Under the pieces are notes generated by a model. The model did no database searches and was not told where the DNA came from. It saw nothing but the letters and a program-made list of their open reading frames with translations. Positions 1 through 64,000 of a stretch of 64,000 nucleotides of DNA are shown one piece after another. Location of the stretch: the NCBI RefSeq assembly GCF_006345805.1, contig NC_043000.1:12276001-12340000 (forward strand). Reading direction: 5' to 3'. Source of the stretch: Octopus sinensis (Eukaryota). Made by a program: the position numbers and the translations under genes. The stretch's first letter is position 1, and the number at the start of each line of letters is the position of its first letter.

Positions 1-65
1 ACTCTCTCATGCACAGTCTTGTTGGCCACAGTCAAATGACTGAAACAAGTAAAAGAGTAAAAGAG
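1..65 (+). mobile_element. 3' tail remnant of a tRNA-derived SINE
   Basis: ggccacagtcaaatgactgaaacaag followed by a (taaaagag)n tail; the same tail recurs at about 21600, 23410 and, inverted, at 23870, 34225 and 57595. Confidence 0.6.
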
Positions 66-545
66 AGTAAAGAGTAGATATCTGAGAGACTTCTGGGTTT
101 CGACGAAAGCCTGGACCAACCCTGCCACTGTAACGAATGTTTCTACTGTGAATTTGGTGGTGGTTTAGTGTTATGTTTTTACTTGTGCATAGAGTTCCAG
201 GAAGATGAGTGAAGAGACAGTCACACATCAGACATAATCTTTCGTGTTGGGAATAACAACAAATTATAGGATTCCGGGTTATATGCGTAGAAGTTATTAA
301 ACGTGATTTAGCAAACAGTGGTAGTGGTGGTGGTGGTGGTGGTGTAAGATGTGTGCTTTGGCGTTGCCTGATATTGCTTGTACGATTTGCGCGTCTTGTC
401 CCAGGGAAATTGGTTATAATCACTGCGTATGCATAGGCTCTTGCGTTGAGAATAGAGGCATATTTTGGGGTTTCGTAAGTATATACTTTTACTTTATTTA
501 CAGTTGACAGCTTCATCATGGAGCTGTCAGGTATATATTTAGCAA

Positions 546-945
546 GGCGGCGAGCTGGCAGAAACGTTAGCACGCCGGGTGAAATGCGTAGCCGTATTTC
601 GTCTGCCGTTACGTTCTGAGTTCAAATTCCGCCGAGGTCGACTTTGCCTTTCATCTTTTCAGGGTCGATAAATTAAGTACCAGTTACGCACTGGCGCGGA
701 TATAATCGACTTAATCCGTTTGTCTGTCCTTGTTTGTCCCCTTGTGGGTAGTAAAGAAATAGGTATTTCGTCTGCCGCTACGTTCTGAGTTCAAATTCCG
801 CCTAGGTCGACTTTGCTTTTCATCCTTCGGGGTCGATAAATTAAGTATCAGTTACGTACTGGGGTCGATATAGTCGACTTATTCCCTTTGTATGTCCTTG
901 TTTGTCCCCTATATGTTTAGCCCCTTGTGGGTAGTAAAGAAATAG
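546..945 (+). mobile_element. tRNA-related SINE, one full copy plus a head-truncated tandem copy (central domain resembles Nin/Deu-type SINEs)
   Basis: ggcggcgagctggcagaaacgttagc head, B-box-like gagttcaaattcc, central gtcgactttgcctttcatc...ggggtcgataaattaagtaccag; unit repeated at 763-945 and near-identical at 14220-14446. The family name is from recall. Confidence 0.8.
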
Positions 946-1048
946 GTATAAATTTAGGCTGAGGTTGACAATGGAGTGGAGGGCGGAGAGAAAGGAGTGG
1001 CCTTTCACTAATTAGAGTTGATGTAGTGGTATTCATAGTAACCTATTT

Positions 1049-1148
1049 NNNNNNNNNNNNNNNNNNNNNNNNNNNNNNNNNNNNNNNNNNNNNNNNNNNN
1101 NNNNNNNNNNNNNNNNNNNNNNNNNNNNNNNNNNNNNNNNNNNNNNNN
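1049..1148. other. Assembly gap (100 N)
   Basis: Run of exactly 100 N. Confidence 0.99.
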
Positions 1149-1445
1149 CCAGATACTGCAACAGCTTGGGTTTCAGAGGACCACAGCTTTTCAACATCCT
1201 CCCGAAATGCTGAGAGACTTACATGGTGTGGATGTGGGTTTCTTTAAAACTAAACTGGATCTCTTCTTGTTGGAAGTCCCAGATGAACCTACCTCACGAC
1301 AGGAGACGCGGATGCGGGCAGCAGCATCGAACTCCCTGTTGATCAAGTGCCACGTATCAGAGGTGGATTCACAAACTAGTGTGGCTCATTCAGCGGTGGT
1401 GCCCCAGCATGGCCGCGGCCTTCGGGCTAAAACATTTTTAAGGAT
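1149..1445 (+). mobile_element. 3' end of a CR1/L2-like LINE
   Basis: [31 protein letters not shown] matches the C-terminus of the longer RT fragment at 12245-13279. Confidence 0.8.
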
Positions 1446-1451
1446 TTAAGG

Positions 1452-3243
1452 ATTTATATATACCCATGTATATATATTTATGTGTGTGTGTATATATATA
1501 CGTGAAAGTATATGTATATATACACACGTATATTTGTATATATACGTATGTGTGTATATATATATATATACGTATGTGTATATGTGTGTGTATATATATA
1601 TATGTATATATATACACGTATGTATGTATGTGTATATATATACACGTACGTATGTATGTGTATATATATACACGTGTGTATGTATAGGTATATATATACC
1701 GTATGTATGTTTGTGTATATATATACATGTATGTATGTATATATATATACACGTACGTGTGTATGTGTATATATATACACGTACGTATGTATGTGTATAT
1801 ATATACACGTACGTATGTATGTGTATATATATACACATGTATGTATGTATAGGTATATATATACCGTATGTATGTTTGTGTATATATATACATGTATGTT
1901 TGTGTATATATATATATACATGTATGTATGTGTATATATATATACACGTATGTATGTACATGTATATATAGGTATGTATATATATATTTATAGGTATGTA
2001 TATATATATTTATAGGTACGTACATATATTTATAGGTATGTATATATATATGTATAGGTATGTATATATATATGTATTGGTATGAATGTATGTATATATA
2101 GGTATGTATATGTATATATATATATAAGTATGTATATATTTATATATAGGGAGGTATATATATGTAGATATGTATATATATATTTATATATATAGGTATA
2201 TGTATATTTATATAGGTGTGTGTATATATATTTGTATGTATATATGTTTGTACATATATATATATATTTGTATATATATATATGTTTATATATATATATT
2301 TATATATATATATTTATATAGGTGTGTGTATATATATATATTGGCGTATATATATATATATATATATATAGGCATGTATATACATACACATATATATATG
2401 TGTATATACATATATGTATGTAGATGTATGTATATACGTATATATACATGTTTGTATATAGATATATGTATATATATAGCTATATGTACGTATGTATATA
2501 TGTACGTGTGTATATATATATATAGCTATACGTATATATGTATTTACGTAAGTTTGTTTGTATATATATATACATGCAGATGTATGTATTTACATATGTA
2601 TTTATATACGTATAATAGCATATTTATATACACATGTGTACACATGTATGTTTATACGTATGTATATACGTACGATTGTATATATATGGATGTATGTATA
2701 TACGTATGCATGTGTATGTATATACGTACGATTGTATATATATATGGATGTATATATATATATACGTATGCATATGTATGTATATACGTACGATTGTATA
2801 TATATGGATGTATATATACATAAGTATGTATGTATGTATTTACGTACGTATATATGTATGTATATATATAAATGCTTATATACGTACGTATATATATACG
2901 TACGTATATATATATATGTATGTATATATATACGTATGTATATATATATATAATATATATATATTGTGTATATATATGTGTGTGTATATATACGTGTGTG
3001 TGTATATATACGTATGTGTGTGTATATACGTATGTGTGTATATATACGTATGTGTGTATATATACGTATATATATATACGTATGTATGTATATATATGTA
3101 TGCATATATATATATATATATTATATATATATACGTATGTATGTATATATACGTATGTGTGTATATATACGTATGTGTGTATATTTACGTATGTGTGTAT
3201 ATATACGTATGTATATATGTATGTATATATACGGAAGTATGTA

Positions 3244-3328
<85 letters not shown>
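1452..3328. repeat. Compound (TA)n/(TG)n/TACG microsatellite array
   Basis: Low-complexity array; gives the spurious Y/I/M/C/V/H/T ORFs in the track. Confidence 0.95.
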
Positions 3329-3329
<1 letters not shown>

Positions 3330-3330
3330 G

Positions 3331-3630
3331 GAGGCTCTGTGGTTGGGGCAGCGGACTTGTAATCGTAGGATTGCGGTTTCGATTCCCAGACCGGGCGTTG
3401 TGTGTGTTTATTGAGCGAAAAGACCTAAAGTTCCACGAGGCTTCGGCAGTGGGTAATGGCGATCTCTGCTGTACTCTTTCGCCACTACTTTCTTTCACTC
3501 TTTCTTCTTTTGGCCTGCTCGCTTAGCCAGCTGGGTGGCGTCATTTAAAGGCTAAGACGATGCAAAGCGCATTGTGACCAGCAATGTGTAGCAACATCTG
3601 ATAGCCTGGTCGGTCACGGTGATCACTGTG
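3331..3630 (+). mobile_element. tRNA-derived SINE of a second family
   Basis: tRNA-like head gtggttggggcagcggac...ggtttcgattcccagacc (A/B-box-like) followed by a non-tRNA body; flanked by microsatellite. Confidence 0.6.
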
Positions 3631-4538
3631 ATATATGTACGTAGGTATATATATATATGTGTGTGTGTGTTAATATACGTATGTCTTTATATACATGTTT
3701 GTGTGTATGTATATATGTATGTGTGTATGTATATATGTATGTGTATATATATGTGTGTGTATATATGTATGTGTGTATATATATGTATATATGTATGTGT
3801 GTGTATATATATGTATATATGTATGTGTGTATATATATGTATATATGTATGTGTGTGTGTATATATATATATATATGTATAGTGTAGATATACGTATGCA
3901 TGTATACTGTAGATATACGTATGCATGTATAATGTAGATATACGTATGTATGTACAATGTAGATATACGTATGTATATATGTAGATATACGTGTGTATGT
4001 ATATATGTATGTATATGTGTATATATATGTGTGTATGTATATGTATAAGTGTGTATATATATATATATATACATGTGTATGTCTATATATATACATAGGT
4101 ATGTATATGTTTGTATGGATGTATATATAGGCGTGTATATGCATATGTATGTAAATATGCGTAGATGTATATATATACATACATCTATACATGCCGATGT
4201 ATATATATGTGTGTAGGCATACATGTATATATAGATGTATGTATGTATATAGATGTACGTATGTATGTATATGTACGTACATACATATATATGTATATAT
4301 GTGTACGCATATATATAGGCATCTATATATATATGTGCTAATGCATATATATATATGTATAGTTATGTATGTATATATATGCATGTATATAGTTATGTAT
4401 ATATACGCATGTATTTAGGTATGTATGTATATATATGCATCTATATATATGAATATGTATTTATATTATGTATATAGCAGTGTGTATATATGTATATGCA
4501 TATGAATATATAAACTCATGTTTATGTATATATTTATA
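3631..4538. repeat. Compound (TA/TG) microsatellite
   Basis: Low-complexity array. Confidence 0.95.
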
Positions 4539-4640
4539 TCATCATCATCATCATTTAACGTCCGCTTTCCATGCTAGCATGGGTTGGACGGTTCAACTGG
4601 GGTCTGGGGAGCCCGAAGGCTGCACCAGGCCAGTCAGATC
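4539..4640 (-). mobile_element. 3' end of an RTE-tail SINE/LINE with (GAT)n tail
   Basis: catcatcatcatttaacgtccgctttccatgctagcatgggttggacgg; same terminus at 6184, 9648, 21012 and, on +, at 18630 and 60087. Confidence 0.75.
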
Positions 4641-5335
4641 GGACTCATCCCTGAAAACATGGATCAGCTTTAGACCATGCTGACGGAGCTCGACACAAAA
4701 GTTCTGCAGTCGGTCTCAAGATGAACCGCATGAAAACAAAGTTCATGTGGTCAGACAACGTACTAACAGGTCGAATGGTGATGGGCAGTGATGAAATAGG
4801 ACGTGAGAGAATATGTCTACCTGGGACAGGAAGTAAATATGTGCCGGGATATCAAAAAGGAGATCTCACGGAGAGTAAGGGCTTGTTGGAAGGCGTTCAA
4901 TGGCATAAGGGATGTGCCCAAGGGAAGGTTGGACAGGACCACCCGCGCCAACCTCATTAACAGTGCAGTTCTGCCTACAATGTTTTATGGTAATGAAACA
5001 TGGGCTACCACAAAGAGAGAAGAGCAAAGACTGATAACGGCTCTTAGAGCCATGGAAAGTTCAATGCTTGGTATCTCGTTGAGAGAACACATAAATAGCA
5101 ACATCATCAGAAAGAAGTCCGGCGTAAGAGATGTCATCGCAGAGTATACTCGCAGCAAGTATAGATGGGCTGGACACGTCACCCGGCTCACCGACAATCG
5201 GTGGACGCACGCGGTTGTTGAGTGGTACCCGCTTGAGCGGAAAAGACCACCCGGAAGACCTCCAGAGAGGTGTGGACACCGTGCTGTGACCAGCGGTGTC
5301 AAATGGACGCCTGACGGACTGGTCGGTCAAAGTGA
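4641..5335 (+). mobile_element. RTE-clade LINE, RT C-terminal fragment
   Basis: EYVYLGQ...[13 protein letters not shown]...[14 protein letters not shown]...KYRWAGHV...RPPGRPP, typical RTE post-RT motifs; frameshifted. Confidence 0.85.
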
Positions 5336-5752
5336 TATATGTGTGTATAAATATATATATATGTATATATATAAATATATATATATATATATACACATAA
5401 GTATCTATATATATATATATATATACACACATAAGTATCTATATATATATACATACATAAGTATCTATATATATATATACATACATAAGTAAATATATAT
5501 ATATACATACATACGCATCTATATATATATATATATACATACATACATACGCATCTATATATATATATACATACATACATACGCATCTATATATATACAT
5601 ACATACATACGCATCTATATATATACATACATACGTATCTATATATATACATACATACTTATATATATACGTATGTATATATGCATGTATATATCTATGC
5701 GTAAGCATATACATATATGCGTATGCATATATATATATATGCGTATGCATAT

Positions 5753-6062
5753 AGTGGAGGGCAGGGTTCCTTTTCTGTGCTTGGTGTAGCCAAGTTAGCT
5801 GCCGGACAATTCTTTGCGCAGAACATCTGAGGAGCGCACTTCGTTTTTGAAAGTTTTCCTGGCAGACATTTCTTGTGTTCCCTCGGTAAAGTTTTTCTCT
5901 TTCAGTCCCCTGAAGTTCTGGCGGGGTGTCGGGTAGGCGAACCGGCAGTTTTTGCTGTCCTCACCATGCCAATATTTGCCCCGCAGGTAGAACTTACAGG
6001 TTCTTCGGTTCCTTCCAGATTTCTTCTTTTCTGAAGTGTACTGGGTGGCATTGGATCCTCCA
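5753..6062 (-). mobile_element. Probable LINE ORF1 fragment with a degenerate CCCH zinc finger
   Basis: RTCKFYLRGKYWHGEDSKNCRFAYP resembles C-x7-C-x7/8-C-x3-H with two ligands replaced by Tyr; isolated 300-bp GC-richer island within microsatellite. Confidence 0.4.
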
Positions 6063-6183
6063 TATATATGCGCAAGCATATATATATATATATGCGGAAG
6101 CATATATATATATGCGCAAGCATATATATATATATGCGGAAGCATATATATATATGCATATATATTATATGCTTACGCATATA

Positions 6184-6500
6184 TCATCATCATCATTTAA
6201 CGTCCGCTTTCCATGCTAGCATGGGTTGGACGGTTCAACTGGGGTCTGGGGAGCCCGAAGGCTGCACCAGGCCAGTCAGATCTGGCAGTGTTTCTACAGC
6301 TGGATGCCCTTCCTAATGCCAACCACTCCGAGAGTGTAGTCGGTGATTTTATGTGCCACCGACACAGGTGCCAGACGAGGCTGGCGAACGGCCACGCTCG
6401 GATGGTGTTTTTGTTATGTGCCACCGACACAGGTGCCAGACGAGGCTGGCGGACAGCCACGCTCGGATGGTGTTTTTATGTGCCACCGATACAGGTGCCA
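6184..6500 (-). mobile_element. RTE-tail SINE with an internal tandem duplication
   Basis: Same terminus as 4539; unit atgtgccaccgacacaggtgccagacgaggctggcg repeated. Confidence 0.75.
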
Positions 6501-9500
6501 GATATATGCGTAAGCATATATATATATATATATGCGTAAGCATATATATATGCTTGCGCATATATATATGCATACGCATATATATATGCGTGAGCATATA
6601 TATATGCGTATGCATATATATATGCGTGAGCATATATATATGCGTATGCATATATATATGCGTGAGCATATATATATGCGTGAGCATATATATATTGCGT
6701 ATGCATATATATATGCGTGAGCATATATATATGCGTATGCATATATATATGCGTGGTGAGCAATATATATGCGTATGCATATATATTGCGTAAGCATATA
6801 TATATGCGTATGCATATATATATGCTGTGAGCATATATATATGCTTAAGCATATATATATGCGTGAGCATATATATATATGCGTAAGCATATATATATGC
6901 GTAAGCATATATATATGCGTAAGCATATATATATGCGTAAGCATATATATATGCGTAAGCATATATATATGCGTAAGCATATATATATGCGTAAGCATAT
7001 GTATATGCGTAAGCATATTTATATGCGTAAGCATATTTATATGCGTAAGCATATATATATGCGTAAGCATATATATATGCGTAAGCATATATATATGCGT
7101 AAGCATATGTATATGCGTAAGCATATGTATATGCGTAAGCATATGTATATGCGTAAGCATATATATATGCGTAAGCATATATATATGCGTAAGCATATAT
7201 ATATGCGTAAGCATATATATATGCGTAAGCATATATATATGCGTAAGCATATATATATGCGTAAGCATATATATATATGCGTAAGCATATATATATGTGC
7301 GCAAGCATATATATATACACATGCGTAAGCATATATATATATACACATGCGTAAGCATATATATATACACATGCGTAAGCATATATATATACACATGCGT
7401 AAGCATATATATATATGCGTAAGCATATATATATATGCGTAAGCATATATATATACACATGCGTAAGCACATATATACACATGCGTAAGCATATATATAT
7501 ACACATGCGTAAGCATACATATATACACATGCGTAAGCATACATATATACACATGCGTAAGCATACATATATACACATGCGTAAGCATATATATATACAC
7601 ATGCGTAAGCATATATATATACACATGCGTAAGCATATATATATACACACATGCGTAAGCATATATATATACACACACATGCGTAAGCATATATATATAC
7701 ACATGGGTAAGCATATATATATACACATGCGTAAGCATATATATATACACATGCGTAAGCATATATACATACATATGCGTAAGCATATATATATACACAT
7801 GCGTAAGCATATATACATACACATGCGTAAGCATATATACATACACATGCGTAGAAGATATATACATACACATGCGTAAGCATATATATATACACATGCG
7901 TATATATTATACATATGCGGAAGCGTATATATATACATATGCGGAAGCGTATATATACATATGCGGAAGCGTATGATATACATATGCGTAAGCGTAGATA
8001 TTATATACATATGCGTAAGCGTAATATATATTACATATGCGTAAGCGTATATATATATATCATATGCGTAAGCGTATATATTATATGCATATGCGTAAGC
8101 GTATATATATATGCATATGCGTAAGCGTATATATATATACATATGCGTAAGCATATATATATGCGTATGCATATATATATGCGTAAGCATATATATAATG
8201 GCGATGCATTTATATGCGAAGCATATATATGCGTAAGCATATATATATGAGCAGCAGCATGCGGATATATGAGGTAAGCATATATATATGCGTAAGCATA
8301 TATATATGCGTAAGCATATATATGCGTAAGCATATATATATGCGTAAGCATATATATGCGTAAGCATATATATGCGTAAGCATATATATATGCGTAAGCA
8401 TATATATATGCGTAAGCATATATATATGCGTAGGCATATATATATATATGCGTAAGCATATATATATGCGTAAGCATATATATATGCGTAGGCATATATA
8501 TATATATGCGTAAGCATATATATATGCGTGGGCATATATATATATATGCGTAAGCATATATATATGCGTAAGCATATATATATGCGCGAGCATATATATA
8601 TATATGCGTAAGCATATATATATGCGCGAGCATATATATATATATATGCGTAAGCATATATATATGCGCGAGCATATATATATATATGCGTAAGCATATA
8701 TATATGCGCGAGCATATATATATATATATGCGTAAGCATATATATATGCGCGAGCATATATATATATATGCGCAAGCATATATATATGCGCAAGCATATA
8801 TATATATATGCGCAAGCATATATATATATGCGCAAGCATATATATATATATGCGCAAGCATATATATATATATGCGCAAGCATATATATATACACATGCG
8901 TAAGCATATATATATACACATGCGTAAGCATATATATATATGCGCAAGCATATATATATACACATGCGTAAGCATACATATATACACATGCGTAAGCATA
9001 TATATATACACATGCGTAAGCATATATATACACATGCGTAAGCATATATATATACACATGCGTAAGCATATATATATACACATGCGTAAGCATATATATA
9101 TACACACATGCGTAAGCATATATATATACACACATGCGTAAGCATATATATATACACACATGCGTAAGCATATATATATACACACATGCGTAAGCATATA
9201 TATATATATACACATGCGTAAGCATATATACATACACATGCGTAAGCATATATACATACACATGCGTAAGCATATATACATACACATGCGTAAGCATATA
9301 TACATACACATGCGTAAGCATATATACATACACATGCGTATATATATATACATATGCGGAAGCGTATATATATACATATGCGGAAGCGTATGTATATACA
9401 TATGCGTAAGCGTATATATATATACATATGCGGAAGCGTATATATATATACATATGCGTAAGCGTATATATATATACATATGCGGAAGCGTATATATATA

Positions 9501-9647
9501 TACATATGCGTAAGCGTATATATATATACATATGCGTAAGCGTATATATATATACATATGCGTAAGCGTATATATATATACATATGCGTAAGCATATATA
9601 TATATACATATGCGTAAGCATATATATATATACATATGCGTAAGCAT
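6501..9647 (+). repeat. Hairpin minisatellite, unit (AT)n-GC-GTAA-GC-(AT)n, block 1
   Basis: Continuous tandem atgcgtaagcat(at)n with variant loops GCAA, GTGA, GCGA, GGAA, GTAT. Confidence 0.95.
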
Positions 9648-10425
9648 ATCATCATCATCATCATTTAGCGTCCGTTTTCCATGCTAGCATGGGTTGGACG
9701 GTTCTACTGGGGTCTGTGAAGCCAGAAGGCTTCATCAGGCCCAGTCAAATCTGGCAGTGTTTCTACGGCTGGATGCCCTTCCTAACGCCAACCACTCCGT
9801 GAGTGTAGTGGGTGCTTTTTACGTGCCAGACAGAGCTGGCAAACGGCCACGAACGGATGGTGCTTTTTATGTGCCACCGGCACGAGGGCCAGGCGAGGCT
9901 GGCAACGGAGACGAAACGGGACGGTGCTGGCAACGGTCGCGAAACGGAAAGTTCTCTTACATGCCACCGGCACTGGTAACACATCTGCAATTTCCATTGA
10001 TCGATTTCCATTGATCGATTTCGATTCTGATCCTCACTTGCCTCAATGGGTCTTCACAAGCAGAGTTTCGACATGCCACCGGCACTGGTAGCACATCCGC
10101 AATTTCCATTGATCGATTTCGATTCTGATCCTCACTTGCCTCAACACGTCTTCACAAGTAGAGTTTTGTGTCCCAAGAAGGGAAGGTATGCATACGTAGG
10201 CTGGCTCCATCCCATGTAGAAGGCCACGGGTTGTGGACTCACTTGTCCTGCCGGGTCTTCTCGCGCACAGCACACTTCCAGAGGTCTCGGTCTCTAGTCA
10301 TTTCCTCAGTGAGACCTAAAGTTCGAAGGTCGTGCTTCACCACCTCGTCCCAGGTTTTCCTGGGTCTGCCTCTTCCACAGGTTCCCTCAACCGCTAGGGT
10401 GTGGCACTTTTTCACACAACTATCT
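9648..10425 (-). mobile_element. RTE LINE 3' end (ORF2 terminus plus 3' UTR)
   Basis: Minus strand reads VEGTCGRGRPRKTWDEVVKHDLRTLGLTEEMT, like 18100-18180; (GAT)n tail. Confidence 0.8.
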
Positions 10426-10426
10426 T

Positions 10427-10820
10427 CGCAGTATCGCCCGGCGATGCTCGAGTTGTAAGGGAAATAACTATATAAGCATTTTTAGAGAGTTATAGTCAAA
10501 AAATAGCAAAAAAATGCATTAAAAATTGAAAAAAAATCATGTTAAATTTTTTTTTTAAATCGTTGACACATCGTAGATATTTTTAGAGAGTTACTTCTCT
10601 TATATAAAAGCGAAAAAAATGCATTAAAATGGAAAAATATGATTGTAAATTTTTTTTTAATCGTAGACTCATCGTAGACGCGCGCTAATACCCAGAAGGG
10701 CTCGATATGAATCACGACTATAAGATACCCGGGTTTGGTTAAACTGCACCGCAAAATGTGGGAGTAGTTACGAATCTAAATCGTCGGAGACAGACACACA
10801 ACTTCACTCTTATATAAAGA
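10427..10820 (+). mobile_element. Non-autonomous Helitron-like (DINE/HINE-type) element
   Basis: 5' gcagtatcgcccggcgatgctcg, internal ~120-bp tandem duplication, 3' cagacacacaacttcactcttatata; class assigned from recalled architecture. Confidence 0.5.
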
Positions 10821-11146
10821 TGCTTTTTTTTTTCAGTCATAGAGTTAGATTTATGAAGGTCTTCAGTAGAAAATCCTTCGAATTCTGACTCGCTGCTTGA
10901 TATAATGAAATTCGTATCCATTTTTCGTCAGAATTACAAATTTTGAAAACACAATAGGAACAAATTTCGGAAAAAAATCTCCCATAATTCACGGAATTAA
11001 AATTACACTTGGATTTTTGTACAAAACTGTATTTGAAATGTTTACGAAGTATAATACATGTTTTCACGAATGTACTAAAGAGATTTACTCTGATATTCTC
11101 ATTTAAATATGAATAGGTAAATTCGGGCGATTTGGTAACGAAAGGG
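10821..11146 (-). mobile_element. piggyBac-family element, 5' end fragment
   Basis: Terminus gtaacgaaaggg followed by ttta (TTAA-like); acidic N-terminus MDTNFIISSSESEFEGFSTEDL homologous to 28180-28275. Confidence 0.65.
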
Positions 11147-11594
11147 TTTATATAAGTGTCGTCTGTTTATACATAAACACTGTTTCATACTTTCAGTTTA
11201 GTCTTCCTCAAATCACTCTATTTACTCTCTTCCAAGAACATTTTCACTCACTCTTATCTGTTAGCTTGCCATACATTTTACTCATGTATCTATCAGCGTG
11301 ATAGACAGAAACAAATATTACATCTAGTTTCACTTTATTCGTTGCACACTGTGTGTGTGCGTTTGCGTGTGCTGTAAACCAGACTAAGAAAAGCATTTGA
11401 CATACACACCAGAATGTGAGTTTTCTGTAAATTTTGCTTAATTGGAGTTTAAATTTTAAAAACTGGACCTGGCATGACCCGATGCATTATACTCTTAAAA
11501 ATGCTAGGTAAATTGTAATTGAAGAAATCCTATATTGTAGATTTCTATTAGTTACAAAGGGAGGCAGATAAAATCTGCCTTTTATAATAAGAGA

Positions 11595-12152
11595 TGCGTA
11601 AGCATATATATATATATGCGTAAGCATATATATATATGCGTAAGCATATATATATATATATATGCGTAAGCATATATATATATATGCGTAAGCATATATA
11701 TATATGCGTAAGCATATATATATATATATGCGTAAGCATATATATATTATATGCGTAAGCATATATATATTATATGCGTAAGCATATATATATTATATGC
11801 GTAAGCATATATATATATATATGCGTAAGCATATATATATATATATATTGCGTAAGCATATATATATATATGCGTAAGCATATATATATATATATATATG
11901 CGTAAGCATATATATATATATGCGTAAGCATATATATATATATATGCGTAAGCATATATATATATATATGCGTAAGCATATATATATATATATATATGCG
12001 TAAGCATATATATATATATGCGTAAGCATATATAATATATATATGCGTAAGCATATATATATATATATGCGTAAGCATATATATATATATATATATGCGT
12101 AAGCATATATATATATATATATATATATGCGTAAGCATATATATATATATAT
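11595..12152 (+). repeat. Hairpin minisatellite, block 2
   Basis: atgcgtaagcat(at)n units. Confidence 0.95.
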
Positions 12153-13279
12153 GATTGATTGATTGATTGATTGATTCTAGTTTCAGCTTATGAGCTGTGG
12201 CCATGCTGGGGCACCGCCATTTGGTGTTGCTACTTGGTTTCACTTCATGGAGGCTTTCTAGCAGCTGCTATTTGGTGCATGAGAGAGTTCGATGCAGCTG
12301 CCCTCATCTGTCCCTCCTGCCGTGAAGTTGGTTCATCTGGGACACCTGACAGGAAGAGATCCAGCTTCATTTTAAAGACATCTGTATCCACCCCATGCAG
12401 GTCTCTCAGGTTCTTCGGGAGGATATTGAAGAGCTGTGGGCCTCGGAAGCCCAGGCTATCACAGTATCTTGTCCTACATCTTGATGGCAGGTTTGGAGTC
12501 CTAGGCACCATGCAGTGGGGCCCAGTTCTGGCATTTGCGTAACTCTCGATGCCAAAGTTCAGGACACTTCCCTCCAGGATCTTCCAGATGTATATTATGG
12601 CATATCTTTCCCGCCTACGCTCCAGGGAATATAATTTTAATCTCTTGAGTCTTTCCCAGTAGCTTACATTCTGTATAGAGGCTATCTTCTTTGTGTAGCT
12701 TCGTTGGATCGCCTCAAGTTCTGTGATCAACTTGACACTGGATGGTGACCATAGCTGAGAGCAATAGTCAAAGTGGCTTAGGACAAGTGTCTTCCAGAGG
12801 ACCATCATGGTTTCTTGTTCTCTTGTTCTAAAGGTTCTAAGAATCCATCCAGCCAGCCGTCTACATTTCATTGTCAGTTTAGCAACATGTACATGAAAGG
12901 TCGCGTCATCACTCATGTGAATACCCAGGTCACGCACTGATTGTGCCTCTGGGATTGCAATCCCTCCGGGTCCAGTGTATTCATTGGGTATTGCATTCAG
13001 TTTTGCATGCTGATAGTATAAAGCTTGAAACTTTCCAGCATTGAACTGCATGCTATTCTTTTCAGCCCACTTGTATATTTCGTCCAGCTCACATTGCAGG
13101 TGTTTAGTGTCCTCAGGGTTCTGTATTGCCTGTGAAACTTTTGTATCATCTGCATAACTTGTGATCGTGGCTCTCTGCGTGGCTGAGGGCATGTCTGAGA
13201 GGGCCATTATGAACAGTAGTGGTCCCAGAACAGTGCCCTGCGGAACACCGCTCACTATTTGTGTGTTAATGGAGGTGTT
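12153..13279 (-). mobile_element. 5'-truncated CR1/L2-like LINE with an uninterrupted RT C-terminal ORF
   Basis: [14 protein letters not shown]...YADDTK...[16 protein letters not shown]...RDLG...[11 protein letters not shown] open to the stop at 12245; (AATC)n tail at 12153-12176. Confidence 0.92.
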
Positions 13280-13280
13280 A

Positions 13281-13317
13281 ATATATATATGCGTAAACAT
13301 ATATATATATATGCGTA

Positions 13318-13353
<36 letters not shown>

Positions 13354-15853
13354 TAAGCATATATATATATATATATGTGTAAGCATATATATATATATGC
13401 GTAAGCATATATATATATATGTGTAAGCATATATATATATATGCGTATGCACATATATATATATGTGTAAGCAATATATATATATGCGTATGCATATATA
13501 TATATATATATATATATATGCGTAAGCATATATATATATATATATGCGTAAGCATATATATATATATATGCGTAAGCATATAGCACATATATATATATAT
13601 ATATATGCGTAAGCATATATATATATATATGCGTAAGCATATATATATATATATGCGTAAGCATATATATATATATATGCGTAAGCATATATATATATAT
13701 GCGTAAGCATATATATATATATATGCGTAAGCATATATATATATATATGCGTAAGCATATATATGCGTAAACATATATATATATATGCGTAAGCATATAT
13801 ATGCGTAAGCATATATATGCGTAAGCATATATATGCGTAAGCATATATATGCGTAAGCATATATATATATATGCGTAAGCATATATATATATATATATGT
13901 ATATATATATGCGTAAGCATATATATATATATGCGTAAGCATCTACATATATATATGCGTAAGCATATATATATATATGCGTAAGCATCTATATATATGC
14001 GTAAGCATATATATATATATATATATATATGCGTAAGCATATATATATATATGCGTAAGCATATATATATATATTTATATGCGTAAGCATATATTATATA
14101 TATATGCGTAAGCATATATATATACGCGTAAGCATATATATATATATGCGTAAGCATATATATATATATATGCGTAAGCATATATATATATATGCGTAAG
14201 CATATATACATATGCGTAAGGCGGCGAGCTAGCAGAAACGTTAGCATGCCGGGCGAAATGCTTAGCGGTATTTTGTCTGCCGCTACGTTCTGAGTTCAAA
14301 TTCCGCCGAGGTCGACTTTGCCTTTCATCCTTTCGGGGTCGATAAATTAAGTACCAGTTCACTGGGGTTGATGTAATCGACTTAATCCGTTTGTCTGTCC
14401 TTATTTGTCCCGTCTGTGTTTAGCCCCTTGTGGGTAGTAAAGAAATATATATATGCGTAAGGATATATATATATATATATATATATGCGTAAGCATATAA
14501 TATATATATATGCGTAAGCATATTATAATATATATATATGCGTAAGCATATATATATATATATATATATATGCGTAAGCATATATATATATATGCGTAAG
14601 CATATATATATATATGCGTAAGCATATATATATATATGCGTAAGCATATATATATATATGCGTAAGCATATATATATATATGCGTAAGCATATATATATA
14701 TATGCGTAAGCATATATATATATATATGCGTAAGCATATATATATATATGCGTAAGCATATATATATATATGCGTAAGCATATATACGCGTAAGCATATA
14801 TATATATGCGTAAGCATATATATATATATGCGTAAGCATATATATATATGCGTAAGCATATATATATCTATGCATAAGCATATATATATATATGCGTAAG
14901 CATATATATATATATATGCGTAAGCATATATATATATATATGCGTAAGCATATATATATATATATGCGTAAGCATATATATATATATATATGCGTAAGCA
15001 TATATATATATATATGCGTAAGCATATATATATATATATGCGTAAGCATATATATATATATATGCGTAAGCATATATATATATATATGCGTAAGCATATA
15101 TATATATATATGCGTAAGCATATATATATATATGCGTAAGCATATATATATATATGCGTAAGCATATATATATATGCGTAGCATATTATAATATATGCGT
15201 AAGCATATATATATATATATGCGTAAGCATATATTTATATATATGCGTAAGCATATATATATATATATATGCGTAAGCATATATATATATATATGCGTAA
15301 GCATATATATATATATATGCGTAAGCATATATACATATATATATATGCGTAAGCATATATATATATATATGCGTAAGCATATATACATATATATATATGC
15401 GTAAGCATATATATATATATATGCGTAAGCATATATATATATATGCGTAAGCATATATATATATATATGCGTAAGCATATATATATATATGCGTAAGCAT
15501 ATATATATATATATGCGCAAGCATATATATATATATATGCGTAAGCATATATATTATATATATATATGCGTAAGCATATATATATATATATGGTAAGCAT
15601 ATATATATATATATGCGTAAGCATATATATATATATGCGTAAGCATATATATATATATATGCGTAAGCATATATATATATATGCGTAAGCATATATATAT
15701 ATATATGCGCAAGCATATATATATATATGCGTAAGCATATATATATATATATGCGCAAGCATATATATATACATGTGCATATATATATACATATATACAT
15801 ATACATATGCGTATATATATACATATATATACATATATACATATACATATGCG

Positions 15854-15885
<32 letters not shown>

Positions 15886-16310
15886 TACATATACATATGC
15901 GTATATATATACATATGCGTATATATATACATATATATATATATATATGCTTACGCATATATATATATATACATATGCGTATATACATATGCGTATATAT
16001 ATATATATGCTTACGCATATATATATACATATGCGTATATACATATGCGTATACATATATATATGCTTACGCATATATATATACATATGCGTAAGCATAT
16101 ATATATATTTGCGTAAGCATATATATATATATGCGCAAGCATATATATATATATGCGCAAGCATATATATATATATGCGCAAGCATATATATATATATAT
16201 GCGCAAGCATATATATATATATGTATGCACAGGCAAATATATATATATGTATGCACAGGCAAATATATATATGCGCATGTATGTATATATATATATATAT
16301 ATATATATTA
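13281..16310 (+). repeat. Hairpin minisatellite, block 3 (interrupted by a SINE) grading into (AT)n
   Basis: atgcgtaagcat(at)n units; three inverted units at about 15949-16072. Confidence 0.95.
14220..14446 (+). mobile_element. Full tRNA-related SINE inserted in the minisatellite
   Basis: Near-identical to 546-945, CpGs retained. Confidence 0.85.
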
Positions 16311-16311
16311 C

Positions 16312-16516
16312 ACTTGATTTCTTCCTGTCAGGTGTCCCAGATGAACCAACTTCACGGCAGGAGGTGCAGATGAGGGCAGCTGCATCGAACTCTCTCATGC
16401 ACCAAATGGCAATTGCTAAAAAGCGTTCGTGAAGTAAAATCATGTAGCAGCACCAAATGGCGGTGCCCCAGCATTGCCACAGCTCGTGAGCTGAAACTAG
16501 ATAAAATAAAATAAAG
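16312..16516 (-). mobile_element. CR1/L2-like LINE 3' end
   Basis: [31 protein letters not shown] (encoded on + in the track frame) and UTR matching 12175-12360. Confidence 0.6.
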
Positions 16517-16549
16517 TAAATATATATATATAATATATATATATATTAT

Positions 16550-16591
<42 letters not shown>

Positions 16592-17177
16592 TATGTATAT
16601 ATGTATCTCTATGTATGTATATACATACGTATATGTGTATATACAATGTTTGCATTTATTTGCGTGTGTCTGATATGTATATATATATATATGCACAGAT
16701 AAACATACAACACTATGTGTATATATGTATAGGTATATATCTACATATATATATATATGTGTGTATGTGTATATATATATGTGAATATATATATGTGTGT
16801 ATGTGTATATATATGTATGTATATATGTGTGTGTATGTGTATATATATATGTATGTATATGTGTATATATATGTATATATATATGTGTATATATATATAT
16901 ATATATATGTGTATATATATATATATATATGTGTGTGTATATATGTATATATATATGTGTGTATATATATATGTGTTTGTGTATATATATCTGGCTATAT
17001 GTATTTATTTATACGTGGAGTAAAATTCAGATTCAGATTAATAAGTAAAAGACACCAGAATTTTGTATGGTATTATCTGTATAAATCAAAATGGGGTGAT
17101 TATTATCAAAATAAGCAACAAGGATATCCTGACTTAATGCAGTACAATCGTTTCATGCCTCTCCATTTAATTGAATT

Positions 17178-18630
17178 ATGCAAACATTGGATGAACTTAA
17201 ATGTAGAGCTGGCAATGAGTATAGTGAAGAATTCCGAGTAGAAGTAGGGGTCCACCAAGGTTCAGCCCTCAGTCCTCTTTTATTCATCATAGTCCTCCAG
17301 TTCAAAATGCTGATGACCTGGCCCTCAGCAGAATCACTACCGGCACTAGAAAATAAATTTCAGGTGTGGAAGCAAGGTTTAGAATCAAAGGGCCTTAGAG
17401 TAAATGTAGCAAAGACCAAAGTTATAGTAAGCAGAAAGGTGAACTCATCACACACCCATTCGGGCCGGTGGCCCTGCTCGATCTGTAGGGAAGGTGTAGG
17501 TACAAACTCCATAATATGGATGCATAAGAGGTGCAGCAATATCAAAGGAAAATCAACTTATAAGATAGCTTTCATGTGCAGCTGATGCACAGGTCAATAG
17601 ACACCACAGATACTCAGAAAACAGATTCCATCACACTCCAGGGTGAGAAACTAGAAGTAGTTGATAGTTTCCGCTACCTAGGTGACCAAGTTAGTTGTGG
17701 AGGTGGATGCTCAGTGTGTGTCACCACTAGAATACGAATAGCCTGGGCAAAGTTTAAAAAGCTCCTACCCCTACTGGCGACAAAGGGTCTCTCGCTCAGA
17801 GTGAAAGGTAGATTGTATGATGCATGTGTGCGGACCGCCATGCTTCACGGTACTGAAACATGGGCTGTGACTGCAGAGGACATGCGTAGACTTGAAAGAA
17901 ATTAAGCTAGCATGATCCACTGGATGTGTAATGTCAGTGTGCACACACGACAGAGTGTAAGCTCCCTGATAGAAATGCTGGACATAAGAAGCATCAGATG
18001 TGGTGTGCAAGAGAGACGCTTGCGCTGGTATGGTCATGTACTGTGGATGGATGAGGAGAGATGTGTGAAGGAGTGCCACTCCCAAACAGTTGAAGGTAGC
18101 AGGGGTAGAGGTAGACCCAGGAAGACATGGGATGAGGTACTCAAGCATGACCTCTGACCGTTGGGCCTCACAGAGGCAATGACGAAAGACCGATATCTCT
18201 GGAGGTATGCTGTCACTGCAAAGACCCGGGCTGCTTCCTGCACCAGTTTCGCATAGCCCCAGCCCATCCAAAGTACCTTGGATTGCCGAATGACCTGCTG
18301 TGCTTACCTTGGATCGTAGGGTGACCTGTGCTTAGGAGACCTATTGAGTCAAGTACATCAATATCAAAATAAATACCAAATGGAAATTGTAGTTACGATA
18401 CCTGTGCTGGCGGCACGTAAAAAGCACCATCCGAATTTGTGGCTGATGCCAGTGGCACGTAAAAAGCACCCACTACACTCACGGAGTGGTTGGCGTTAGG
18501 AAGGGCATCCAGATGTAGAAACTCTGCCAGATCAGACTGGAGCCTGGTGCAGCCTCCTGGCTTCCCAGGCTCAGGTCGAACCGTCCAACCCGTGGTAGCG
18601 CGGAAGACGGACGTTAAACGATGATGACGA
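17178..18630 (+). mobile_element. Degenerate RTE LINE (RT to C-terminus plus 3' UTR)
   Basis: SEEFRVEVGVHQGSALSPLLFIIV, displaced ADDL, VVDSFRYLGD, LYDACVRTAMLHGTETW, LRWYGHV, GRGRPRKTW; frameshift and in-frame stop at about 17903; (GAT)n tail. Confidence 0.9.
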
Positions 18631-18892
18631 TATGTATGTGTATATATATGTGTGTGTGTGTGTATTTGTGTGTGTGTATATGTATGTTACATTTGTATAT
18701 ATGTATGTATATATATATGTGTGTGTGTGTATGTATATATTTGTGTATATGTATGTTATATTTGTATATATGTATGTGTATATGTGTGTGTGTATATGTA
18801 CATCTATGTATATACACATCTATATATGTGTATACATATCTGTGTATATGTATGTATGTTGATATACTTTATTTAAAAGCAGCCAAAATTTA

Positions 18893-18943
18893 ACAAAAGC
18901 TGTTACTCAGAGTTTCACGTTCCCGTTCGTCAGACAGTTTTGT
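18893..18943 (-). ncRNA. Type I minimal hammerhead ribozyme (Penelope-like-element type)
   Basis: Minus strand acaaaactgt-CTGACGA-acg(ggaa)cgt-GAAA-ctc(t)gag-TA-acagcttttgt: complete core, 3-bp stem II, quasi-palindromic stem III, 10-bp stem I with one bulge; AATAAA about 30 nt downstream. Confidence 0.85.
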
Positions 18944-18977
18944 GAAAATGGAAACGAGATGACAATTCGATCCAAAC

Positions 18978-19019
18978 TAGCATAAACGATACACCCTTAA
19001 GGGTGTATCGTTTATGCTA
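18978..19019. repeat. Perfect 42-bp palindrome centred on TTAA
   Basis: tagcataaacgatacaccctt|aagggtgtatcgtttatgcta. Confidence 0.97.
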
Positions 19020-19929
19020 TTGTTTTGATAAAGAAATTCCACAAGTAAATTACAATCCCTCTTTAATATGTAACTAAACAGCGACACCTCTATTAAGTCA
19101 TAATAAATTATGATCCCTACTGTCTTCCGTAGTGTAATATAAAAGTAAACCTGTATAACCACATTATTTCAATCAATATACAAGCAGGACTAAACACTAA
19201 CCTTACTACAACAAGTGACATTTTAACCAACATACATTGTGTCGGTATTAATAGTAAATTGCAATAACTAAATGATATGCTAAATTGCGATCCATTTTTA
19301 AGTTCATATAAATAATAATCCCACCAGTCTTCTGTAGATATTACAATAATGGAAGTTCAAACCGTGTAATATTTTTTCAAAAAAAAACATGACTGAAGCT
19401 AATCTAATATTTTTATGAGTGCAGTACTTTATTTACTCATTCAAAAGTTAATAGTAAAACATTACATATTCATTAACATATCACTTGAAGTTATATTAAA
19501 ATACCAGTGATTAATATATAAATTTCATTACATAGGAACTAATAAAAGTACTTGTAATAACTATTATAAATCTTGCAATTTGCTGTCATTCACAGAATAA
19601 CTATTTTACCTTGAGAATAACGCTGTTGAAGTGTTACGTATAATTTGGTAATCAAGGATTGAATCCACGCTATGCCTGCATGAAGCCACTACAAATATGT
19701 TGTGGAATAAAAAAATTTATCTGCTGTCATGGAAAATGTGTAACTGTAAAAATGCATAATTATTGGAATAGTGGGCATTCAAAAAAGTATGTATGAATGA
19801 AGTCTTTAAGGTTTAAGATTCAAATTAAGGAAGTGCAATATTGTTTAGCAGTTCAAAACTGAGTAGTGAAATGCAGAATTAGGTTGACTGATCGTGAGAA
19901 TCAAATATTGTTCACTTCGCTAAAATCTG

Positions 19930-20430
19930 CAGGTGGTATGGGTTATTTCCCTTGGGTTTAAATAAAATATTGGTAATATGTAGTAGATAGAACAATCCAT
20001 TGGAAGGGCTCTATTATCGATTTTTTTTTTTTTTTCAACACTCTAAATATGTCAGGTTTCCAGACATGAGTTTTACTTGCGTGTCAAATAAAGTATATAG
20101 GTTATGTTGTCTGCAAAAATTAGAAATAGGACACACAAAAAATCAATGTTCAAAGTAATCGAACATAAACAATGAAATGGGTTATTTCCCTTGAATGTTT
20201 AAAAAAAATTATTGTACAGATGCTATGGGTTACTTACCTTGGCTGTTCAAAAAATAGTTACAGGAGGTAGATATGAAGGGGCCGTTATCGATTTTTTTTC
20301 AACAATCTAAGTATGTCACGAGGTTTCCAGGCATGAGTTCTACTCGCGTATCAAGTTTCATCACAATCGTTAAACGATGTAGGAGTTAGCTAACACCACA
20401 GATACTCACACACACACCGATTTTCCCCAT
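19930..20430 (+). mobile_element. Helitron-like non-autonomous element remnant with internal tandem repeats
   Basis: Repeated atgggttatttcccttg and attatcgattttttttcaaca units; 3' gtttcatcacaatcg...cacagatactcacacacac. Confidence 0.4.
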
Positions 20431-20569
20431 ATGTAGTAGATATATATGAATATGTGTATGTATGTGTATATATATATATGCATATATATATGTGTGTATA
20501 TATATATAAATGAATGAATAAATAAATAAATAAATGGAGTCGAACGAAGATGTTAATAAAATTCTTTTA

Positions 20570-20650
20570 CTTTCGACATATGTTTCAAAGACAACATGGT
20601 TTTATTCCAAAGAATAAACAGTGTAAGATGCAATCTTCTCATCAGGAGAT
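20570..20650 (-). ncRNA. Second type I hammerhead motif (long stem II, palindromic stem III)
   Basis: Minus strand tctc-CTGATGA-gaagat...(52 nt)...gtcttt-GAAA-catatg-TC-gaaa; stem I has 3 of 4 pairs; inner stem II hairpin tttattc/gaataaa. Confidence 0.65.
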
Positions 20651-21011
20651 TTTCCATGTTAACGGTAAATATAGGATAATTCATTCACCCATCGAAATAT
20701 ATATATATGTGTATGTCTTGCTTCGAAAACTGCATTGGGTACGATTAGTGGAATTTTGGTAGTAATGACTTATGTCCCTCTTAGCGTGAGGCATTTATGT
20801 GTAATAATGCCCTCTATACAATATAAATTAATATTTTCAAAGGAAAAAATTATTTTCGAATTTTTTCTCTTATGAGGTTTTTCACGCTAACTACCTGATA
20901 ATTTCTTGTTAAGATTCCTTATTAAGAAGTTATCCTTAATTGTTAAATATATATATATATACTAGCATTATGACCCGTCGTTGCAAGGTTATAGTGCTAG
21001 TGCATGTATAT

Positions 21012-21420
21012 ATCATCATCATCATCATCGTTTAACGTCCGTTCTCCATGCTAGCATGGGTTGGACTGTTCGACCGGGGATCTGGGAAGCCAGAAGGCTG
21101 CACCAGGCTCCAGTCTTATCTGGCAATGTTTCTACAGCTGGATGCCCTTCCTAACGCCAACCACTCCGTGAGTGTAGTGGGTGCTTTTTACGTGCCACCT
21201 ACACAGGTGCCAGGCGAGGCTGGCAACGGCCACGGTCGGATTGGTGTATTTTACGTGGCACGGAAGCCAGTCGAGGCGGCGCTGGCATCGGCCACGAGTC
21301 AGATAGTGCTTTTTACGTACCACCAGACCAGGGATCCTGGCTGGTTCAATTCGATTTCGCTTTCGCTTGCCCCAACATGTCTTCGCAAGCAAAGGGGGTT
21401 GGCATGGGTGCCTGTCGTCG
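21012..21420 (-). mobile_element. RTE-tail SINE
   Basis: Same body and terminus as 6184 and 9648. Confidence 0.8.
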
Positions 21421-23864
21421 GATGAGGTTATGTGTACATATTACATGTACATCTATATATATACAGCTACACATAAATTACAAAATATAAAGTTATATCT
21501 TGATATCGCTAGTGATAAAATATATAACAGACTGGCTTAAAAAGATAAGTACTAGGGTTGATTCATTTGACAAGAATTCTTCATAGTATGTCCATAGTCT
21601 AGTAATGACTGAAACAAGTTAAAGATTGAGCTTGAGCATATTAAACTTTAGAGCTTAGGCTAAATGTGAATCTTGAGAATGTGAAAATCTGATCACAGTT
21701 ACAGAATACATTTACCATAAAAGTCATGTTAGATTAAAGATAATTTAAGCTGATATTGGTATTGAATAAGAAGCTCGTAACCTTCGCAGGTGATGTTGAT
21801 GTGATTGATATTCAACCTCAATTCCTGTAATTCAGTGTCTAGGGAAGGATTCTGATCCTTAAGAAGAAGGATTGAGGAAATGTCCATCATGGAATCTGAA
21901 GCAGTGAGATAGTAGGAATGATAAGGAGCATGTGGATCAATAAGCAGTTTGCAAGTTCTAAAGAATAGTGGAGGATGGTATATTAGTGGTTGGTGTGAAG
22001 CTTTACTTATCAGCTTTTTTGTTTTTGTCTTTAAAGCATGAATAGAGGATATAAGATTTGAAATGCATTATCATATTTTATTTGTTTATAACTTGCAGAT
22101 ATAATTTTGGGTAATAAAATCTTGGGAGAAAAATATTTCTTGTATATGCACTGATTCTTTAAGCATTATTATGTGTAGAAGTGTTTAGCCAGAGTTATAA
22201 TTGCTGTATAAAATACTTTGAAAATGTTCATGCATCCTAATCTAAACAAGTTTAAAAAATGTCTTTAGTGTAGGTTTTAAAAGGTTCACCTGATGTTAGG
22301 ATAAGCATTGTAGAAATTAGTATTGAATATTGTTTACTAAGAACTGACTTGGGTCTAAACAACGTCAATGAAACCAGTAAAAGAAAGAAAATTTAAATTA
22401 CCATTATGTTGAAGGTTACAATTCTGCAAAAGAAAAAAAAAATCTAATGATATTCCCCCCCCCCCCCCCCCAAGGAAAAAAAAACATTTCTTCTATCACT
22501 TTCCTAAGTAGGTGCAAACTTAAATCTCTAAGGGCATCCACTTCACAAATGTAAGGAAAACTAGCCTGTTAGTTCAGCTACCTGCTCTGAAGATTATGAA
22601 AGTGTAACTTTATGTTCATGGAGAATTTATAATTCCTGATATTCAAACGAGTAAGAATGTCCTTCATTATAATTTTGACTATGATAGAACTGTGACTACA
22701 TGATAAAGGGAGTCATGGTGTTTAGCCTGTGAGATATAGCTGCCCCGTTTCCATCTTAAATTAGAAAAGATCACATAAGGTCACATTAGAAAATGTGACC
22801 TCAACTGGTTCTGCCTTATTCAAGAACTTTTGAAAAAATTGTCAAAGAAAAAGACCATGACATTTAAACAATCTTTGAACACCTAGGTAGATCTCTGCAA
22901 GCTACTACTCCCTCCTACAAGAGTAGGTTATTGGTATCATAAAACGTAATTTGAAAGACTACTCCGGCTGGTGCAATCAAGTTAGACATAACCAAAACCT
23001 AAGCTTTCATGAGGAACCCTTGAACGTGATAAATACTTTTTATCCAAATCCATAATCTGTACATTAGGTGCAGGCATAGCTTTGTGGTTTAAGAGGCCTA
23101 CTTTGCAACCATGTTTTGTGTTAAATTCCAATGCATGGCACTTGGGGTAGGAGTCTTAATTTATAAACCTTGATCAACTGGTGCCATGAGAATGCATTTG
23201 GTAGCTGGAAAATCTGGAAGCCTGTATTTTGTGCATATATGTATGTATGTTTGTATTCCTCGGTCCCCCTAGCTTGGCAACAGATATTAGTTTGTCTACA
23301 TCCCCTGTAACTTAGTGGTTCAACAAAAGAGACCAATAGAATAAGTACCAGGCTTTAAAAATAAATAATAATCAATTTGACTACATCCTTCAAGGCAGTA
23401 CTCTAGCATGGCTGCAGTCCAATGACTGAAACAAGTAAAAGATAAAAGATATGGATACAATCGCATTTTGTTCAACTTGTAGACTTTGTAGAGTGCCTGT
23501 GGATGAGGTTGATAAACTGTTTTGAAATGAATGAGGTCTAAGTCTTGGCCACAGTGGGTGTGTGTGACGATGATGTGTATCCTTATAGTGGTTACCAAAA
23601 AGCTGTCTAGGAAACAGTTCTGCAAGTTTCCACAATTCAATTCAAATACACATTTTACTGATCTGTCTCTTCCTTTTGATAAAGTAAAAAATAAAAACAT
23701 TACAGTGGGTTACTGATTTCAAAATATAGCCTGAATGTCTTGATTTGAAAAAAAATTTCAGAATTTTAACCTGAAAAACTCATTTAAAATTTTCAGAGTG
23801 AATATACATTTTAACCCACCATTCAGTTATTTCAAGGAACATAAATTATGTAAATTTACAACTT

Positions 23865-24200
23865 TTATCTTTTACTTGTTTCAGTCATTAGACTGTGGCA
23901 TTGCTGGGGCACCACCTTGATTTTTAATCAAATAAATCAACTCCAGTATTTATTTTCTTTAAATCTGCTACTTATTCTGTCAGTCTCTTAGGCTGAATCA
24001 CCAAGTTACAAGGACATGAACATACCAGCTCCGATTGTTGAGCAGTTGTGGGGACCAGCACACATACATTCTGATGCGCTTCTTTCAGTTTTCATCTACC
24101 AAATTGATTCACAAGGCTTTGGTCAGCCTGAGCCTATGATAGAAAACACTTGCCATAGTTGCCATATGGTTGAAGAGTAAACTTACCACACAGCCAAGTC
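23865..24200 (-). mobile_element. Old, CpG-decayed tRNA-derived SINE
   Basis: cttttacttgtttcagtcattagactgtggc...; related decayed copies at about 23085-23455 (+), 34215-34560 (-) and 57590-57830 (-). Confidence 0.6.
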
Positions 24201-24437
24201 TGCATCTGGTTTTAAAAAAATTAGTGTTGCATTTTGTTGTTGTGTAGTTTGTATTATCTACAACTAAATATGGTATTCTGTAGTGTCTCCATGTGAATAG
24301 TTATTGCAAGAGAAAGAGCCCTAAAATATTTCTTTTAAGGTTTTTATTTGGCAATTACTGGAATGTTATGTTTTTAATGCTGAGATCTCTAAATGAAGAA
24401 AGTTGAATATTATATTATCCAATTGCTGGAGTTATAT

Positions 24438-24566
24438 CAGTGCTCTGCAACCAGTATGCTGAATATATTTTTTTCCCTTATACTTTTAGTTAAACTTCTA
24501 GTTCAGGTGTGCCGCTGGATTTTAAAAGAAAAGTGTACCGCAAGTGGAAAAGGTTGCGGAGCACTG
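24438..24566. mobile_element. 129-bp hAT-type MITE
   Basis: 15-bp TIR cagtgctctgcaacc / ggttgcggagcactg (1 mismatch) and perfect 8-bp TSD agttatat (24430-37 and 24567-74). Confidence 0.8.
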
Positions 24567-25977
24567 AGTTATATCTTATCCTTTTTCCTCCTTTCACTTT
24601 GAATGGATATAGCTTATAAAAAAAACTTGTAGCTGCAAATTATAGGAGTTGTGAGTGAATCCCAATGAATTATTAAATAATGAAGCCTGTTGGTTTGGTT
24701 TTCATCTCAGGCTACTGATGTGGTCCTAGTTTTACTGCAAGACTCTCTCTCTTATATATAACACCATGGGGGTATTCTAGTAACAATTGGTGGGTTGTCA
24801 AAAGGCAGTAAACTGGCAGAATCATTAGCATGCTGAACAAAATGTTTAGCAGCATTACATGTGACCCTATGTTCTGAGGTCTACTTTGCCTTTCATCTTT
24901 TCGGTTTACTAGCCCATCTCTTAAAATTTCAGGCTTTGTGATTGTAGAAAGAATTGTTGGGCTGTCAACCTTGTACCTTTATGTAAATGAATTGTATCTT
25001 CCACTACTTTTGAGGGATGGTGAGATGAGGGCTTGATGAATTGTTAGATAAGAAAGAACTAGTCATTTTGATTCTTAATCCAAGCTGCCAAAAATAGCCC
25101 AAATTAGTCTTATTTCACAAAAAGGTATAGGCAGATACAAGCCCTTACATATTCACAACTCCCACTATTGGTATTCTAATGCTTAGCCTTTATACTTATA
25201 TATGTATTTGGATGATTTGTATGATGACCACACTGCTGGAGTTGGTCAGTTATGGAATTGGAAATTGGATCATTCAGTTGCGAATACTTATGAGAATATA
25301 AACCTGCAAATGTCCACATCCTGACTGAAATGAAAAGATTATGTAGAGATTCAAATGAGATTTTTGTTCAAACTATTGAAATGATAGAGTATCAGATTAA
25401 CAATGTTTAGTTTTGTCTTATTTTATGTTCAAATTCTTTTGGAGGTTACTTTATATGTCATTATACTTCTACTGGATTCTATCTATGAAATAATACAAGA
25501 GTTGGTTCCTTTTGTTGTACAGCTCTCTATGTATATGTTAGAAATCATTATTTGCTTGCTAGCTTACATAATGTTTTTCATGCATCAAATGCAGGAAAAT
25601 GGTCGAGTTCACGTGGAAATTGTTTTGTTTGTCATGGTACACTGACACAGGCCATATATTATCTTTTCCAGATGCACAGCCTTTTAATATCAAAGCTATT
25701 TATTACCTTATGTTCTCCTTTAACAGTTTTTGTGTAAAATACTCTGTTTTTTTTCCTCTCCAAATTTGTATTCTTGATTTTACTAGCCATTCTAAGGTAA
25801 GAGATTTTAGTACAAATGTAGCGGTGTTTTCATAAGATATTAAGAGGGCTATCATTGCAAAACTGTTTGGAAAAAAATGATTATTTAAATGTATTGTAAT
25901 GTAAATGTAATTAAAGTCATTAGTGGGAAGTTTTTGTAGAAATAAAATGTAAATCTTGGAATTCACAATAAGGTAAA

Positions 25978-26052
25978 TGCTATGATGGTTTTATTTTTCG
26001 TCTCTGAATGTACCATTTACTTTGGTACTTGTTGATAATGAATGTCTGAGCA
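25978..26052 (+). ncRNA. SNORD56: Box C/D snoRNA, U56-like copy 1 (subfamily B)
   Basis: Box C ATGATGG 25982, guide ttatttttcgtc, D' CTGA 26004, internal stem gtacca/tggtac, C' ttgataa, box D CTGA 26046; external stem ttcacaataag/cttattgtgaa. Confidence 0.85.
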
Positions 26053-26469
26053 ATACTTATTGTGAAACATAAGGTACAACTGTGTGGTTAAGAAACTTGC
26101 TTTGCAATCATGCGGTTTCAGCTTTGATATCACTGCAAGGCACCTTGGGTGTCTTCTAAAACCCTGGGCTGTCTAATACCATGTGAGAGTATTTGGCAGA
26201 TCAAAGCTTGCAGGAAGCCTGTCATACATGTGTATATGTATGTTACATTCCACAGTTTGTTGTCGCTTGATATTTTTTACTGGCATTATGACAGGTCACT
26301 CTGTACTTTTAAAGACCTATGGAATAAATAAATTAGTATTTCAGTGTATTTCAATGTTTGAACTAAAAATTTAATAAAACATTTTTCCATCATAAATCTA
26401 AAGATGATTACAGAATAAGTGCAAATATTCATAGACCAGATAGTTCTTGCTTCAGTCTGTTTGACTAAT

Positions 26470-27430
26470 TTTTGTTTTTAGTGGTTTAGTTGGGAAGAAC
26501 AACATACCATTCTTTCCAACTAAACTAAATGCCCCTGGCATTTGTAAGGCCTCCAAGACTGGTGAGATATAAAGTGATTAATGAGATGAGTGGGTTGAGA
26601 GGGCCTGAATTGAGGTACTACAAAACTAGCCATTCCCAAGAGCAGATGTTACAGTAGTGGCAATAGAAAAGGCAGAGGAAGAATATAGCACATTTCGGTC
26701 AGTGGTTGGAATGTTAGCAATCAACTATAATCAATTTAGTCTCCTTTTGGATGCTGTCTAGGATGTGTAAAAGCAGAACTGTCCCAGATGTGTGATCAGT
26801 ATTCCATTGTGGGTATCACTTAAATTTTGTTTAGGGTGAGTAATGGGAGCTAAGTTATTATTTCCTGGCCTTAAGGCTAATCTTTGAGATAGAGCCTTTT
26901 GCGGTATTGATGGTTTGAGATTATCAATGATAGTGGAGTTCAGCATCCAGTGGCTTTGAGGGTGTGTTTGTTCAATAAGGAAGTTTGATATTTTCTTTGT
27001 GTTGTGATTGTGTCCATTAAAGTGTCAGAGATTAGAGTGACATAACCTCAATGGGAACAGTTTTTGAAGTTTCTGTTCAAAGAGTCTGCAGGTTTCACAT
27101 GTGTTTTTATAGTTTGGTGTTGTTCTCATTTTTAGAGCTGTGAAGGCTTTAAGAAATATACATAGATGATCCAGTTGTTACAGAAATAATAACAAAAAAA
27201 ATTGTATTACTCACCTATCTGTATGCAATAAAGGCTTTTGTTACTCTTACAACTGATTTAAAAGTGTGGTATTTGAAGTCTCAAGAATTAACATTTATGT
27301 ATTATAGAGATAACATGGAAAAACAGATGTAAAACTGGAAAGTATTGTAATAAGCTCTTGATAACTTATACAATGAGTGTTCTTGCATAGCTTGTGATAG
27401 ATCTTATTTTTGCAGTTATATTTGATTATA
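26470..27430 (-). mobile_element. Unclassified degraded interspersed repeat (homologous to 51860-52810 and 58765-58905)
   Basis: Colinear similarity, e.g. caagactggtgagata, ttggaatgtt...caatcaa, gttcttgcatagc...tttttg(c/a)agttatatttgatta. Confidence 0.55.
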
Positions 27431-27579
27431 CTGCATTTAGCCACTCAGTGTCATCCTCATTTAGCATCTGCTTTCCATGCTGACATGGGTTAGATGGTTT
27501 GACTGAAACTGGTAAGATGGAGAGCTGCACCAGGTTCCAATCTGATTTGGTATGGTATAGAAGCTAAATCCATAGTAGT

Positions 27580-28532
27580 ACCCAGTATTTGCTTCACAAA
27601 TTTTTCAAACTTTGACTCCCCATTTTGTGGGCTTTCCTGGCATATACTGTCGGAAGTGTACCCTACCTTTATACCCCACCATGCCCTCAATGGATAAATA
27701 TCTCCCAGGGTTGTAAAATGTTTTATATGCATTTTGCACACAGTTGATGAGAGGTCTTATTTTAAATAAGGGATCAAAGTTTGGTTCTCCACATACTGGG
27801 GTACTGCTAGTGTCTCTTACATGTAAATACATTTATGGCAAAAAATGCCTGTATTTCATCTATGGTTGCAGGAAACCACAAGCTATCTTTTTTTTTCCAG
27901 CTTGTTTACATTCTGCATAACGGTTTGTTTCTGTAGTGATTGCTTCATGCAGGAAAAAAGGAAAAGTCTAATGGTTTCACTTCCTGACAAAGACTATGGG
28001 TAGACCCTGTCTCTTCAGAAAAATTGTTAATAAAAACTTTTTTTAAGTCTTTACTTCATTGTGGTGTTAAATCATCCTCGCTGCTGATGTCGTCGCCACT
28101 TTCAGTTTCTTCAGAACTGCTGCTTTCGGTTTCAGATACAGAAATATCCAATTCATTTTCGTCCACCATGTGCTTGTACCTCATTCATTCTTTTCCTTGA
28201 TATCTCAATATCTTCTGTTGAAAAGCCTTCAAATTCAGAATCACTGCTTGATAGCATGAAACTCCTCTCCATTTTCGAAGTTGAAAAAAATTAACACCGA
28301 AAAAATGTGGAAAAAAAATCTTCCAAAATTCACAGAGTTCAAATATCATGCCAAACGATGTCGGATACAATAACTCAACTGTCTGCAAAGTGAAATCACA
28401 CGTTTTCACAAATGTACTAAGAAAGATTTGGGTTCAAATTTACATTTAAATAACAATGGTACTCTTGGCCAGCTACGGCCGGATTGGTCTTATGATCCAA
28501 AAAATTTTTCAGCCAGTTTAGTAACGAAAGGA
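27580..28532 (-). mobile_element. piggyBac transposase remnant (PGBD4-like) with 5' TIR and TTAA
   Basis: FDPLFKIRPL...YNPGRYLSIE...KGRVHFRQYMPGKPTKWGVK; TIR gtaacgaaagga followed by TTAA at 28533-36. Confidence 0.85.
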
Positions 28533-30579
28533 TTAATTTTAAACAGCATAATTCTAATAGAATTATTAGCATAGTCTTACTTGTTCACCAGAATTGGAGG
28601 AAAATTATCCCAACCATTGATCATGAAAATGTTGTTTTCCATCAGATATTTGTTTCATTGTTCAGCACTAGCCATCTTCAACTGACATTGATTGTGATGA
28701 CTAAGTTCAAAAGCTTGAGAACATTGTTCTTCCATAAAGATCAAGTAGTATTTTGTGGTCAAGGAATTGAACAGGTTGGTTAAATAACTATAAGCTATCA
28801 CAAACAATGATAATAATATAAAATATAATAATAATTCTTTGCTACATGTTTATTTATTTTAGTATGTGATGGCTTATTTGATATATTTTAAGTGTATTTA
28901 TTTAGTCTGTTTGGGAAAGTTATTGGGGTTATGTCTGTTTGGGAAAGTTGTTGGGGTTATGTCAAAATATTTTTGGCAAATCAAAGATGACAATCTTACA
29001 ATTGATCAGTTTTTGAAACTTTACAGCTTTCATATCAAACCAGATATAATCATAAATTGGCTCTCATAGTATATCAAATAGCATGGTGTTGAGCCTTGAT
29101 TTGATGAATTTTTGAATAAGGAAAGTAAAACAATGCCTGAGGCTGCATGTTTACCAAATATTTCATTGGTTGGAACCCTCTTGTGATTATATTTCTAATG
29201 GACTATACATGGTTTCAAAAACTTTTGAACATTAAGATTTTGGAGGAGTTTAGTAAAATAACCTTTTCATTAAGTTGTTGTGTGGAACATATTCACAATG
29301 TATTCTTCCATAAAATTATGATGAAAGAATTAAATTTATATATGAACCCTTTAACCTTCATTAATTAATTTGTAAAACTTGGTTAAAATGAAACCTGGAG
29401 AATTCTGGAAAGTACCCCCACTTTTTAAAAGCAAGTTAACTTGGTTCCTGTGCAGTAAGGGTTAAAATAGACAGTCTGGTATCAAAGAAGCATTCTCAGT
29501 GATTGGTATTAAATGGTATAGAATAACTGAAATGATGATTGTGTATTGCTTTAAGATTGACTTGCTAATGTCTTAAATGACATCTAAAAAAAATTATTCG
29601 TGATTCGTACATTAAGTAATTTAAAACCTTAGTCATAAATATGTTATTTAGAAGCTAAATATTTTCATTCTGGAACATACACAGAATATTGAAGATTGCT
29701 TATATCCTGGGTGTTGAAAGAGTTAAGAACTTTAAAAAAAATATTTTCAGTAGAAAGGAGTTTTATATAATGTCTTAAAGAAAAATTAAGTAGTATATTT
29801 AAATAGTAAACGTTTATAGCATTGGATCTCTGCCAAAGACTGGTTTTATGAGGGAAGTCACTTAAGTGATTTCCTTGTTGACATATGAGATTTCCAGGAG
29901 AATTTGAGGTAAGCATTCAAAGCTGACAGACCGTGTGCATGTGTGCACACAAGCAGGTACTAAAATTTAAGAAGCTCACTTCCCAGTGACATAGCTTTGA
30001 GTTCAGTCCCACTGTTTGGCATTGTAGGCATCCTGTACTATAGTCTTGTGAGTGGATTTGGTAAACAGAAACTGAAAAAAGATTCATAAATATATAATCA
30101 TCATCCTCATTGTTTCGATGTCCAATTTTTCATGCTTGCATGGGTCATGAAGTTTATTGAGGCACATTTTCTCTGGCTAGATGCTCTTTTGTTGCCAGCC
30201 CTCAATATCCAAGCAAGGTAACATTTCCCCACAGCCAGACACATTTTCAGAGGGATAGTGGAAATTGACACTGCTTGTATAATGGCAATACTCATTTAGG
30301 ACAATCACATTCTGTCAAGGCAAGTACACATATACATCCATCTGTAAATAAATATACAATATATATAATATATATATGTGGGCACAGGTGTGGCTATGTT
30401 TATAACTACAGTGGTACCTAGTATCTTCTCACAAACCTTCCCTACTTTTGTGCCTTATTTTATGGGCTTACCTGCCATATATTGCTGAAAATGTATTTAG
30501 CTTGGTAATAAACCAACCAGACTACAAAAACTATTACTGACTGGTAACAAGCATCATCTATACAGTGTCCAAGAAAGTT

Positions 30580-30764
30580 ATTAACATATTTCTGCTGAAA
30601 TATAGTCTTTTGTTTCAATAAATTTTGAAAATAATGAATTTAGTGCCACAACTTTGTTGTTAAGATGGTGTTTGGAACATAAATTGAAATTTTAAGGTAA
30701 TGTTTTAATCTTGTATTGTGGGACCTGGATTGGTCTCAGGTTGGTTGGTATCAAAAGGTTTAAA
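30580..30764. mobile_element. piggyBac-like MITE remnant
   Basis: End gtatcaaaaggtttaa resembles the TIR gtaacgaaaggg+ttaa. Confidence 0.4.
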
Positions 30765-31201
30765 TAGTGGGTGTCATAATACTGAGGAGCTTCCGTGAAT
30801 GCCTAATTTTCATCCCTGCAAAGCTGTCAAGAACATTTCCATAGAGGAAATGAGAAGTAATCATTAATTTCAAGTTATTGAGATTACTAAAAATTTTCAC
30901 TTGATTGGATTTCTAAAATATATTTGTTCTCACTTGCTACATCATTGATGGAGTAACTATCAAAAATTCTAATATCTGACTCACATGAGGTTATGTTTGT
31001 TAGATTTTTCAGTTTTTGTTACAGCTGAAAGTGAGGTGGTATCTCTCTGGTTTCAAATTATAGAAATGGTGGTGGGGTGGGGTCCCAAATTTTGGCTACT
31101 GCAAATTTCATGTAAGATATGAGAAAATTTGTTCATATTAAAAACTAGTCCATTAAAAAATCTGTTTGAGATAGGAGCAGTATACAAACCAAAAAGTATT
31201 G

Positions 31202-31340
31202 CTTATGACCACTTTAATGTGGCTGTTTTCTAAGAGACAATGAAACTGCCATTTAACCCCAGCTGGAGGAGATGTCTTTCTGGGGTTAAATGGCAGTATT
31301 GTTGTCTCTTAGTTGACAGCCACATGAAAGTGGTCATAAG
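31202..31340. repeat. Long fold-back (61-nt arms, 17-nt loop)
   Basis: Ungapped arms with 54 of 61 positions Watson-Crick complementary plus 3 G.U pairs. Confidence 0.92.
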
Positions 31341-34300
31341 AAAAACATAATTCATATTAGAAATGGTAAATACTAGTATTTTATAAAATGAAATTTTTTT
31401 TTAAAGACACCTCATCTCATGGAACCCTAGATTTTTTTCAAAGAACCTGCTCTAACAATCCTGATTTGATGCATTCTACACTGACATACTACAAGTGATG
31501 TCTGGTGCTCTGCAGATTTTGAAAAATAGGTTATAATTTTGTCATACATATGATTAATAAATATGTTATGCAATGATTCTTTTCTGCTTTATAATTTCCA
31601 AATGAAGTTTGTTAGTAATGTTTTACTTGATCTCTAGTGCACTACAAAGTCTAAAATGTCAAGAATCACTGATGTTGGGCCATGAAAATTTTAGGGGTGG
31701 TCTTGCCAGATATGTAGTGAAATGTGTTGATCTTAAAGTACATTTGCTGTAGGAAAGTAGGAAACCAGAAGATCCATCGCATTATTGTCCTTTACATAAT
31801 CAAACTATTTTACACTTATGTGTCCACTGTAAAAATTGCCCTGTCACCTTTTGACTAGAAAACAGAGACAATATTCTTCTGGTGGGTAATAAAAAAGAAA
31901 TTGTATGGTAGACAAGATTGAAAGGACTAAAGACACACCTTTGACCAAGTTCTCATCATATTCAAATACCACTTGAAAGGAGGTGGTGTTGGCCTGCAAT
32001 AAATATGCTGAAAGGTGGATCTAAGAGTGGCAAGTACTGGCTTGAACAACTGGAATACATGCCTACTAAAAAACAGCTAGAAGGGACCATTGCTCTAAGC
32101 AGTAAGAGAAATCTTGTCTATAGAGTGCCCCGATTGGCTTAAAGTAGATGTCGTTTTGGGAGATTTCATTTCTTTCCATTCTGTTGCTTTTGATGCCTAT
32201 TTTCTCACACTCACTTTGTTCCTGTAATATGTCCCTGTAATGTCCTCTTATCTGGTCTCCCTTGTGGCAATTAAATTCGTTTTGCTTGCAGTAATGAACA
32301 TCTCTTTACTTGGCCTACTTTACTTATCCTTTCTCTTAGGTGAGTGAACCAGTATTGGGCATCTGCAGGAGGTAGTGTCAATATAAACCTTCCCCTACCT
32401 AACACATTTCTCCAAATTTTTGGTCTTGTGACGATTTGAGATATTAATAATTTTTCAGACACAAATAGGCTCCGTTATTTCTCCAACTCATACTCTTGTT
32501 TCATTTATTTTGCTAATTAATACTTTGAAAAAGAAAGCTTGGTTTCATTTTCAAATTAGAACCACATCAGTTCACTTATAAATGTCTTAAGGAAGTTGCT
32601 ATGTCATGTCTTGCTCATCTATCCACTAAGAATCTCCAGTTCTCTGCATATGTAAGAAACAATTATTTGTACTGTTATAGATCTCTTTTAGATAAAATCA
32701 ATATAACCTAAATTACAGGGTATCAATTGGAATGTTCCAAGTTAACTGTTAATTTTTAGAAAGTAGAGTAAGGAAGGTGGGAAAAATCCAAGCTGTTTAG
32801 AGTTGGAACATAAAAGCAGGTTGTTTTAGATAATAAAAATAGAATTACTGTGGCTTGTATAGAGCAATATTCTGTCTATATCTCTCATATACATTTGATT
32901 GTAAGATTGTTTCATTTTTGGTAGTGGTGGGGGTAGGTCATTAAAATATATTCCAAAAATCTATCGTTGCCAATTGAAACTCACAATTATAAATGTTTGG
33001 GTCCTGTGTTATATATTATGTCGTTTTCTTCTTGGTTTTCTATCCTGTAGAAAGGTATTGTCCCTGTTTCTTAAGTGGTCAGAGTTGGATTTTGAATTTT
33101 TAGAGTTTTTTTGTTGTGTTTTTTTTTCTTTAGAACCCTGCATCTGAGCAGTCTATTTGCTTATCTCAACATATGCATAATAGCATGGTTTTTGTTTTAG
33201 AATTGGGTATGGCTATCACATTTATTATTAGTTGGTATGTATCGGTTCTAGGCAATAAAAGAATCAGAAGGGTACAAATGTTCCTACATTATGAATTGAA
33301 ATACTGTTAGAATTCACTGTTGCTCACTTATTTCAATTGTGATACAAGCTTCCTGTTTTAAAGTGATTGAGATTATAATCTGCCATCAAAATGTTAAATT
33401 ATGTGTCAAACACCAGCTTAACAATGACAATGTTATTTTGATTCATTATTTTCTAAATTAATTGAAACAAAAGCACTGTATTTTAGTTGAAATATGAAAA
33501 CAAAAGGGATAGTGTGTATCAGTAATATACTAGGATCAGTTCAATCAACTGTGTTCCATCCAATCTTATTTTGAGGACTTGTGGGAAATCAATATAATAA
33601 CTCTAAAAGATTAATGCATTTTGAGTACAGCTTCAAAACACATTAGCTTGTAGCTTATAGTAACTCAGAAAAACATGCTTATACAAGACTGGCTAATGAC
33701 TTAAACATTAAACTAAATTATTTTACCATTCTGTTAAAATTAAACTAAATCTAGATTAGTGTTCTAATACATTTTGGTGGAAATGTGTTACAAGATAGTA
33801 CCAAGGGATAGATGTAGGTTAACAATTTAGATATGGTTACTAGACATGAAATCAAATGATGATTCTGTGCAGATGAATTCAACTGATGCTAGGAAATCAA
33901 TATTTCACATGGTTGGAACATGCAATTTCCAGAGATATTCTTTCTAATAGCTGACCACTTCTCCCCATTGTTGGATTGACACCTCATTTGCAGCAGCATC
34001 TTATTCTGCCAATAAAAATTACTCCTTGCTTTCACATTGATCCCACTGCAATTAAAACAATATTTATTTAAGACTGTGTTATTACTGCAATTGTAGCATG
34101 GGCTTATCCAAAGACCCAGTCTTGGACAACTATGTTTTAACCCTGTTCCTGTATATCATGGGATACACAGGACATATTTCCCTGGCATCCATACATCATA
34201 TTTGATGTACTCTTTTACTCTTATTTGTTTCAATCATTGGACTGCAGCTATGCTGAAGCATCGCCTTTAGTTGAACAAATTGACTGCAGGGCTTATTCTT

Positions 34301-36482
34301 TGTTAGCCTAGTACTTATTCTATTGGTCTCTTTTGCTGAACCGCTAGGTTATAGGGACATAAGCACACCAACATCGGCTGTCAAACGATGGTGGGTGGAC
34401 ACACACACATGATGGGCTTCTTTCAGTTTCCATCTCCCAAATCCACTCACAAGGCTGGTAAGTTCGAGGCTATAGTAGAAGACACCCATGCAGTGGGACT
34501 GAGCATGGAACCATGTGGTTGGGAAGCAAGTTTTTTTACCACACAGCCACGCTGCACCTATTCCCAATTTTTTTACCCACCATAGTAACTTGAGACATAT
34601 CATTGGAAAGTTTTATATTACTGAAACATATGAAACAAGGGCTAATTAAGTCTGAAAACAAGCATGGACATTTTGGACAAACTTACAAAAATGCTTTGGA
34701 CAGACAAAGGGTTAACATTAGCCTAAGACCACAAATTTTACACTTCTTTTCATACTTGCATGGACAGGAAGGTTTATTTGTTAGAGCAGTTATTTTTTTA
34801 CAGTTAGCCTTCCTACTGCTAGCTGTTTAGCTGTGACATAGTTAGTGGACCTTTGTTTAGTGAAGCAAACTAGAGGTCACCAGTGTCTTGTACCTTATTC
34901 AGAGGTACCTGATAATGTACCCACTGTCCATTGCACCTCACAATGTTTGAAACCATTTGTTGGTGTGGTATTTTATTGTAGAGAAGTCTTTTCAGTCCTT
35001 TTGAATTAATTATCAATAATATACTGATATACAATTAAATATATTTCTCATCTACAAAAGTTGTTCATGTGCATAATTTAAAAAAAAAACATTTTATTGT
35101 AGCTCTTATGTTAGAAATTTTTTTTTTTAATTGTGACCCTATTAAACTTCTTGCACCAAGCTAAGTGCATCATATCTTTTTAACATAAACAAAATTTTTT
35201 TATTCCATAAAATGCATAAGTACTTTTTTAATATTTTAGAATCTTGTTCTACATCCTATTTTCTGAAATCATTTTGAAAGGTCTTGAGTGCAACATATTT
35301 CTTCATAATTTCTGTGAAATCAGTTATTATTTTATGCTTATATCTGTTTTGGTAATTTTTTTCTCTGGTTTAGTTGTCATTTAACTTGACATCCCATTCT
35401 GATAATCAGACATTGATTTGCATGAAATATCAACTCCAAAGAAGGCTCATGTTACACTTATAGAGGTGACATCTTTACCTACCTTGTCCAGATTGTTTAA
35501 ACACATTCTCTAGGCTATAATTGATATTCTGCCTGGTTTATTTAGCTTCTTTGCTCTAATTTATTTATAGTTTATTGAAAAATTGATGGTGGTTATTGTC
35601 AGTTGTCTCAACCTTTTCTGACCTAATCCTTCCGAAATTTGTAGCCTATTGCACACTCTCACTCCTGGTTCCTTGAGATTGATCCTTTTTGGTTACAGTG
35701 ACATTCCAGAAAACTAGAGCCGATAAAGGAAAATGTATTGAAAAACAGTTGAGCTAATTTTGTTGAGAGGGAGACATTAAAGTTATTTGTTTGACATTTT
35801 ATATGAAAAATTTGTTGTAAATTATAAAATTAATTGATAGAAATAAATGATTTAAATTATTTTTAGATTCCCAAATTGAATTGATAGTAAATATTGACTG
35901 ATATCGAAATACTATATTATTTAACATCAAGTTAAAACCAATAAAAATTTCACTTTTAGTGTTTCTGAAACTGTTTTCCATATTAGTTTGATTAAATAAA
36001 ATTAACTTTTAAGTTTTTATCTGGGTTTTTTCCCTTCTTCATTATAATAGTTTTTAAGAAGTTATCTGGGTTTAATTTGGAATTAGCATGACATGCCCAC
36101 AATTTAATGCTGCAAAACATATCATATGTTATATGTCAGGAATTATTTCTGGTATGAATGCTGTTTCAGTTGCTCCAGCAGTACCATAAACCCATATATA
36201 GTGTTCAGAAAGTTTGGCATGAAACCTCATTAGACCATTTGTTTGGATTTTTCCTATCAGCTGCATAAATTTATATGTGTGTATAATTTAATGTGTGCAT
36301 AGCACCTCGGGCAAGTGTCTTCTACTATGGTCCTTGGCCAACCAAATCTTTGCGAGTGGATATAGTAAACTAAAGTAGCTCGTGTGTTCAGGTGTTTGAG
36401 GTAAATTTGACAGTTTGCATAAAAGAAAAACAAAACACTATTCCATCCAAAAATGAAAGTATTAAAAAAAAAAATCCCAAAA

Positions 36483-37310
36483 CAAAGAAGCTAAATAAAC
36501 CAGGCAGAATATCAATTATAGCCTAGAAAATGTGCTTAAGCAATGGATAAGTTTACTCAAAGTAGCTGCCCTCAGTTTCTGCCATGACCTCTGGAACCTG
36601 GCGCATGCGTTCTTCACTGCATTGGTATTGTAGGCAGAGTGGTTGGTGAGTCTCTCAAAAGTGTCCCACATATAGTAATCCATGGGATTACAATTGGTGG
36701 GATTAGGAGGCAAGGCAAGAAGTTGGTTCTGGTGAAGTCATAGAAATTCTCTGACAACCACTTCTGACTCTTTCTGGTGGTATTGCTAGGAGCTTAAGCT
36801 ATCACATGTGGCCTTCCAGCAACAATCCTCTCCAACTAGGGATTGATGCTCCAGCAGCTTCACATAGCTACGGCCCTATTCAAAGGAGTAGAGATGAATT
36901 CCAGTGTGCATACACAGAATGCTTGCTGTGTCACTTCCTGCTGGCCATGGCTTCATAGTCTGTGTTGCAGCTCTCCATGTCCTGTCTTACAGCCTGTACA
37001 GTGTTCAGAGAGCATTGAGCAGCAGTCACGATGTCTGCATTTTGATACCTGGTACGAATCCTCATGATACAAATAACCCTTTTCCAATATTCAGATGGCT
37101 TCCATTCACCCATGTCAGCTAACGTTATTCTCACTCACAAATTTAATCTTTATGCTCTCCAGTGTTGTTAGCTGTTCACCAGTAACATCAAGCTGTTCCT
37201 GAAAATAAACAACACACACAGTATGTCTTAACATCATGTGATAGTTGTAAGAATTGTATCGCTTTCATTCAAGCTGTCCTCATAATTTCCAGTCTTATGT
37301 GAAAACGTAC
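36483..37310 (-). mobile_element. Tc1/mariner (maT/rosa-like) transposase remnant, internally deleted
   Basis: N-terminal WKPSEYWKR...AAQCSLNTVQAVR and C-terminal PPNPTNCNPMDYYMW (WPPxSPDxNPxDYxxW motif) followed by VKNACARF. Confidence 0.75.
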
Positions 37311-38079
37311 CTGGACTTGGTGGAATATTACCCTATTACCAATGAGGATTGATGTCTGGCCATAGAAAATTTGCCAGGGCAGATTTTGTCTGATCCATCC
37401 ATCCATCCATCCATTCATGCATGCATGCATGGATGGAAAAATAGATGTTGAAATAACAATGTTAATGTGTGTTCAGTGAGAAAATATCTGGTGATGTAAT
37501 TTCGGATTGCAAATGATATAAATATGCTGGGTAAATAAGCATGATTGAATTATAGAAGATGAAAAAAAAAAAATTGTTATATGCAGAGAAACCTCTATTT
37601 GGATGTTGTCTCACTGTTGTGTGATATATTCTGTTGATGAATTGAAGTTATAACTAAAATGGCAGCTTTTTTTAAATTCTTTTTGTTTTAGTTATCATTG
37701 AAATAATTCTTCACTAATGAGTGTCTGTTCAAATATTTTTATTCTTTAAAATTTATTTTAGTGTATTTGAAGAGTTCCATCGTTATATCTGTGATGTGAA
37801 ATTTTTCTATTAAACCAAATGGTTGTGGAGATTGAACTATATGTTGGATTAATTTTGAATTAAAGAGGCTAACTCTTGTCTCTTTGGTCTTTAATGCCAC
37901 ATTGCCTGAAATAAAATCATTTTTTTCATATGCTGAACATAGAGATTTATTGTTAGTTAATTAATATTTGAAATATTAACTAGGAATAGTACTTCGGATT
38001 TGGTGTAATACTTATTTACAAATAAGACCTATTGTTTTTATTGCTTATTTATATTTCTCTTTTCTTTTTCTTTTTTCAG

Positions 38080-38169
38080 AATTCCCATTCTCAGAAACCT
38101 CAGAAGATTCTGGTCATGAACCCTTAGCAGTGCCACCACTAACTACTGCTGCAGCAGCAGCAGGACCAT
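38080..38169 (+). CDS. MTA1: MTA-family gene: 90-nt phase 1-1 exon in the BAH insertion (probable cassette)
   Basis: Long pyrimidine tract + CAG acceptor, GTAAGC donor, open frame FPFSETSEDSGHEPLAVPPLTTAAAAAGP, in phase with the next exon; no sequence homology recognised. Confidence 0.7.
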
Positions 38170-40825
38170 GTAAGCTTTACATTGAAACTTCTAAACATGA
38201 GGCAGTTGGCAGTATTTATGGACATATTTCAATGCTTTTTAGTCTTGGCCATTGCAAATTGTTTTTGGGACTAGTTAATTTTTTCCAGATTTTAGATTTC
38301 TATTTTGATCTCTTGATGAATTGTATTTTTCCATTTACGCTTCAATGAATTGGTCTGCAGACTTGTTTCATTCCACTCACAGATTGTCATTTCTTTGTGC
38401 AGTCCCAAGTCATTTAATATTGCTCTTAATCACCTAATTATATAATTAATCAATACCTCACCTATCAGTATTACATATCCATATTCGTGTGTAAGCCACA
38501 ATTATCTTACATGTCTACATATTACATATCCTATGAAGCACTCCTTTTTGTTTTTTTTTAAGATCATGTATTTCATCAGATGAAAAAACAAAAAAAAAAT
38601 ACAGTGATTGATTTTTACCAGTTTGATTTGAGATAGTTTGTTTCACAATTTGTTTCATATTAGATTTCATGCTATTTTAGTTTATGCTGTGGTAGCCTAT
38701 TTTTAATTTCAACCCTAACTTTTTTTTTTTTTTGTAGTATAAATTTTGTATTTGGTTCTGCTAGGAATTGGAAGTGTTTGCTTCCCTATATAACTCTTTA
38801 CATGGTTAATGAATTATTTTCTGTTTTCCATATAGGGTAGTTTGAAAATAAATTTAGTATTTACCTCTTGGAAAGACTAGCTACAATGAGGTGATCAATA
38901 AACCCAGTGTTTTGTTTCAAATGAATACTTACATAATGTCTTGGATATATTTACATGTATACTATGTTTTAAATTGATCTATGATCATCACTGTCTTCCT
39001 TTCCTGGATATACACTCAGTTTGTCACTTAGAGCTATGTATGTATGTAAGAATAAAACACCTGCTGATGAGAAATTAAATTGATCAAAACATAGTAAAAA
39101 TGTAAATATTAAGAAAAGAAAAGATTCTATCCCTGAAGATGAAGTCTAGTAATGTGAAAAACAATTGTATTAGCAATGACTTAGAGATTTAGTCTTCAAT
39201 TCAATTTGTCAGATTAGATGACTTAACATTTTGTCACCTTTATCTTTTAATTGCAAGTTTTAATTTATTTCAAGTATATTGTAAATAAAGAAAACAGATC
39301 AGCTATGGAAATTATATTTCCAGCAATAACTTTGGGTAATAACACTCTTTTGTTTAGAAAATTTTCAGATTTAGACATAGGTAGAAAATAGCCCCAAAAC
39401 TTTAAATTAATTTAAAATGCAAAATAGAATCATCCCCACCCTTGCAACTGGAGCATTAATATTAGGAAAAAGTGTCATCTTGAACAGTAAGGAGATACTT
39501 GTGCCAAAGAGTTTACTCATTTTATTGTGCCTCAAAACTGATCATAAATTGATTGATTGTAGTTTTATGATTATATTGTAATGTTTTAAGATATCAACTA
39601 TATTATGAAATAATGTCTGAACAAAAATATGCAAATGCTCATAAAGGAATTCACAGATACCTCAGTAAATATAAACCTTCAAAGGCTCAAATGTCTTAAT
39701 TTTTATTATAGTATCTTTAGTACAGAATACAGTCAAGTGCTAACCACCAGATTTACTCCTATTACCATTTTCTTAATCTTTTATTGATAATGACCATCTG
39801 TTTGGATTATATTGGAGGGGCATTTATATAACGTATCTTTAATCATTACATAATAGATATTCAGTGGAAGAAGTCATATAAAGTTTCTATATAAAATGAC
39901 TGGCTGAGTCACTCATCCTGTTCTGTTTATATCTAATTTGGTTTTGTTATTGTCTCCTTTAAATACTTGAATCCTAGTTGATTGGACTAAACAAATATTT
40001 TATACTCTGATTTAGTATTTTCTCCTTGATAACTCACACCCCACTTAAACTGCCAATGGGTAGTGTTGTAACAAGAGCATTGTAAAATTGATGTTTTATG
40101 TTCTGCTCATTTTTTATTATGGTTGTAGCTTGAGACAGACTCAGCCATGAAGAAAAAAAGCCAACAGTACTTCACTAATATTTTTTTTTTTGTTCATCCA
40201 TTCCAGATTTGCTAATTCAAAATAGGATATCATAATTGAATATCACAAAATTTAAACTTCGCAATAAATATTGGTTCAATTAATATTTGAGCTAATCAAT
40301 ATTCATTAGGATTGTCCTCAATTGTAACTGACTATCTATATCATCAAAATTGTCCTTTATGTTTGTACTTATGTGCTAAAAATATGCACTAAAGATATTG
40401 TCAATAACAATTCTGGATGAATCTGGTCAGTAATAGTTAATCTATTGTTCATTACAATAAATTACCCATAAAATTAGGTTTTATAAACTGTAAAACGATG
40501 TAATTAGAGCTAAGTGGTTGGCTTTGTTATTCCTTCATAGTCAATAAAATAAGTGTAGAAACTGAAAGGTAAACTACATGTGGTGTGTTTGATTTTCAGG
40601 GCATCACTAGATTTATCACTGGATGTTCAACAACATTTGTTGAACAATTGTATTGCCTTTATGTTCATGTTAATTTATTCTACATCTATTTGTATTAAAT
40701 TGCTTCCCCACTTTTGCTGGTATGATTTCAAGTTTTCATGGTAATTACTGAAAATATCTATCTAGAGTTGATGTTTTTATGTATTATCTCAGACTAATCT
40801 GAGTGTTTAATTTTGTATATTGCAG

Positions 40826-41016
40826 TTCCTTCTCTGGAAGAAGATTCCGAAGAGATCAATGATGACATCACAGAGAAACAACGCCATCAATTGAAGCACA
40901 GAGAACTCTTCTTGTCAAGACAAGTCGAGACTTTACCAGCAACACATATTCGAGGAAAATGTGTTGTCACACTTTTAAATGAAACAGAATCATTATTATC
41001 ATATTTGAACAAAGAG
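40826..41016 (+). CDS. MTA1: MTA1/2/3-like exon (BAH domain C-terminal half)
   Basis: [47 protein letters not shown]; TGCAG acceptor, GTATGT donor; 191 nt, phase 1-0. Confidence 0.97.
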
Positions 41017-44000
41017 GTATGTTCCTTTCTTCTAAACAAAAATTCTACAGTCCTTGTAGGGAGACATTACATCTACAATGTTTGAGTGAACTTTGTCCTA
41101 CCATCTCTTTTTCTCTCACCATTTTCCTTTTTGCTCACTGGAGTGGCCATGCATCTCCTCTACAGGAATATGGTTATTGGAATTTTAGACAAAATGAAGA
41201 CTTAATGAATATTAAGCAAATTTGGTTTGGTTAGAATTGATACAAATAAATGTAGTTTAGTTATCTAAAAAAAAGTTAGTACTTTGGTATGGCTCGAAAT
41301 TCTAACTCCATGTCGGTGGTGTTTATGCTCCTGGTCAGCTCTGATTGTGCAGGTCTATAAACATTAGTTCTAGACAACTATGTTTTTTTTTTTTTTTTTC
41401 TTAGCATATCTCCTTTTCTTGATACAGTTGGGTGTAATTTAAGGGTGCCTTTGCTACTATTCCTAACAGATTGAGAGATTATATGTTGACACTGTGTTCT
41501 TTAATTTTAAGTTAGCCCTGATTAACATAGGTTTCTCTTTGGCTCAGTTGGTTCAACTCCTCATTCTTTTATGGTCCCATCCATTGCATAGTTTTAGGAA
41601 TGTTTGGAGATATCCTCCCCAAAATAGTGGTTCCAGCAATTTTGTCCATAACAAACATTTTATGTTTTTATAGACTTGTTGTCACCTGTGACACAAATCT
41701 GTACGGACATAGAATGGTTGTTTAGGGCTGCTACAAATGTAAGCTTTAACAGAATTGATTTTATCAATTTTTGATGGTCCTTGTAGTTTCATCAATAGAT
41801 ATTACCTTGTGTAGTTGCTTCTAAATCACTTCTGAAATTTCATACACATAAGCAAACTTGATGTCTTTAATAATATGACAAAATAAAATGGAGTCTATTC
41901 TCAACACTATATAATAATGTGGTATTAATTCAGTCTTTCAGCTGAGTATTAGGATAAATTTGCATTTACAAAATATCTTTAATTTTTTTTTTCAAAACTA
42001 AGAATATTGTACAAGTAATTTGTGTACTTATCTACATTCAGTGTTTTGTGTTTGCTTTATTTATTGTCCCTACACTAAATGACCAATGATAGTTAAATTA
42101 GAAATATCTAAAACATGTTATGGGTAAACACTTCCTAGTTTTATCAGTTACTGTATAATTGCAGCAATAAACACAGTTAAATGCAGGTTAAGAAGCTATG
42201 AAAATAATTTTGCTTGTTTAATATAGTTGGAAATTATAGCAAAAATGTCATGCAAGCCAAAAATTGTGAAATAAGAAAACAAGCAGTATAAAATATAAGC
42301 TCATAAGTAATAAGGAATCAAAATCTTAATTGTTAAATAAATCTAAAGGTTTTCTTCCTGTAAATATTCTGAAAATTTGTCCTGATGTGTGGCTGAAAAC
42401 TGTACATAGTACAGTTGTTGTTATGGTTGTTCTTATTTGGACAACAAGCTGGCAGAATTGTTAGCATACTGGACAAAATGCTTAGTTGGTTTCTGAGTTC
42501 ATATTCCACCAAGGTCAACTTTGCATTTCATGCTTTCAGAATTGATAAAATAAGTACTAGTCAAGCATTGGGGTGGAGCTAATTAAGTACCCTGTTCTCC
42601 CAAAATTTCAAGCCTTGTATTTATAGTACAAAGGGTTATTATTGTTGTTGACTATTAACTCTAAGAGATGAAAAATATTTTAATATTTGTGTCTATTTTT
42701 GAATTAATTTGATTCCCAATTCTCATGTGTCTTATTCCTGAATATGTACTTAACACCAGTCTGGTTTCAAACTAACCTTTATATATACACACACACATGT
42801 GCATGTGCCAAGAGTAATACTTTCATCAATTTAGCTTTTCAGTAGGCTCTGTATGTACATATGACATCTTCGGCATTTGCATGCAGAAGATATTGTAAAG
42901 GAGAAGCTAGCCTCTGGATAGGATATTAAGTCAGGGAGTGGCTGAATATATATGGTGTGAAAAAGGAAATTATATTTCATTTGAGAATGAAAACTTAATA
43001 ATTGATAGAGAAATACGGTGGAAACTTTAAAAAGAATCCAGAAAATCAAAGCAGCACTAGATAAAGAGCTTATTGAAAGCCCATTCAGTAAGGCTAGCAT
43101 GGATAACAAATATCTCACAGATTTCTGTCTCTGACGTGATTGGAGAAACTAGTTGTGGATTGGGTATTAACTCCAGGAGCTGTCTGTGGTGATTACATAT
43201 GGAAACATTAAAAGCATTGTTTTCTGAATTGGTTTCAGAAAATAGGGACTTTTACATGACATTTTGAAACTTCAAAATAATTTTATTTTAAAAGCTTTAG
43301 CTTTCTTTTTTTCTTTTTTTACTTATAAAAAAAAGCTGAAAATTTATTATTTTAGATTTGTAAGGAAGGAATAAAGTTAGACTGGAGAGATTCTTATGTT
43401 GCTTGTAAGGTCATAATATGGGGCATGTAGACAAAGATAGGGGGTGGGTTCATAGTGCATACATATGTAAGATATCATTCATTAATGCTTGAGACTATCC
43501 AAGTTTGCCTGCCATTTTCATAACATGAATTAGGTATTGTCAGAATTTTATTTTCTCTAAATATTTGTTCGTTAGTTCTATTAAATTGTATCTTTTTAAA
43601 AACTTACATGAAGTTATATAAACTTCAGATTTAGTAATAACAACCCTGAATTGGAATGATTTTTGTTAGCAGCAAATAATAAAAATGCATCAAATGTAAT
43701 GCATATGCATTTTATGTCGTTTCAACCCTTTGTGTATAAACATGATTTCTAGTGAGTGAATTGTGTGAAAACTTTGATTATATTTCTCTTTCATAACTTT
43801 TAGAAGACCTCACACCCATTTCCTCCTCATCATGTCTCAAAATTCATTGGCTGTTTCTTTTATTTCAACTCAAGTGTTCCATATAATGACCTGAGACTAA
43901 TCACTATGCAAAATGCAAACAAAGGAAAAAGGACAAACTAGATGAAATTAGCTCATTTTGCCATCCATATAATGAGTGAAGCTACATTATAATGTTGACT

Positions 44001-44535
44001 GATAACTCATTTTATATGGTGATATTTAAACAAAAAACTTTAGATTTCAAAGTTCACTTGAAATTAGTTTTGTAACAAAAATGCTCCCGTAAATTTAGAC
44101 TCTTAAGTTGCTTAAAATATCACTTTAATATAATAAATATAGCATAAGAAATAGTTTTATATAACCAGTTTAAATTTATGATTATTTCAAAAAGTAATTG
44201 AAACATTTTAATATAGTGACAAAATAGTTAATAACTTAATAAAAAAAATTGTTCATTGTATCATCTTCTCGCTTCACACTGATTTTCTTTCAATGATTTA
44301 TGATAATCTCAAATTAGGAAACCTATAATTCACATATTGATCTGAATTTGAAGAATATTCAGTCTTGAAAAAGGGAAGAAAAATAGTTTGCAACAAAAAA
44401 GAAAGATTAAACCTGATCTCATCATTAGTTTATCTTTTTTCTATATTAATTAATCTTTTGCATATCTTTTCAAATTGAAATATTGGAATAGTAAGACAAA
44501 AATCTGTCTTAAAATTGAAAAAAAAAAAAGGTAAA

Positions 44536-44606
44536 TGCTATGATGGTGTATTTTTCGTCATCAGCTAATGTACTTTTGTACTTGTTGATAATTGCATACC
44601 TGAGCA
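44536..44606 (+). ncRNA. SNORD56: Box C/D snoRNA, U56-like copy 2 (subfamily A)
   Basis: C ATGATGG, guide tatttttcgtca, D' CAGC, C' ttgataa, D CTGA; external stem aaggtaaatgct/agcattttacctt. Confidence 0.88.
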
Positions 44607-46263
44607 TTTTACCTTCCTTATTTCTTTGAAAAGTTTTTCTGTTAATGAAAAGTACTCCATAAATAATATTATTGACTTGAACATTACAATATATTAGATC
44701 TATTATAACCTAGTGAAAACAATTTTTTTTTTTCTTACTTGCTGCATATTATCTTCAAAATTTTTTTAATTAGCAAAGGAGTATAAACAAATAGATAACT
44801 ATGTTCAGTATTTGCAAAGAAATGTTCTAAGACTGAATAATAAACACATATATGTTAGGTGCTCAGAAGTAAATGTGTAACTTAATGCTTTCATTAACCA
44901 ACCTACTCATGATCACCCTTTTTCATATTTTTTTAATTTTTACCTGTATATATTAAAATCGAAATATTGTAACAAGCACAACTATGTCGTGGACATAACA
45001 GTTGTGTTTTAATTTCCTTTAGAAAAAGTGAGGAATTGAATCCTTAATTAACTAATAATAAAGGACCAATTTTTCAGTAAACCAGGATGTTCCTCAGTAC
45101 CTGCCTGTTTCCATTTTTTGTTAAAAGCCATTTAGTTTATGAAGAAACATTTTTATTTCTAATACTTCTTCCTCTTTTCCTCAAATTTATCTAAATGTCA
45201 GGATCATTGTTTTGAACTAATTAGAAAATCACCTCATTTGGTCAGTTTTGTAGAGTTCATGTGCACAACAACTTTAAAATTAGTGATTGGTTTCATTGTA
45301 GCTGGAAAAGTTGAGTTACATTAGAGAATGCAAGGATACGCACTAGTGTGTCTGGAAGAGATAATACAGCTTCTGGGGGTCTTGTAATGCAAATGATCTA
45401 GCCATCTATAAAGTTCCTGGAAACTATCCACCCAACAAGTTGCATAATGAATATATGGGTATGAGAGCCAAATCAACTTTATTCTTACTGGGAAAAGAAA
45501 CAAGCTGTTGGTTGTAAATACCATTTGACATTCTTTGAAAGAGAAGGTGACCAATAAGTTGTGGTTGAAATCAGAGAAGAATTGGAAATAACAGATTAGC
45601 TTCTTTAAAGTATACTTTCCCAATGGCACAAGCTAATGTTTATTTTTTAGGGATGAAGCCTATGACATACATGATTGATAGCTAGCAGCTATCTACTTGT
45701 TAGAGCAGAGGAGGAAAAACAGTATCTATGGCTTTTTTGCAGGGGCTTGAGAGAAGTCAGATTTTAATATCATCAGAATGGAGATCTGGTTCAAATAACT
45801 ATTTGCACCAGATTAGTGTCTGTCATAGAGGTACCCAAAGGCCAAGTGTTGATTTTAAACTGACCAACACAAGAACTGATTTAGTCCATTGTCTGATCTT
45901 TACTACAGTTTCTGTCGATTCAATTTTACTCTGGAGACTATGGTAGAAGTTAGTTGTCCAGAGTGTCGGAGTGTTGTCTTTGTTAAACAAGAAGTCAGGA
46001 CTAATTAGTAGGTAGAGCAAATAGATGTATTTTATGATCTGTACTTTGAAAAGCAGCATATGTTTTGGAATATGGTGTGTTATATTAAGATATCATTGAG
46101 GTGGCTTATGCCTGAAATGACATTGTCATTTTTTAAAAATTCATATTTCCATGTTGTTATGGAAGTTTATGGTGACTATTTATTAAAGGAGCCGTTAAAT
46201 GAATACTTGTACATCATGAGTGATATCAGTTAAAATACCAATGAATTCTTTCCATTTGGTAAA

Positions 46264-46345
46264 TGCCGTGATGTTGTATTATTTTTCGTCATCAGCACTT
46301 AGACCATTTAGTTTTGGTATCTGTTGACAATTTAAAATCTGAGCA
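46264..46345 (+). ncRNA. SNORD56: Box C/D snoRNA, U56-like copy 3 (subfamily A)
   Basis: C GTGATGT, guide ttatttttcgtca, D' CAGC, C' ttgacaa, D CTGA; terminal stem ggtaaatgc/gcattttacc. Confidence 0.85.
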
Positions 46346-47271
46346 TTTTACCTGTTTTAATCCCCTTAAGTTTGAATTTTTTTTCCAGTCCTATCTTAAA
46401 CTAAGCCTGTAGGTATTTCATTTCCACACACTTGTACCATCACACTATACTATGTATCACCCTAGTTTACAATCAGTATGCTCTGGGATTCCTACCTCTT
46501 CAGCATAGCTAGTCATTGCTAGGTTTACTTTGGGGCCTCTCAATTCTAAGTTTTGCTTCCAAGCTTGAAATTTTTTCTCTAAATCTTTGATTCAACTATG
46601 AAAACCAAGCCATTGACATACAGAAGTTCCTGTGAACAACCATTTAGTTTTCAGATTACTTTGTAAAACGTTATGCCTATATACTCACATTGCTTTGAAT
46701 TAATCGTGCATTATTTCATAGCTTCCAGATTTTGATGAGGTGATTATTCTTAGAATGACATTGCAGGATAGACGTTAAAGGCCAGTTCTAGCTAGTTTGA
46801 ACATAAACTGGGTAGAATATTTTGACTGGTTCTGGCTAATTTAAATGCTAAAGAGTTAAATTATTCTTATGGCCTGAATGACTGTAATATAAAGAGGACT
46901 ATGAACCAATCCCTATTGTACTCCACCCTGCCTATTATATTCCTTGCTGAACTCATTAACTCACCTAACTGACAATATTGCATACATGTTTTGTATAAGC
47001 CATTCATCTATTCCTTGTTTTCTAAATGACTGCTAGACTGCATACTGGGAGATTTTGTTAATGACTTTCTAAGTTTAGAAAGACTAGGAAGAGGGCATTG
47101 GTGATACCTTCTGGTATAAATCTGTCATATTTTTTAATATCTGTTGATTGCAACAATGTTTATAGAAGATATTTTATGCTTATGTACTTCTTACTGATGT
47201 AACAAAATTTAGTAAAGTTTGTTTATAAAACCAAAGTTCTTTCACTGAGATGAATTATTTTCTCTTTTCAG

Positions 47272-47389
47272 GATACATTTTTTTATTCATTAGTATATGA
47301 TCCACAACAGAAAACATTGTTGGCAGACAAAGGTGAAATTCGAGTTGGTTCAAAATATCAAGCAGAAATTACTCCTTTACTTAAAGAAG
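47272..47389 (+). CDS. MTA1: MTA-like exon (BAH end / ELM2 start)
   Basis: [39 protein letters not shown](G); AG/GT; 118 nt, phase 0-1. Confidence 0.97.
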
Positions 47390-48315
47390 GTAATATTTTG
47401 TTTAGTGTTGGCATTACTACACTTGCTGTTTCTTGTATATGTCTTAACTTCTTCCATTATTGATAATTATATGCATGTTCTTCAGAGAAACAACTTAGAA
47501 TTAAATATAGAGACAGTTTGTTTCACTAATGATTGGGAAGAAGTTGAGGCAAGATGTTGGTCAGAACTCTATGAATATGTTATTCTAGTTTAGAAATTTA
47601 TGTATACAGTTACAGTGTCATTATGAAGTTGTTAGATGGTGTGCAAAGAAAGATATTCAATACAAAAACTTGTAATATACATCCCAATATCCATTTGGTA
47701 GTCATAGTAATCAGGAGTGATATAGAAACTGTAGTAAGTGGTGAGATTAAAAATATATGGATATCAAGTGTTCTGTCTAAATACCTGGACATTGCACACA
47801 CATATATTACCTGGGCATTGCTTTGTACCCATGTTAGTTTACTTACAATACCATTCTGTATCTACTGACCCAGTTTCCATTTTCTGTTTCCTGTGACTTA
47901 TTATTACAGCTTTCATAAATATTTTCATCAAATAGTTAGTCAGGTCATCTTAAACTAAGCCTGTAGGTATTTCATTTCCACACACTCGTACCATACACGG
48001 AACAGTACATAGATGTAATACCTAAGAAGAATTAACTACCTGTATGTTTCTATTAATTATAAAAATTAGGGTTTGGAAGGAAAGATTCTTTTAAACTTGA
48101 ATTTGATCTCTCCAATTTTCTAGAATCTAGACTACCATGATTTGAACTAATTTCTTGATTTTTATCTGCTAATGAAATATCAATTTGGGTGGACCAGAAA
48201 TAGCTGAAGATAAAGAGTTTATGGTGACTATTTATTAAAGGAGCCGTTAAATGAATACTTGTACATCATGAGTGATATCAGTTAAAATACCAGTGAATTC
48301 TTTCCATTTGGTAAA

Positions 48316-48394
48316 TGCCGTGATGTATTATTTTTCGTCATCAGCACTTAGACCATTTAGTTTTGGTATCTGTTGACAATTTAAAATCTGAGCA
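48316..48394 (+). ncRNA. SNORD56: Box C/D snoRNA, U56-like copy 4 (subfamily A)
   Basis: As copy 3 with a 3-nt deletion after box C. Confidence 0.85.
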
Positions 48395-48842
48395 TTTTAC
48401 CTATTTTGATCCCCTTTGAATTTTTTTCCCAGTCCTATTTGTTGGGTCTGTCCTAGTGTATTTAAATAATTGGTCAGTTAATAATATTTATTACATACTT
48501 TCATTTTTCAGCTAGCCTCTTTCTCTTATGATAAATATGTAATTAGTTAATGTAGTTTCTCTTTCTCTATTAGTTTTGTTCATATAGTTTTCATTGACAT
48601 TCAGAGACAAAATTATATTGTGTTTGTCAGGAGTGTGCTGTAAAGATTAATGTCGGTATGTAATATGAGAATTGCACACAGGTACTTACAAGAAAAATGG
48701 TAGTTGGTGATGATATGGGAAATGAGAATAATTTTAGCATAAGACGAAGGTGTCTGGTGTCATATTTTAGAGATTGTTTGTAGCAAATATTTGAAGTAAA
48801 ATTAACTTTTTTTTTCTTTTTTTTTTTTTTTTGTGTTTATAG

Positions 48843-48951
48843 GTGAAAAAGATGGAAGAAGCTTGGATGAACTTGAGCAGTTAATTTGGCTGCCTGGCCC
48901 TGATAACACCTTAACACCAAAAGAAATTGATCAGTTTTTGATATTAGCCAG
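48843..48951 (+). CDS. MTA1: MTA-like exon (ELM2)
   Basis: GEKDGRSLDELEQLIWLPGPDNTLTPKEIDQFLILAR; poly-T tract + TAG, GTTGGT donor; 109 nt, phase 1-2. Confidence 0.95.
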
Positions 48952-49548
48952 GTTGGTTTACAGAAATTTTGTTTATAATGAACTATTCTAAATTGTCCAA
49001 AGTGTTCTTGGTCTTTTCAGCCAGCCAAAAATGTTACTGTGTTCTAGGAAAAAAATTTTTTTCTTCACATTTCACATTTTATAGAAGATGAATTCAATCT
49101 GTTGAAATTTATTTTAAAAAAAAGTTTTATTCTCTTTCCACTTGTTTGTTATGAAAACACCAGGCCAGAGTTTTCTTGTATTTAAATCAAAATACTGAAT
49201 GAGACAGTGATATGATGTGGTTTCACTTGGTACACTGTCAGAAATTGCAACAATGTGAATTCCTTTTCCTCAAGGTTTCTTAGTTATTTTTTCCTTGTGT
49301 ATTTTTTATTTTTATAACACCCCCCCCCCTGACCCCAAAACTTAAAAAAAAATTATGCTAGTTTCAGATTTAGTAATAGTAATTCTGATTTTGAATGTTT
49401 TTATGGTTTTTTTCTTCTTTCTTTTGAATGTAACAACTAACAGAAATGCTATAAGCACTAATATGGAGTGGACTTTGAACTAGATGTTTCAATTTCTAAA
49501 TTGAAAAGCAATCTATAGTTTAAAAGTGAATTCTTTCCATTTGGTAAT

Positions 49549-49630
49549 TGCCATGATGTTGTATTATTTTTCGTCATCAGCACTTATGCCATTTAGTTTT
49601 GGTATCTGTTGACAATTTAAAATCTGAGCA
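49549..49630 (+). ncRNA. SNORD56: Box C/D snoRNA, U56-like copy 5 (subfamily A)
   Basis: C ATGATGT, same guide, D' CAGC, internal stem atgcca/tggtat, D CTGA. Confidence 0.87.
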
Positions 49631-50890
49631 TTTTACCTATTTTGATCCCCTTTGAATTTTTTTCCCAGTCCTATTTGTTGGGTCTGTCTTAGTGTATTTA
49701 AATAATTGGTCAGTTAATTAATATTTATTACATACTTAGACTAACACAGCAGCTTTTAACATGGCATGTTGGTTTGATATATATCAGATATCTAATGGAA
49801 TTTAGGTTTTTGATGTTTGAAAGTCTTTTTGTTGTCAAAGTGGGTTTTTTCTTCTGAAATATATGAATATATTTTAGTTTAATACTTCCAGACTAAACAT
49901 ACCTGTGGTTAACTCTTATCTAGAAGACGTGTGATGAAATTACTTTCTTTTATTTAGGCATAATGTATCCATGAATACATTATCCAATGTGTCCTTTTTT
50001 ATAAGACATTGAGGGGTTGCATGTGGAAGATGTGGCTACTAATTTGTAGATGGTCAATGACTACATAATAATACTTTCATTAGCTTGTCAGGCTATTTAT
50101 TATGTGATCTATGAGATGTTTTCACTTGATAACCTTGCTATTGCCTATTTTCGTTATTAAAGTTTTGAGTTGATAGCATGAATAACATAAAGCACAAAAA
50201 TAATTTTGAGTTTCAAATTACTTACTTCAATGGTTGAGACATTTAATACAATAGCTTCATCCACTTGACCCATAACCTAACTTTAGACAAGGACATTATA
50301 TATTCAGTTTGAACTGTTGCAGGTTAGGGATTGAGAAACAAGCAATGAATTGTTTGAAGATTTTTTTTGTCCTTCTTAACAAGTGTCTTCTATAGCCTCA
50401 GACTAACCAAGGCTTTGTCTGTGAAATTTAGTAAAGAGAACCTGTGTAGAAATTCAGCATATATGTTTGTTGTTTATGGCCTAAACAAAGTGCTTTGACA
50501 AATGGAGATTGATAAAATAACTACCAGAAGTACTGGGAACAATATGACTGATTAAACCTGAACATAACTGGGTAAAGTTAGAATAACAACAGAAATGATT
50601 TAGATCAATATAGTCGTTGTAGATTATTGGAGAGTAATGTGTGTTTATTGAGCATTCTATATTACAGAATGTGTATATGTATGATGGGTGGTTGTAAAGT
50701 CGTTTTCTCGTGTGTGAAAATAGTGATGTAGATACATATATAAATAATATACAGATTAAAAAGAAAAATACACAGAGCAGACATTGAATATTGGCTCCAC
50801 CTAGTGTTGATGAATCCACTCCTAGTTTATTATGATTTAGACAAGAATTTTTTTCACTTTGGTTCACAATATAAAACTCTTGTTTACCAG

Positions 50891-50990
50891 GTCTGTTGGT
50901 ACATTTGCTCGAGCTTTGGATTGTACCAGTACTGTGAGGCAGCCAAGTCTTCATATGAGTGCAGCAGCAGCTTCAAGAGATGTCACATTG
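50891..50990 (+). CDS. MTA1: MTA-like exon (ELM2)
   Basis: [33 protein letters not shown]; CAG/GTAAGT; 100 nt, phase 2-0. Confidence 0.98.
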
Positions 50991-51859
50991 GTAAGTACTG
51001 CATTACTCTTTCATCCTTACTCCAGTCGTATGTCCAATCAACAGTCATCATTATTATCATTTTAACAGCCATTTTCCCAAGCATGTATGGGTTAGGTGGA
51101 AGTTGTTGAAGCTGAATTTCTATGGCCAGATACCCTACCTGTTGCCAACTATCAAAGGTTTCCAAGTGAGGCAATATTTCTCCATAGACAGACATGTTTC
51201 CTTCCACAAAAGATTGGAAACAGACACTGCCTGTATGATGATATATTCTTTTACAACTATCATGTAATATCACAAGGAGAGGCTGATACACATGCACACA
51301 CATACACACATGAACTTTTAGTTTCTGTCTGTAGAAATGAACTTCTGTTAGTTGTGCACACTGAGGCAAAAATGTTTTGTTGTCTTTCCAGATGCACAGC
51401 TTCTTAATATCACAACTATTACCTTGTGTCTATTTTCCATCAAAGGATTTTGAGTAAAATACTTCAAGTGCATATTTCATTTCCAAATTTGTATTGATTT
51501 TGTTAAACATCAGAAGGTTAACTATCAGAACCTCTTGAATAAAACAAATGTCAAGGTACCGTCATAAATTTTATGGGGATTGTTATGTGAGGATATCTCC
51601 TGTAAAATATTAAATGTACTTACAAAATATTCTGAAAGATGATCAGAATTTAAATGTGTGTTACTGTAATGTAAATGTAATAAATCACATAATCCATATG
51701 TTTTACTTTAAAAAAAAAAATCATACCTGGGAATTAAAATATTTAAATATTACTTTTAAATAATTAAAGGACTTTTTTATGAAATAATAAGATGTGAAAC
51801 CTATAGATACTAAAGAAAGTGTGTAATCATTCTGGCCAAGTGTAGTACTTGCTTCAATT

Positions 51860-52810
51860 TGCTTGACTAAAGTTTTGTTTGTTTCTAATGGTTTGGTTGG
51901 AAAGAGCAGTTTATGCCCATGGCATTTGTAAACCTTTCAAGACTGGTGAGATAGATGTAGTTTTCTTGAATTAGAGCTTTTAGGAAATTCTAGAGGGAGA
52001 AAGGACTGGGGAAAGTGGTCAACGTGTGGTTTTGATGGAAAGGCAGAAAAACTATCAGTGACAAGAGGGAGAGATGAGTGAGTTTGGAGGGTGTGGATGG
52101 GGGTTCCTCAAGCCCAGCTGAAGAGCATTTGTAATAGTAAAGGTAGAGTGAGATTACAGCTCATTCAAACCTGAGATTGGAATGTTGACAATCAATTGCT
52201 TGTCAATCAGTTTAGTTACTTTTTGATCAGGTTTGAATGTCTGAGTAGAAGCAGTGTTATCCAAGATGTGTGAACTATAATCCACTGTATAGGGTTATTA
52301 GTAATACAAAGGCCAGTCTTTGTAGTGTCAAGGACATGATATTATCAATAATGGTGAGGTTGAGCATCTGTTGTGACTTTGCGGGGTTTGTTTATATTTT
52401 GGGATGAAGTGTGATATTGTTTTCTTTGTGTGTAATTATTGTTCATTAAGTTGGTGAAGGAGACAATGTAAATTTGGTGTGAAGTGTGTATGTAGTTTGG
52501 TGTCATTTGTATTTTTTAAAGATGTGAGGGATCCAGATGTGCACAAATGCTCCAGTTGTTGTCACAGAAGTACACATTTGTATAATCCGTCCTTGTCTGT
52601 TAAGGGTACCACATAAATTTATCTGTATGCAGTCAAAACTTACATTGCTTTTACAGTAGTATCTTTAAAAGTGTAGTATTTGAAGCATCATTTAGTTATT
52701 ACAGAGTTAACAGGAAAAAACAGAAGTAAAACAAGAAAATATTGTAATTAGTTGTTCTTGCATAGCTTTCAAACAGATTTTATTTTTGAAGTTATATTTG
52801 ATTACAAATT
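51860..52810 (-). mobile_element. Second copy of the unclassified degraded repeat
   Basis: Colinear with 26470-27430. Confidence 0.55.
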
Positions 52811-52956
52811 GTACAATTAATCACCCTGCTTGAATCTCTAGATTATTTTATATATATATGTTTTAGTGGAAGGTTTAAACATTGATCATACTGTCTTTAG
52901 ACTGAAGTTATTTTTGTTGGTGCTAAGTGGTGCTAAATCTTTCACAATAAGGTAAC

Positions 52957-53031
52957 TGCTATGATGGTTTTATTTTTCGTCTCCGAATGTACCATTATCT
53001 TTGGTACCTGTTGATAAAAAATGTCTGAGCA
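52957..53031 (+). ncRNA. SNORD56: Box C/D snoRNA, U56-like copy 6 (subfamily B)
   Basis: C ATGATGG, guide ttatttttcgtc, D' CCGA, stem gtacca/tggtac, D CTGA; external stem ttcacaataa/ttattgtgaa. Confidence 0.83.
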
Positions 53032-56000
53032 TTTTATTGTGAATTTGCAAACATAAGAATGGTTAAGTTACATAGTTTTAGGTTCAATATCGCTGCACGA
53101 TACTTTAGGTTGGTGAATGCCATATGAAGGAATTCAGGTGATAGGAGCTGTGTATGCTCAAGTTTCACACATATGACTATTTTAGTAAAGTGGTGCTAAT
53201 GTTTGTCATGACTATCCACCCTGTGCTTTCATAAACTTGTGTAATAAAGAAATCCCTTAGTTGAAAAACAGGAAGAATTGGCTTGAGGAAGAGCATCTGG
53301 ATGGAAAATCCTGCTTCAACTAACCCTCTGTACAGACCTAGCATAGAAGAACAGATAATGAATAAAAACACACACACATACACACTATTCAAATTATCAG
53401 TAATTCTCTCTCAGCATTTCAGACCCCAGGGTGTGCATAACATCATATGACCAATCTGGCAGTTGATTTATGTATAATTTAAATTTTCACTTAAAAACAT
53501 TAAACAAATTCTGTTCAAAACTAGAGCAAGGGAGACAACCTAAGTTATATGTACAGTGAAAATTGCAGAGTATTAAACAAAAATTTGTAGGATATATTCA
53601 TAGAATATTTTGTAGCTGAACATATTACCATTTTACCCATTCAGCCAATTGTATGATGATATTAACATGGCACCAGGCATATCTTTATTTGAAGCAACCA
53701 TAACTAAACATTGGGTATTATGCTGTACTCCATTATTTACTACAGTATTTTTTGAAGTGGTCAGAAAACCCAATACAAGATGTGTTCATTTAATGTCCAC
53801 CTTTCCATGCTTACAAAGGTCAGACAAAATTCATTGAGACAAGTTTCTTGTGTTTTTTTTTATAACTGGATGCCCTTCCTACTACCAATCTTTTAAATAA
53901 TGCTGTGTTTCCCTTAATGTTTTGAACACAAAACAGAACAGCAGCTAAACATGATTTCTTGGAAGACTACAAACTAGTGATACTATTTATTTGTATGACA
54001 GCAGCAGTCATTTACAACTAGTGCTTGATCTCAAGGCAATAAATGAACACAGGCATATCCCACTCATGTACAAATATACACACGATGGGTTTTCAATTTC
54101 CATTTACCAAAACCAATTACTAGTTATTGGCCAGTAGAAGACCCTTGTCCAAGGCATTGCACAAATTGAACCTAAAGCCATGTGGGTGAGGAAGCAAACA
54201 TCTTAACTGCAAAACACTCTCTCCTTATGTATATATATATATTTAATGGTTTCTGTACACAGAGTTAAATGTATGCCTACTGGTGAATTTGGAGCTCCTT
54301 GTTATCATCTAGTCTACTTAACATACAGTTGTCATAAACAGTTAAATTTAGTCAACCATAACATAAATTTCTGCATTCTATCATGCATTTAAAATCCAAA
54401 TATATATATTTTAACAACCCGAACCACAATCTAATTATCGTTCAGCTGTTACACTGAAGGACAGTCTGCAAAATCAGTATGATATATACTGTTGCAATAG
54501 ATATATTCATTGCTTATAGTTAATTATAAGGACTAACATGCATGTTTAATCTTTACTTAGTTTAAGGTTCAAATTCCATGCAAAGTTAGCAAAACTATAA
54601 GTAAAAATTTCGAGAGCATTTCATAACAAAGATATTTCATATTTAAAAATTTAGGATACTGTGGCATGTGAGAGTACACTAAAATTTTATTGAAACAATA
54701 AAAGTGGAAGGGAGACAACCTTAATTCTATTGTAAAGTGATAAAAACGCCTTGTAATACATAAATTTATTATAGCTATGAAAAAACTTTTCTAGTGGAAC
54801 TTGATAATTTTCGAGAACAGCATTCTATTCTTCAAACAATTACATCCAGATATTAATGCTTCCTTAAACAAGTCTATATATGAAGAGCTTATTTTCAAAA
54901 CCAGATATATACATCAGAATAACTTTTGAGTAATTGAGGAAACGACTTGAATATATCTGATATTGATTGGAAGACTAAGATTTGTCTACTGTTTATATGG
55001 TATCTATCCCAGTTTGACCAAAAAATTTTCACATGCATTTTCACATGCATGAAGCCAGCTTGCAGATTGTGTTTTAATGGTTATCATGAAATTGACCAAA
55101 CATGCACTTATACTGATTTTGAAAGTAAGTTCCTCATATAATGAACCGTCTTCAAACTGAATTAATAGCTGGGAATTTAGTAGTGTTTTTGTTGATTATC
55201 TGAGTTTATTGGTGATAGGAGTTAATGTTATATACATATAAGAAATGCATAAGCTGTATGCTAAACTAAATAAACAGTGACAAAATTTCAGAGAACACAC
55301 AGGCATAAGACCAGTTCTTGGACAGACTCAGGGCAGATTTTGGAGGTAGAGGGAAATAACTGAAAAGGTTGCAAACAACGACAAAAGAACTGTGACTAAC
55401 AAACAACTAATTGATTGCTTAACCAGTGCAATTAAACAAATGATCAATTAGTTAGTTGGTTTGACATTTAACCAATTGACTAATAAAGAAGTAATCCTGA
55501 ACTAATGTGTGTGTGTTATTAGCATAATGACCCTCCCGAGACACAAAATTTGTTTCAACACACAAATTCACACCAAGAATTTTACAAACCAAATGCAAAA
55601 ATGAAATAAAAATGCTTTATAAAATTATTGAGCATGTTGTCTAAAAGTTAAAAAGCTAAAATAGATTTCATGAGATGAGCTCAATTTGATGGAGATGGTA
55701 GTAGAGGTGATGGTTGTTATTTACTAAGTTAGTTGAGCTATAATACTCCACTGTTCTTTACTTCTCACATGTGAGGTGACTGAGGAAGGACTGGAATTGA
55801 AATAACAGCAGGTGAATCATGAGTACCATTAACAGGTGTGGTGAATTTCTGATAGATGAATTGTCTTGAATGAATTAGGTTTCAGTTGTTTACCATACTG
55901 TGTTGCTTCTAAATAGTGTATTCATTCAAGATCCTAAAATATTGAGAACATTATTAAAAATCAGTTTCTGTCAATATACAATGTTAGATGCCCCTCCTAT

Positions 56001-56209
56001 TGACAACCCTCACCTTTTTCCAAGCTAGGTACAATTTCACTTTGGGAGAAAGGAAACTAGTAGCCTTTTTTGATGATGATGGTAGAGGTGGTACCTATGC
56101 ACCATCATTTCGTGATGTCGAGACAGTGGTATGCATACTTGCCCCCCCCCCCTAAATATATATAAATATATATATACACATATATATTGGCACTTGTGTA
56201 CCGGTAATA

Positions 56210-56485
56210 CATGAAAAACAACATTTGAGCGTGGGTGTTACCAGTGCCGCTGGACTGGCTCCTGTGCAGGTGACATGTAAAAATACCATTTCATCATGGC
56301 CGTTGCCAGTATAGCCTGACTGACTCTTGTGCCAGTGGCACGTAAAAGCACCCACTACACTCTCGGAGTGGTTGGCATTAGGAAGGGCATCCAGTTAGAG
56401 ACTCTGCCAGATCAGATTGGAGCCTAGTGCAGCCATCTGGCTCACCAGTCCCCAGTCAAACCGTCCAACCCATGCCAGCATGGAA
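56210..56485 (+). mobile_element. RTE-tail SINE
   Basis: ggcacgtaaaagcacccactacactctcggagtgg...ccgtccaacccatgccagcatggaa. Confidence 0.75.
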
Positions 56486-59041
56486 ATATACATACAGTCA
56501 GATGTTCTGCAACAGGCTTCATGTGTGTGTATTCATTTGTTTCCTTTGATGTCTGTTTTTCCATGTTAACTTGGTTTAGACAGGAAATTATGGATGGAGC
56601 CTTGCTTGTGGATAATCATCACTATTTATTGCTATGCCTAGCATATTATCCCAAACATTCATATGTGCACATGCATGCACACATGTACATAAATTCTTCC
56701 AGTTTCTGCATACCAGATTACTTCAAGGGACACTTTTTGACTTAGCTATTGAAGATGCTTGTCCAGAGTGCTATGCAATGGGAAGTTGTTATGGTTCCTA
56801 TCTTTCTGAGAAGAAAAGGAAGTATGGTATTGGAAAGATCAGAGCAGTGCAGTCAGAAAGTGGGATTTTGAACTGGTAGATTTACGTGTTTCAATGAGAA
56901 GATGGTGGAAGATGTGGGAGAGTAGCCTCCTAGTTAGAGGCTCCATAGCACTCAGCCATATACAACCAAGTACTTATAAATGAGCTTGGTGCAATGCCTT
57001 TCTTTATATTAACAACACAACAACCATCACCTGGCCTAAGTCACAGTACCACATTACCTAAAGCTTCTGCTACACAACCTCCAACATTCTCTATTGTATC
57101 ATTTGCTGACTTTGAAGTACCTTACATTGCAAAACAGGCTTGTCACATTGCTATTAACTTTTGTGAGCATGCATTAAAAACTGACCAACTTGTCATCACT
57201 CATTTCAACAGATTGAGCTATTCCATTACCCATTTATCAGTGTGTGGCATCTCCACACATAATGGATCCATGTGCTCAAAGAATTGCAACAATGATTCAT
57301 ATTGACTCAGAATTTTTTTTTCTTATTCCTTCTGTCCCTACATCTCTTTAGTTCATTAATCCCATTCTTATCCTTAAGCTCTCCTCTCACCTAATTTTCC
57401 ATCTCATCTTCACCTACTTTTCATTTCTTTCCTTCTCTCTCCTACTACTTCTTGTATTCCCCATCAGTTGCAGCCAGTTTCTCTAGCAGATTCTAAGACT
57501 TGTTTTTCATTTGCACACACACACACACCTATATATACTTACATATATACATGCAAACATGTTTATGTAAGCCAATGTATATATGATTCTTTTACTTGTT
57601 CAAATCATTGGACCGAAGCCATACTGGGGGTTTTAGCTGAACAAATCAACTGTAGTCCTCTCCCACCCTTGTTTTAATTTTTTTTTTCTTTTTGACACAT
57701 GGTACATATTCTATCAGTCTCTTAGCCGATCCACTAGGTTTAGGGGATGTAAACAAACCAACGCTGCTTGTCAAGCAGTGGTGCGGAACAAACACAAAGA
57801 TATGCATATGCAAAGACAAATGCACAAACATTTATACAGACATAGATAAACATGTGAAAAAATATATTTGTGGTGCAAAAATGGATTTTTTTTTATAAAG
57901 ATTCCTTTGTAACTACCCAGTTTCAGGTTAATATCACTGTGCTACATCTTTGCAATTTGTCAGTTTGTATAGCCCTTCCCTAACCAGTGCCTTCTCAGTG
58001 AATTACCGAAAAAATCTGGTGTGTGTGTGCATGTAATTTCTGCTTAAGTGCTGATGTTGATATTTTTGTTGAATTTACAATGGTATAGTTATGTGTATTA
58101 GAAAACTTGTGAAATAAAAGATTCCTCTACTTGATAAATAGAAAAGGGCTGGCAATAGGAAGAGCTTTTGGCCGTAAAATCTTGTCTCAACTAAATCTCC
58201 ATCCAAATGCACGCTGGCATGGAAAAACAAACATCAAATAAGTGAAAGTGTGTGTCAATAGATTTTACACATACACTGGTGCAGGCATGGTCATGTGATT
58301 AAAGAGCTTGCTTCCCAACAATGTGGTCTCTGGTCCAGGTTCACTGTGTGGTCTTTTGGGCTAGTGTCTTCTATTATAGATGTAGACTGATCAAAACATC
58401 GTGACAGGATTTGGTTGACGAGAACTAGAAGAACTGTCTGTGTGTATGCGTCTTGTTTTGACATTGTGTAATGGTTGCAAATGAGCAATGTTGTTCAGTT
58501 CTAGTCTTCTTTGAAAAACTTGTCTGGCCATAAAGAAATTCTACCTGGAAACAAATGAGGGCTGGTGACAAGAATTGCATGCAACTGTAGAAAACCTGCT
58601 TCAACAAAATTTTGTCTTGGCCCATGAAAGAGTGAACATTAGACAGTGATGATGACATACATAAATATCTATATATATATAAAGCCATACATGTATGTGC
58701 ATATATATATGTATGTTCATGTACATATGTGTAATGCTTATTTTTTTTTAAGTGTAATTTTGGAAGCATCAACAGTTTACATTAGGTATTATAGAATTGA
58801 CTTGGAAAACTAGTAGAATTCAAAACGATGTGCTGAACTTGAGCAATAACACATGTTCTTGTATAGTTTTGAAACTGATCATATTTTTGAGGTGATACTT
58901 TCTACACTTTCTCATTTTGTGTAATATAGTCTAGTTTGTCTATGTATATCTTTGGAAGACAGACAGTGATTGCAGTTCAGATATTTTAAATGTAAAGACC
59001 AGAGTATTTGTGCTGTTTAACTAAATCCTTCACAAGATAAC

Positions 59042-59116
59042 TGCTATGATGGTTTTATTTTTCGTCTCTGAATGTACCATTTACTTTGGTACTTGTTGAT
59101 AAAAAATGTCTGAACA
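59042..59116 (+). ncRNA. SNORD56: Box C/D snoRNA, U56-like copy 7 (subfamily B)
   Basis: C ATGATGG, guide, D' CTGA, stem gtacca/tggtac, D CTGA; terminal stem has one mismatch. Confidence 0.8.
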
Positions 59117-59339
59117 TTTTATTGTGAATTTGCAAACATAAAAATGATTAAGTTACATTTTATTGTGAATTTCCAAGGATTATCTTAGCTGTGCAGTTAA
59201 GAAGTTCGCTTTGCAATTATGCAGTTTTAGCATTGTTTCCACTGCTACTCTTGACATAGATGTCTTCTCTAGCCCCAGTTTGACCAATGCTATGTGAGTG
59301 AATTTGGCAGACAAACTGTTGTTTGTCCCTTCTTGTTTG

Positions 59340-60300
59340 GCATTATGTACTGTTTGTGACCAAACATCATTATTATGCAAAAAAAGGATTCCTGGATGAG
59401 TGTTTGGAACAGAAATAAGGAAGAACTTATAAGGATTCCTTATATTAATCAAAGCATTTATGAATTAATTCAATTCACAATGGAAGTAAATGAATTGGAA
59501 CTTCCTTTCCTGGACATTTTGGTTATAAAGGAAAATGAGAGTATTGCAACTAATCTCTGCTGCAAATATATGAACACATTCCAATACTGAGACCTTAGAT
59601 TTTGCCATCCATCTCATATTTAAAAGAAATATTCCATTTAATTTGGTTAAATGTACATGTGTAATAGTTATAGACACAGATGAAATATGACTGGAAGAAC
59701 CAAAAATATTCTTCTGGACACCTGAAAAACTTAGTAAATAATGTCATAATCAAAGCAAAGCAAATACCCCTTACTTGCAGACAGACTGGAATTTGTTTGA
59801 AGGGGAAGACGTAAATAAAAACATTCCATTTGTAGTCAGCCACAATTCCAAAAGCTACATTGTTGCCGCTGCCAGTACCGCCTGACTGGCCCTCGTGCCG
59901 GTGGCATGTAAAAGCACCCACTACACTTTCGGAGTGGTTGGTGTTAAGAAGGGCATCCAGCTGTAGAAACTCTGCCTGATCAGATTGGAGTCTGGTGTAG
60001 CCATCTGGTTCGCCAGACCTCAGTGAAATCGTCCAACCCATGTTAGCATGGAAAGGGAAAATGGACGTTTAACGATGATGATGATGACATCGTCTTGCAT
60101 TCAGCCAAATTGATACCTTCCATTTTGACAACAATCTTCAAATCTAAGAAAAATAGTTACAAATTATTTGCAGCAAACACAACCACCAAATCTTGAAAGA
60201 CTCTTAACAAAGGTGAAATTTACATATATTTATAAATTGTCAAAGATAGTTAAATTCTTATGAGATATGGAACAGTGATTCCAAATCACTAACTGGCAAA
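59340..60300 (+). mobile_element. Penelope-like element RT remnant, split by a SINE
   Basis: IQFTMEVNELELPFLDILVIKE, then HxFKRNIPFNL-like, NKNIPFVVSHN and QPPNLERLLTKVKF motifs typical of the PLE RT thumb/linker; many stops and frameshifts. Confidence 0.7.
59845..60087 (+). mobile_element. RTE-tail SINE inserted in the PLE remnant
   Basis: Body as 56210; (GAT)n tail. Confidence 0.75.
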
Positions 60301-63300
60301 TTTATTGACAAAGAAAAATTCCACCTCATAAAGATATGTGAAAACAGCACCCACCCTCCCAAAATTAAGTAATATAGAAGTGGGAGAGAAGATAATGAAA
60401 CCAATGCTTTAGAGAATATAGAAGCCAACTGTAGTCTTCTATAAATTTCTAGGAGAATCCTCCACAGTGCATTAGAAATTTGGAACGGAATGAAACTACA
60501 AAACTTAGAATGCTTACTGACAAGACACACATACTTTCTTGCATTCCAAATAAACTAATTTGGTTTCATTCCTTAACACAACCTGCAGGAGAAGACCACG
60601 AATATGTCTTAATTTTTAGTTTTCCATGGTCTTAGTTTAATGTTGGTGGGAGGGTACTTTCAAAGAGAATTTTTCTAATACCTGCAATGACAAATCAAAC
60701 GTAGATTTTGCCACATTATGAAACTAACAATTAAGGGGAGAGTGGCAGCCCAAGTCACAGAACTGTAAGAAACAAGGAAACAAATGCACCTCATTTTGTT
60801 GTTTCTCATCACAATCTAACAGAAGATATAATGACCAGCAATAAAACAATTGGCTGTGTGAAACAAAACCAAGGGTGATAAATGCTTGCTCATTAGCATT
60901 AATTTCTGCATGGAATGTGTTAATTATTGTGGCTAATCAATTGTTGGAATATGGATTATAGACTGGTTATAGATTGTTTTATCTCTGATTCATTGTTTTC
61001 AATTGAAGTACTCTCATCCAACCAAAAGAGAACAGCTCTTTATAAGGTGTGACTGAATGAAAGAATAGTGGAGACTTCATGAATTATTTGTTAGTTAGAA
61101 AATCATCTATTGATGAAGGGTATACTTATACAAAACAATACATTCTACTTTTATTTGTCTATTATGCAGACCTAGAGGCCTCAATAGTTTCACTAAGAGA
61201 AGTAGAAGCGTTCAGATCCTATGGACGTGGTTGTGTATAATCTAGTTTAGACTATCTTTGTCTTATAATCTGTTAAGATTTTTATATTGTGATGTCTTTT
61301 TCCTTTGCTGTTACATTGAATAAATAAATGTTTGTTGTTTTCCTGTCTTGCTTTGGTTTCTCAACCCCTTGGAGTGGTAGGGGTGCTGCCATTCTAATAT
61401 ACGATATGTCTTGGGCATTTTTAGCCCTAGTGAAGCCTGTTCCCCTCCATGTCTGACCACAGCCACCGCGCACACAAAAAGAATAAGAGAGTGAAAAAGA
61501 ACCAACTCCAGTACATGACTGGTACTTTATTATCAGCCTTGAAATGCAAAGTTGATTTTAGTGGGATTTGAACTCTGTGCGTAGAGAGCCAGTGTGATTG
61601 ATAACTTCAAAGCTGTCTATCCAACACTCTAACAACTTTGCCATCTGACTGCCTTAAATGTGAGGATAAATAAAGAGATCTTTCTAGAGAATTTGAAAAT
61701 AAGAAGCCAAAGCAATAAGGCAAAATTATAACGGATAAAAAGCTTGTCATCAGTTAACATTCTTGTTTATATGTGGCATAATCACAAGTTACTGCCATGG
61801 CTCAGTCCTCAGTCAACCCTGATCAAGCAGATCTATAATCACCAGATTCATTATATCTCTCCTTTTTGAAGTTCAAGCAACCTCATTGAAAATTCCCAAT
61901 TGGTTTGCCCAACAATTGGCAAATTCTACCTAACAGTTATGATTTATACATGAGGAATAGAGGAACGACTAGATGAACTTTCTAAATCTATAGCAGCTTC
62001 ATTAGGGAGAGAGAATCCTAAATCAGAAATTTCTAAAGACAAATTTACATTAACCACTCTGAATAGAAAGAAAGAAACAATTTAGGGAATGTTCTCCATG
62101 AAAAACCAATTCCTTTTTACTGGGCCAGTCAAAATATTTGTAATTTACAATTATGAGAGCTAACACTTAGATACATTATGACAGGGTTTTCGTAAATTGA
62201 TGTTGAGTAGGGGTTCCAGGCTTACCTGTGTAAACATGGCAATTTGAATGGAAAATGTCAGTTAAGTTCTATATCTGTTTCCCCCAAGGATGCATTCTTT
62301 GATTCTCATTTACACATTGTTACATATTTTTCTATAAAATGTTAATAGACATGTGCATGTCACAAGTGTCATTGTTACATGCACCTGTCTCCATTTAACA
62401 TTTTCCTATAAACCTTGATGTATACATATAGATTTACTCATTCACTTCATATATAATTCTTATTCTTGTTTTACCTGTTTTAATTGACTTTATTGATTTT
62501 AGTTGAATGTTTATAAATTATCATAGATCTTTCAGTGAGTGTAATTCTTTTGGTTTTAGTTATGATTGTGTATAAAATGGTGACACCATCTTTGTTTAAT
62601 TTTTTAAGCTAAGTATTCATTTGTTAGTTTTGTTAGGCTCAGGTATGGCTGTGGTTAGAAGTTTACTTCCCAAACACACATCTTCAGGTTCAGGCCCATT
62701 TCTGTAACCACCGGCCAACAAATACTTGTGAGTGGGTTTGGTAAGGGAAACTGAAAGAAGCACATTGTGTGTGTGCGTTACTGTTTGCTTGCCTTCACTT
62801 CATGTGATAAATATGAATGAATGTCACCAAGATGCAAGTGGTGTCCTTCATTTCCAATCTTCCATGGAAACAGTGGTGTGTTTGTTGGTAATGAGGTGAC
62901 ATCCATCTGTAGAAAATTTGCCTTGACAGATTCCATCCAACCCATATGAGTTTGGAAAAGTGGGTGTTAAATAGTGATGCTGGTGTTAATCACAGACATG
63001 TCTTTAACAGTATTTCTGATTTCTTAGGGGTGATTTAAGTTTAATTGAATAATGCATGATGCAATAAAGATTTCAAACATGTCTGCTGTACATATTGAAT
63101 ATTCCAATGTTAATCAGTTTATCTACAGTTGAATTTTGTTTTTCCACTTTTTGTCTAAATCTTAGAGTTAAATGATGAATACTGAATCTGTTTTTTTTTT
63201 TAAGTTATAGTTATCTCAATAGGTGTTATTTACCATCAACACCTGATTGTGTTCTCTTGTCTAAATAGTAACATGAACAGTTTTTTTTTTAAACCAGTAA

Positions 63301-63630
63301 TAATAAAGAATTTATTTGATGGTTTGTAAGATGCACCTCCTTTTCTTTTTTTTTAACCATCAAAAATATAATCTTGGGTCTTATATGTAAAGTTGAGCTT
63401 CTCATAAGCTAATTTTGTCCCAGGTGTCCAACATACACTGCTGAAATTAGGATGCATCTGATATGCTGTGCAACTTTTATGCTATCAAATATGGTATATT
63501 GCTGGTATTTCTATTCATTCATAACTGAGCTGTTTACACGTAGTTGGTTTAGCAATTAGTTTCATGTATAAAATATGCGAAGTTTTAACATTGTTGCTTC
63601 TCTCTAAAATTTTATGTTATCTTTTTTCAG

Positions 63631-63819
63631 TTTCATGCCATGGATACTTTACATAGAAGTGGCTATGACATAGCTAAAGCTGTTACGAGTTTGGTACCAC
63701 AAGGTGGTCCTGTACTGTGTCGGGATGAAATGGAAGAATGGTCTGCATCTGAAGCTAATCTATTTGAAGAAGCACTAGATAAATATGGCAAAGACTTCAA
63801 TGATATAAGGCAAGATTTT
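63631..63819 (+). CDS. MTA1: MTA-like exon (ELM2 end / SANT); gene continues beyond the window
   Basis: [63 protein letters not shown]; TTTTTTCAG/GTAAGT; 189 nt, phase 0-0. Confidence 0.98.
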
Positions 63820-64000
63820 GTAAGTATTCCTTTTTCTTGTTTTTCATTCTATAATTCTATATTATTACGATATATTTTATACTCACTTGAAGGGGTGATA
63901 TTTTGTTGGTTTAGTTTTTTTTTATGAGCTGAAGTTAGGATGTTAGTTGCCAAACGAGCTGAGTATAATGCACTAGTTTTGATATATAATAGATTTTATA

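Follow-up and report, generated by a model that had tools for sequence, protein, structure and literature searches.

Box C/D snoRNAs act according to the fifth-nucleotide rule, which sets the methylated base relative to box D or D′. Families with many intronic copies in one host are represented by the mammalian SNORD115/116 and SNORD113/114 clusters, the former being orphan snoRNAs, and by isoform series found in consecutive introns in Drosophila. Intronic snoRNAs of vertebrates have an optimum at ~70 nt from the 3′ splice site. Human SNORD56 is hosted by NOP56 (PMC9454646) and targets C517 of 18S rRNA (PMC4288182), and the U56 site is common to human and Arabidopsis (PMC3511168). Switching of hosts is a known and common process among snoRNAs (PMC3511168).

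The seven elements described here belong to a single gene of Octopus sinensis. Judged from sequence, they are very probably paralogous, intron-encoded box C/D snoRNA genes which represent the octopod counterpart of SNORD56/U56 and have a birth-and-death history. None of them is annotated, and the small RNA of which they would be copies most likely guides a conserved methylation of 18S rRNA.

Anatomy and host gene of the units

The 11-mer TATTTTTCGTC has seven exact matches in the window (the whole 64,000-nt stretch of DNA that was analysed), all on the + strand, at positions 25992, 44549, 46280, 48329, 49565, 52971 and 59056. When one mismatch was allowed, 11 matches were obtained against 1.38 expected, a number reached by none of 100 shuffles. 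A custom covariance model, built from 20 octopod copies, found the same seven units (c1-c7) in the window with 96-110 bits and nothing on its minus strand; the sole further match, at 41755-41851, was weak (18 bits, E about 2). These searches bear out the seven sense-strand units and the architecture listed for them in a sequence-only reading of this DNA. The starts given there (25978, 44536 and so on) fall on the UGC immediately 5′ of box C.

All seven units (~88 nt, sense) follow one plan, in which a terminal stem encloses box C, then the guide UAUUUUUCGUC with its D′ element, a hairpin in the interior, the C′ box and finally box D; lengths are 85-96 nt from stem to stem. Box C reads RUGAUG followed by G or U (the last base is not A) and box D reads CUGA in every unit; across the 20 octopod copies, no variation is seen in the UGAUG core or in three of the four box D columns, and the fourth column varies owing to CAGA in the c6 orthologue of O. 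vulgaris. The D′ box is a canonical CUGA in c1 and c7, CCGA in c6, and a degenerate CAGC, like that of the SNORD56 consensus, in c2-c5, and the C′ box is recognisable as UGAUAA or UGACAA. A second guide, upstream of box D, is absent, and the units are single-guide ones. The terminal stem GGUAAAUGC/GCAUUUUACC has 8 pairs, 96% paired across the 20 sequences, to which type A units add an outer stem CACAAUAAG/CUUAUUGUG. For terminal stem and internal hairpin together, 95.8% of cells are paired, versus 30-55% when the partners are slid, and 7 sequences have AU and another 7 have GC as the closing pair of the hairpin, a compensatory change. When sequences are folded singly, boxes C and D are closed onto each other (z-scores of -1.7 to -3.5). 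Between subfamilies only a core of ~85-95 nt can be aligned (76-81%), in agreement with the divergence of spacers noted earlier, and the variation inside this core falls mostly in the C′-to-D spacer, the hairpin loop and the D′ zone.

The first copy, c1 (25972-26059, + strand, as are all the others; type A, SNORD56-like; 103 bits with the custom model), consists of box C AUGAUGG, guide UUAUUUUUCGUC, D′ CUGA, hairpin GUACCA/UGGUAC, C′ UGAUAA and D CUGA, and with its extended outer stem it spans 25963-26066. It lies 12,020 nt upstream of MTA exon 3 and is placed in intron 2 only by synteny with the gene models of O. bimaculoides and Argonauta. Intron 4 contains c2 (44530-44614, type B; 96 bits, fold z -3.1), in which the guide UAUUUUUCGUCA is followed by U and D′ CAGC, hairpin GUAC/GUAC, C′ UGAUAA, D CUGA and the terminal stem, and also c3 (46258-46353, type C), a recent duplicate of c4. 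The latter (48310-48402, type C) is situated in intron 5 within an insertion of ~202 bp (48295-48497), and c5 (49543-49638, type C, intron 6) is the likely source of both. Two type A units, c6 (52951-53038; 110 bits) and c7 (59036-59123; 104 bits), share intron 7. In c7, AC replaces GC after box D, which breaks the innermost pair of the terminal stem (pair 16-93, unpaired in two sequences).

The host is MTA, a subunit of NuRD, as had been proposed from the sequence: translation of the exons gives 100% identity to Octopus MTA3 proteins with BAH, ELM2, SANT and GATA domains. On the + strand, exon 3 (38080-38169) matches FPFSETSEDSGHEPLAVPPLTTAAAAAGP of Octopus MTA proteins, and protein identity identifies exon 4 (40826-41016, BAH domain), exon 5 (47272-47389), exon 6 (48843-48951), exon 7 (50891-50990) and exon 8 (63631-63819, SANT domain), all six having AG/GT boundaries. 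The term array, used previously, is a loose one, since the copies are dispersed over 33 kb and five different introns, two of which carry two copies each, and are not tandem. None of the seven is placed near ~70 nt from the 3′ splice site. In four octopod loci, all 26 significant matches of the custom model are intragenic and on the sense strand. Coupling of rRNA modification to MTA transcription would be only a generic consequence of the intronic location. A relocation of the family from NOP56, as suggested earlier, would be a case of host switching.

Guide, predicted target and the two subtypes

The 11-nt guide is invariant in the 20 octopod copies, although this invariance is inflated because the copies were initially chosen by the presence of the guide; a later model search added just three guide-variant or dead copies. 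The complement of the guide is present in SSU rRNA of other eukaryotes, taken from metagenomes and not from octopus 18S, about 460-520 nt from the 5′ end, and with this target the pairing to GACGAAAAAUAA(+) covers 12-14 nt. We infer that the candidate methylation site is the C (or the adjacent G) of GUGACGAAAAAUAAC in 18S rRNA. The predicted register points to C for c2-c5; for c1, c6 and c7, the reading of D′ decides between G and C.

The guide, the D′ spacing and the C′ box agree with those of vertebrate SNORD56/U56. Copies c2-c5 and the Rfam consensus have in common AUUAUUUUUCGUCAnCAGCAnUU and GUUGAyA...UCUGAG, the context of D′ being UAUUUUUCGUCA-U-CAGC in the former and AUAuUUUUcaUCA-A-CAGC in the latter, and c2 is identical to the consensus at 48 of 67 positions, with the same order of boxes. 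The guide of U56 type proposed at first is borne out; the CAGC D′ box is present in c2-c5, and c1, c6 and c7 have CUGA or CCGA one nucleotide nearer the guide. The Rfam SNORD56 model (RF00275), proposed as a check, gave a formally negative result, with no match at the gathering threshold of 36 bits. In narrow scans of 121 nt, c4 and c5 obtained 17.4 bits (E 0.22) and 17.2 bits, far under the threshold; no match was reported for c2, nor did any emerge from an 8.8-kb scan spanning c2-c6, the scans at permissive thresholds having covered copies other than c1 and c7. Several unrelated C/D families of Rfam score as well as SNORD56 or better on these units, and the model appears too narrow to decide membership. 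A score of 17 versus 36 bits also explains why the copies are missed by standard annotation.

In the proposed mechanism, each unit would be transcribed within the MTA pre-mRNA and freed from the intron, its long terminal stem joining boxes C and D, and would then assemble with fibrillarin, Nop56, Nop58 and 15.5K proteins. The element of 12-14 nt upstream of D′, UUAUUUUUCGUC(A), would pair with the universally conserved 18S segment and direct 2′-O-methylation of the cytidine equivalent to human C517. The sequence comparisons show the anatomy of the units, their host and orientation, their conservation between species and the history of the copies, and we infer expression, snoRNP assembly and methylation.

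A separate problem is whether all copies would modify the same nucleotide. Type A units (c1, c6, c7) read CGUCU-CUGA in the alignment and type B/C units (c2-c5) read CGUCAU-CAGN, so that the distance from guide to D′ differs by 1 nt, D′ of type A being the nearer one. Both subtypes are found in Octopus and Argonauta and therefore predate the split of these lineages. The D′ and C′ regions of type B/C, UCAUCAG and CUGUUGA, are complementary to each other, which is not the case in type A; thus, the internal architecture differs too. Together with the canonical CUGA present in 6 of 8 distinct type A sequences, these differences raise the possibility, which we consider rather doubtful, of two ancient subtypes with different jobs, type B/C methylating the cytidine equivalent to C517 and type A, by the fifth-nucleotide rule, the adjacent guanosine. 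However, D′ boxes are often degenerate, and type A may also be read with UGAA or CGAA, which would keep C as the target; moreover, D′ of c6 is CCGA, and type A copies are those that show decay (c1 in O. bimaculoides, c6 in O. vulgaris, and c7). Slightly more doubtful still is the extended proposal that two U56 sub-lineages in one chromatin-regulator gene methylate adjacent 18S nucleotides (a conserved Cm and a lineage-specific Gm), with new copies produced by copying of ~200 bp of DNA from intron to intron, c3 having a permuted junction that suggests a tandem or circular intermediate. If true, it would mean that a guide was neofunctionalised through a register shift of 1 nt.

Conservation and turnover of the copies

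The argument for function drawn originally from conservation of the elements is much strengthened by comparison with Argonauta and O. bimaculoides. In Argonauta hians, the family occupies MTA introns 2, 4 and 6, as in Octopus, in intron sequence that is otherwise unalignable; apart from exons and snoRNA copies, the only similarity over 40 kb between O. sinensis and Argonauta comes from a single conserved non-coding island and some short repeat matches, few in number. Positional counterparts in the two species retain 24-26 of 26 critical positions, versus about 75-83% elsewhere in the unit. In c5 and its counterpart a5 (intron 6) all 26 are identical, and c2 is 86% identical to a4, with which it shares its intron. 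The presence of the family in introns 2, 4 and 6 predates the Octopus/Argonauta split. The MTA loci searched in Lottia, Mactra, Solemya and Lingula contain no member.

Within Octopus, c2 has orthologues in O. vulgaris and O. bimaculoides, all three substitutions relative to the latter lying in the C′-D spacer, and the c5 orthologue of O. bimaculoides is located at 53040-53145 of locus L002. Between O. sinensis and O. bimaculoides, boxes and guide differ at 1 of 104 positions and flanks at 222 of 3004 (p = 0.0035), whereas the remainder of the unit (19/248) changes at about the flank rate; for whole units the reduction is not significant (5.5% vs 7.4% in flanks, p = 0.12). Relative to O. vulgaris, 7 changes were counted over about 355 nt, which is roughly background, and one of them destroys box D of c6; the c7 orthologue of that species has a G-to-A change in the hairpin.

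The copies are also subject to gain. Copies c3, c4 and c5 are mutually 92-96% identical, flanks included. The inserted segment carrying c4 is 96% identical to the c5 locus at 49525-49737, and the 95% identity of c3 to c4 spans 231 nt, of which 80 nt belong to the pre-insertion flank of c4. In O. bimaculoides, the c4 site is empty and c3 is absent from intron 4. In agreement with the amplification within the MTA gene that had been postulated, c3 and c4 are recent DNA-level duplications, c3 being a mosaic copy. Segments of ~200 bp are copied between introns, from c5 to c4 to c3, with other copies decaying.

Could most or all of the copies be non-functional relics of local segmental duplication, similar owing to recency or gene conversion, with a working U56 elsewhere, e.g. 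in NOP56? The identity of c3, c4 and c5 extends to their flanks and is therefore silent on function, and the absence of c3 and c4 from O. bimaculoides and the lack of significant reduction in the whole-unit substitution rate are in line with such an explanation. So is the fate of other copies: c1 has a dead orthologue (a pseudogene) in O. bimaculoides, the c6 orthologue in O. vulgaris has its D box mutated, c7 has a weakened terminal stem, and the spacers of c6 and c7 are equal in O. sinensis but not in O. bimaculoides, a hint of gene conversion. Yet intact copies of both subtypes persist in Argonauta in shared introns with unalignable surroundings, substitutions spare boxes and guide and not the rest of the unit, and the hairpin shows compensatory changes; these patterns require that some copies, at least, be under selection in each lineage, and we regard the relic explanation as improbable for the family, although it may apply to c1, c6 and c7 individually. 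The seven copies are not equivalent, and the family is real but fairly ordinary, with gain and loss of copies over time. A role outside rRNA, in which the C/D shape would serve as a processing or stability module for cis control of MTA pre-mRNA splicing or stability, or for production of smaller regulatory RNAs, is suggested, indirectly, by the unusual host (a chromatin regulator, not a translation-related gene) and by many copies in one gene, all sense, but is highly improbable, as the only invariant element apart from the boxes is complementary to the universal 18S segment in the register of SNORD56, four other lophotrochozoans have MTA loci that work in the absence of any such element, and broadly expressed genes of any function can host snoRNAs (PMC3511168).

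Comparison with known systems

The interpretation of the units as a SNORD56/U56 counterpart is best considered against SNORD56/U56 (RF00275) and plant AtU56 themselves. Like these, the octopus units are single-guide box C/D RNAs with UAUUUUUCGUCA upstream of D′, one spacer nucleotide and then CAG(C), so that the fifth nucleotide lies opposite C of GACGAAAAAUA; also alike are the C′ box GUUGAyA, the 8-9 nt from C′ to D, the complementary D′ and C′ regions enclosing a short hairpin, and a target site conserved in eukaryotic 18S rRNA (PMC4288182, PMC3511168). The octopus units differ in length (85-96 nt vs about 71 nt), because their hairpin and terminal stem are longer, in a box C ending with G or U, and in the covariance score (17 vs 36 bits, seen on two copies). 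Their host is MTA and not NOP56, the latter being typical of vertebrates rather than a defining feature, and there are at least seven copies instead of one, including a second subtype with the canonical CUGA shifted by 1 nt.

With families of the SNORD115/116 type, the octopus copies share an arrangement in which one transcription unit carries paralogues in its successive introns, all of them in sense orientation and variable in number among relatives. In contrast to those families, the host is a conserved protein-coding gene and not a non-coding one, the copies are few, dispersed and not tandem, with two introns holding two each, and, in contrast to the orphan SNORD115/116, the octopus guide is matched to a canonical rRNA target. 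Mobile snoRNAs (snoRTs) and 'constrained drift' (PMC3511168) offer a further parallel, since there, too, the position and host of an ancient family vary by lineage and new copies appear in new introns. Unlike snoRTs, the new octopus copies c4 and c3 lack an A-tail and brought along 60-100 nt from either flank of their source; therefore, they are DNA-level segmental copies and not retroposed mature RNAs, and all octopus copies seen are confined to one gene.

Architecture and host gene of the units

There are exactly seven occurrences of the 11-mer TATTTTTCGTC in the window, exclusively on the plus strand, at the places where a sequence-only reading had put seven copies of a guide. When up to one mismatch was allowed, 11 matches were found in the window against approximately 1.4 expected, and none of 100 shuffles gave as many. 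The architecture claimed in that reading was present in the flanks of all seven copies, from which unit lengths of 85-96 nt could be read (c1, 25972-26059; c2, 44530-44614; c3, 46258-46353; c4, 48310-48402; c5, 49543-49638; c6, 52951-53038; c7, 59036-59123). Each unit, on the plus strand, begins with a 5' stem, GGUAAAUGC, followed by box C (RUGAUG, then G or U) and, 2-7 nt further, by the guide UAUUUUUCGUC. Next to the 3' side come a D' element, a short hairpin and the C' box, UGUUGAYAA, which a variable spacer of 8-9 nt separates from box D (CUGA); the 3' stem, GCAUUUUACC, closes the unit.

A search of the window with R1, a covariance model built from 20 octopod copies, recovered exactly c1-c7, at 96-110 bits, and gave no match on the minus strand. 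Its sole other match in the window, at 41755-41851, scored 18 bits (E of about 2) and was rejected. This segment carries UGAUGG, CUGA and a 5-bp terminal stem and is found also in O. vulgaris; it is not conserved in Argonauta, and its resemblance to a C/D unit is probably due to chance. By sequence, the units fall into type A (c1, c6 and c7), type B (c2) and type C (c3, c4 and c5), alignment between the groups being confined to the core, at 76-81% identity.

The proposal that the host is an MTA gene was borne out, as translation of the exons in the window gives sequence 100% identical to that of Octopus MTA3/MTA1 proteins, which carry BAH, ELM2, SANT and GATA domains. Positions 26919-64000 are also 100% identical to O. 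sinensis CM016862.1. Exons 3 (38080-38169), 4 (40826-41016), 5 (47272-47389), 6 (48843-48951), 7 (50891-50990) and 8 (63631-63819) lie on the plus strand with AG/GT boundaries, and this exon map places c2 and c3 in intron 4, c4 in intron 5, c5 in intron 6, and c6 and c7 in intron 7, all in the same orientation. Canonical exons 1-2 were found in the window neither by regular expressions nor by relaxed tblastn. Because they lie outside it, c1, situated 12 kb upstream of exon 3, is assigned to intron 2 by synteny alone (with the O. bimaculoides and Argonauta models). The distance from a unit to the next 3' splice site ranges from 440 to 12,020 nt.

The O. sinensis RefSeq MTA3 model (XP_036358570.1) starts with an exon at 36919-37053 that is non-homologous to other MTA proteins, and it lacks canonical exons 1-2 (MAANMYRVGDYVYFE...), which the O. 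vulgaris, O. bimaculoides and Argonauta models have; its annotated 5' end is probably wrong.

The possibility that the units represent a genome-wide SINE-like repeat finds no support, since every match in the 340 kb of octopod loci searched falls within MTA, in sense orientation. A SINE-like repeat of about 100-400 bp does occur in the window, in both orientations and at 75-95% identity (4536-4639, 6183-6487, 9646-9828, 18447-18631, 21012-21404, 27451-27550, 56299-56486 and 59862-60090), as well as in the O. vulgaris and O. bimaculoides loci. The first 10 kb of the window (1-9700 and 4800-5380) consist mostly of microsatellite-like arrays of the TATG/TACA type; an N run at 1049-1148 marks an assembly gap there, and an ORF fragment resembling a LINE reverse transcriptase is also present.

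Secondary structure and constraint

Terminal stem and hairpin were paired at 95.8% over 20 sequences, compared with 30-55% when the partners were slid. The hairpin is found in every copy, ending 2 nt before the C' region, while its stem sequence varies (GUACCA/UGGUAC, AUACCA/UGGUAU, AUGCCA/UGGUAU, GUAC/GUAC, AUACU/AGUAU); its closing pair is A-U in seven sequences and G-C in another seven. Folds of whole units, with z-scores of -1.7 to -3.5, juxtapose boxes C and D. RNAalifold proposed pairing of box C (GAUG) with the guide (CGUC), a helix present also in the Rfam SNORD56 structure; it was left out of R1 and treated as an incidental product of two constrained sequences.

Between O. sinensis and O. 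bimaculoides, whole units differ by 5.5% substitutions and flanks by 7.4% (222/3004). This comparison of core and flank yielded p = 2e-6 when gaps were counted, whereas with substitutions alone the difference was not significant (p = 0.12), and we therefore relied on an element-wise test. The critical positions, defined as the UGAUG core of box C, the 11-nt guide, six C' positions and box D, carry one substitution in 104, in comparison to 19 in 248 over the rest of the unit; the former departs from the flanks at p = 0.0035 and the latter is close to the flank rate. Positional counterparts in Octopus and Argonauta keep 24-26 of the 26 critical positions; the aligned copies, however, were first found by their guide, and the R1 search added just three guide-variant or dead copies to the set. 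Divergence between O. sinensis and O. vulgaris is about that of the background, and among the O. vulgaris changes one turns the D box of c6 from CUGA into CAGA and another breaks the c7 hairpin. The snoRNA family is clearly under selection, though probably not every copy of it is.

Gain, loss and rearrangement of copies

We compared the MTA loci of O. vulgaris (L001), O. bimaculoides (L002) and Argonauta hians (L003) with the window. O. vulgaris, 98-99% identical to it, has c2-c7; its c1 orthologue is not seen because the region coincides with an assembly gap. This run of 100 N (L001 27010-27109) ends colinearity with the window (compared at 12156-13277 and 29842), and the sequence directly upstream of it matches window 12156-13277 in inverted orientation, which points to an inversion or to misassembly in one of the two assemblies. 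In O. bimaculoides (86-93% identical), c2, c5, c6 and c7 are present, c3 and c4 are absent, and c1 is dead, with box C altered to AGGAUG, D' to UUGA, and box D deleted.

The Argonauta introns are otherwise unalignable, and its MTA copies are all in sense orientation: two of type A in intron 2, two of type B/C in intron 4 and one of type B/C in intron 6. One further copy in intron 4 (L003 39783-39881) has intact boxes and a mutated guide, UAUUUUCCGCGAUCAG, and is likely a pseudogene that arose by duplication of its neighbour at 37578-37676. Over 40 kb, similarity between O. sinensis and Argonauta is limited to exons, snoRNA copies, a few short repeat matches and, as the sole conserved element besides these, an island at about 32705-32862. 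This non-coding segment of MTA intron 2 shares 82% identity over 192 nt with L003 27902-28086 and 97.6% with O. bimaculoides; stop codons interrupt all six frames, and Rfam gives no match to it. No copy was found in the MTA loci of Lottia, Mactra, Lingula and Solemya with filters off, the best matches scoring 14-27 bits and having no boxes.

An eighth paralogue, c0, lies outside the window, some 1 kb beyond the 3' end of MTA exon 2 (L001 15820-15921, L002 15420-15526), and shows no difference between O. vulgaris and O. bimaculoides despite approximately 10% background divergence. Its guide, AUAUUUCGUCAUCAG, has three U instead of five, thus its pairing with 18S rRNA would be shorter.

Amplification within MTA, as had been proposed, is documented by c4 and c3, which are new copies made at the DNA level. 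The former lies within an insertion of about 202 bp (48295-48497) that reproduces the c5 locus at 96% identity, and the corresponding O. bimaculoides site is empty. The latter, found in a 1.4-kb insertion absent from O. bimaculoides, is a copy of c4 together with 80 nt of the pre-insertion flank of c4. Its locus is a mosaic, in which 46164-46394 (equivalent to 48216-48438) is followed directly by 46393-46446 (equivalent to 47947-47998), so that within 46164-46446 the pieces stand in the reverse of their intron 5 order (47947-48438). This permuted junction suggests a tandem or circular duplication intermediate. Retroposition (snoRT) as the origin of the new copies is ruled out, since flanks were co-duplicated and A-tails are absent.

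Older duplication is visible around c1 and c6, which belong to a paralogous block of about 1.8 kb with 67-73% identity, the two snoRNAs themselves being 90% identical. A 377-bp segment bearing c1 is placed between blocks A and B in O. sinensis and after block B in O. bimaculoides (window 25290-27556 against L002 32309-34725), and the arrangement of O. bimaculoides is also that of the paralogous block located upstream of c6 (51385-52804). The discrepancy stems either from local transposition along the O. sinensis lineage or from a difference between assemblies. The site lacking its copy in a sister species, the mosaic c3 and the dead orthologues make the locus a clean, dated case of gain and loss of intronic snoRNAs in one host gene.

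Predicted target register and relation to SNORD56/U56

At gathering thresholds, Rfam gave no match in the whole window, and the model for SNORD56 (RF00275), the family to which the units had been attributed, has a threshold of 36 bits but gave just 17.4 for c4 and 17.2 for c5. In permissive scans of 116-121 nt the units drew many C/D families, all sub-threshold at 13-23 bits. As annotation based on thresholds misses the units, octopus genome annotations probably do not contain them.

The correspondence with SNORD56 lies in the elements themselves. The guide and D' context reads AUAuUUUU..UCA-A-CAGCAgUU in the SNORD56 consensus and AUUAUUUUUCGUCA-U-CAGCAcUU in c2-c5, the C' box reads GUGUUGAuA and CUGUUGACA, respectively, and the terminal UCUGAG is common to both. 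In a global alignment, c2 has 48/67 identities with the consensus, with like box order throughout. SNORD56 guides Cm517 of human 18S rRNA (PMC4288182), a site that Arabidopsis also has, as Cm471 (PMC3511168). The complement of the octopus guide was found, within GGTAGTGACGAAAAATAACAATAC, in more than 120 metagenomic contigs, and GGTAGTGACGAAAAATAACAATAC lies about 460-520 nt from the 5' end of SSU_rRNA_eukarya (Rfam), in SSU rRNA of eukaryotes other than octopus. The predicted modification site may be the C of 18S rRNA around GUGACGAAAAAUAAC, together with the adjacent G if two subtypes are assumed. Comparison with three complete eukaryotic rRNA operons revealed no consistent complementarity upstream of box D that would indicate a second guide; the C'-D spacer is short and holds no conserved box D guide.

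The two subtypes are defined by the D' register. Types B and C have CGUCA-U-CAGN, as in vertebrates, and the fifth nucleotide upstream of D' would pair with the C matching human C517. Type A has CGUC-U-CUGA (CCGA in c6), with the canonical D' one nucleotide nearer the guide, which, if read strictly, selects the neighbouring G. Both registers are found in Octopus and Argonauta, and types A and B/C may differ in target; the copies showing decay are type-A copies. A one-nucleotide change of register offers a simple prediction of a target shift, and this variant, along with the well-resolved birth-and-death history, is the main interest of the locus.

A new type of system is not revealed here, functional coupling between NuRD and ribosome modification is not established, and no special link to NuRD is implied. 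The units are best regarded as octopod members of SNORD56/U56 that would work like it, adding cephalopod representatives to an ancient snoRNA family common to plants and animals. Guide, register and internal layout are held in common; the octopod units differ in failing the Rfam score test, in being longer and multi-copy, and in their host gene, the human SNORD56 gene being located in NOP56 (PMC9454646). Multi-copy intronic snoRNA families and host switching are already known (PMC3511168), and the history of the MTA copies fits the 'constrained drift' view, according to which host genes are interchangeable.

What the first reader, a model, noticed from the sequence alone, without database searches (positions are those of the whole stretch)
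25989..26007. Subfamily B has a 1-nt guide-to-D' register shift predicting a new 18S methylation site
Seen: subfamily A reads tttttc-g-t-c-a-t-CAGC (g fifth from D'); subfamily B (25978, 52957, 59042) reads ttttt-c-g-t-c-t-CTGA/CCGA, having lost one base and gained a near-canonical D' box, so c is fifth. The shift is kept in all three B copies despite other divergence. Established: the rRNA base paired to the fifth nucleotide upstream of D/D' is methylated. Inference: A targets the C517 equivalent and B the adjacent G518 equivalent (human numbering), i.e. neofunctionalisation by duplication that would give tandem 2'-O-methyls in this 18S helix.
Basis: partly seen in the sequence, partly recalled or inferred. 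Interest (0 to 1): 0.8.

Follow-up and report, generated by a model that had tools for sequence, protein, structure and literature searches.

The report
Octopus snoRNA paralogs shifted by one base
Introns of the octopus MTA3 gene carry two conserved versions of one rRNA-methylation guide RNA that differ by one base in the spacing that picks the target, so they should methylate two neighbouring bases of 18S rRNA; the second of those sites is already known in fruit flies.

Summary
The window is Octopus sinensis, identical to GCA_006345805.1. It holds seven sense-strand, intronic copies of one SNORD56-like box C/D snoRNA inside the MTA3 gene. Four are A copies (…UUUUUCGUC-AU-CAGC) and three are B copies (…UUUUUCGUC-U-CUGA; B2 has CCGA). 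Under the fifth-nucleotide rule, A points to the human-C517 equivalent and B to the neighbouring G518 equivalent.

- Both registers are also present in O. vulgaris, O. bimaculoides and Argonauta hians.
- B forms one clade that is older than the Octopus/Argonauta split.
- Individual B copies decay (O. bimaculoides B1 is dead; O. vulgaris B2 has lost its D box), but each gap-free or well-covered genome keeps at least one intact B.
- B paralogs are 92–96% identical, while the SINE they share immediately downstream is only 56–72% identical.

So B is a maintained gene, not a relic.

One correction: the G site is not new to biology. Drosophila 18S-Gm475 is the same position and lacks the C methylation. 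Human and Arabidopsis methylate the C only. What may be new is both registers coexisting as conserved paralogs, which predicts tandem Cm-Gm in octopod 18S. Expression and methylation could not be tested here. It is a new variant of a known kind, of moderate interest.

The parts
25978..26053 (+). B1 snoRNA in MTA3 intron 2, the best-preserved B copy. C box 25982-25988 (AUGAUGG); guide 25991-26002 (UUAUUUUUCGUC); spacer U 26003; D' 26004-26007 (CUGA); internal hairpin 26010-26015/26023-26028; C' 26033-26038 (UGAUAA); D 26046-26049 (CUGA); terminal stem UGC/GCA.
   Evidence: (93.3 bits). The fold with flanks has z = -3.9.
25962..26066 (+). External stem flanking B1: 25962-25972 (TTCACAATAAG) pairs with 26056-26066 (CTTATTGTGAA). 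Such stems are typical of intronic snoRNAs processed far from the 3' splice site.
   Evidence: Equivalent stems flank the other copies (GGUAAAUGC…GCAUUUUACC in A copies).
52957..53032 (+). B2 snoRNA in MTA3 intron 7. D' 52983-52986 is CCGA; D 53025-53028 is CUGA.
   Evidence: The O. bimaculoides orthologue has D' CUGA. The O. vulgaris orthologue has D box CAGA and a guide U>C change.
59042..59117 (+). B3 snoRNA in MTA3 intron 7. D' 59068-59071 is CUGA; D 59110-59113. The terminal stem is weakened (ACA in place of GCA).
   Evidence: The O. bimaculoides orthologue keeps GCA.
44536..44607 (+). A1 snoRNA in MTA3 intron 4. Guide 44549-44559; spacer AU; D' 44562-44565 (CAGC).
46264..46346 (+). A2 snoRNA in MTA3 intron 4. 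D' 46293-46296 (CAGC).
48316..48395 (+). A3 snoRNA in MTA3 intron 5. D' 48342-48345 (CAGC).
49549..49631 (+). A4 snoRNA in MTA3 intron 6. D' 49578-49581 (CAGC).
38085..63819 (+). Host gene MTA3 (BAH-ELM2-SANT protein), exons 3-8: about 38085-38168, 40826-41016, 47272-47389, 48843-48951, 50891-50990 and 63631-63819. Intron 2 runs off the 5' end of the window.
   Evidence: The encoded peptide is 100% identical to Octopus MTA3. The window is identical to O. sinensis CM016862.1 over 37,082 bp.
26090..26210 (+). SINE immediately downstream of B1. All three B copies share it at the homologous position, so it serves as a neutral yardstick for paralog divergence.

Best explanation
**What it is.** These are intron-encoded box C/D snoRNAs, divergent homologues or functional equivalents of vertebrate SNORD56/U56. 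They are hosted in sense orientation in introns 2, 4, 5, 6 and 7 of the Octopus sinensis MTA3 gene.

**How it should work.**
1. After splicing, each unit is trimmed to the core held by the C/D kink-turn and the terminal and external stems.
2. The core assembles with Snu13, Nop58, Nop56 and fibrillarin.
3. The only conserved antisense element, UUAUUUUUCGUC upstream of D', pairs with 18S 5'-GACGAAAAAUAA-3'.
4. Fibrillarin methylates the rRNA nucleotide opposite the fifth snoRNA nucleotide upstream of D'.

**The two registers.**
- In A copies two nucleotides (AU) separate GUC from D' (CAGC; CAGA or CAGU in Argonauta). The fifth nucleotide is then G and the target is the C517 equivalent, as for human SNORD56.
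- In B copies one nucleotide (U) separates GUC from a canonical CUGA. The fifth nucleotide is then C and the target is the adjacent G518 equivalent, the position methylated in Drosophila as Gm475.
- Octopods keep both registers as separate, long-lived paralog lineages. Their 18S is therefore predicted to carry adjacent Cm and Gm.

**Shown:** sequences, boxes, register, intronic sense position, conservation and phylogeny.

**Inferred:** expression, snoRNP assembly, methylation at either site, and the Octopus 18S sequence at the target.
For: - **Seven complete units.** Each has a C box, D', C', D and stems. There are 8 TTTTTCGTC hits against 0.12 expected.
- **Register arithmetic and duplexes.** A forms 13-14 bp including a terminal G·U wobble. 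B forms 12 bp, with the target well inside the duplex.
- **Link to SNORD56.** The Rfam SNORD56 consensus shares AUGAUGG, UUUUU..UCA, a 2-nt spacer plus CAGC, and UGUUGAU with A copies. Human Cm517 is the SNORD56 site (PMC4288182, PMC11550049).
- **Constraint on B.** B paralogs are 92-96% identical across the snoRNA. The SINE shared immediately downstream is 56-72% identical, and the upstream flank does not align.
- **Both registers in other species.** O. vulgaris, O. bimaculoides and Argonauta hians have both. Argonauta B copies sit in intron 2, like O. sinensis B1.
- **Single old origin.** B is one clade (90/93 support) with Argonauta B sister to Octopus B. The internal hairpin shows a compensatory change: GUACCA/UGGUAC in Octopus, AUACCA/UGGUAU in Argonauta.
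- **Birth and death with retention.** O. bimaculoides B1 is dead but its B2 and B3 are intact. O. sinensis B1 is intact while its B2 and B3 are slightly degraded.
- **Mechanism from experiment.** Moving the D' C by one nucleotide moves methylation by one. Adjacent Nm are tolerated in yeast (PMC5389607).
- **The G is methylatable in vivo.** Drosophila 18S-Gm475, guided by snoRNA:CD68, is fibrillarin-dependent and confirmed by nanopore (PMC11014333).
Against: - There are no expression, snoRNP or methylation data for any cephalopod. A literature search found none.
- The Octopus 18S target sequence was assumed, not retrieved.
- Several introns hold two copies, and the copies lie 0.4-1.3 kb or more from the next exon. 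That placement is not the classical optimum for processing.
- Some B copies carry damaging changes: CCGA in B2, a weak terminal stem in B3, and a CAGA D box in O. vulgaris B2.
- Orthologue comparison between O. sinensis and O. bimaculoides has no power. Introns are about 93% identical and the snoRNAs 93-96%.
- Gene conversion between B copies occurs (the B3 flank) and inflates paralog identity.
- A and B bind the same rRNA stretch, so they compete. Either site could be substoichiometric.
Confidence: 0.6

Rival explanations
1. A and B both direct methylation of the same nucleotide, so the family is simply redundant. This would follow if the internal C'/D' module tolerates a one-nucleotide difference in spacing, or if the effective D' of one form sits one position off.
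For: - D' boxes are often degenerate, and A's CAGC lacks the A of the sheared G·A pair.
- Some yeast C'/D' motifs adopt two alternative registers (PMC5389607).
- Copy number turns over freely, as expected for a dosage family.
Against: - B's D' is a canonical CUGA preceded by U, not by C. The known five-nucleotide D' exception therefore does not apply (PMC5389607).
- In Argonauta, A's D' is CAGA at the same register, which supports the box assignment.
- Human SNORD56 with the A spacing gives Cm517. Drosophila methylates the G only (PMC11550049, PMC11014333). Each single register therefore maps to one nucleotide in vivo.
- Two discrete spacings have stayed fixed in 13 A and 9 B copies, with no intermediates.
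Confidence: 0.12
2. B copies are weakly expressed or inactive relics. Their similarity is kept by gene conversion and hitch-hiking in a duplicating intron cluster, and only the C517 equivalent is methylated.
For: - O. bimaculoides B1 has lost its C box, D' and D box.
- O. vulgaris B2 has D box CAGA and a guide change.
- O. sinensis B2 has CCGA, and B3 has a weakened terminal stem.
- B3's flank carries a B2-like conversion tract.
- B2 and B3 share one 12.6-kb intron.
Against: - Intact B copies, with unchanged guide, spacer and CUGA, survive in Argonauta. The flanks there no longer align with Octopus at all.
- B is one old clade.
- Every species with sequence available keeps at least one fully intact B.
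- Across the seven intact Octopus copies, variation falls in spacers, the hairpin loop and the 3' pseudo-guide. The exceptions are B2's D' (CCGA) and O. vulgaris B2's D-box and guide changes. The two Argonauta copies add changes at the guide's 5' end and within C', with the UGA core unchanged.
- Long external stems are maintained with different sequences in different copies.
Confidence: 0.12
3. Only the B register is effective in octopods, giving Gm as in Drosophila. A copies, with their degenerate D', contribute little. Octopus 18S would then carry Gm but not Cm at this spot.
For: - B has the canonical C'/D' pair (UGAUAA/CUGA). A has CAGC with UGACAA.
- Drosophila, another protostome, has Gm475 and no Cm474 (PMC11014333).
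Against: - The same degenerate CAGC and spacing appear in the Rfam SNORD56 consensus, and human SNORD56 is assigned to Cm517 (PMC4288182).
- A copies are at least as well conserved as B. Guide, spacer and CAG are invariant in 13 copies from four species.
- A forms the longer duplex.
Confidence: 0.1

Closest known systems
Vertebrate SNORD56 (U56), guide for human 18S-Cm517 (Rfam RF00275)
   Same: It shares the C box AUGAUGG, the antisense element against GACGAAAAAUA, a 2-nt spacer plus degenerate D' CAGC (A copies), the C' UGUUGAU and the D-box layout. The predicted target of A copies is the same (PMC4288182).
   Different: - It scores only 14 bits against a gathering score of 36.
- The host gene is MTA3, not NOP56.
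- There are many copies per gene.
- B copies have a 1-nt spacer and a canonical CUGA.
Drosophila snoRNA:CD68, guide for 18S-Gm475
   Same: Gm475 is the position equivalent to human G518. An offset of 43 is fixed by Cm419/462, Am425/468, Am441/484 and Am469/512. This is the nucleotide B copies are predicted to methylate (PMC11014333, PMC11550049).
   Different: Drosophila has only the G site and no Cm474.
Yeast U18, U24 and snR13 (two adjacent Nm from one guide)
   Same: The outcome is the same: two neighbouring 2'-O-methyls in one target region, set by the position of D' relative to the guide (PMC5389607).
   Different: In yeast one snoRNA folds its C'/D' motif in two alternative ways. In octopus two paralogs each carry one fixed register.
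Arabidopsis SnoR7 (18S-Cm473) and Dictyostelium DdR8
   Same: - Arabidopsis C473 equals human C517 (offset 44; PMC8053127), the A-type site.
- The DdR8 consensus ends …AUUUAUUGUC-U-CUGA, the same GUC-U-CUGA register as B. The Drosophila paper labels Gm475 as shared with D. discoideum.
   Different: DdR8 uses its terminal D box, not D'. The Rfam match is only 10 bits (E = 3.4), so this is a lead, not a homology claim.

Membership tests
Box C/D 2'-O-methylation guide snoRNA | C box (RUGAUGA) near the 5' end and D box (CUGA) near the 3' end | tested here: met
   The C box is AUGAUGG or GUGAUGU. The D box is CUGA in all seven window copies.
Box C/D 2'-O-methylation guide snoRNA | Terminal stem that brings C and D together | tested here: met
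   UGC/GCA plus 6-11 bp external stems. The folds of B1 and B2 with flanks have z = -3.9 and -3.8. B3's innermost pair is lost.
Box C/D 2'-O-methylation guide snoRNA | Internal D' and C' boxes | tested here: met
   D' is CUGA or CCGA in B and CAGC in A. C' is UGAUAA or UGACAA. A hairpin lies between them, with one compensatory change in Argonauta.
Box C/D 2'-O-methylation guide snoRNA | An antisense element of at least 10 nt, ending 1-2 nt upstream of D/D', complementary to rRNA | tested here: inconclusive
   A 12-14 bp duplex forms with the conserved metazoan 18S motif GUGACGAAAAAUAA. The Octopus 18S sequence itself could not be fetched.
Box C/D 2'-O-methylation guide snoRNA | A stable RNA bound by fibrillarin, Nop56, Nop58 and Snu13, with the target nucleotide methylated | not testable with these tools
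   No RNA-seq or modification data are accessible. No cephalopod Nm map was found.
SNORD56 (Rfam RF00275) | Score at or above the Rfam gathering threshold | tested here: not met
   There is no hit at gathering. B1 scores 14.0 bits against 36.
SNORD56 (Rfam RF00275) | D' guide that selects 18S C517 | tested here: met
   Met for the A copies by the fifth-nucleotide count. Not met for B copies, which select G518.
SNORD56 (Rfam RF00275) | Location in an intron of NOP56 (from my own knowledge of the vertebrate gene) | tested here: not met
   The host is MTA3. The MTA genes of Patella and Saccostrea have no copy.

The most novel reading that the evidence does not exclude
Octopod 18S rRNA carries adjacent Cm and Gm, at the human C517 and G518 equivalents. 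Two separately conserved paralog lineages of one snoRNA install them, and the lineages differ only in a one-nucleotide guide-to-D' spacing. This would be a living intermediate of the site sliding that separates the human/plant C site from the fly G site. The two forms would have been kept since before Octopus and Argonauta diverged because each methyl group is individually useful.
Probability: 0.5. Interest if true: 0.5.

Novelty: new variant of a known kind. Interest (0 to 1): 0.4.

Why it matters
If confirmed, this would be a clean natural example of how rRNA methylation sites move during evolution. A one-base indel next to D' in a duplicated guide retargets fibrillarin to the neighbouring nucleotide, and both versions can then be kept. 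It would link the human/Arabidopsis C site and the Drosophila G site as two registers of one guide family. It also gives a precise, inexpensive prediction for the first cephalopod rRNA modification map. It does not reveal a new mechanism or a new class of RNA.

Tried and rejected
- **Rfam at gathering thresholds:** no hit in the window. Only sub-threshold C/D matches appeared, the best being SNORD16 at 19-23 bits, whose guide differs.
- **Metagenome scan** for TGATG…TTATTTTTCGTC: 120 loci, almost all chance matches in prokaryotic contigs. The covariance model found no homologue among the 20 that best fit a C/D layout. L111 (CGUCAC|CUGA, a C517 register) may be a eukaryotic U56 but was not pursued.
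- **Generic C/D scan of the window:** no other convincing snoRNA family.
- **O. vulgaris orthologue of B1:** cannot be judged. Collinearity ends at an assembly gap, L121:27010-27109.
- **Sepia pharaonis MTA locus:** the gene range is just over 100 kb, so no DNA was returned. A second protein search found no other cephalopods. The age of B beyond octopods is therefore unknown.
- **O. sinensis versus O. bimaculoides orthologue divergence as a selection test:** no power, because introns are about 93% identical.
- **Origin in MTA outside cephalopods:** Patella and Saccostrea MTA genes have no copy.
- **Considered and rejected:**
  - The shift is an alignment artefact. An ungapped reading needs six substitutions against one indel plus two.
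  - B copies travel as part of the SINE. Other SINE copies in the window lack the snoRNA.

Full report
**1. What is in the sequence**

Positions 25989-26007 read UUUUAUUUUUCGUCU followed by CUGA. The 9-mer TTTTTCGTC occurs eight times on the + strand against 0.12 expected by chance. Seven of these hits lie in complete box C/D units; the eighth, at 10921, is chance.

A covariance model built from the family finds exactly these seven copies in the window, at 79-93 bits. Each unit has the following parts:
- a C box, AUGAUGG or GUGAUGU
- an antisense element, UUAUUUUUCGUC
- an internal D' box
- a short hairpin
- a C' box, UGAUAA or UGACAA
- a non-conserved 3' spacer
- a D box, CUGA
- a UGC/GCA terminal stem, extended by 6-11 bp of flanking complementarity

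The four A copies (44536, 46264, 48316, 49549) read CGUC-AU-CAGC. The three B copies (25978, 52957, 59042) read CGUC-U-CUGA, with CCGA in B2. One deletion plus two substitutions relates the two forms.

**2. Where it is**

The window is Octopus sinensis. It is identical over 37,082 bp to GCA_006345805.1 CM016862.1.

+ strand exons at about 38.1, 40.8, 47.3, 48.8, 50.9 and 63.6 kb encode the BAH-ELM2-SANT part of MTA3. The peptide is 100% identical to Octopus MTA3 proteins.

All seven snoRNAs are intronic and in sense orientation:

| Copy | MTA3 intron |
|---|---|
| B1 | 2 |
| A1, A2 | 4 |
| A3 | 5 |
| A4 | 6 |
| B2, B3 | 7 |

They lie far from the downstream exons, which fits the long external stems. 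No other C/D family was found in the window, and Rfam gives no hit at gathering thresholds.

**3. Relationship to known snoRNAs**

The Rfam SNORD56 model aligns weakly, at 14 bits against a threshold of 36. Its consensus (…AAuGAuggCAAUAuUUUUcaUCA-A-CAGCAG…GUGUUGAuAC…GUCUGAg) shares several features with A copies:
- the unusual C box
- the guide
- a two-nucleotide spacer followed by CAGC
- the C' box

Human 18S-Cm517 is the SNORD56 site, and no Gm518 is listed for human (PMC4288182, PMC11550049). A copies are therefore the octopus counterpart of U56. They do not pass the Rfam membership test, and they sit in a different host gene. Patella and Saccostrea MTA genes have no such snoRNA.

**4. The register**

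I paired the guides with the conserved metazoan 18S motif GUGACGAAAAAUAA. That motif is from my own knowledge; the Octopus 18S could not be fetched.

- A copies form 13-14 bp reaching the D' box. Their fifth nucleotide upstream of D' is the G opposite C517.
- B copies form 12 bp. Their fifth nucleotide is the C opposite G518.

Argonauta supports the D' assignment in A, because there the same position reads CAGA or CAGU.

That the ruler follows D' is experimental knowledge. In a yeast artificial-snoRNA system, moving the 5' C of D' by one nucleotide moves the methylated nucleotide by one, and adjacent 2'-O-methyls are tolerated (PMC5389607). The nucleotide before B's CUGA is U, not C, so the known five-nucleotide D' exception does not apply.

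**5. Is B a living gene?**

*Within O. sinensis.* The three B copies are 92-96% identical over the 76-nt unit. A SINE that all three share at the homologous position immediately downstream is only 56-72% identical, and the upstream flanks do not align.

*Across species.* I fetched the MTA3 loci of O. vulgaris (L121), O. bimaculoides (L122) and Argonauta hians (L124).
- All carry both registers. There are 13 A-type copies with CGUC-AU-CAG(C/A/U) and 9 intact B-type copies with CGUC-U-C(U/C)GA, with no intermediates.
- Argonauta's two B copies lie in intron 2, like O. sinensis B1. Its A copies lie in introns 4 and 6.
- In an ML tree B is a single clade (90/93 support), with Argonauta B sister to Octopus B. 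The shift therefore arose once, before these lineages split.
- The hairpin shows a compensatory G-C to A-U change between the genera.

*Turnover.*
- O. bimaculoides B1 has lost its C box, D' and D box.
- O. vulgaris B2 has a CAGA D box and a guide change.
- Argonauta has one A-type pseudogene.
- O. sinensis B3 carries a B2-like conversion tract.

Each species with sequence available still keeps at least one intact B. This is birth-and-death evolution under selection at the family level.

*Limits.* O. vulgaris B1 cannot be judged because of an assembly gap. Orthologue comparison between O. sinensis and O. bimaculoides has no power, because introns are about 93% identical.

**6. Is the G site new?**

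No. The Drosophila RiboMeth-seq and nanopore map lists 18S-Gm475, guided by snoRNA:CD68, and no Cm474 (PMC11014333). Four shared sites fix the offset to human numbering at 43: Cm419/462, Am425/468, Am441/484 and Am469/512. Gm475 is therefore the G518 equivalent.

| Organism | C517 equivalent | G518 equivalent | Source |
|---|---|---|---|
| Human | Cm517 | none listed | PMC11550049 |
| Arabidopsis | Cm473 (offset 44) | none listed | PMC8053127 |
| Drosophila | none listed | Gm475 | PMC11014333 |
| Octopods (predicted) | A copies | B copies | |

The Drosophila authors mark Gm475 as shared only with Dictyostelium. The Rfam DdR8 consensus ends …AUUUAUUGUC-U-CUGA, the same register as B. That match is weak and is only a lead.

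The two registers are thus both old in eukaryotes, each known singly. The possible novelty here is that both coexist as conserved paralogs. Which one is ancestral in cephalopods is not settled.
- The SNORD56 similarity favours A.
- The high similarity of A and B outside the spacer shows that one derived from the other within the cephalopod lineage, or that conversion has homogenised them.

**7. Verdict**

- **Observation:** confirmed.
- **Interpretation:** partly supported. The mechanism and the conservation argument hold and are strengthened. The 'new site' claim is overstated, and nothing about expression or methylation could be tested.
- **Confidence:** I put about 0.6 on the full model, with both sites methylated by A and B respectively.
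- **Main rivals:** redundancy (same target), B as weak relics, and B-only activity.
- **Novelty and interest:** a new variant of a known kind, of moderate interest, with a sharp and inexpensive experimental test.

Noticed in passing
window 1-17000: This part of MTA3 intron 2 is almost entirely TA/CA-rich microsatellite arrays and LINE reverse-transcriptase fragments (ORFs 4803-5492 +, 12245-13942 -, 17175-18154 +). There is an assembly gap at 1049-1148.
   Followed up: no
window 18447-18640, 21010-21404, 26090-26210, 56270-56486, 59865-60087: Multiple copies of an octopus SINE are present. One copy lies directly 3' of each B snoRNA at the homologous position, so it predates the B duplications within Octopus.
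   Followed up: partly
window 59117-59200: B3's 3' flank carries a B2-like tract (…ttttattgtgaatttgcaaacataaaaatgattaagttaca) followed by its own older flank (ttttattgtgaatttccaagg…). The older flank is the only one present in O. bimaculoides. This is evidence of conversion or partial duplication between B copies.
   Followed up: partly
window 46348-46390, 48397-48435, 49632-49670: A2-A4 share a polypyrimidine tract plus CAG about 37 nt downstream of the snoRNA. It looks like a 3' splice site. It could be an unannotated mini-exon or simply part of the recent 200-nt duplication unit.
   Followed up: no
L121:15833-15908 and L122:15436-15511 (MTA3 intron 2, upstream of the window): An eighth family member ('A0') is identical in O. 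vulgaris and O. bimaculoides. It has the A register (CGUC-AU-CAGU) but a shorter guide (AUAUUUCGUC; about 9 bp including the terminal G·U wobble).
   Followed up: partly
L122:34387-34463; L121:50940-51015; L124:39796-39868: Decaying copies occur in other species. O. bimaculoides B1 has lost its C box, D' and D box. O. vulgaris B2 has D box CAGA. One Argonauta A-type copy has a broken guide.
   Followed up: yes
L125:~14840-14915 (Patella vulgata MTA intron): An unrelated box C/D candidate with a 6-bp terminal stem lies here. MTA introns may therefore host other snoRNAs in gastropods.
   Followed up: no
L121:27010-27109: The O. vulgaris assembly has a 100-N gap exactly where collinearity with the window ends (window 29842). 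The roughly 17 kb that holds B1 in O. sinensis therefore cannot be compared.
   Followed up: yes
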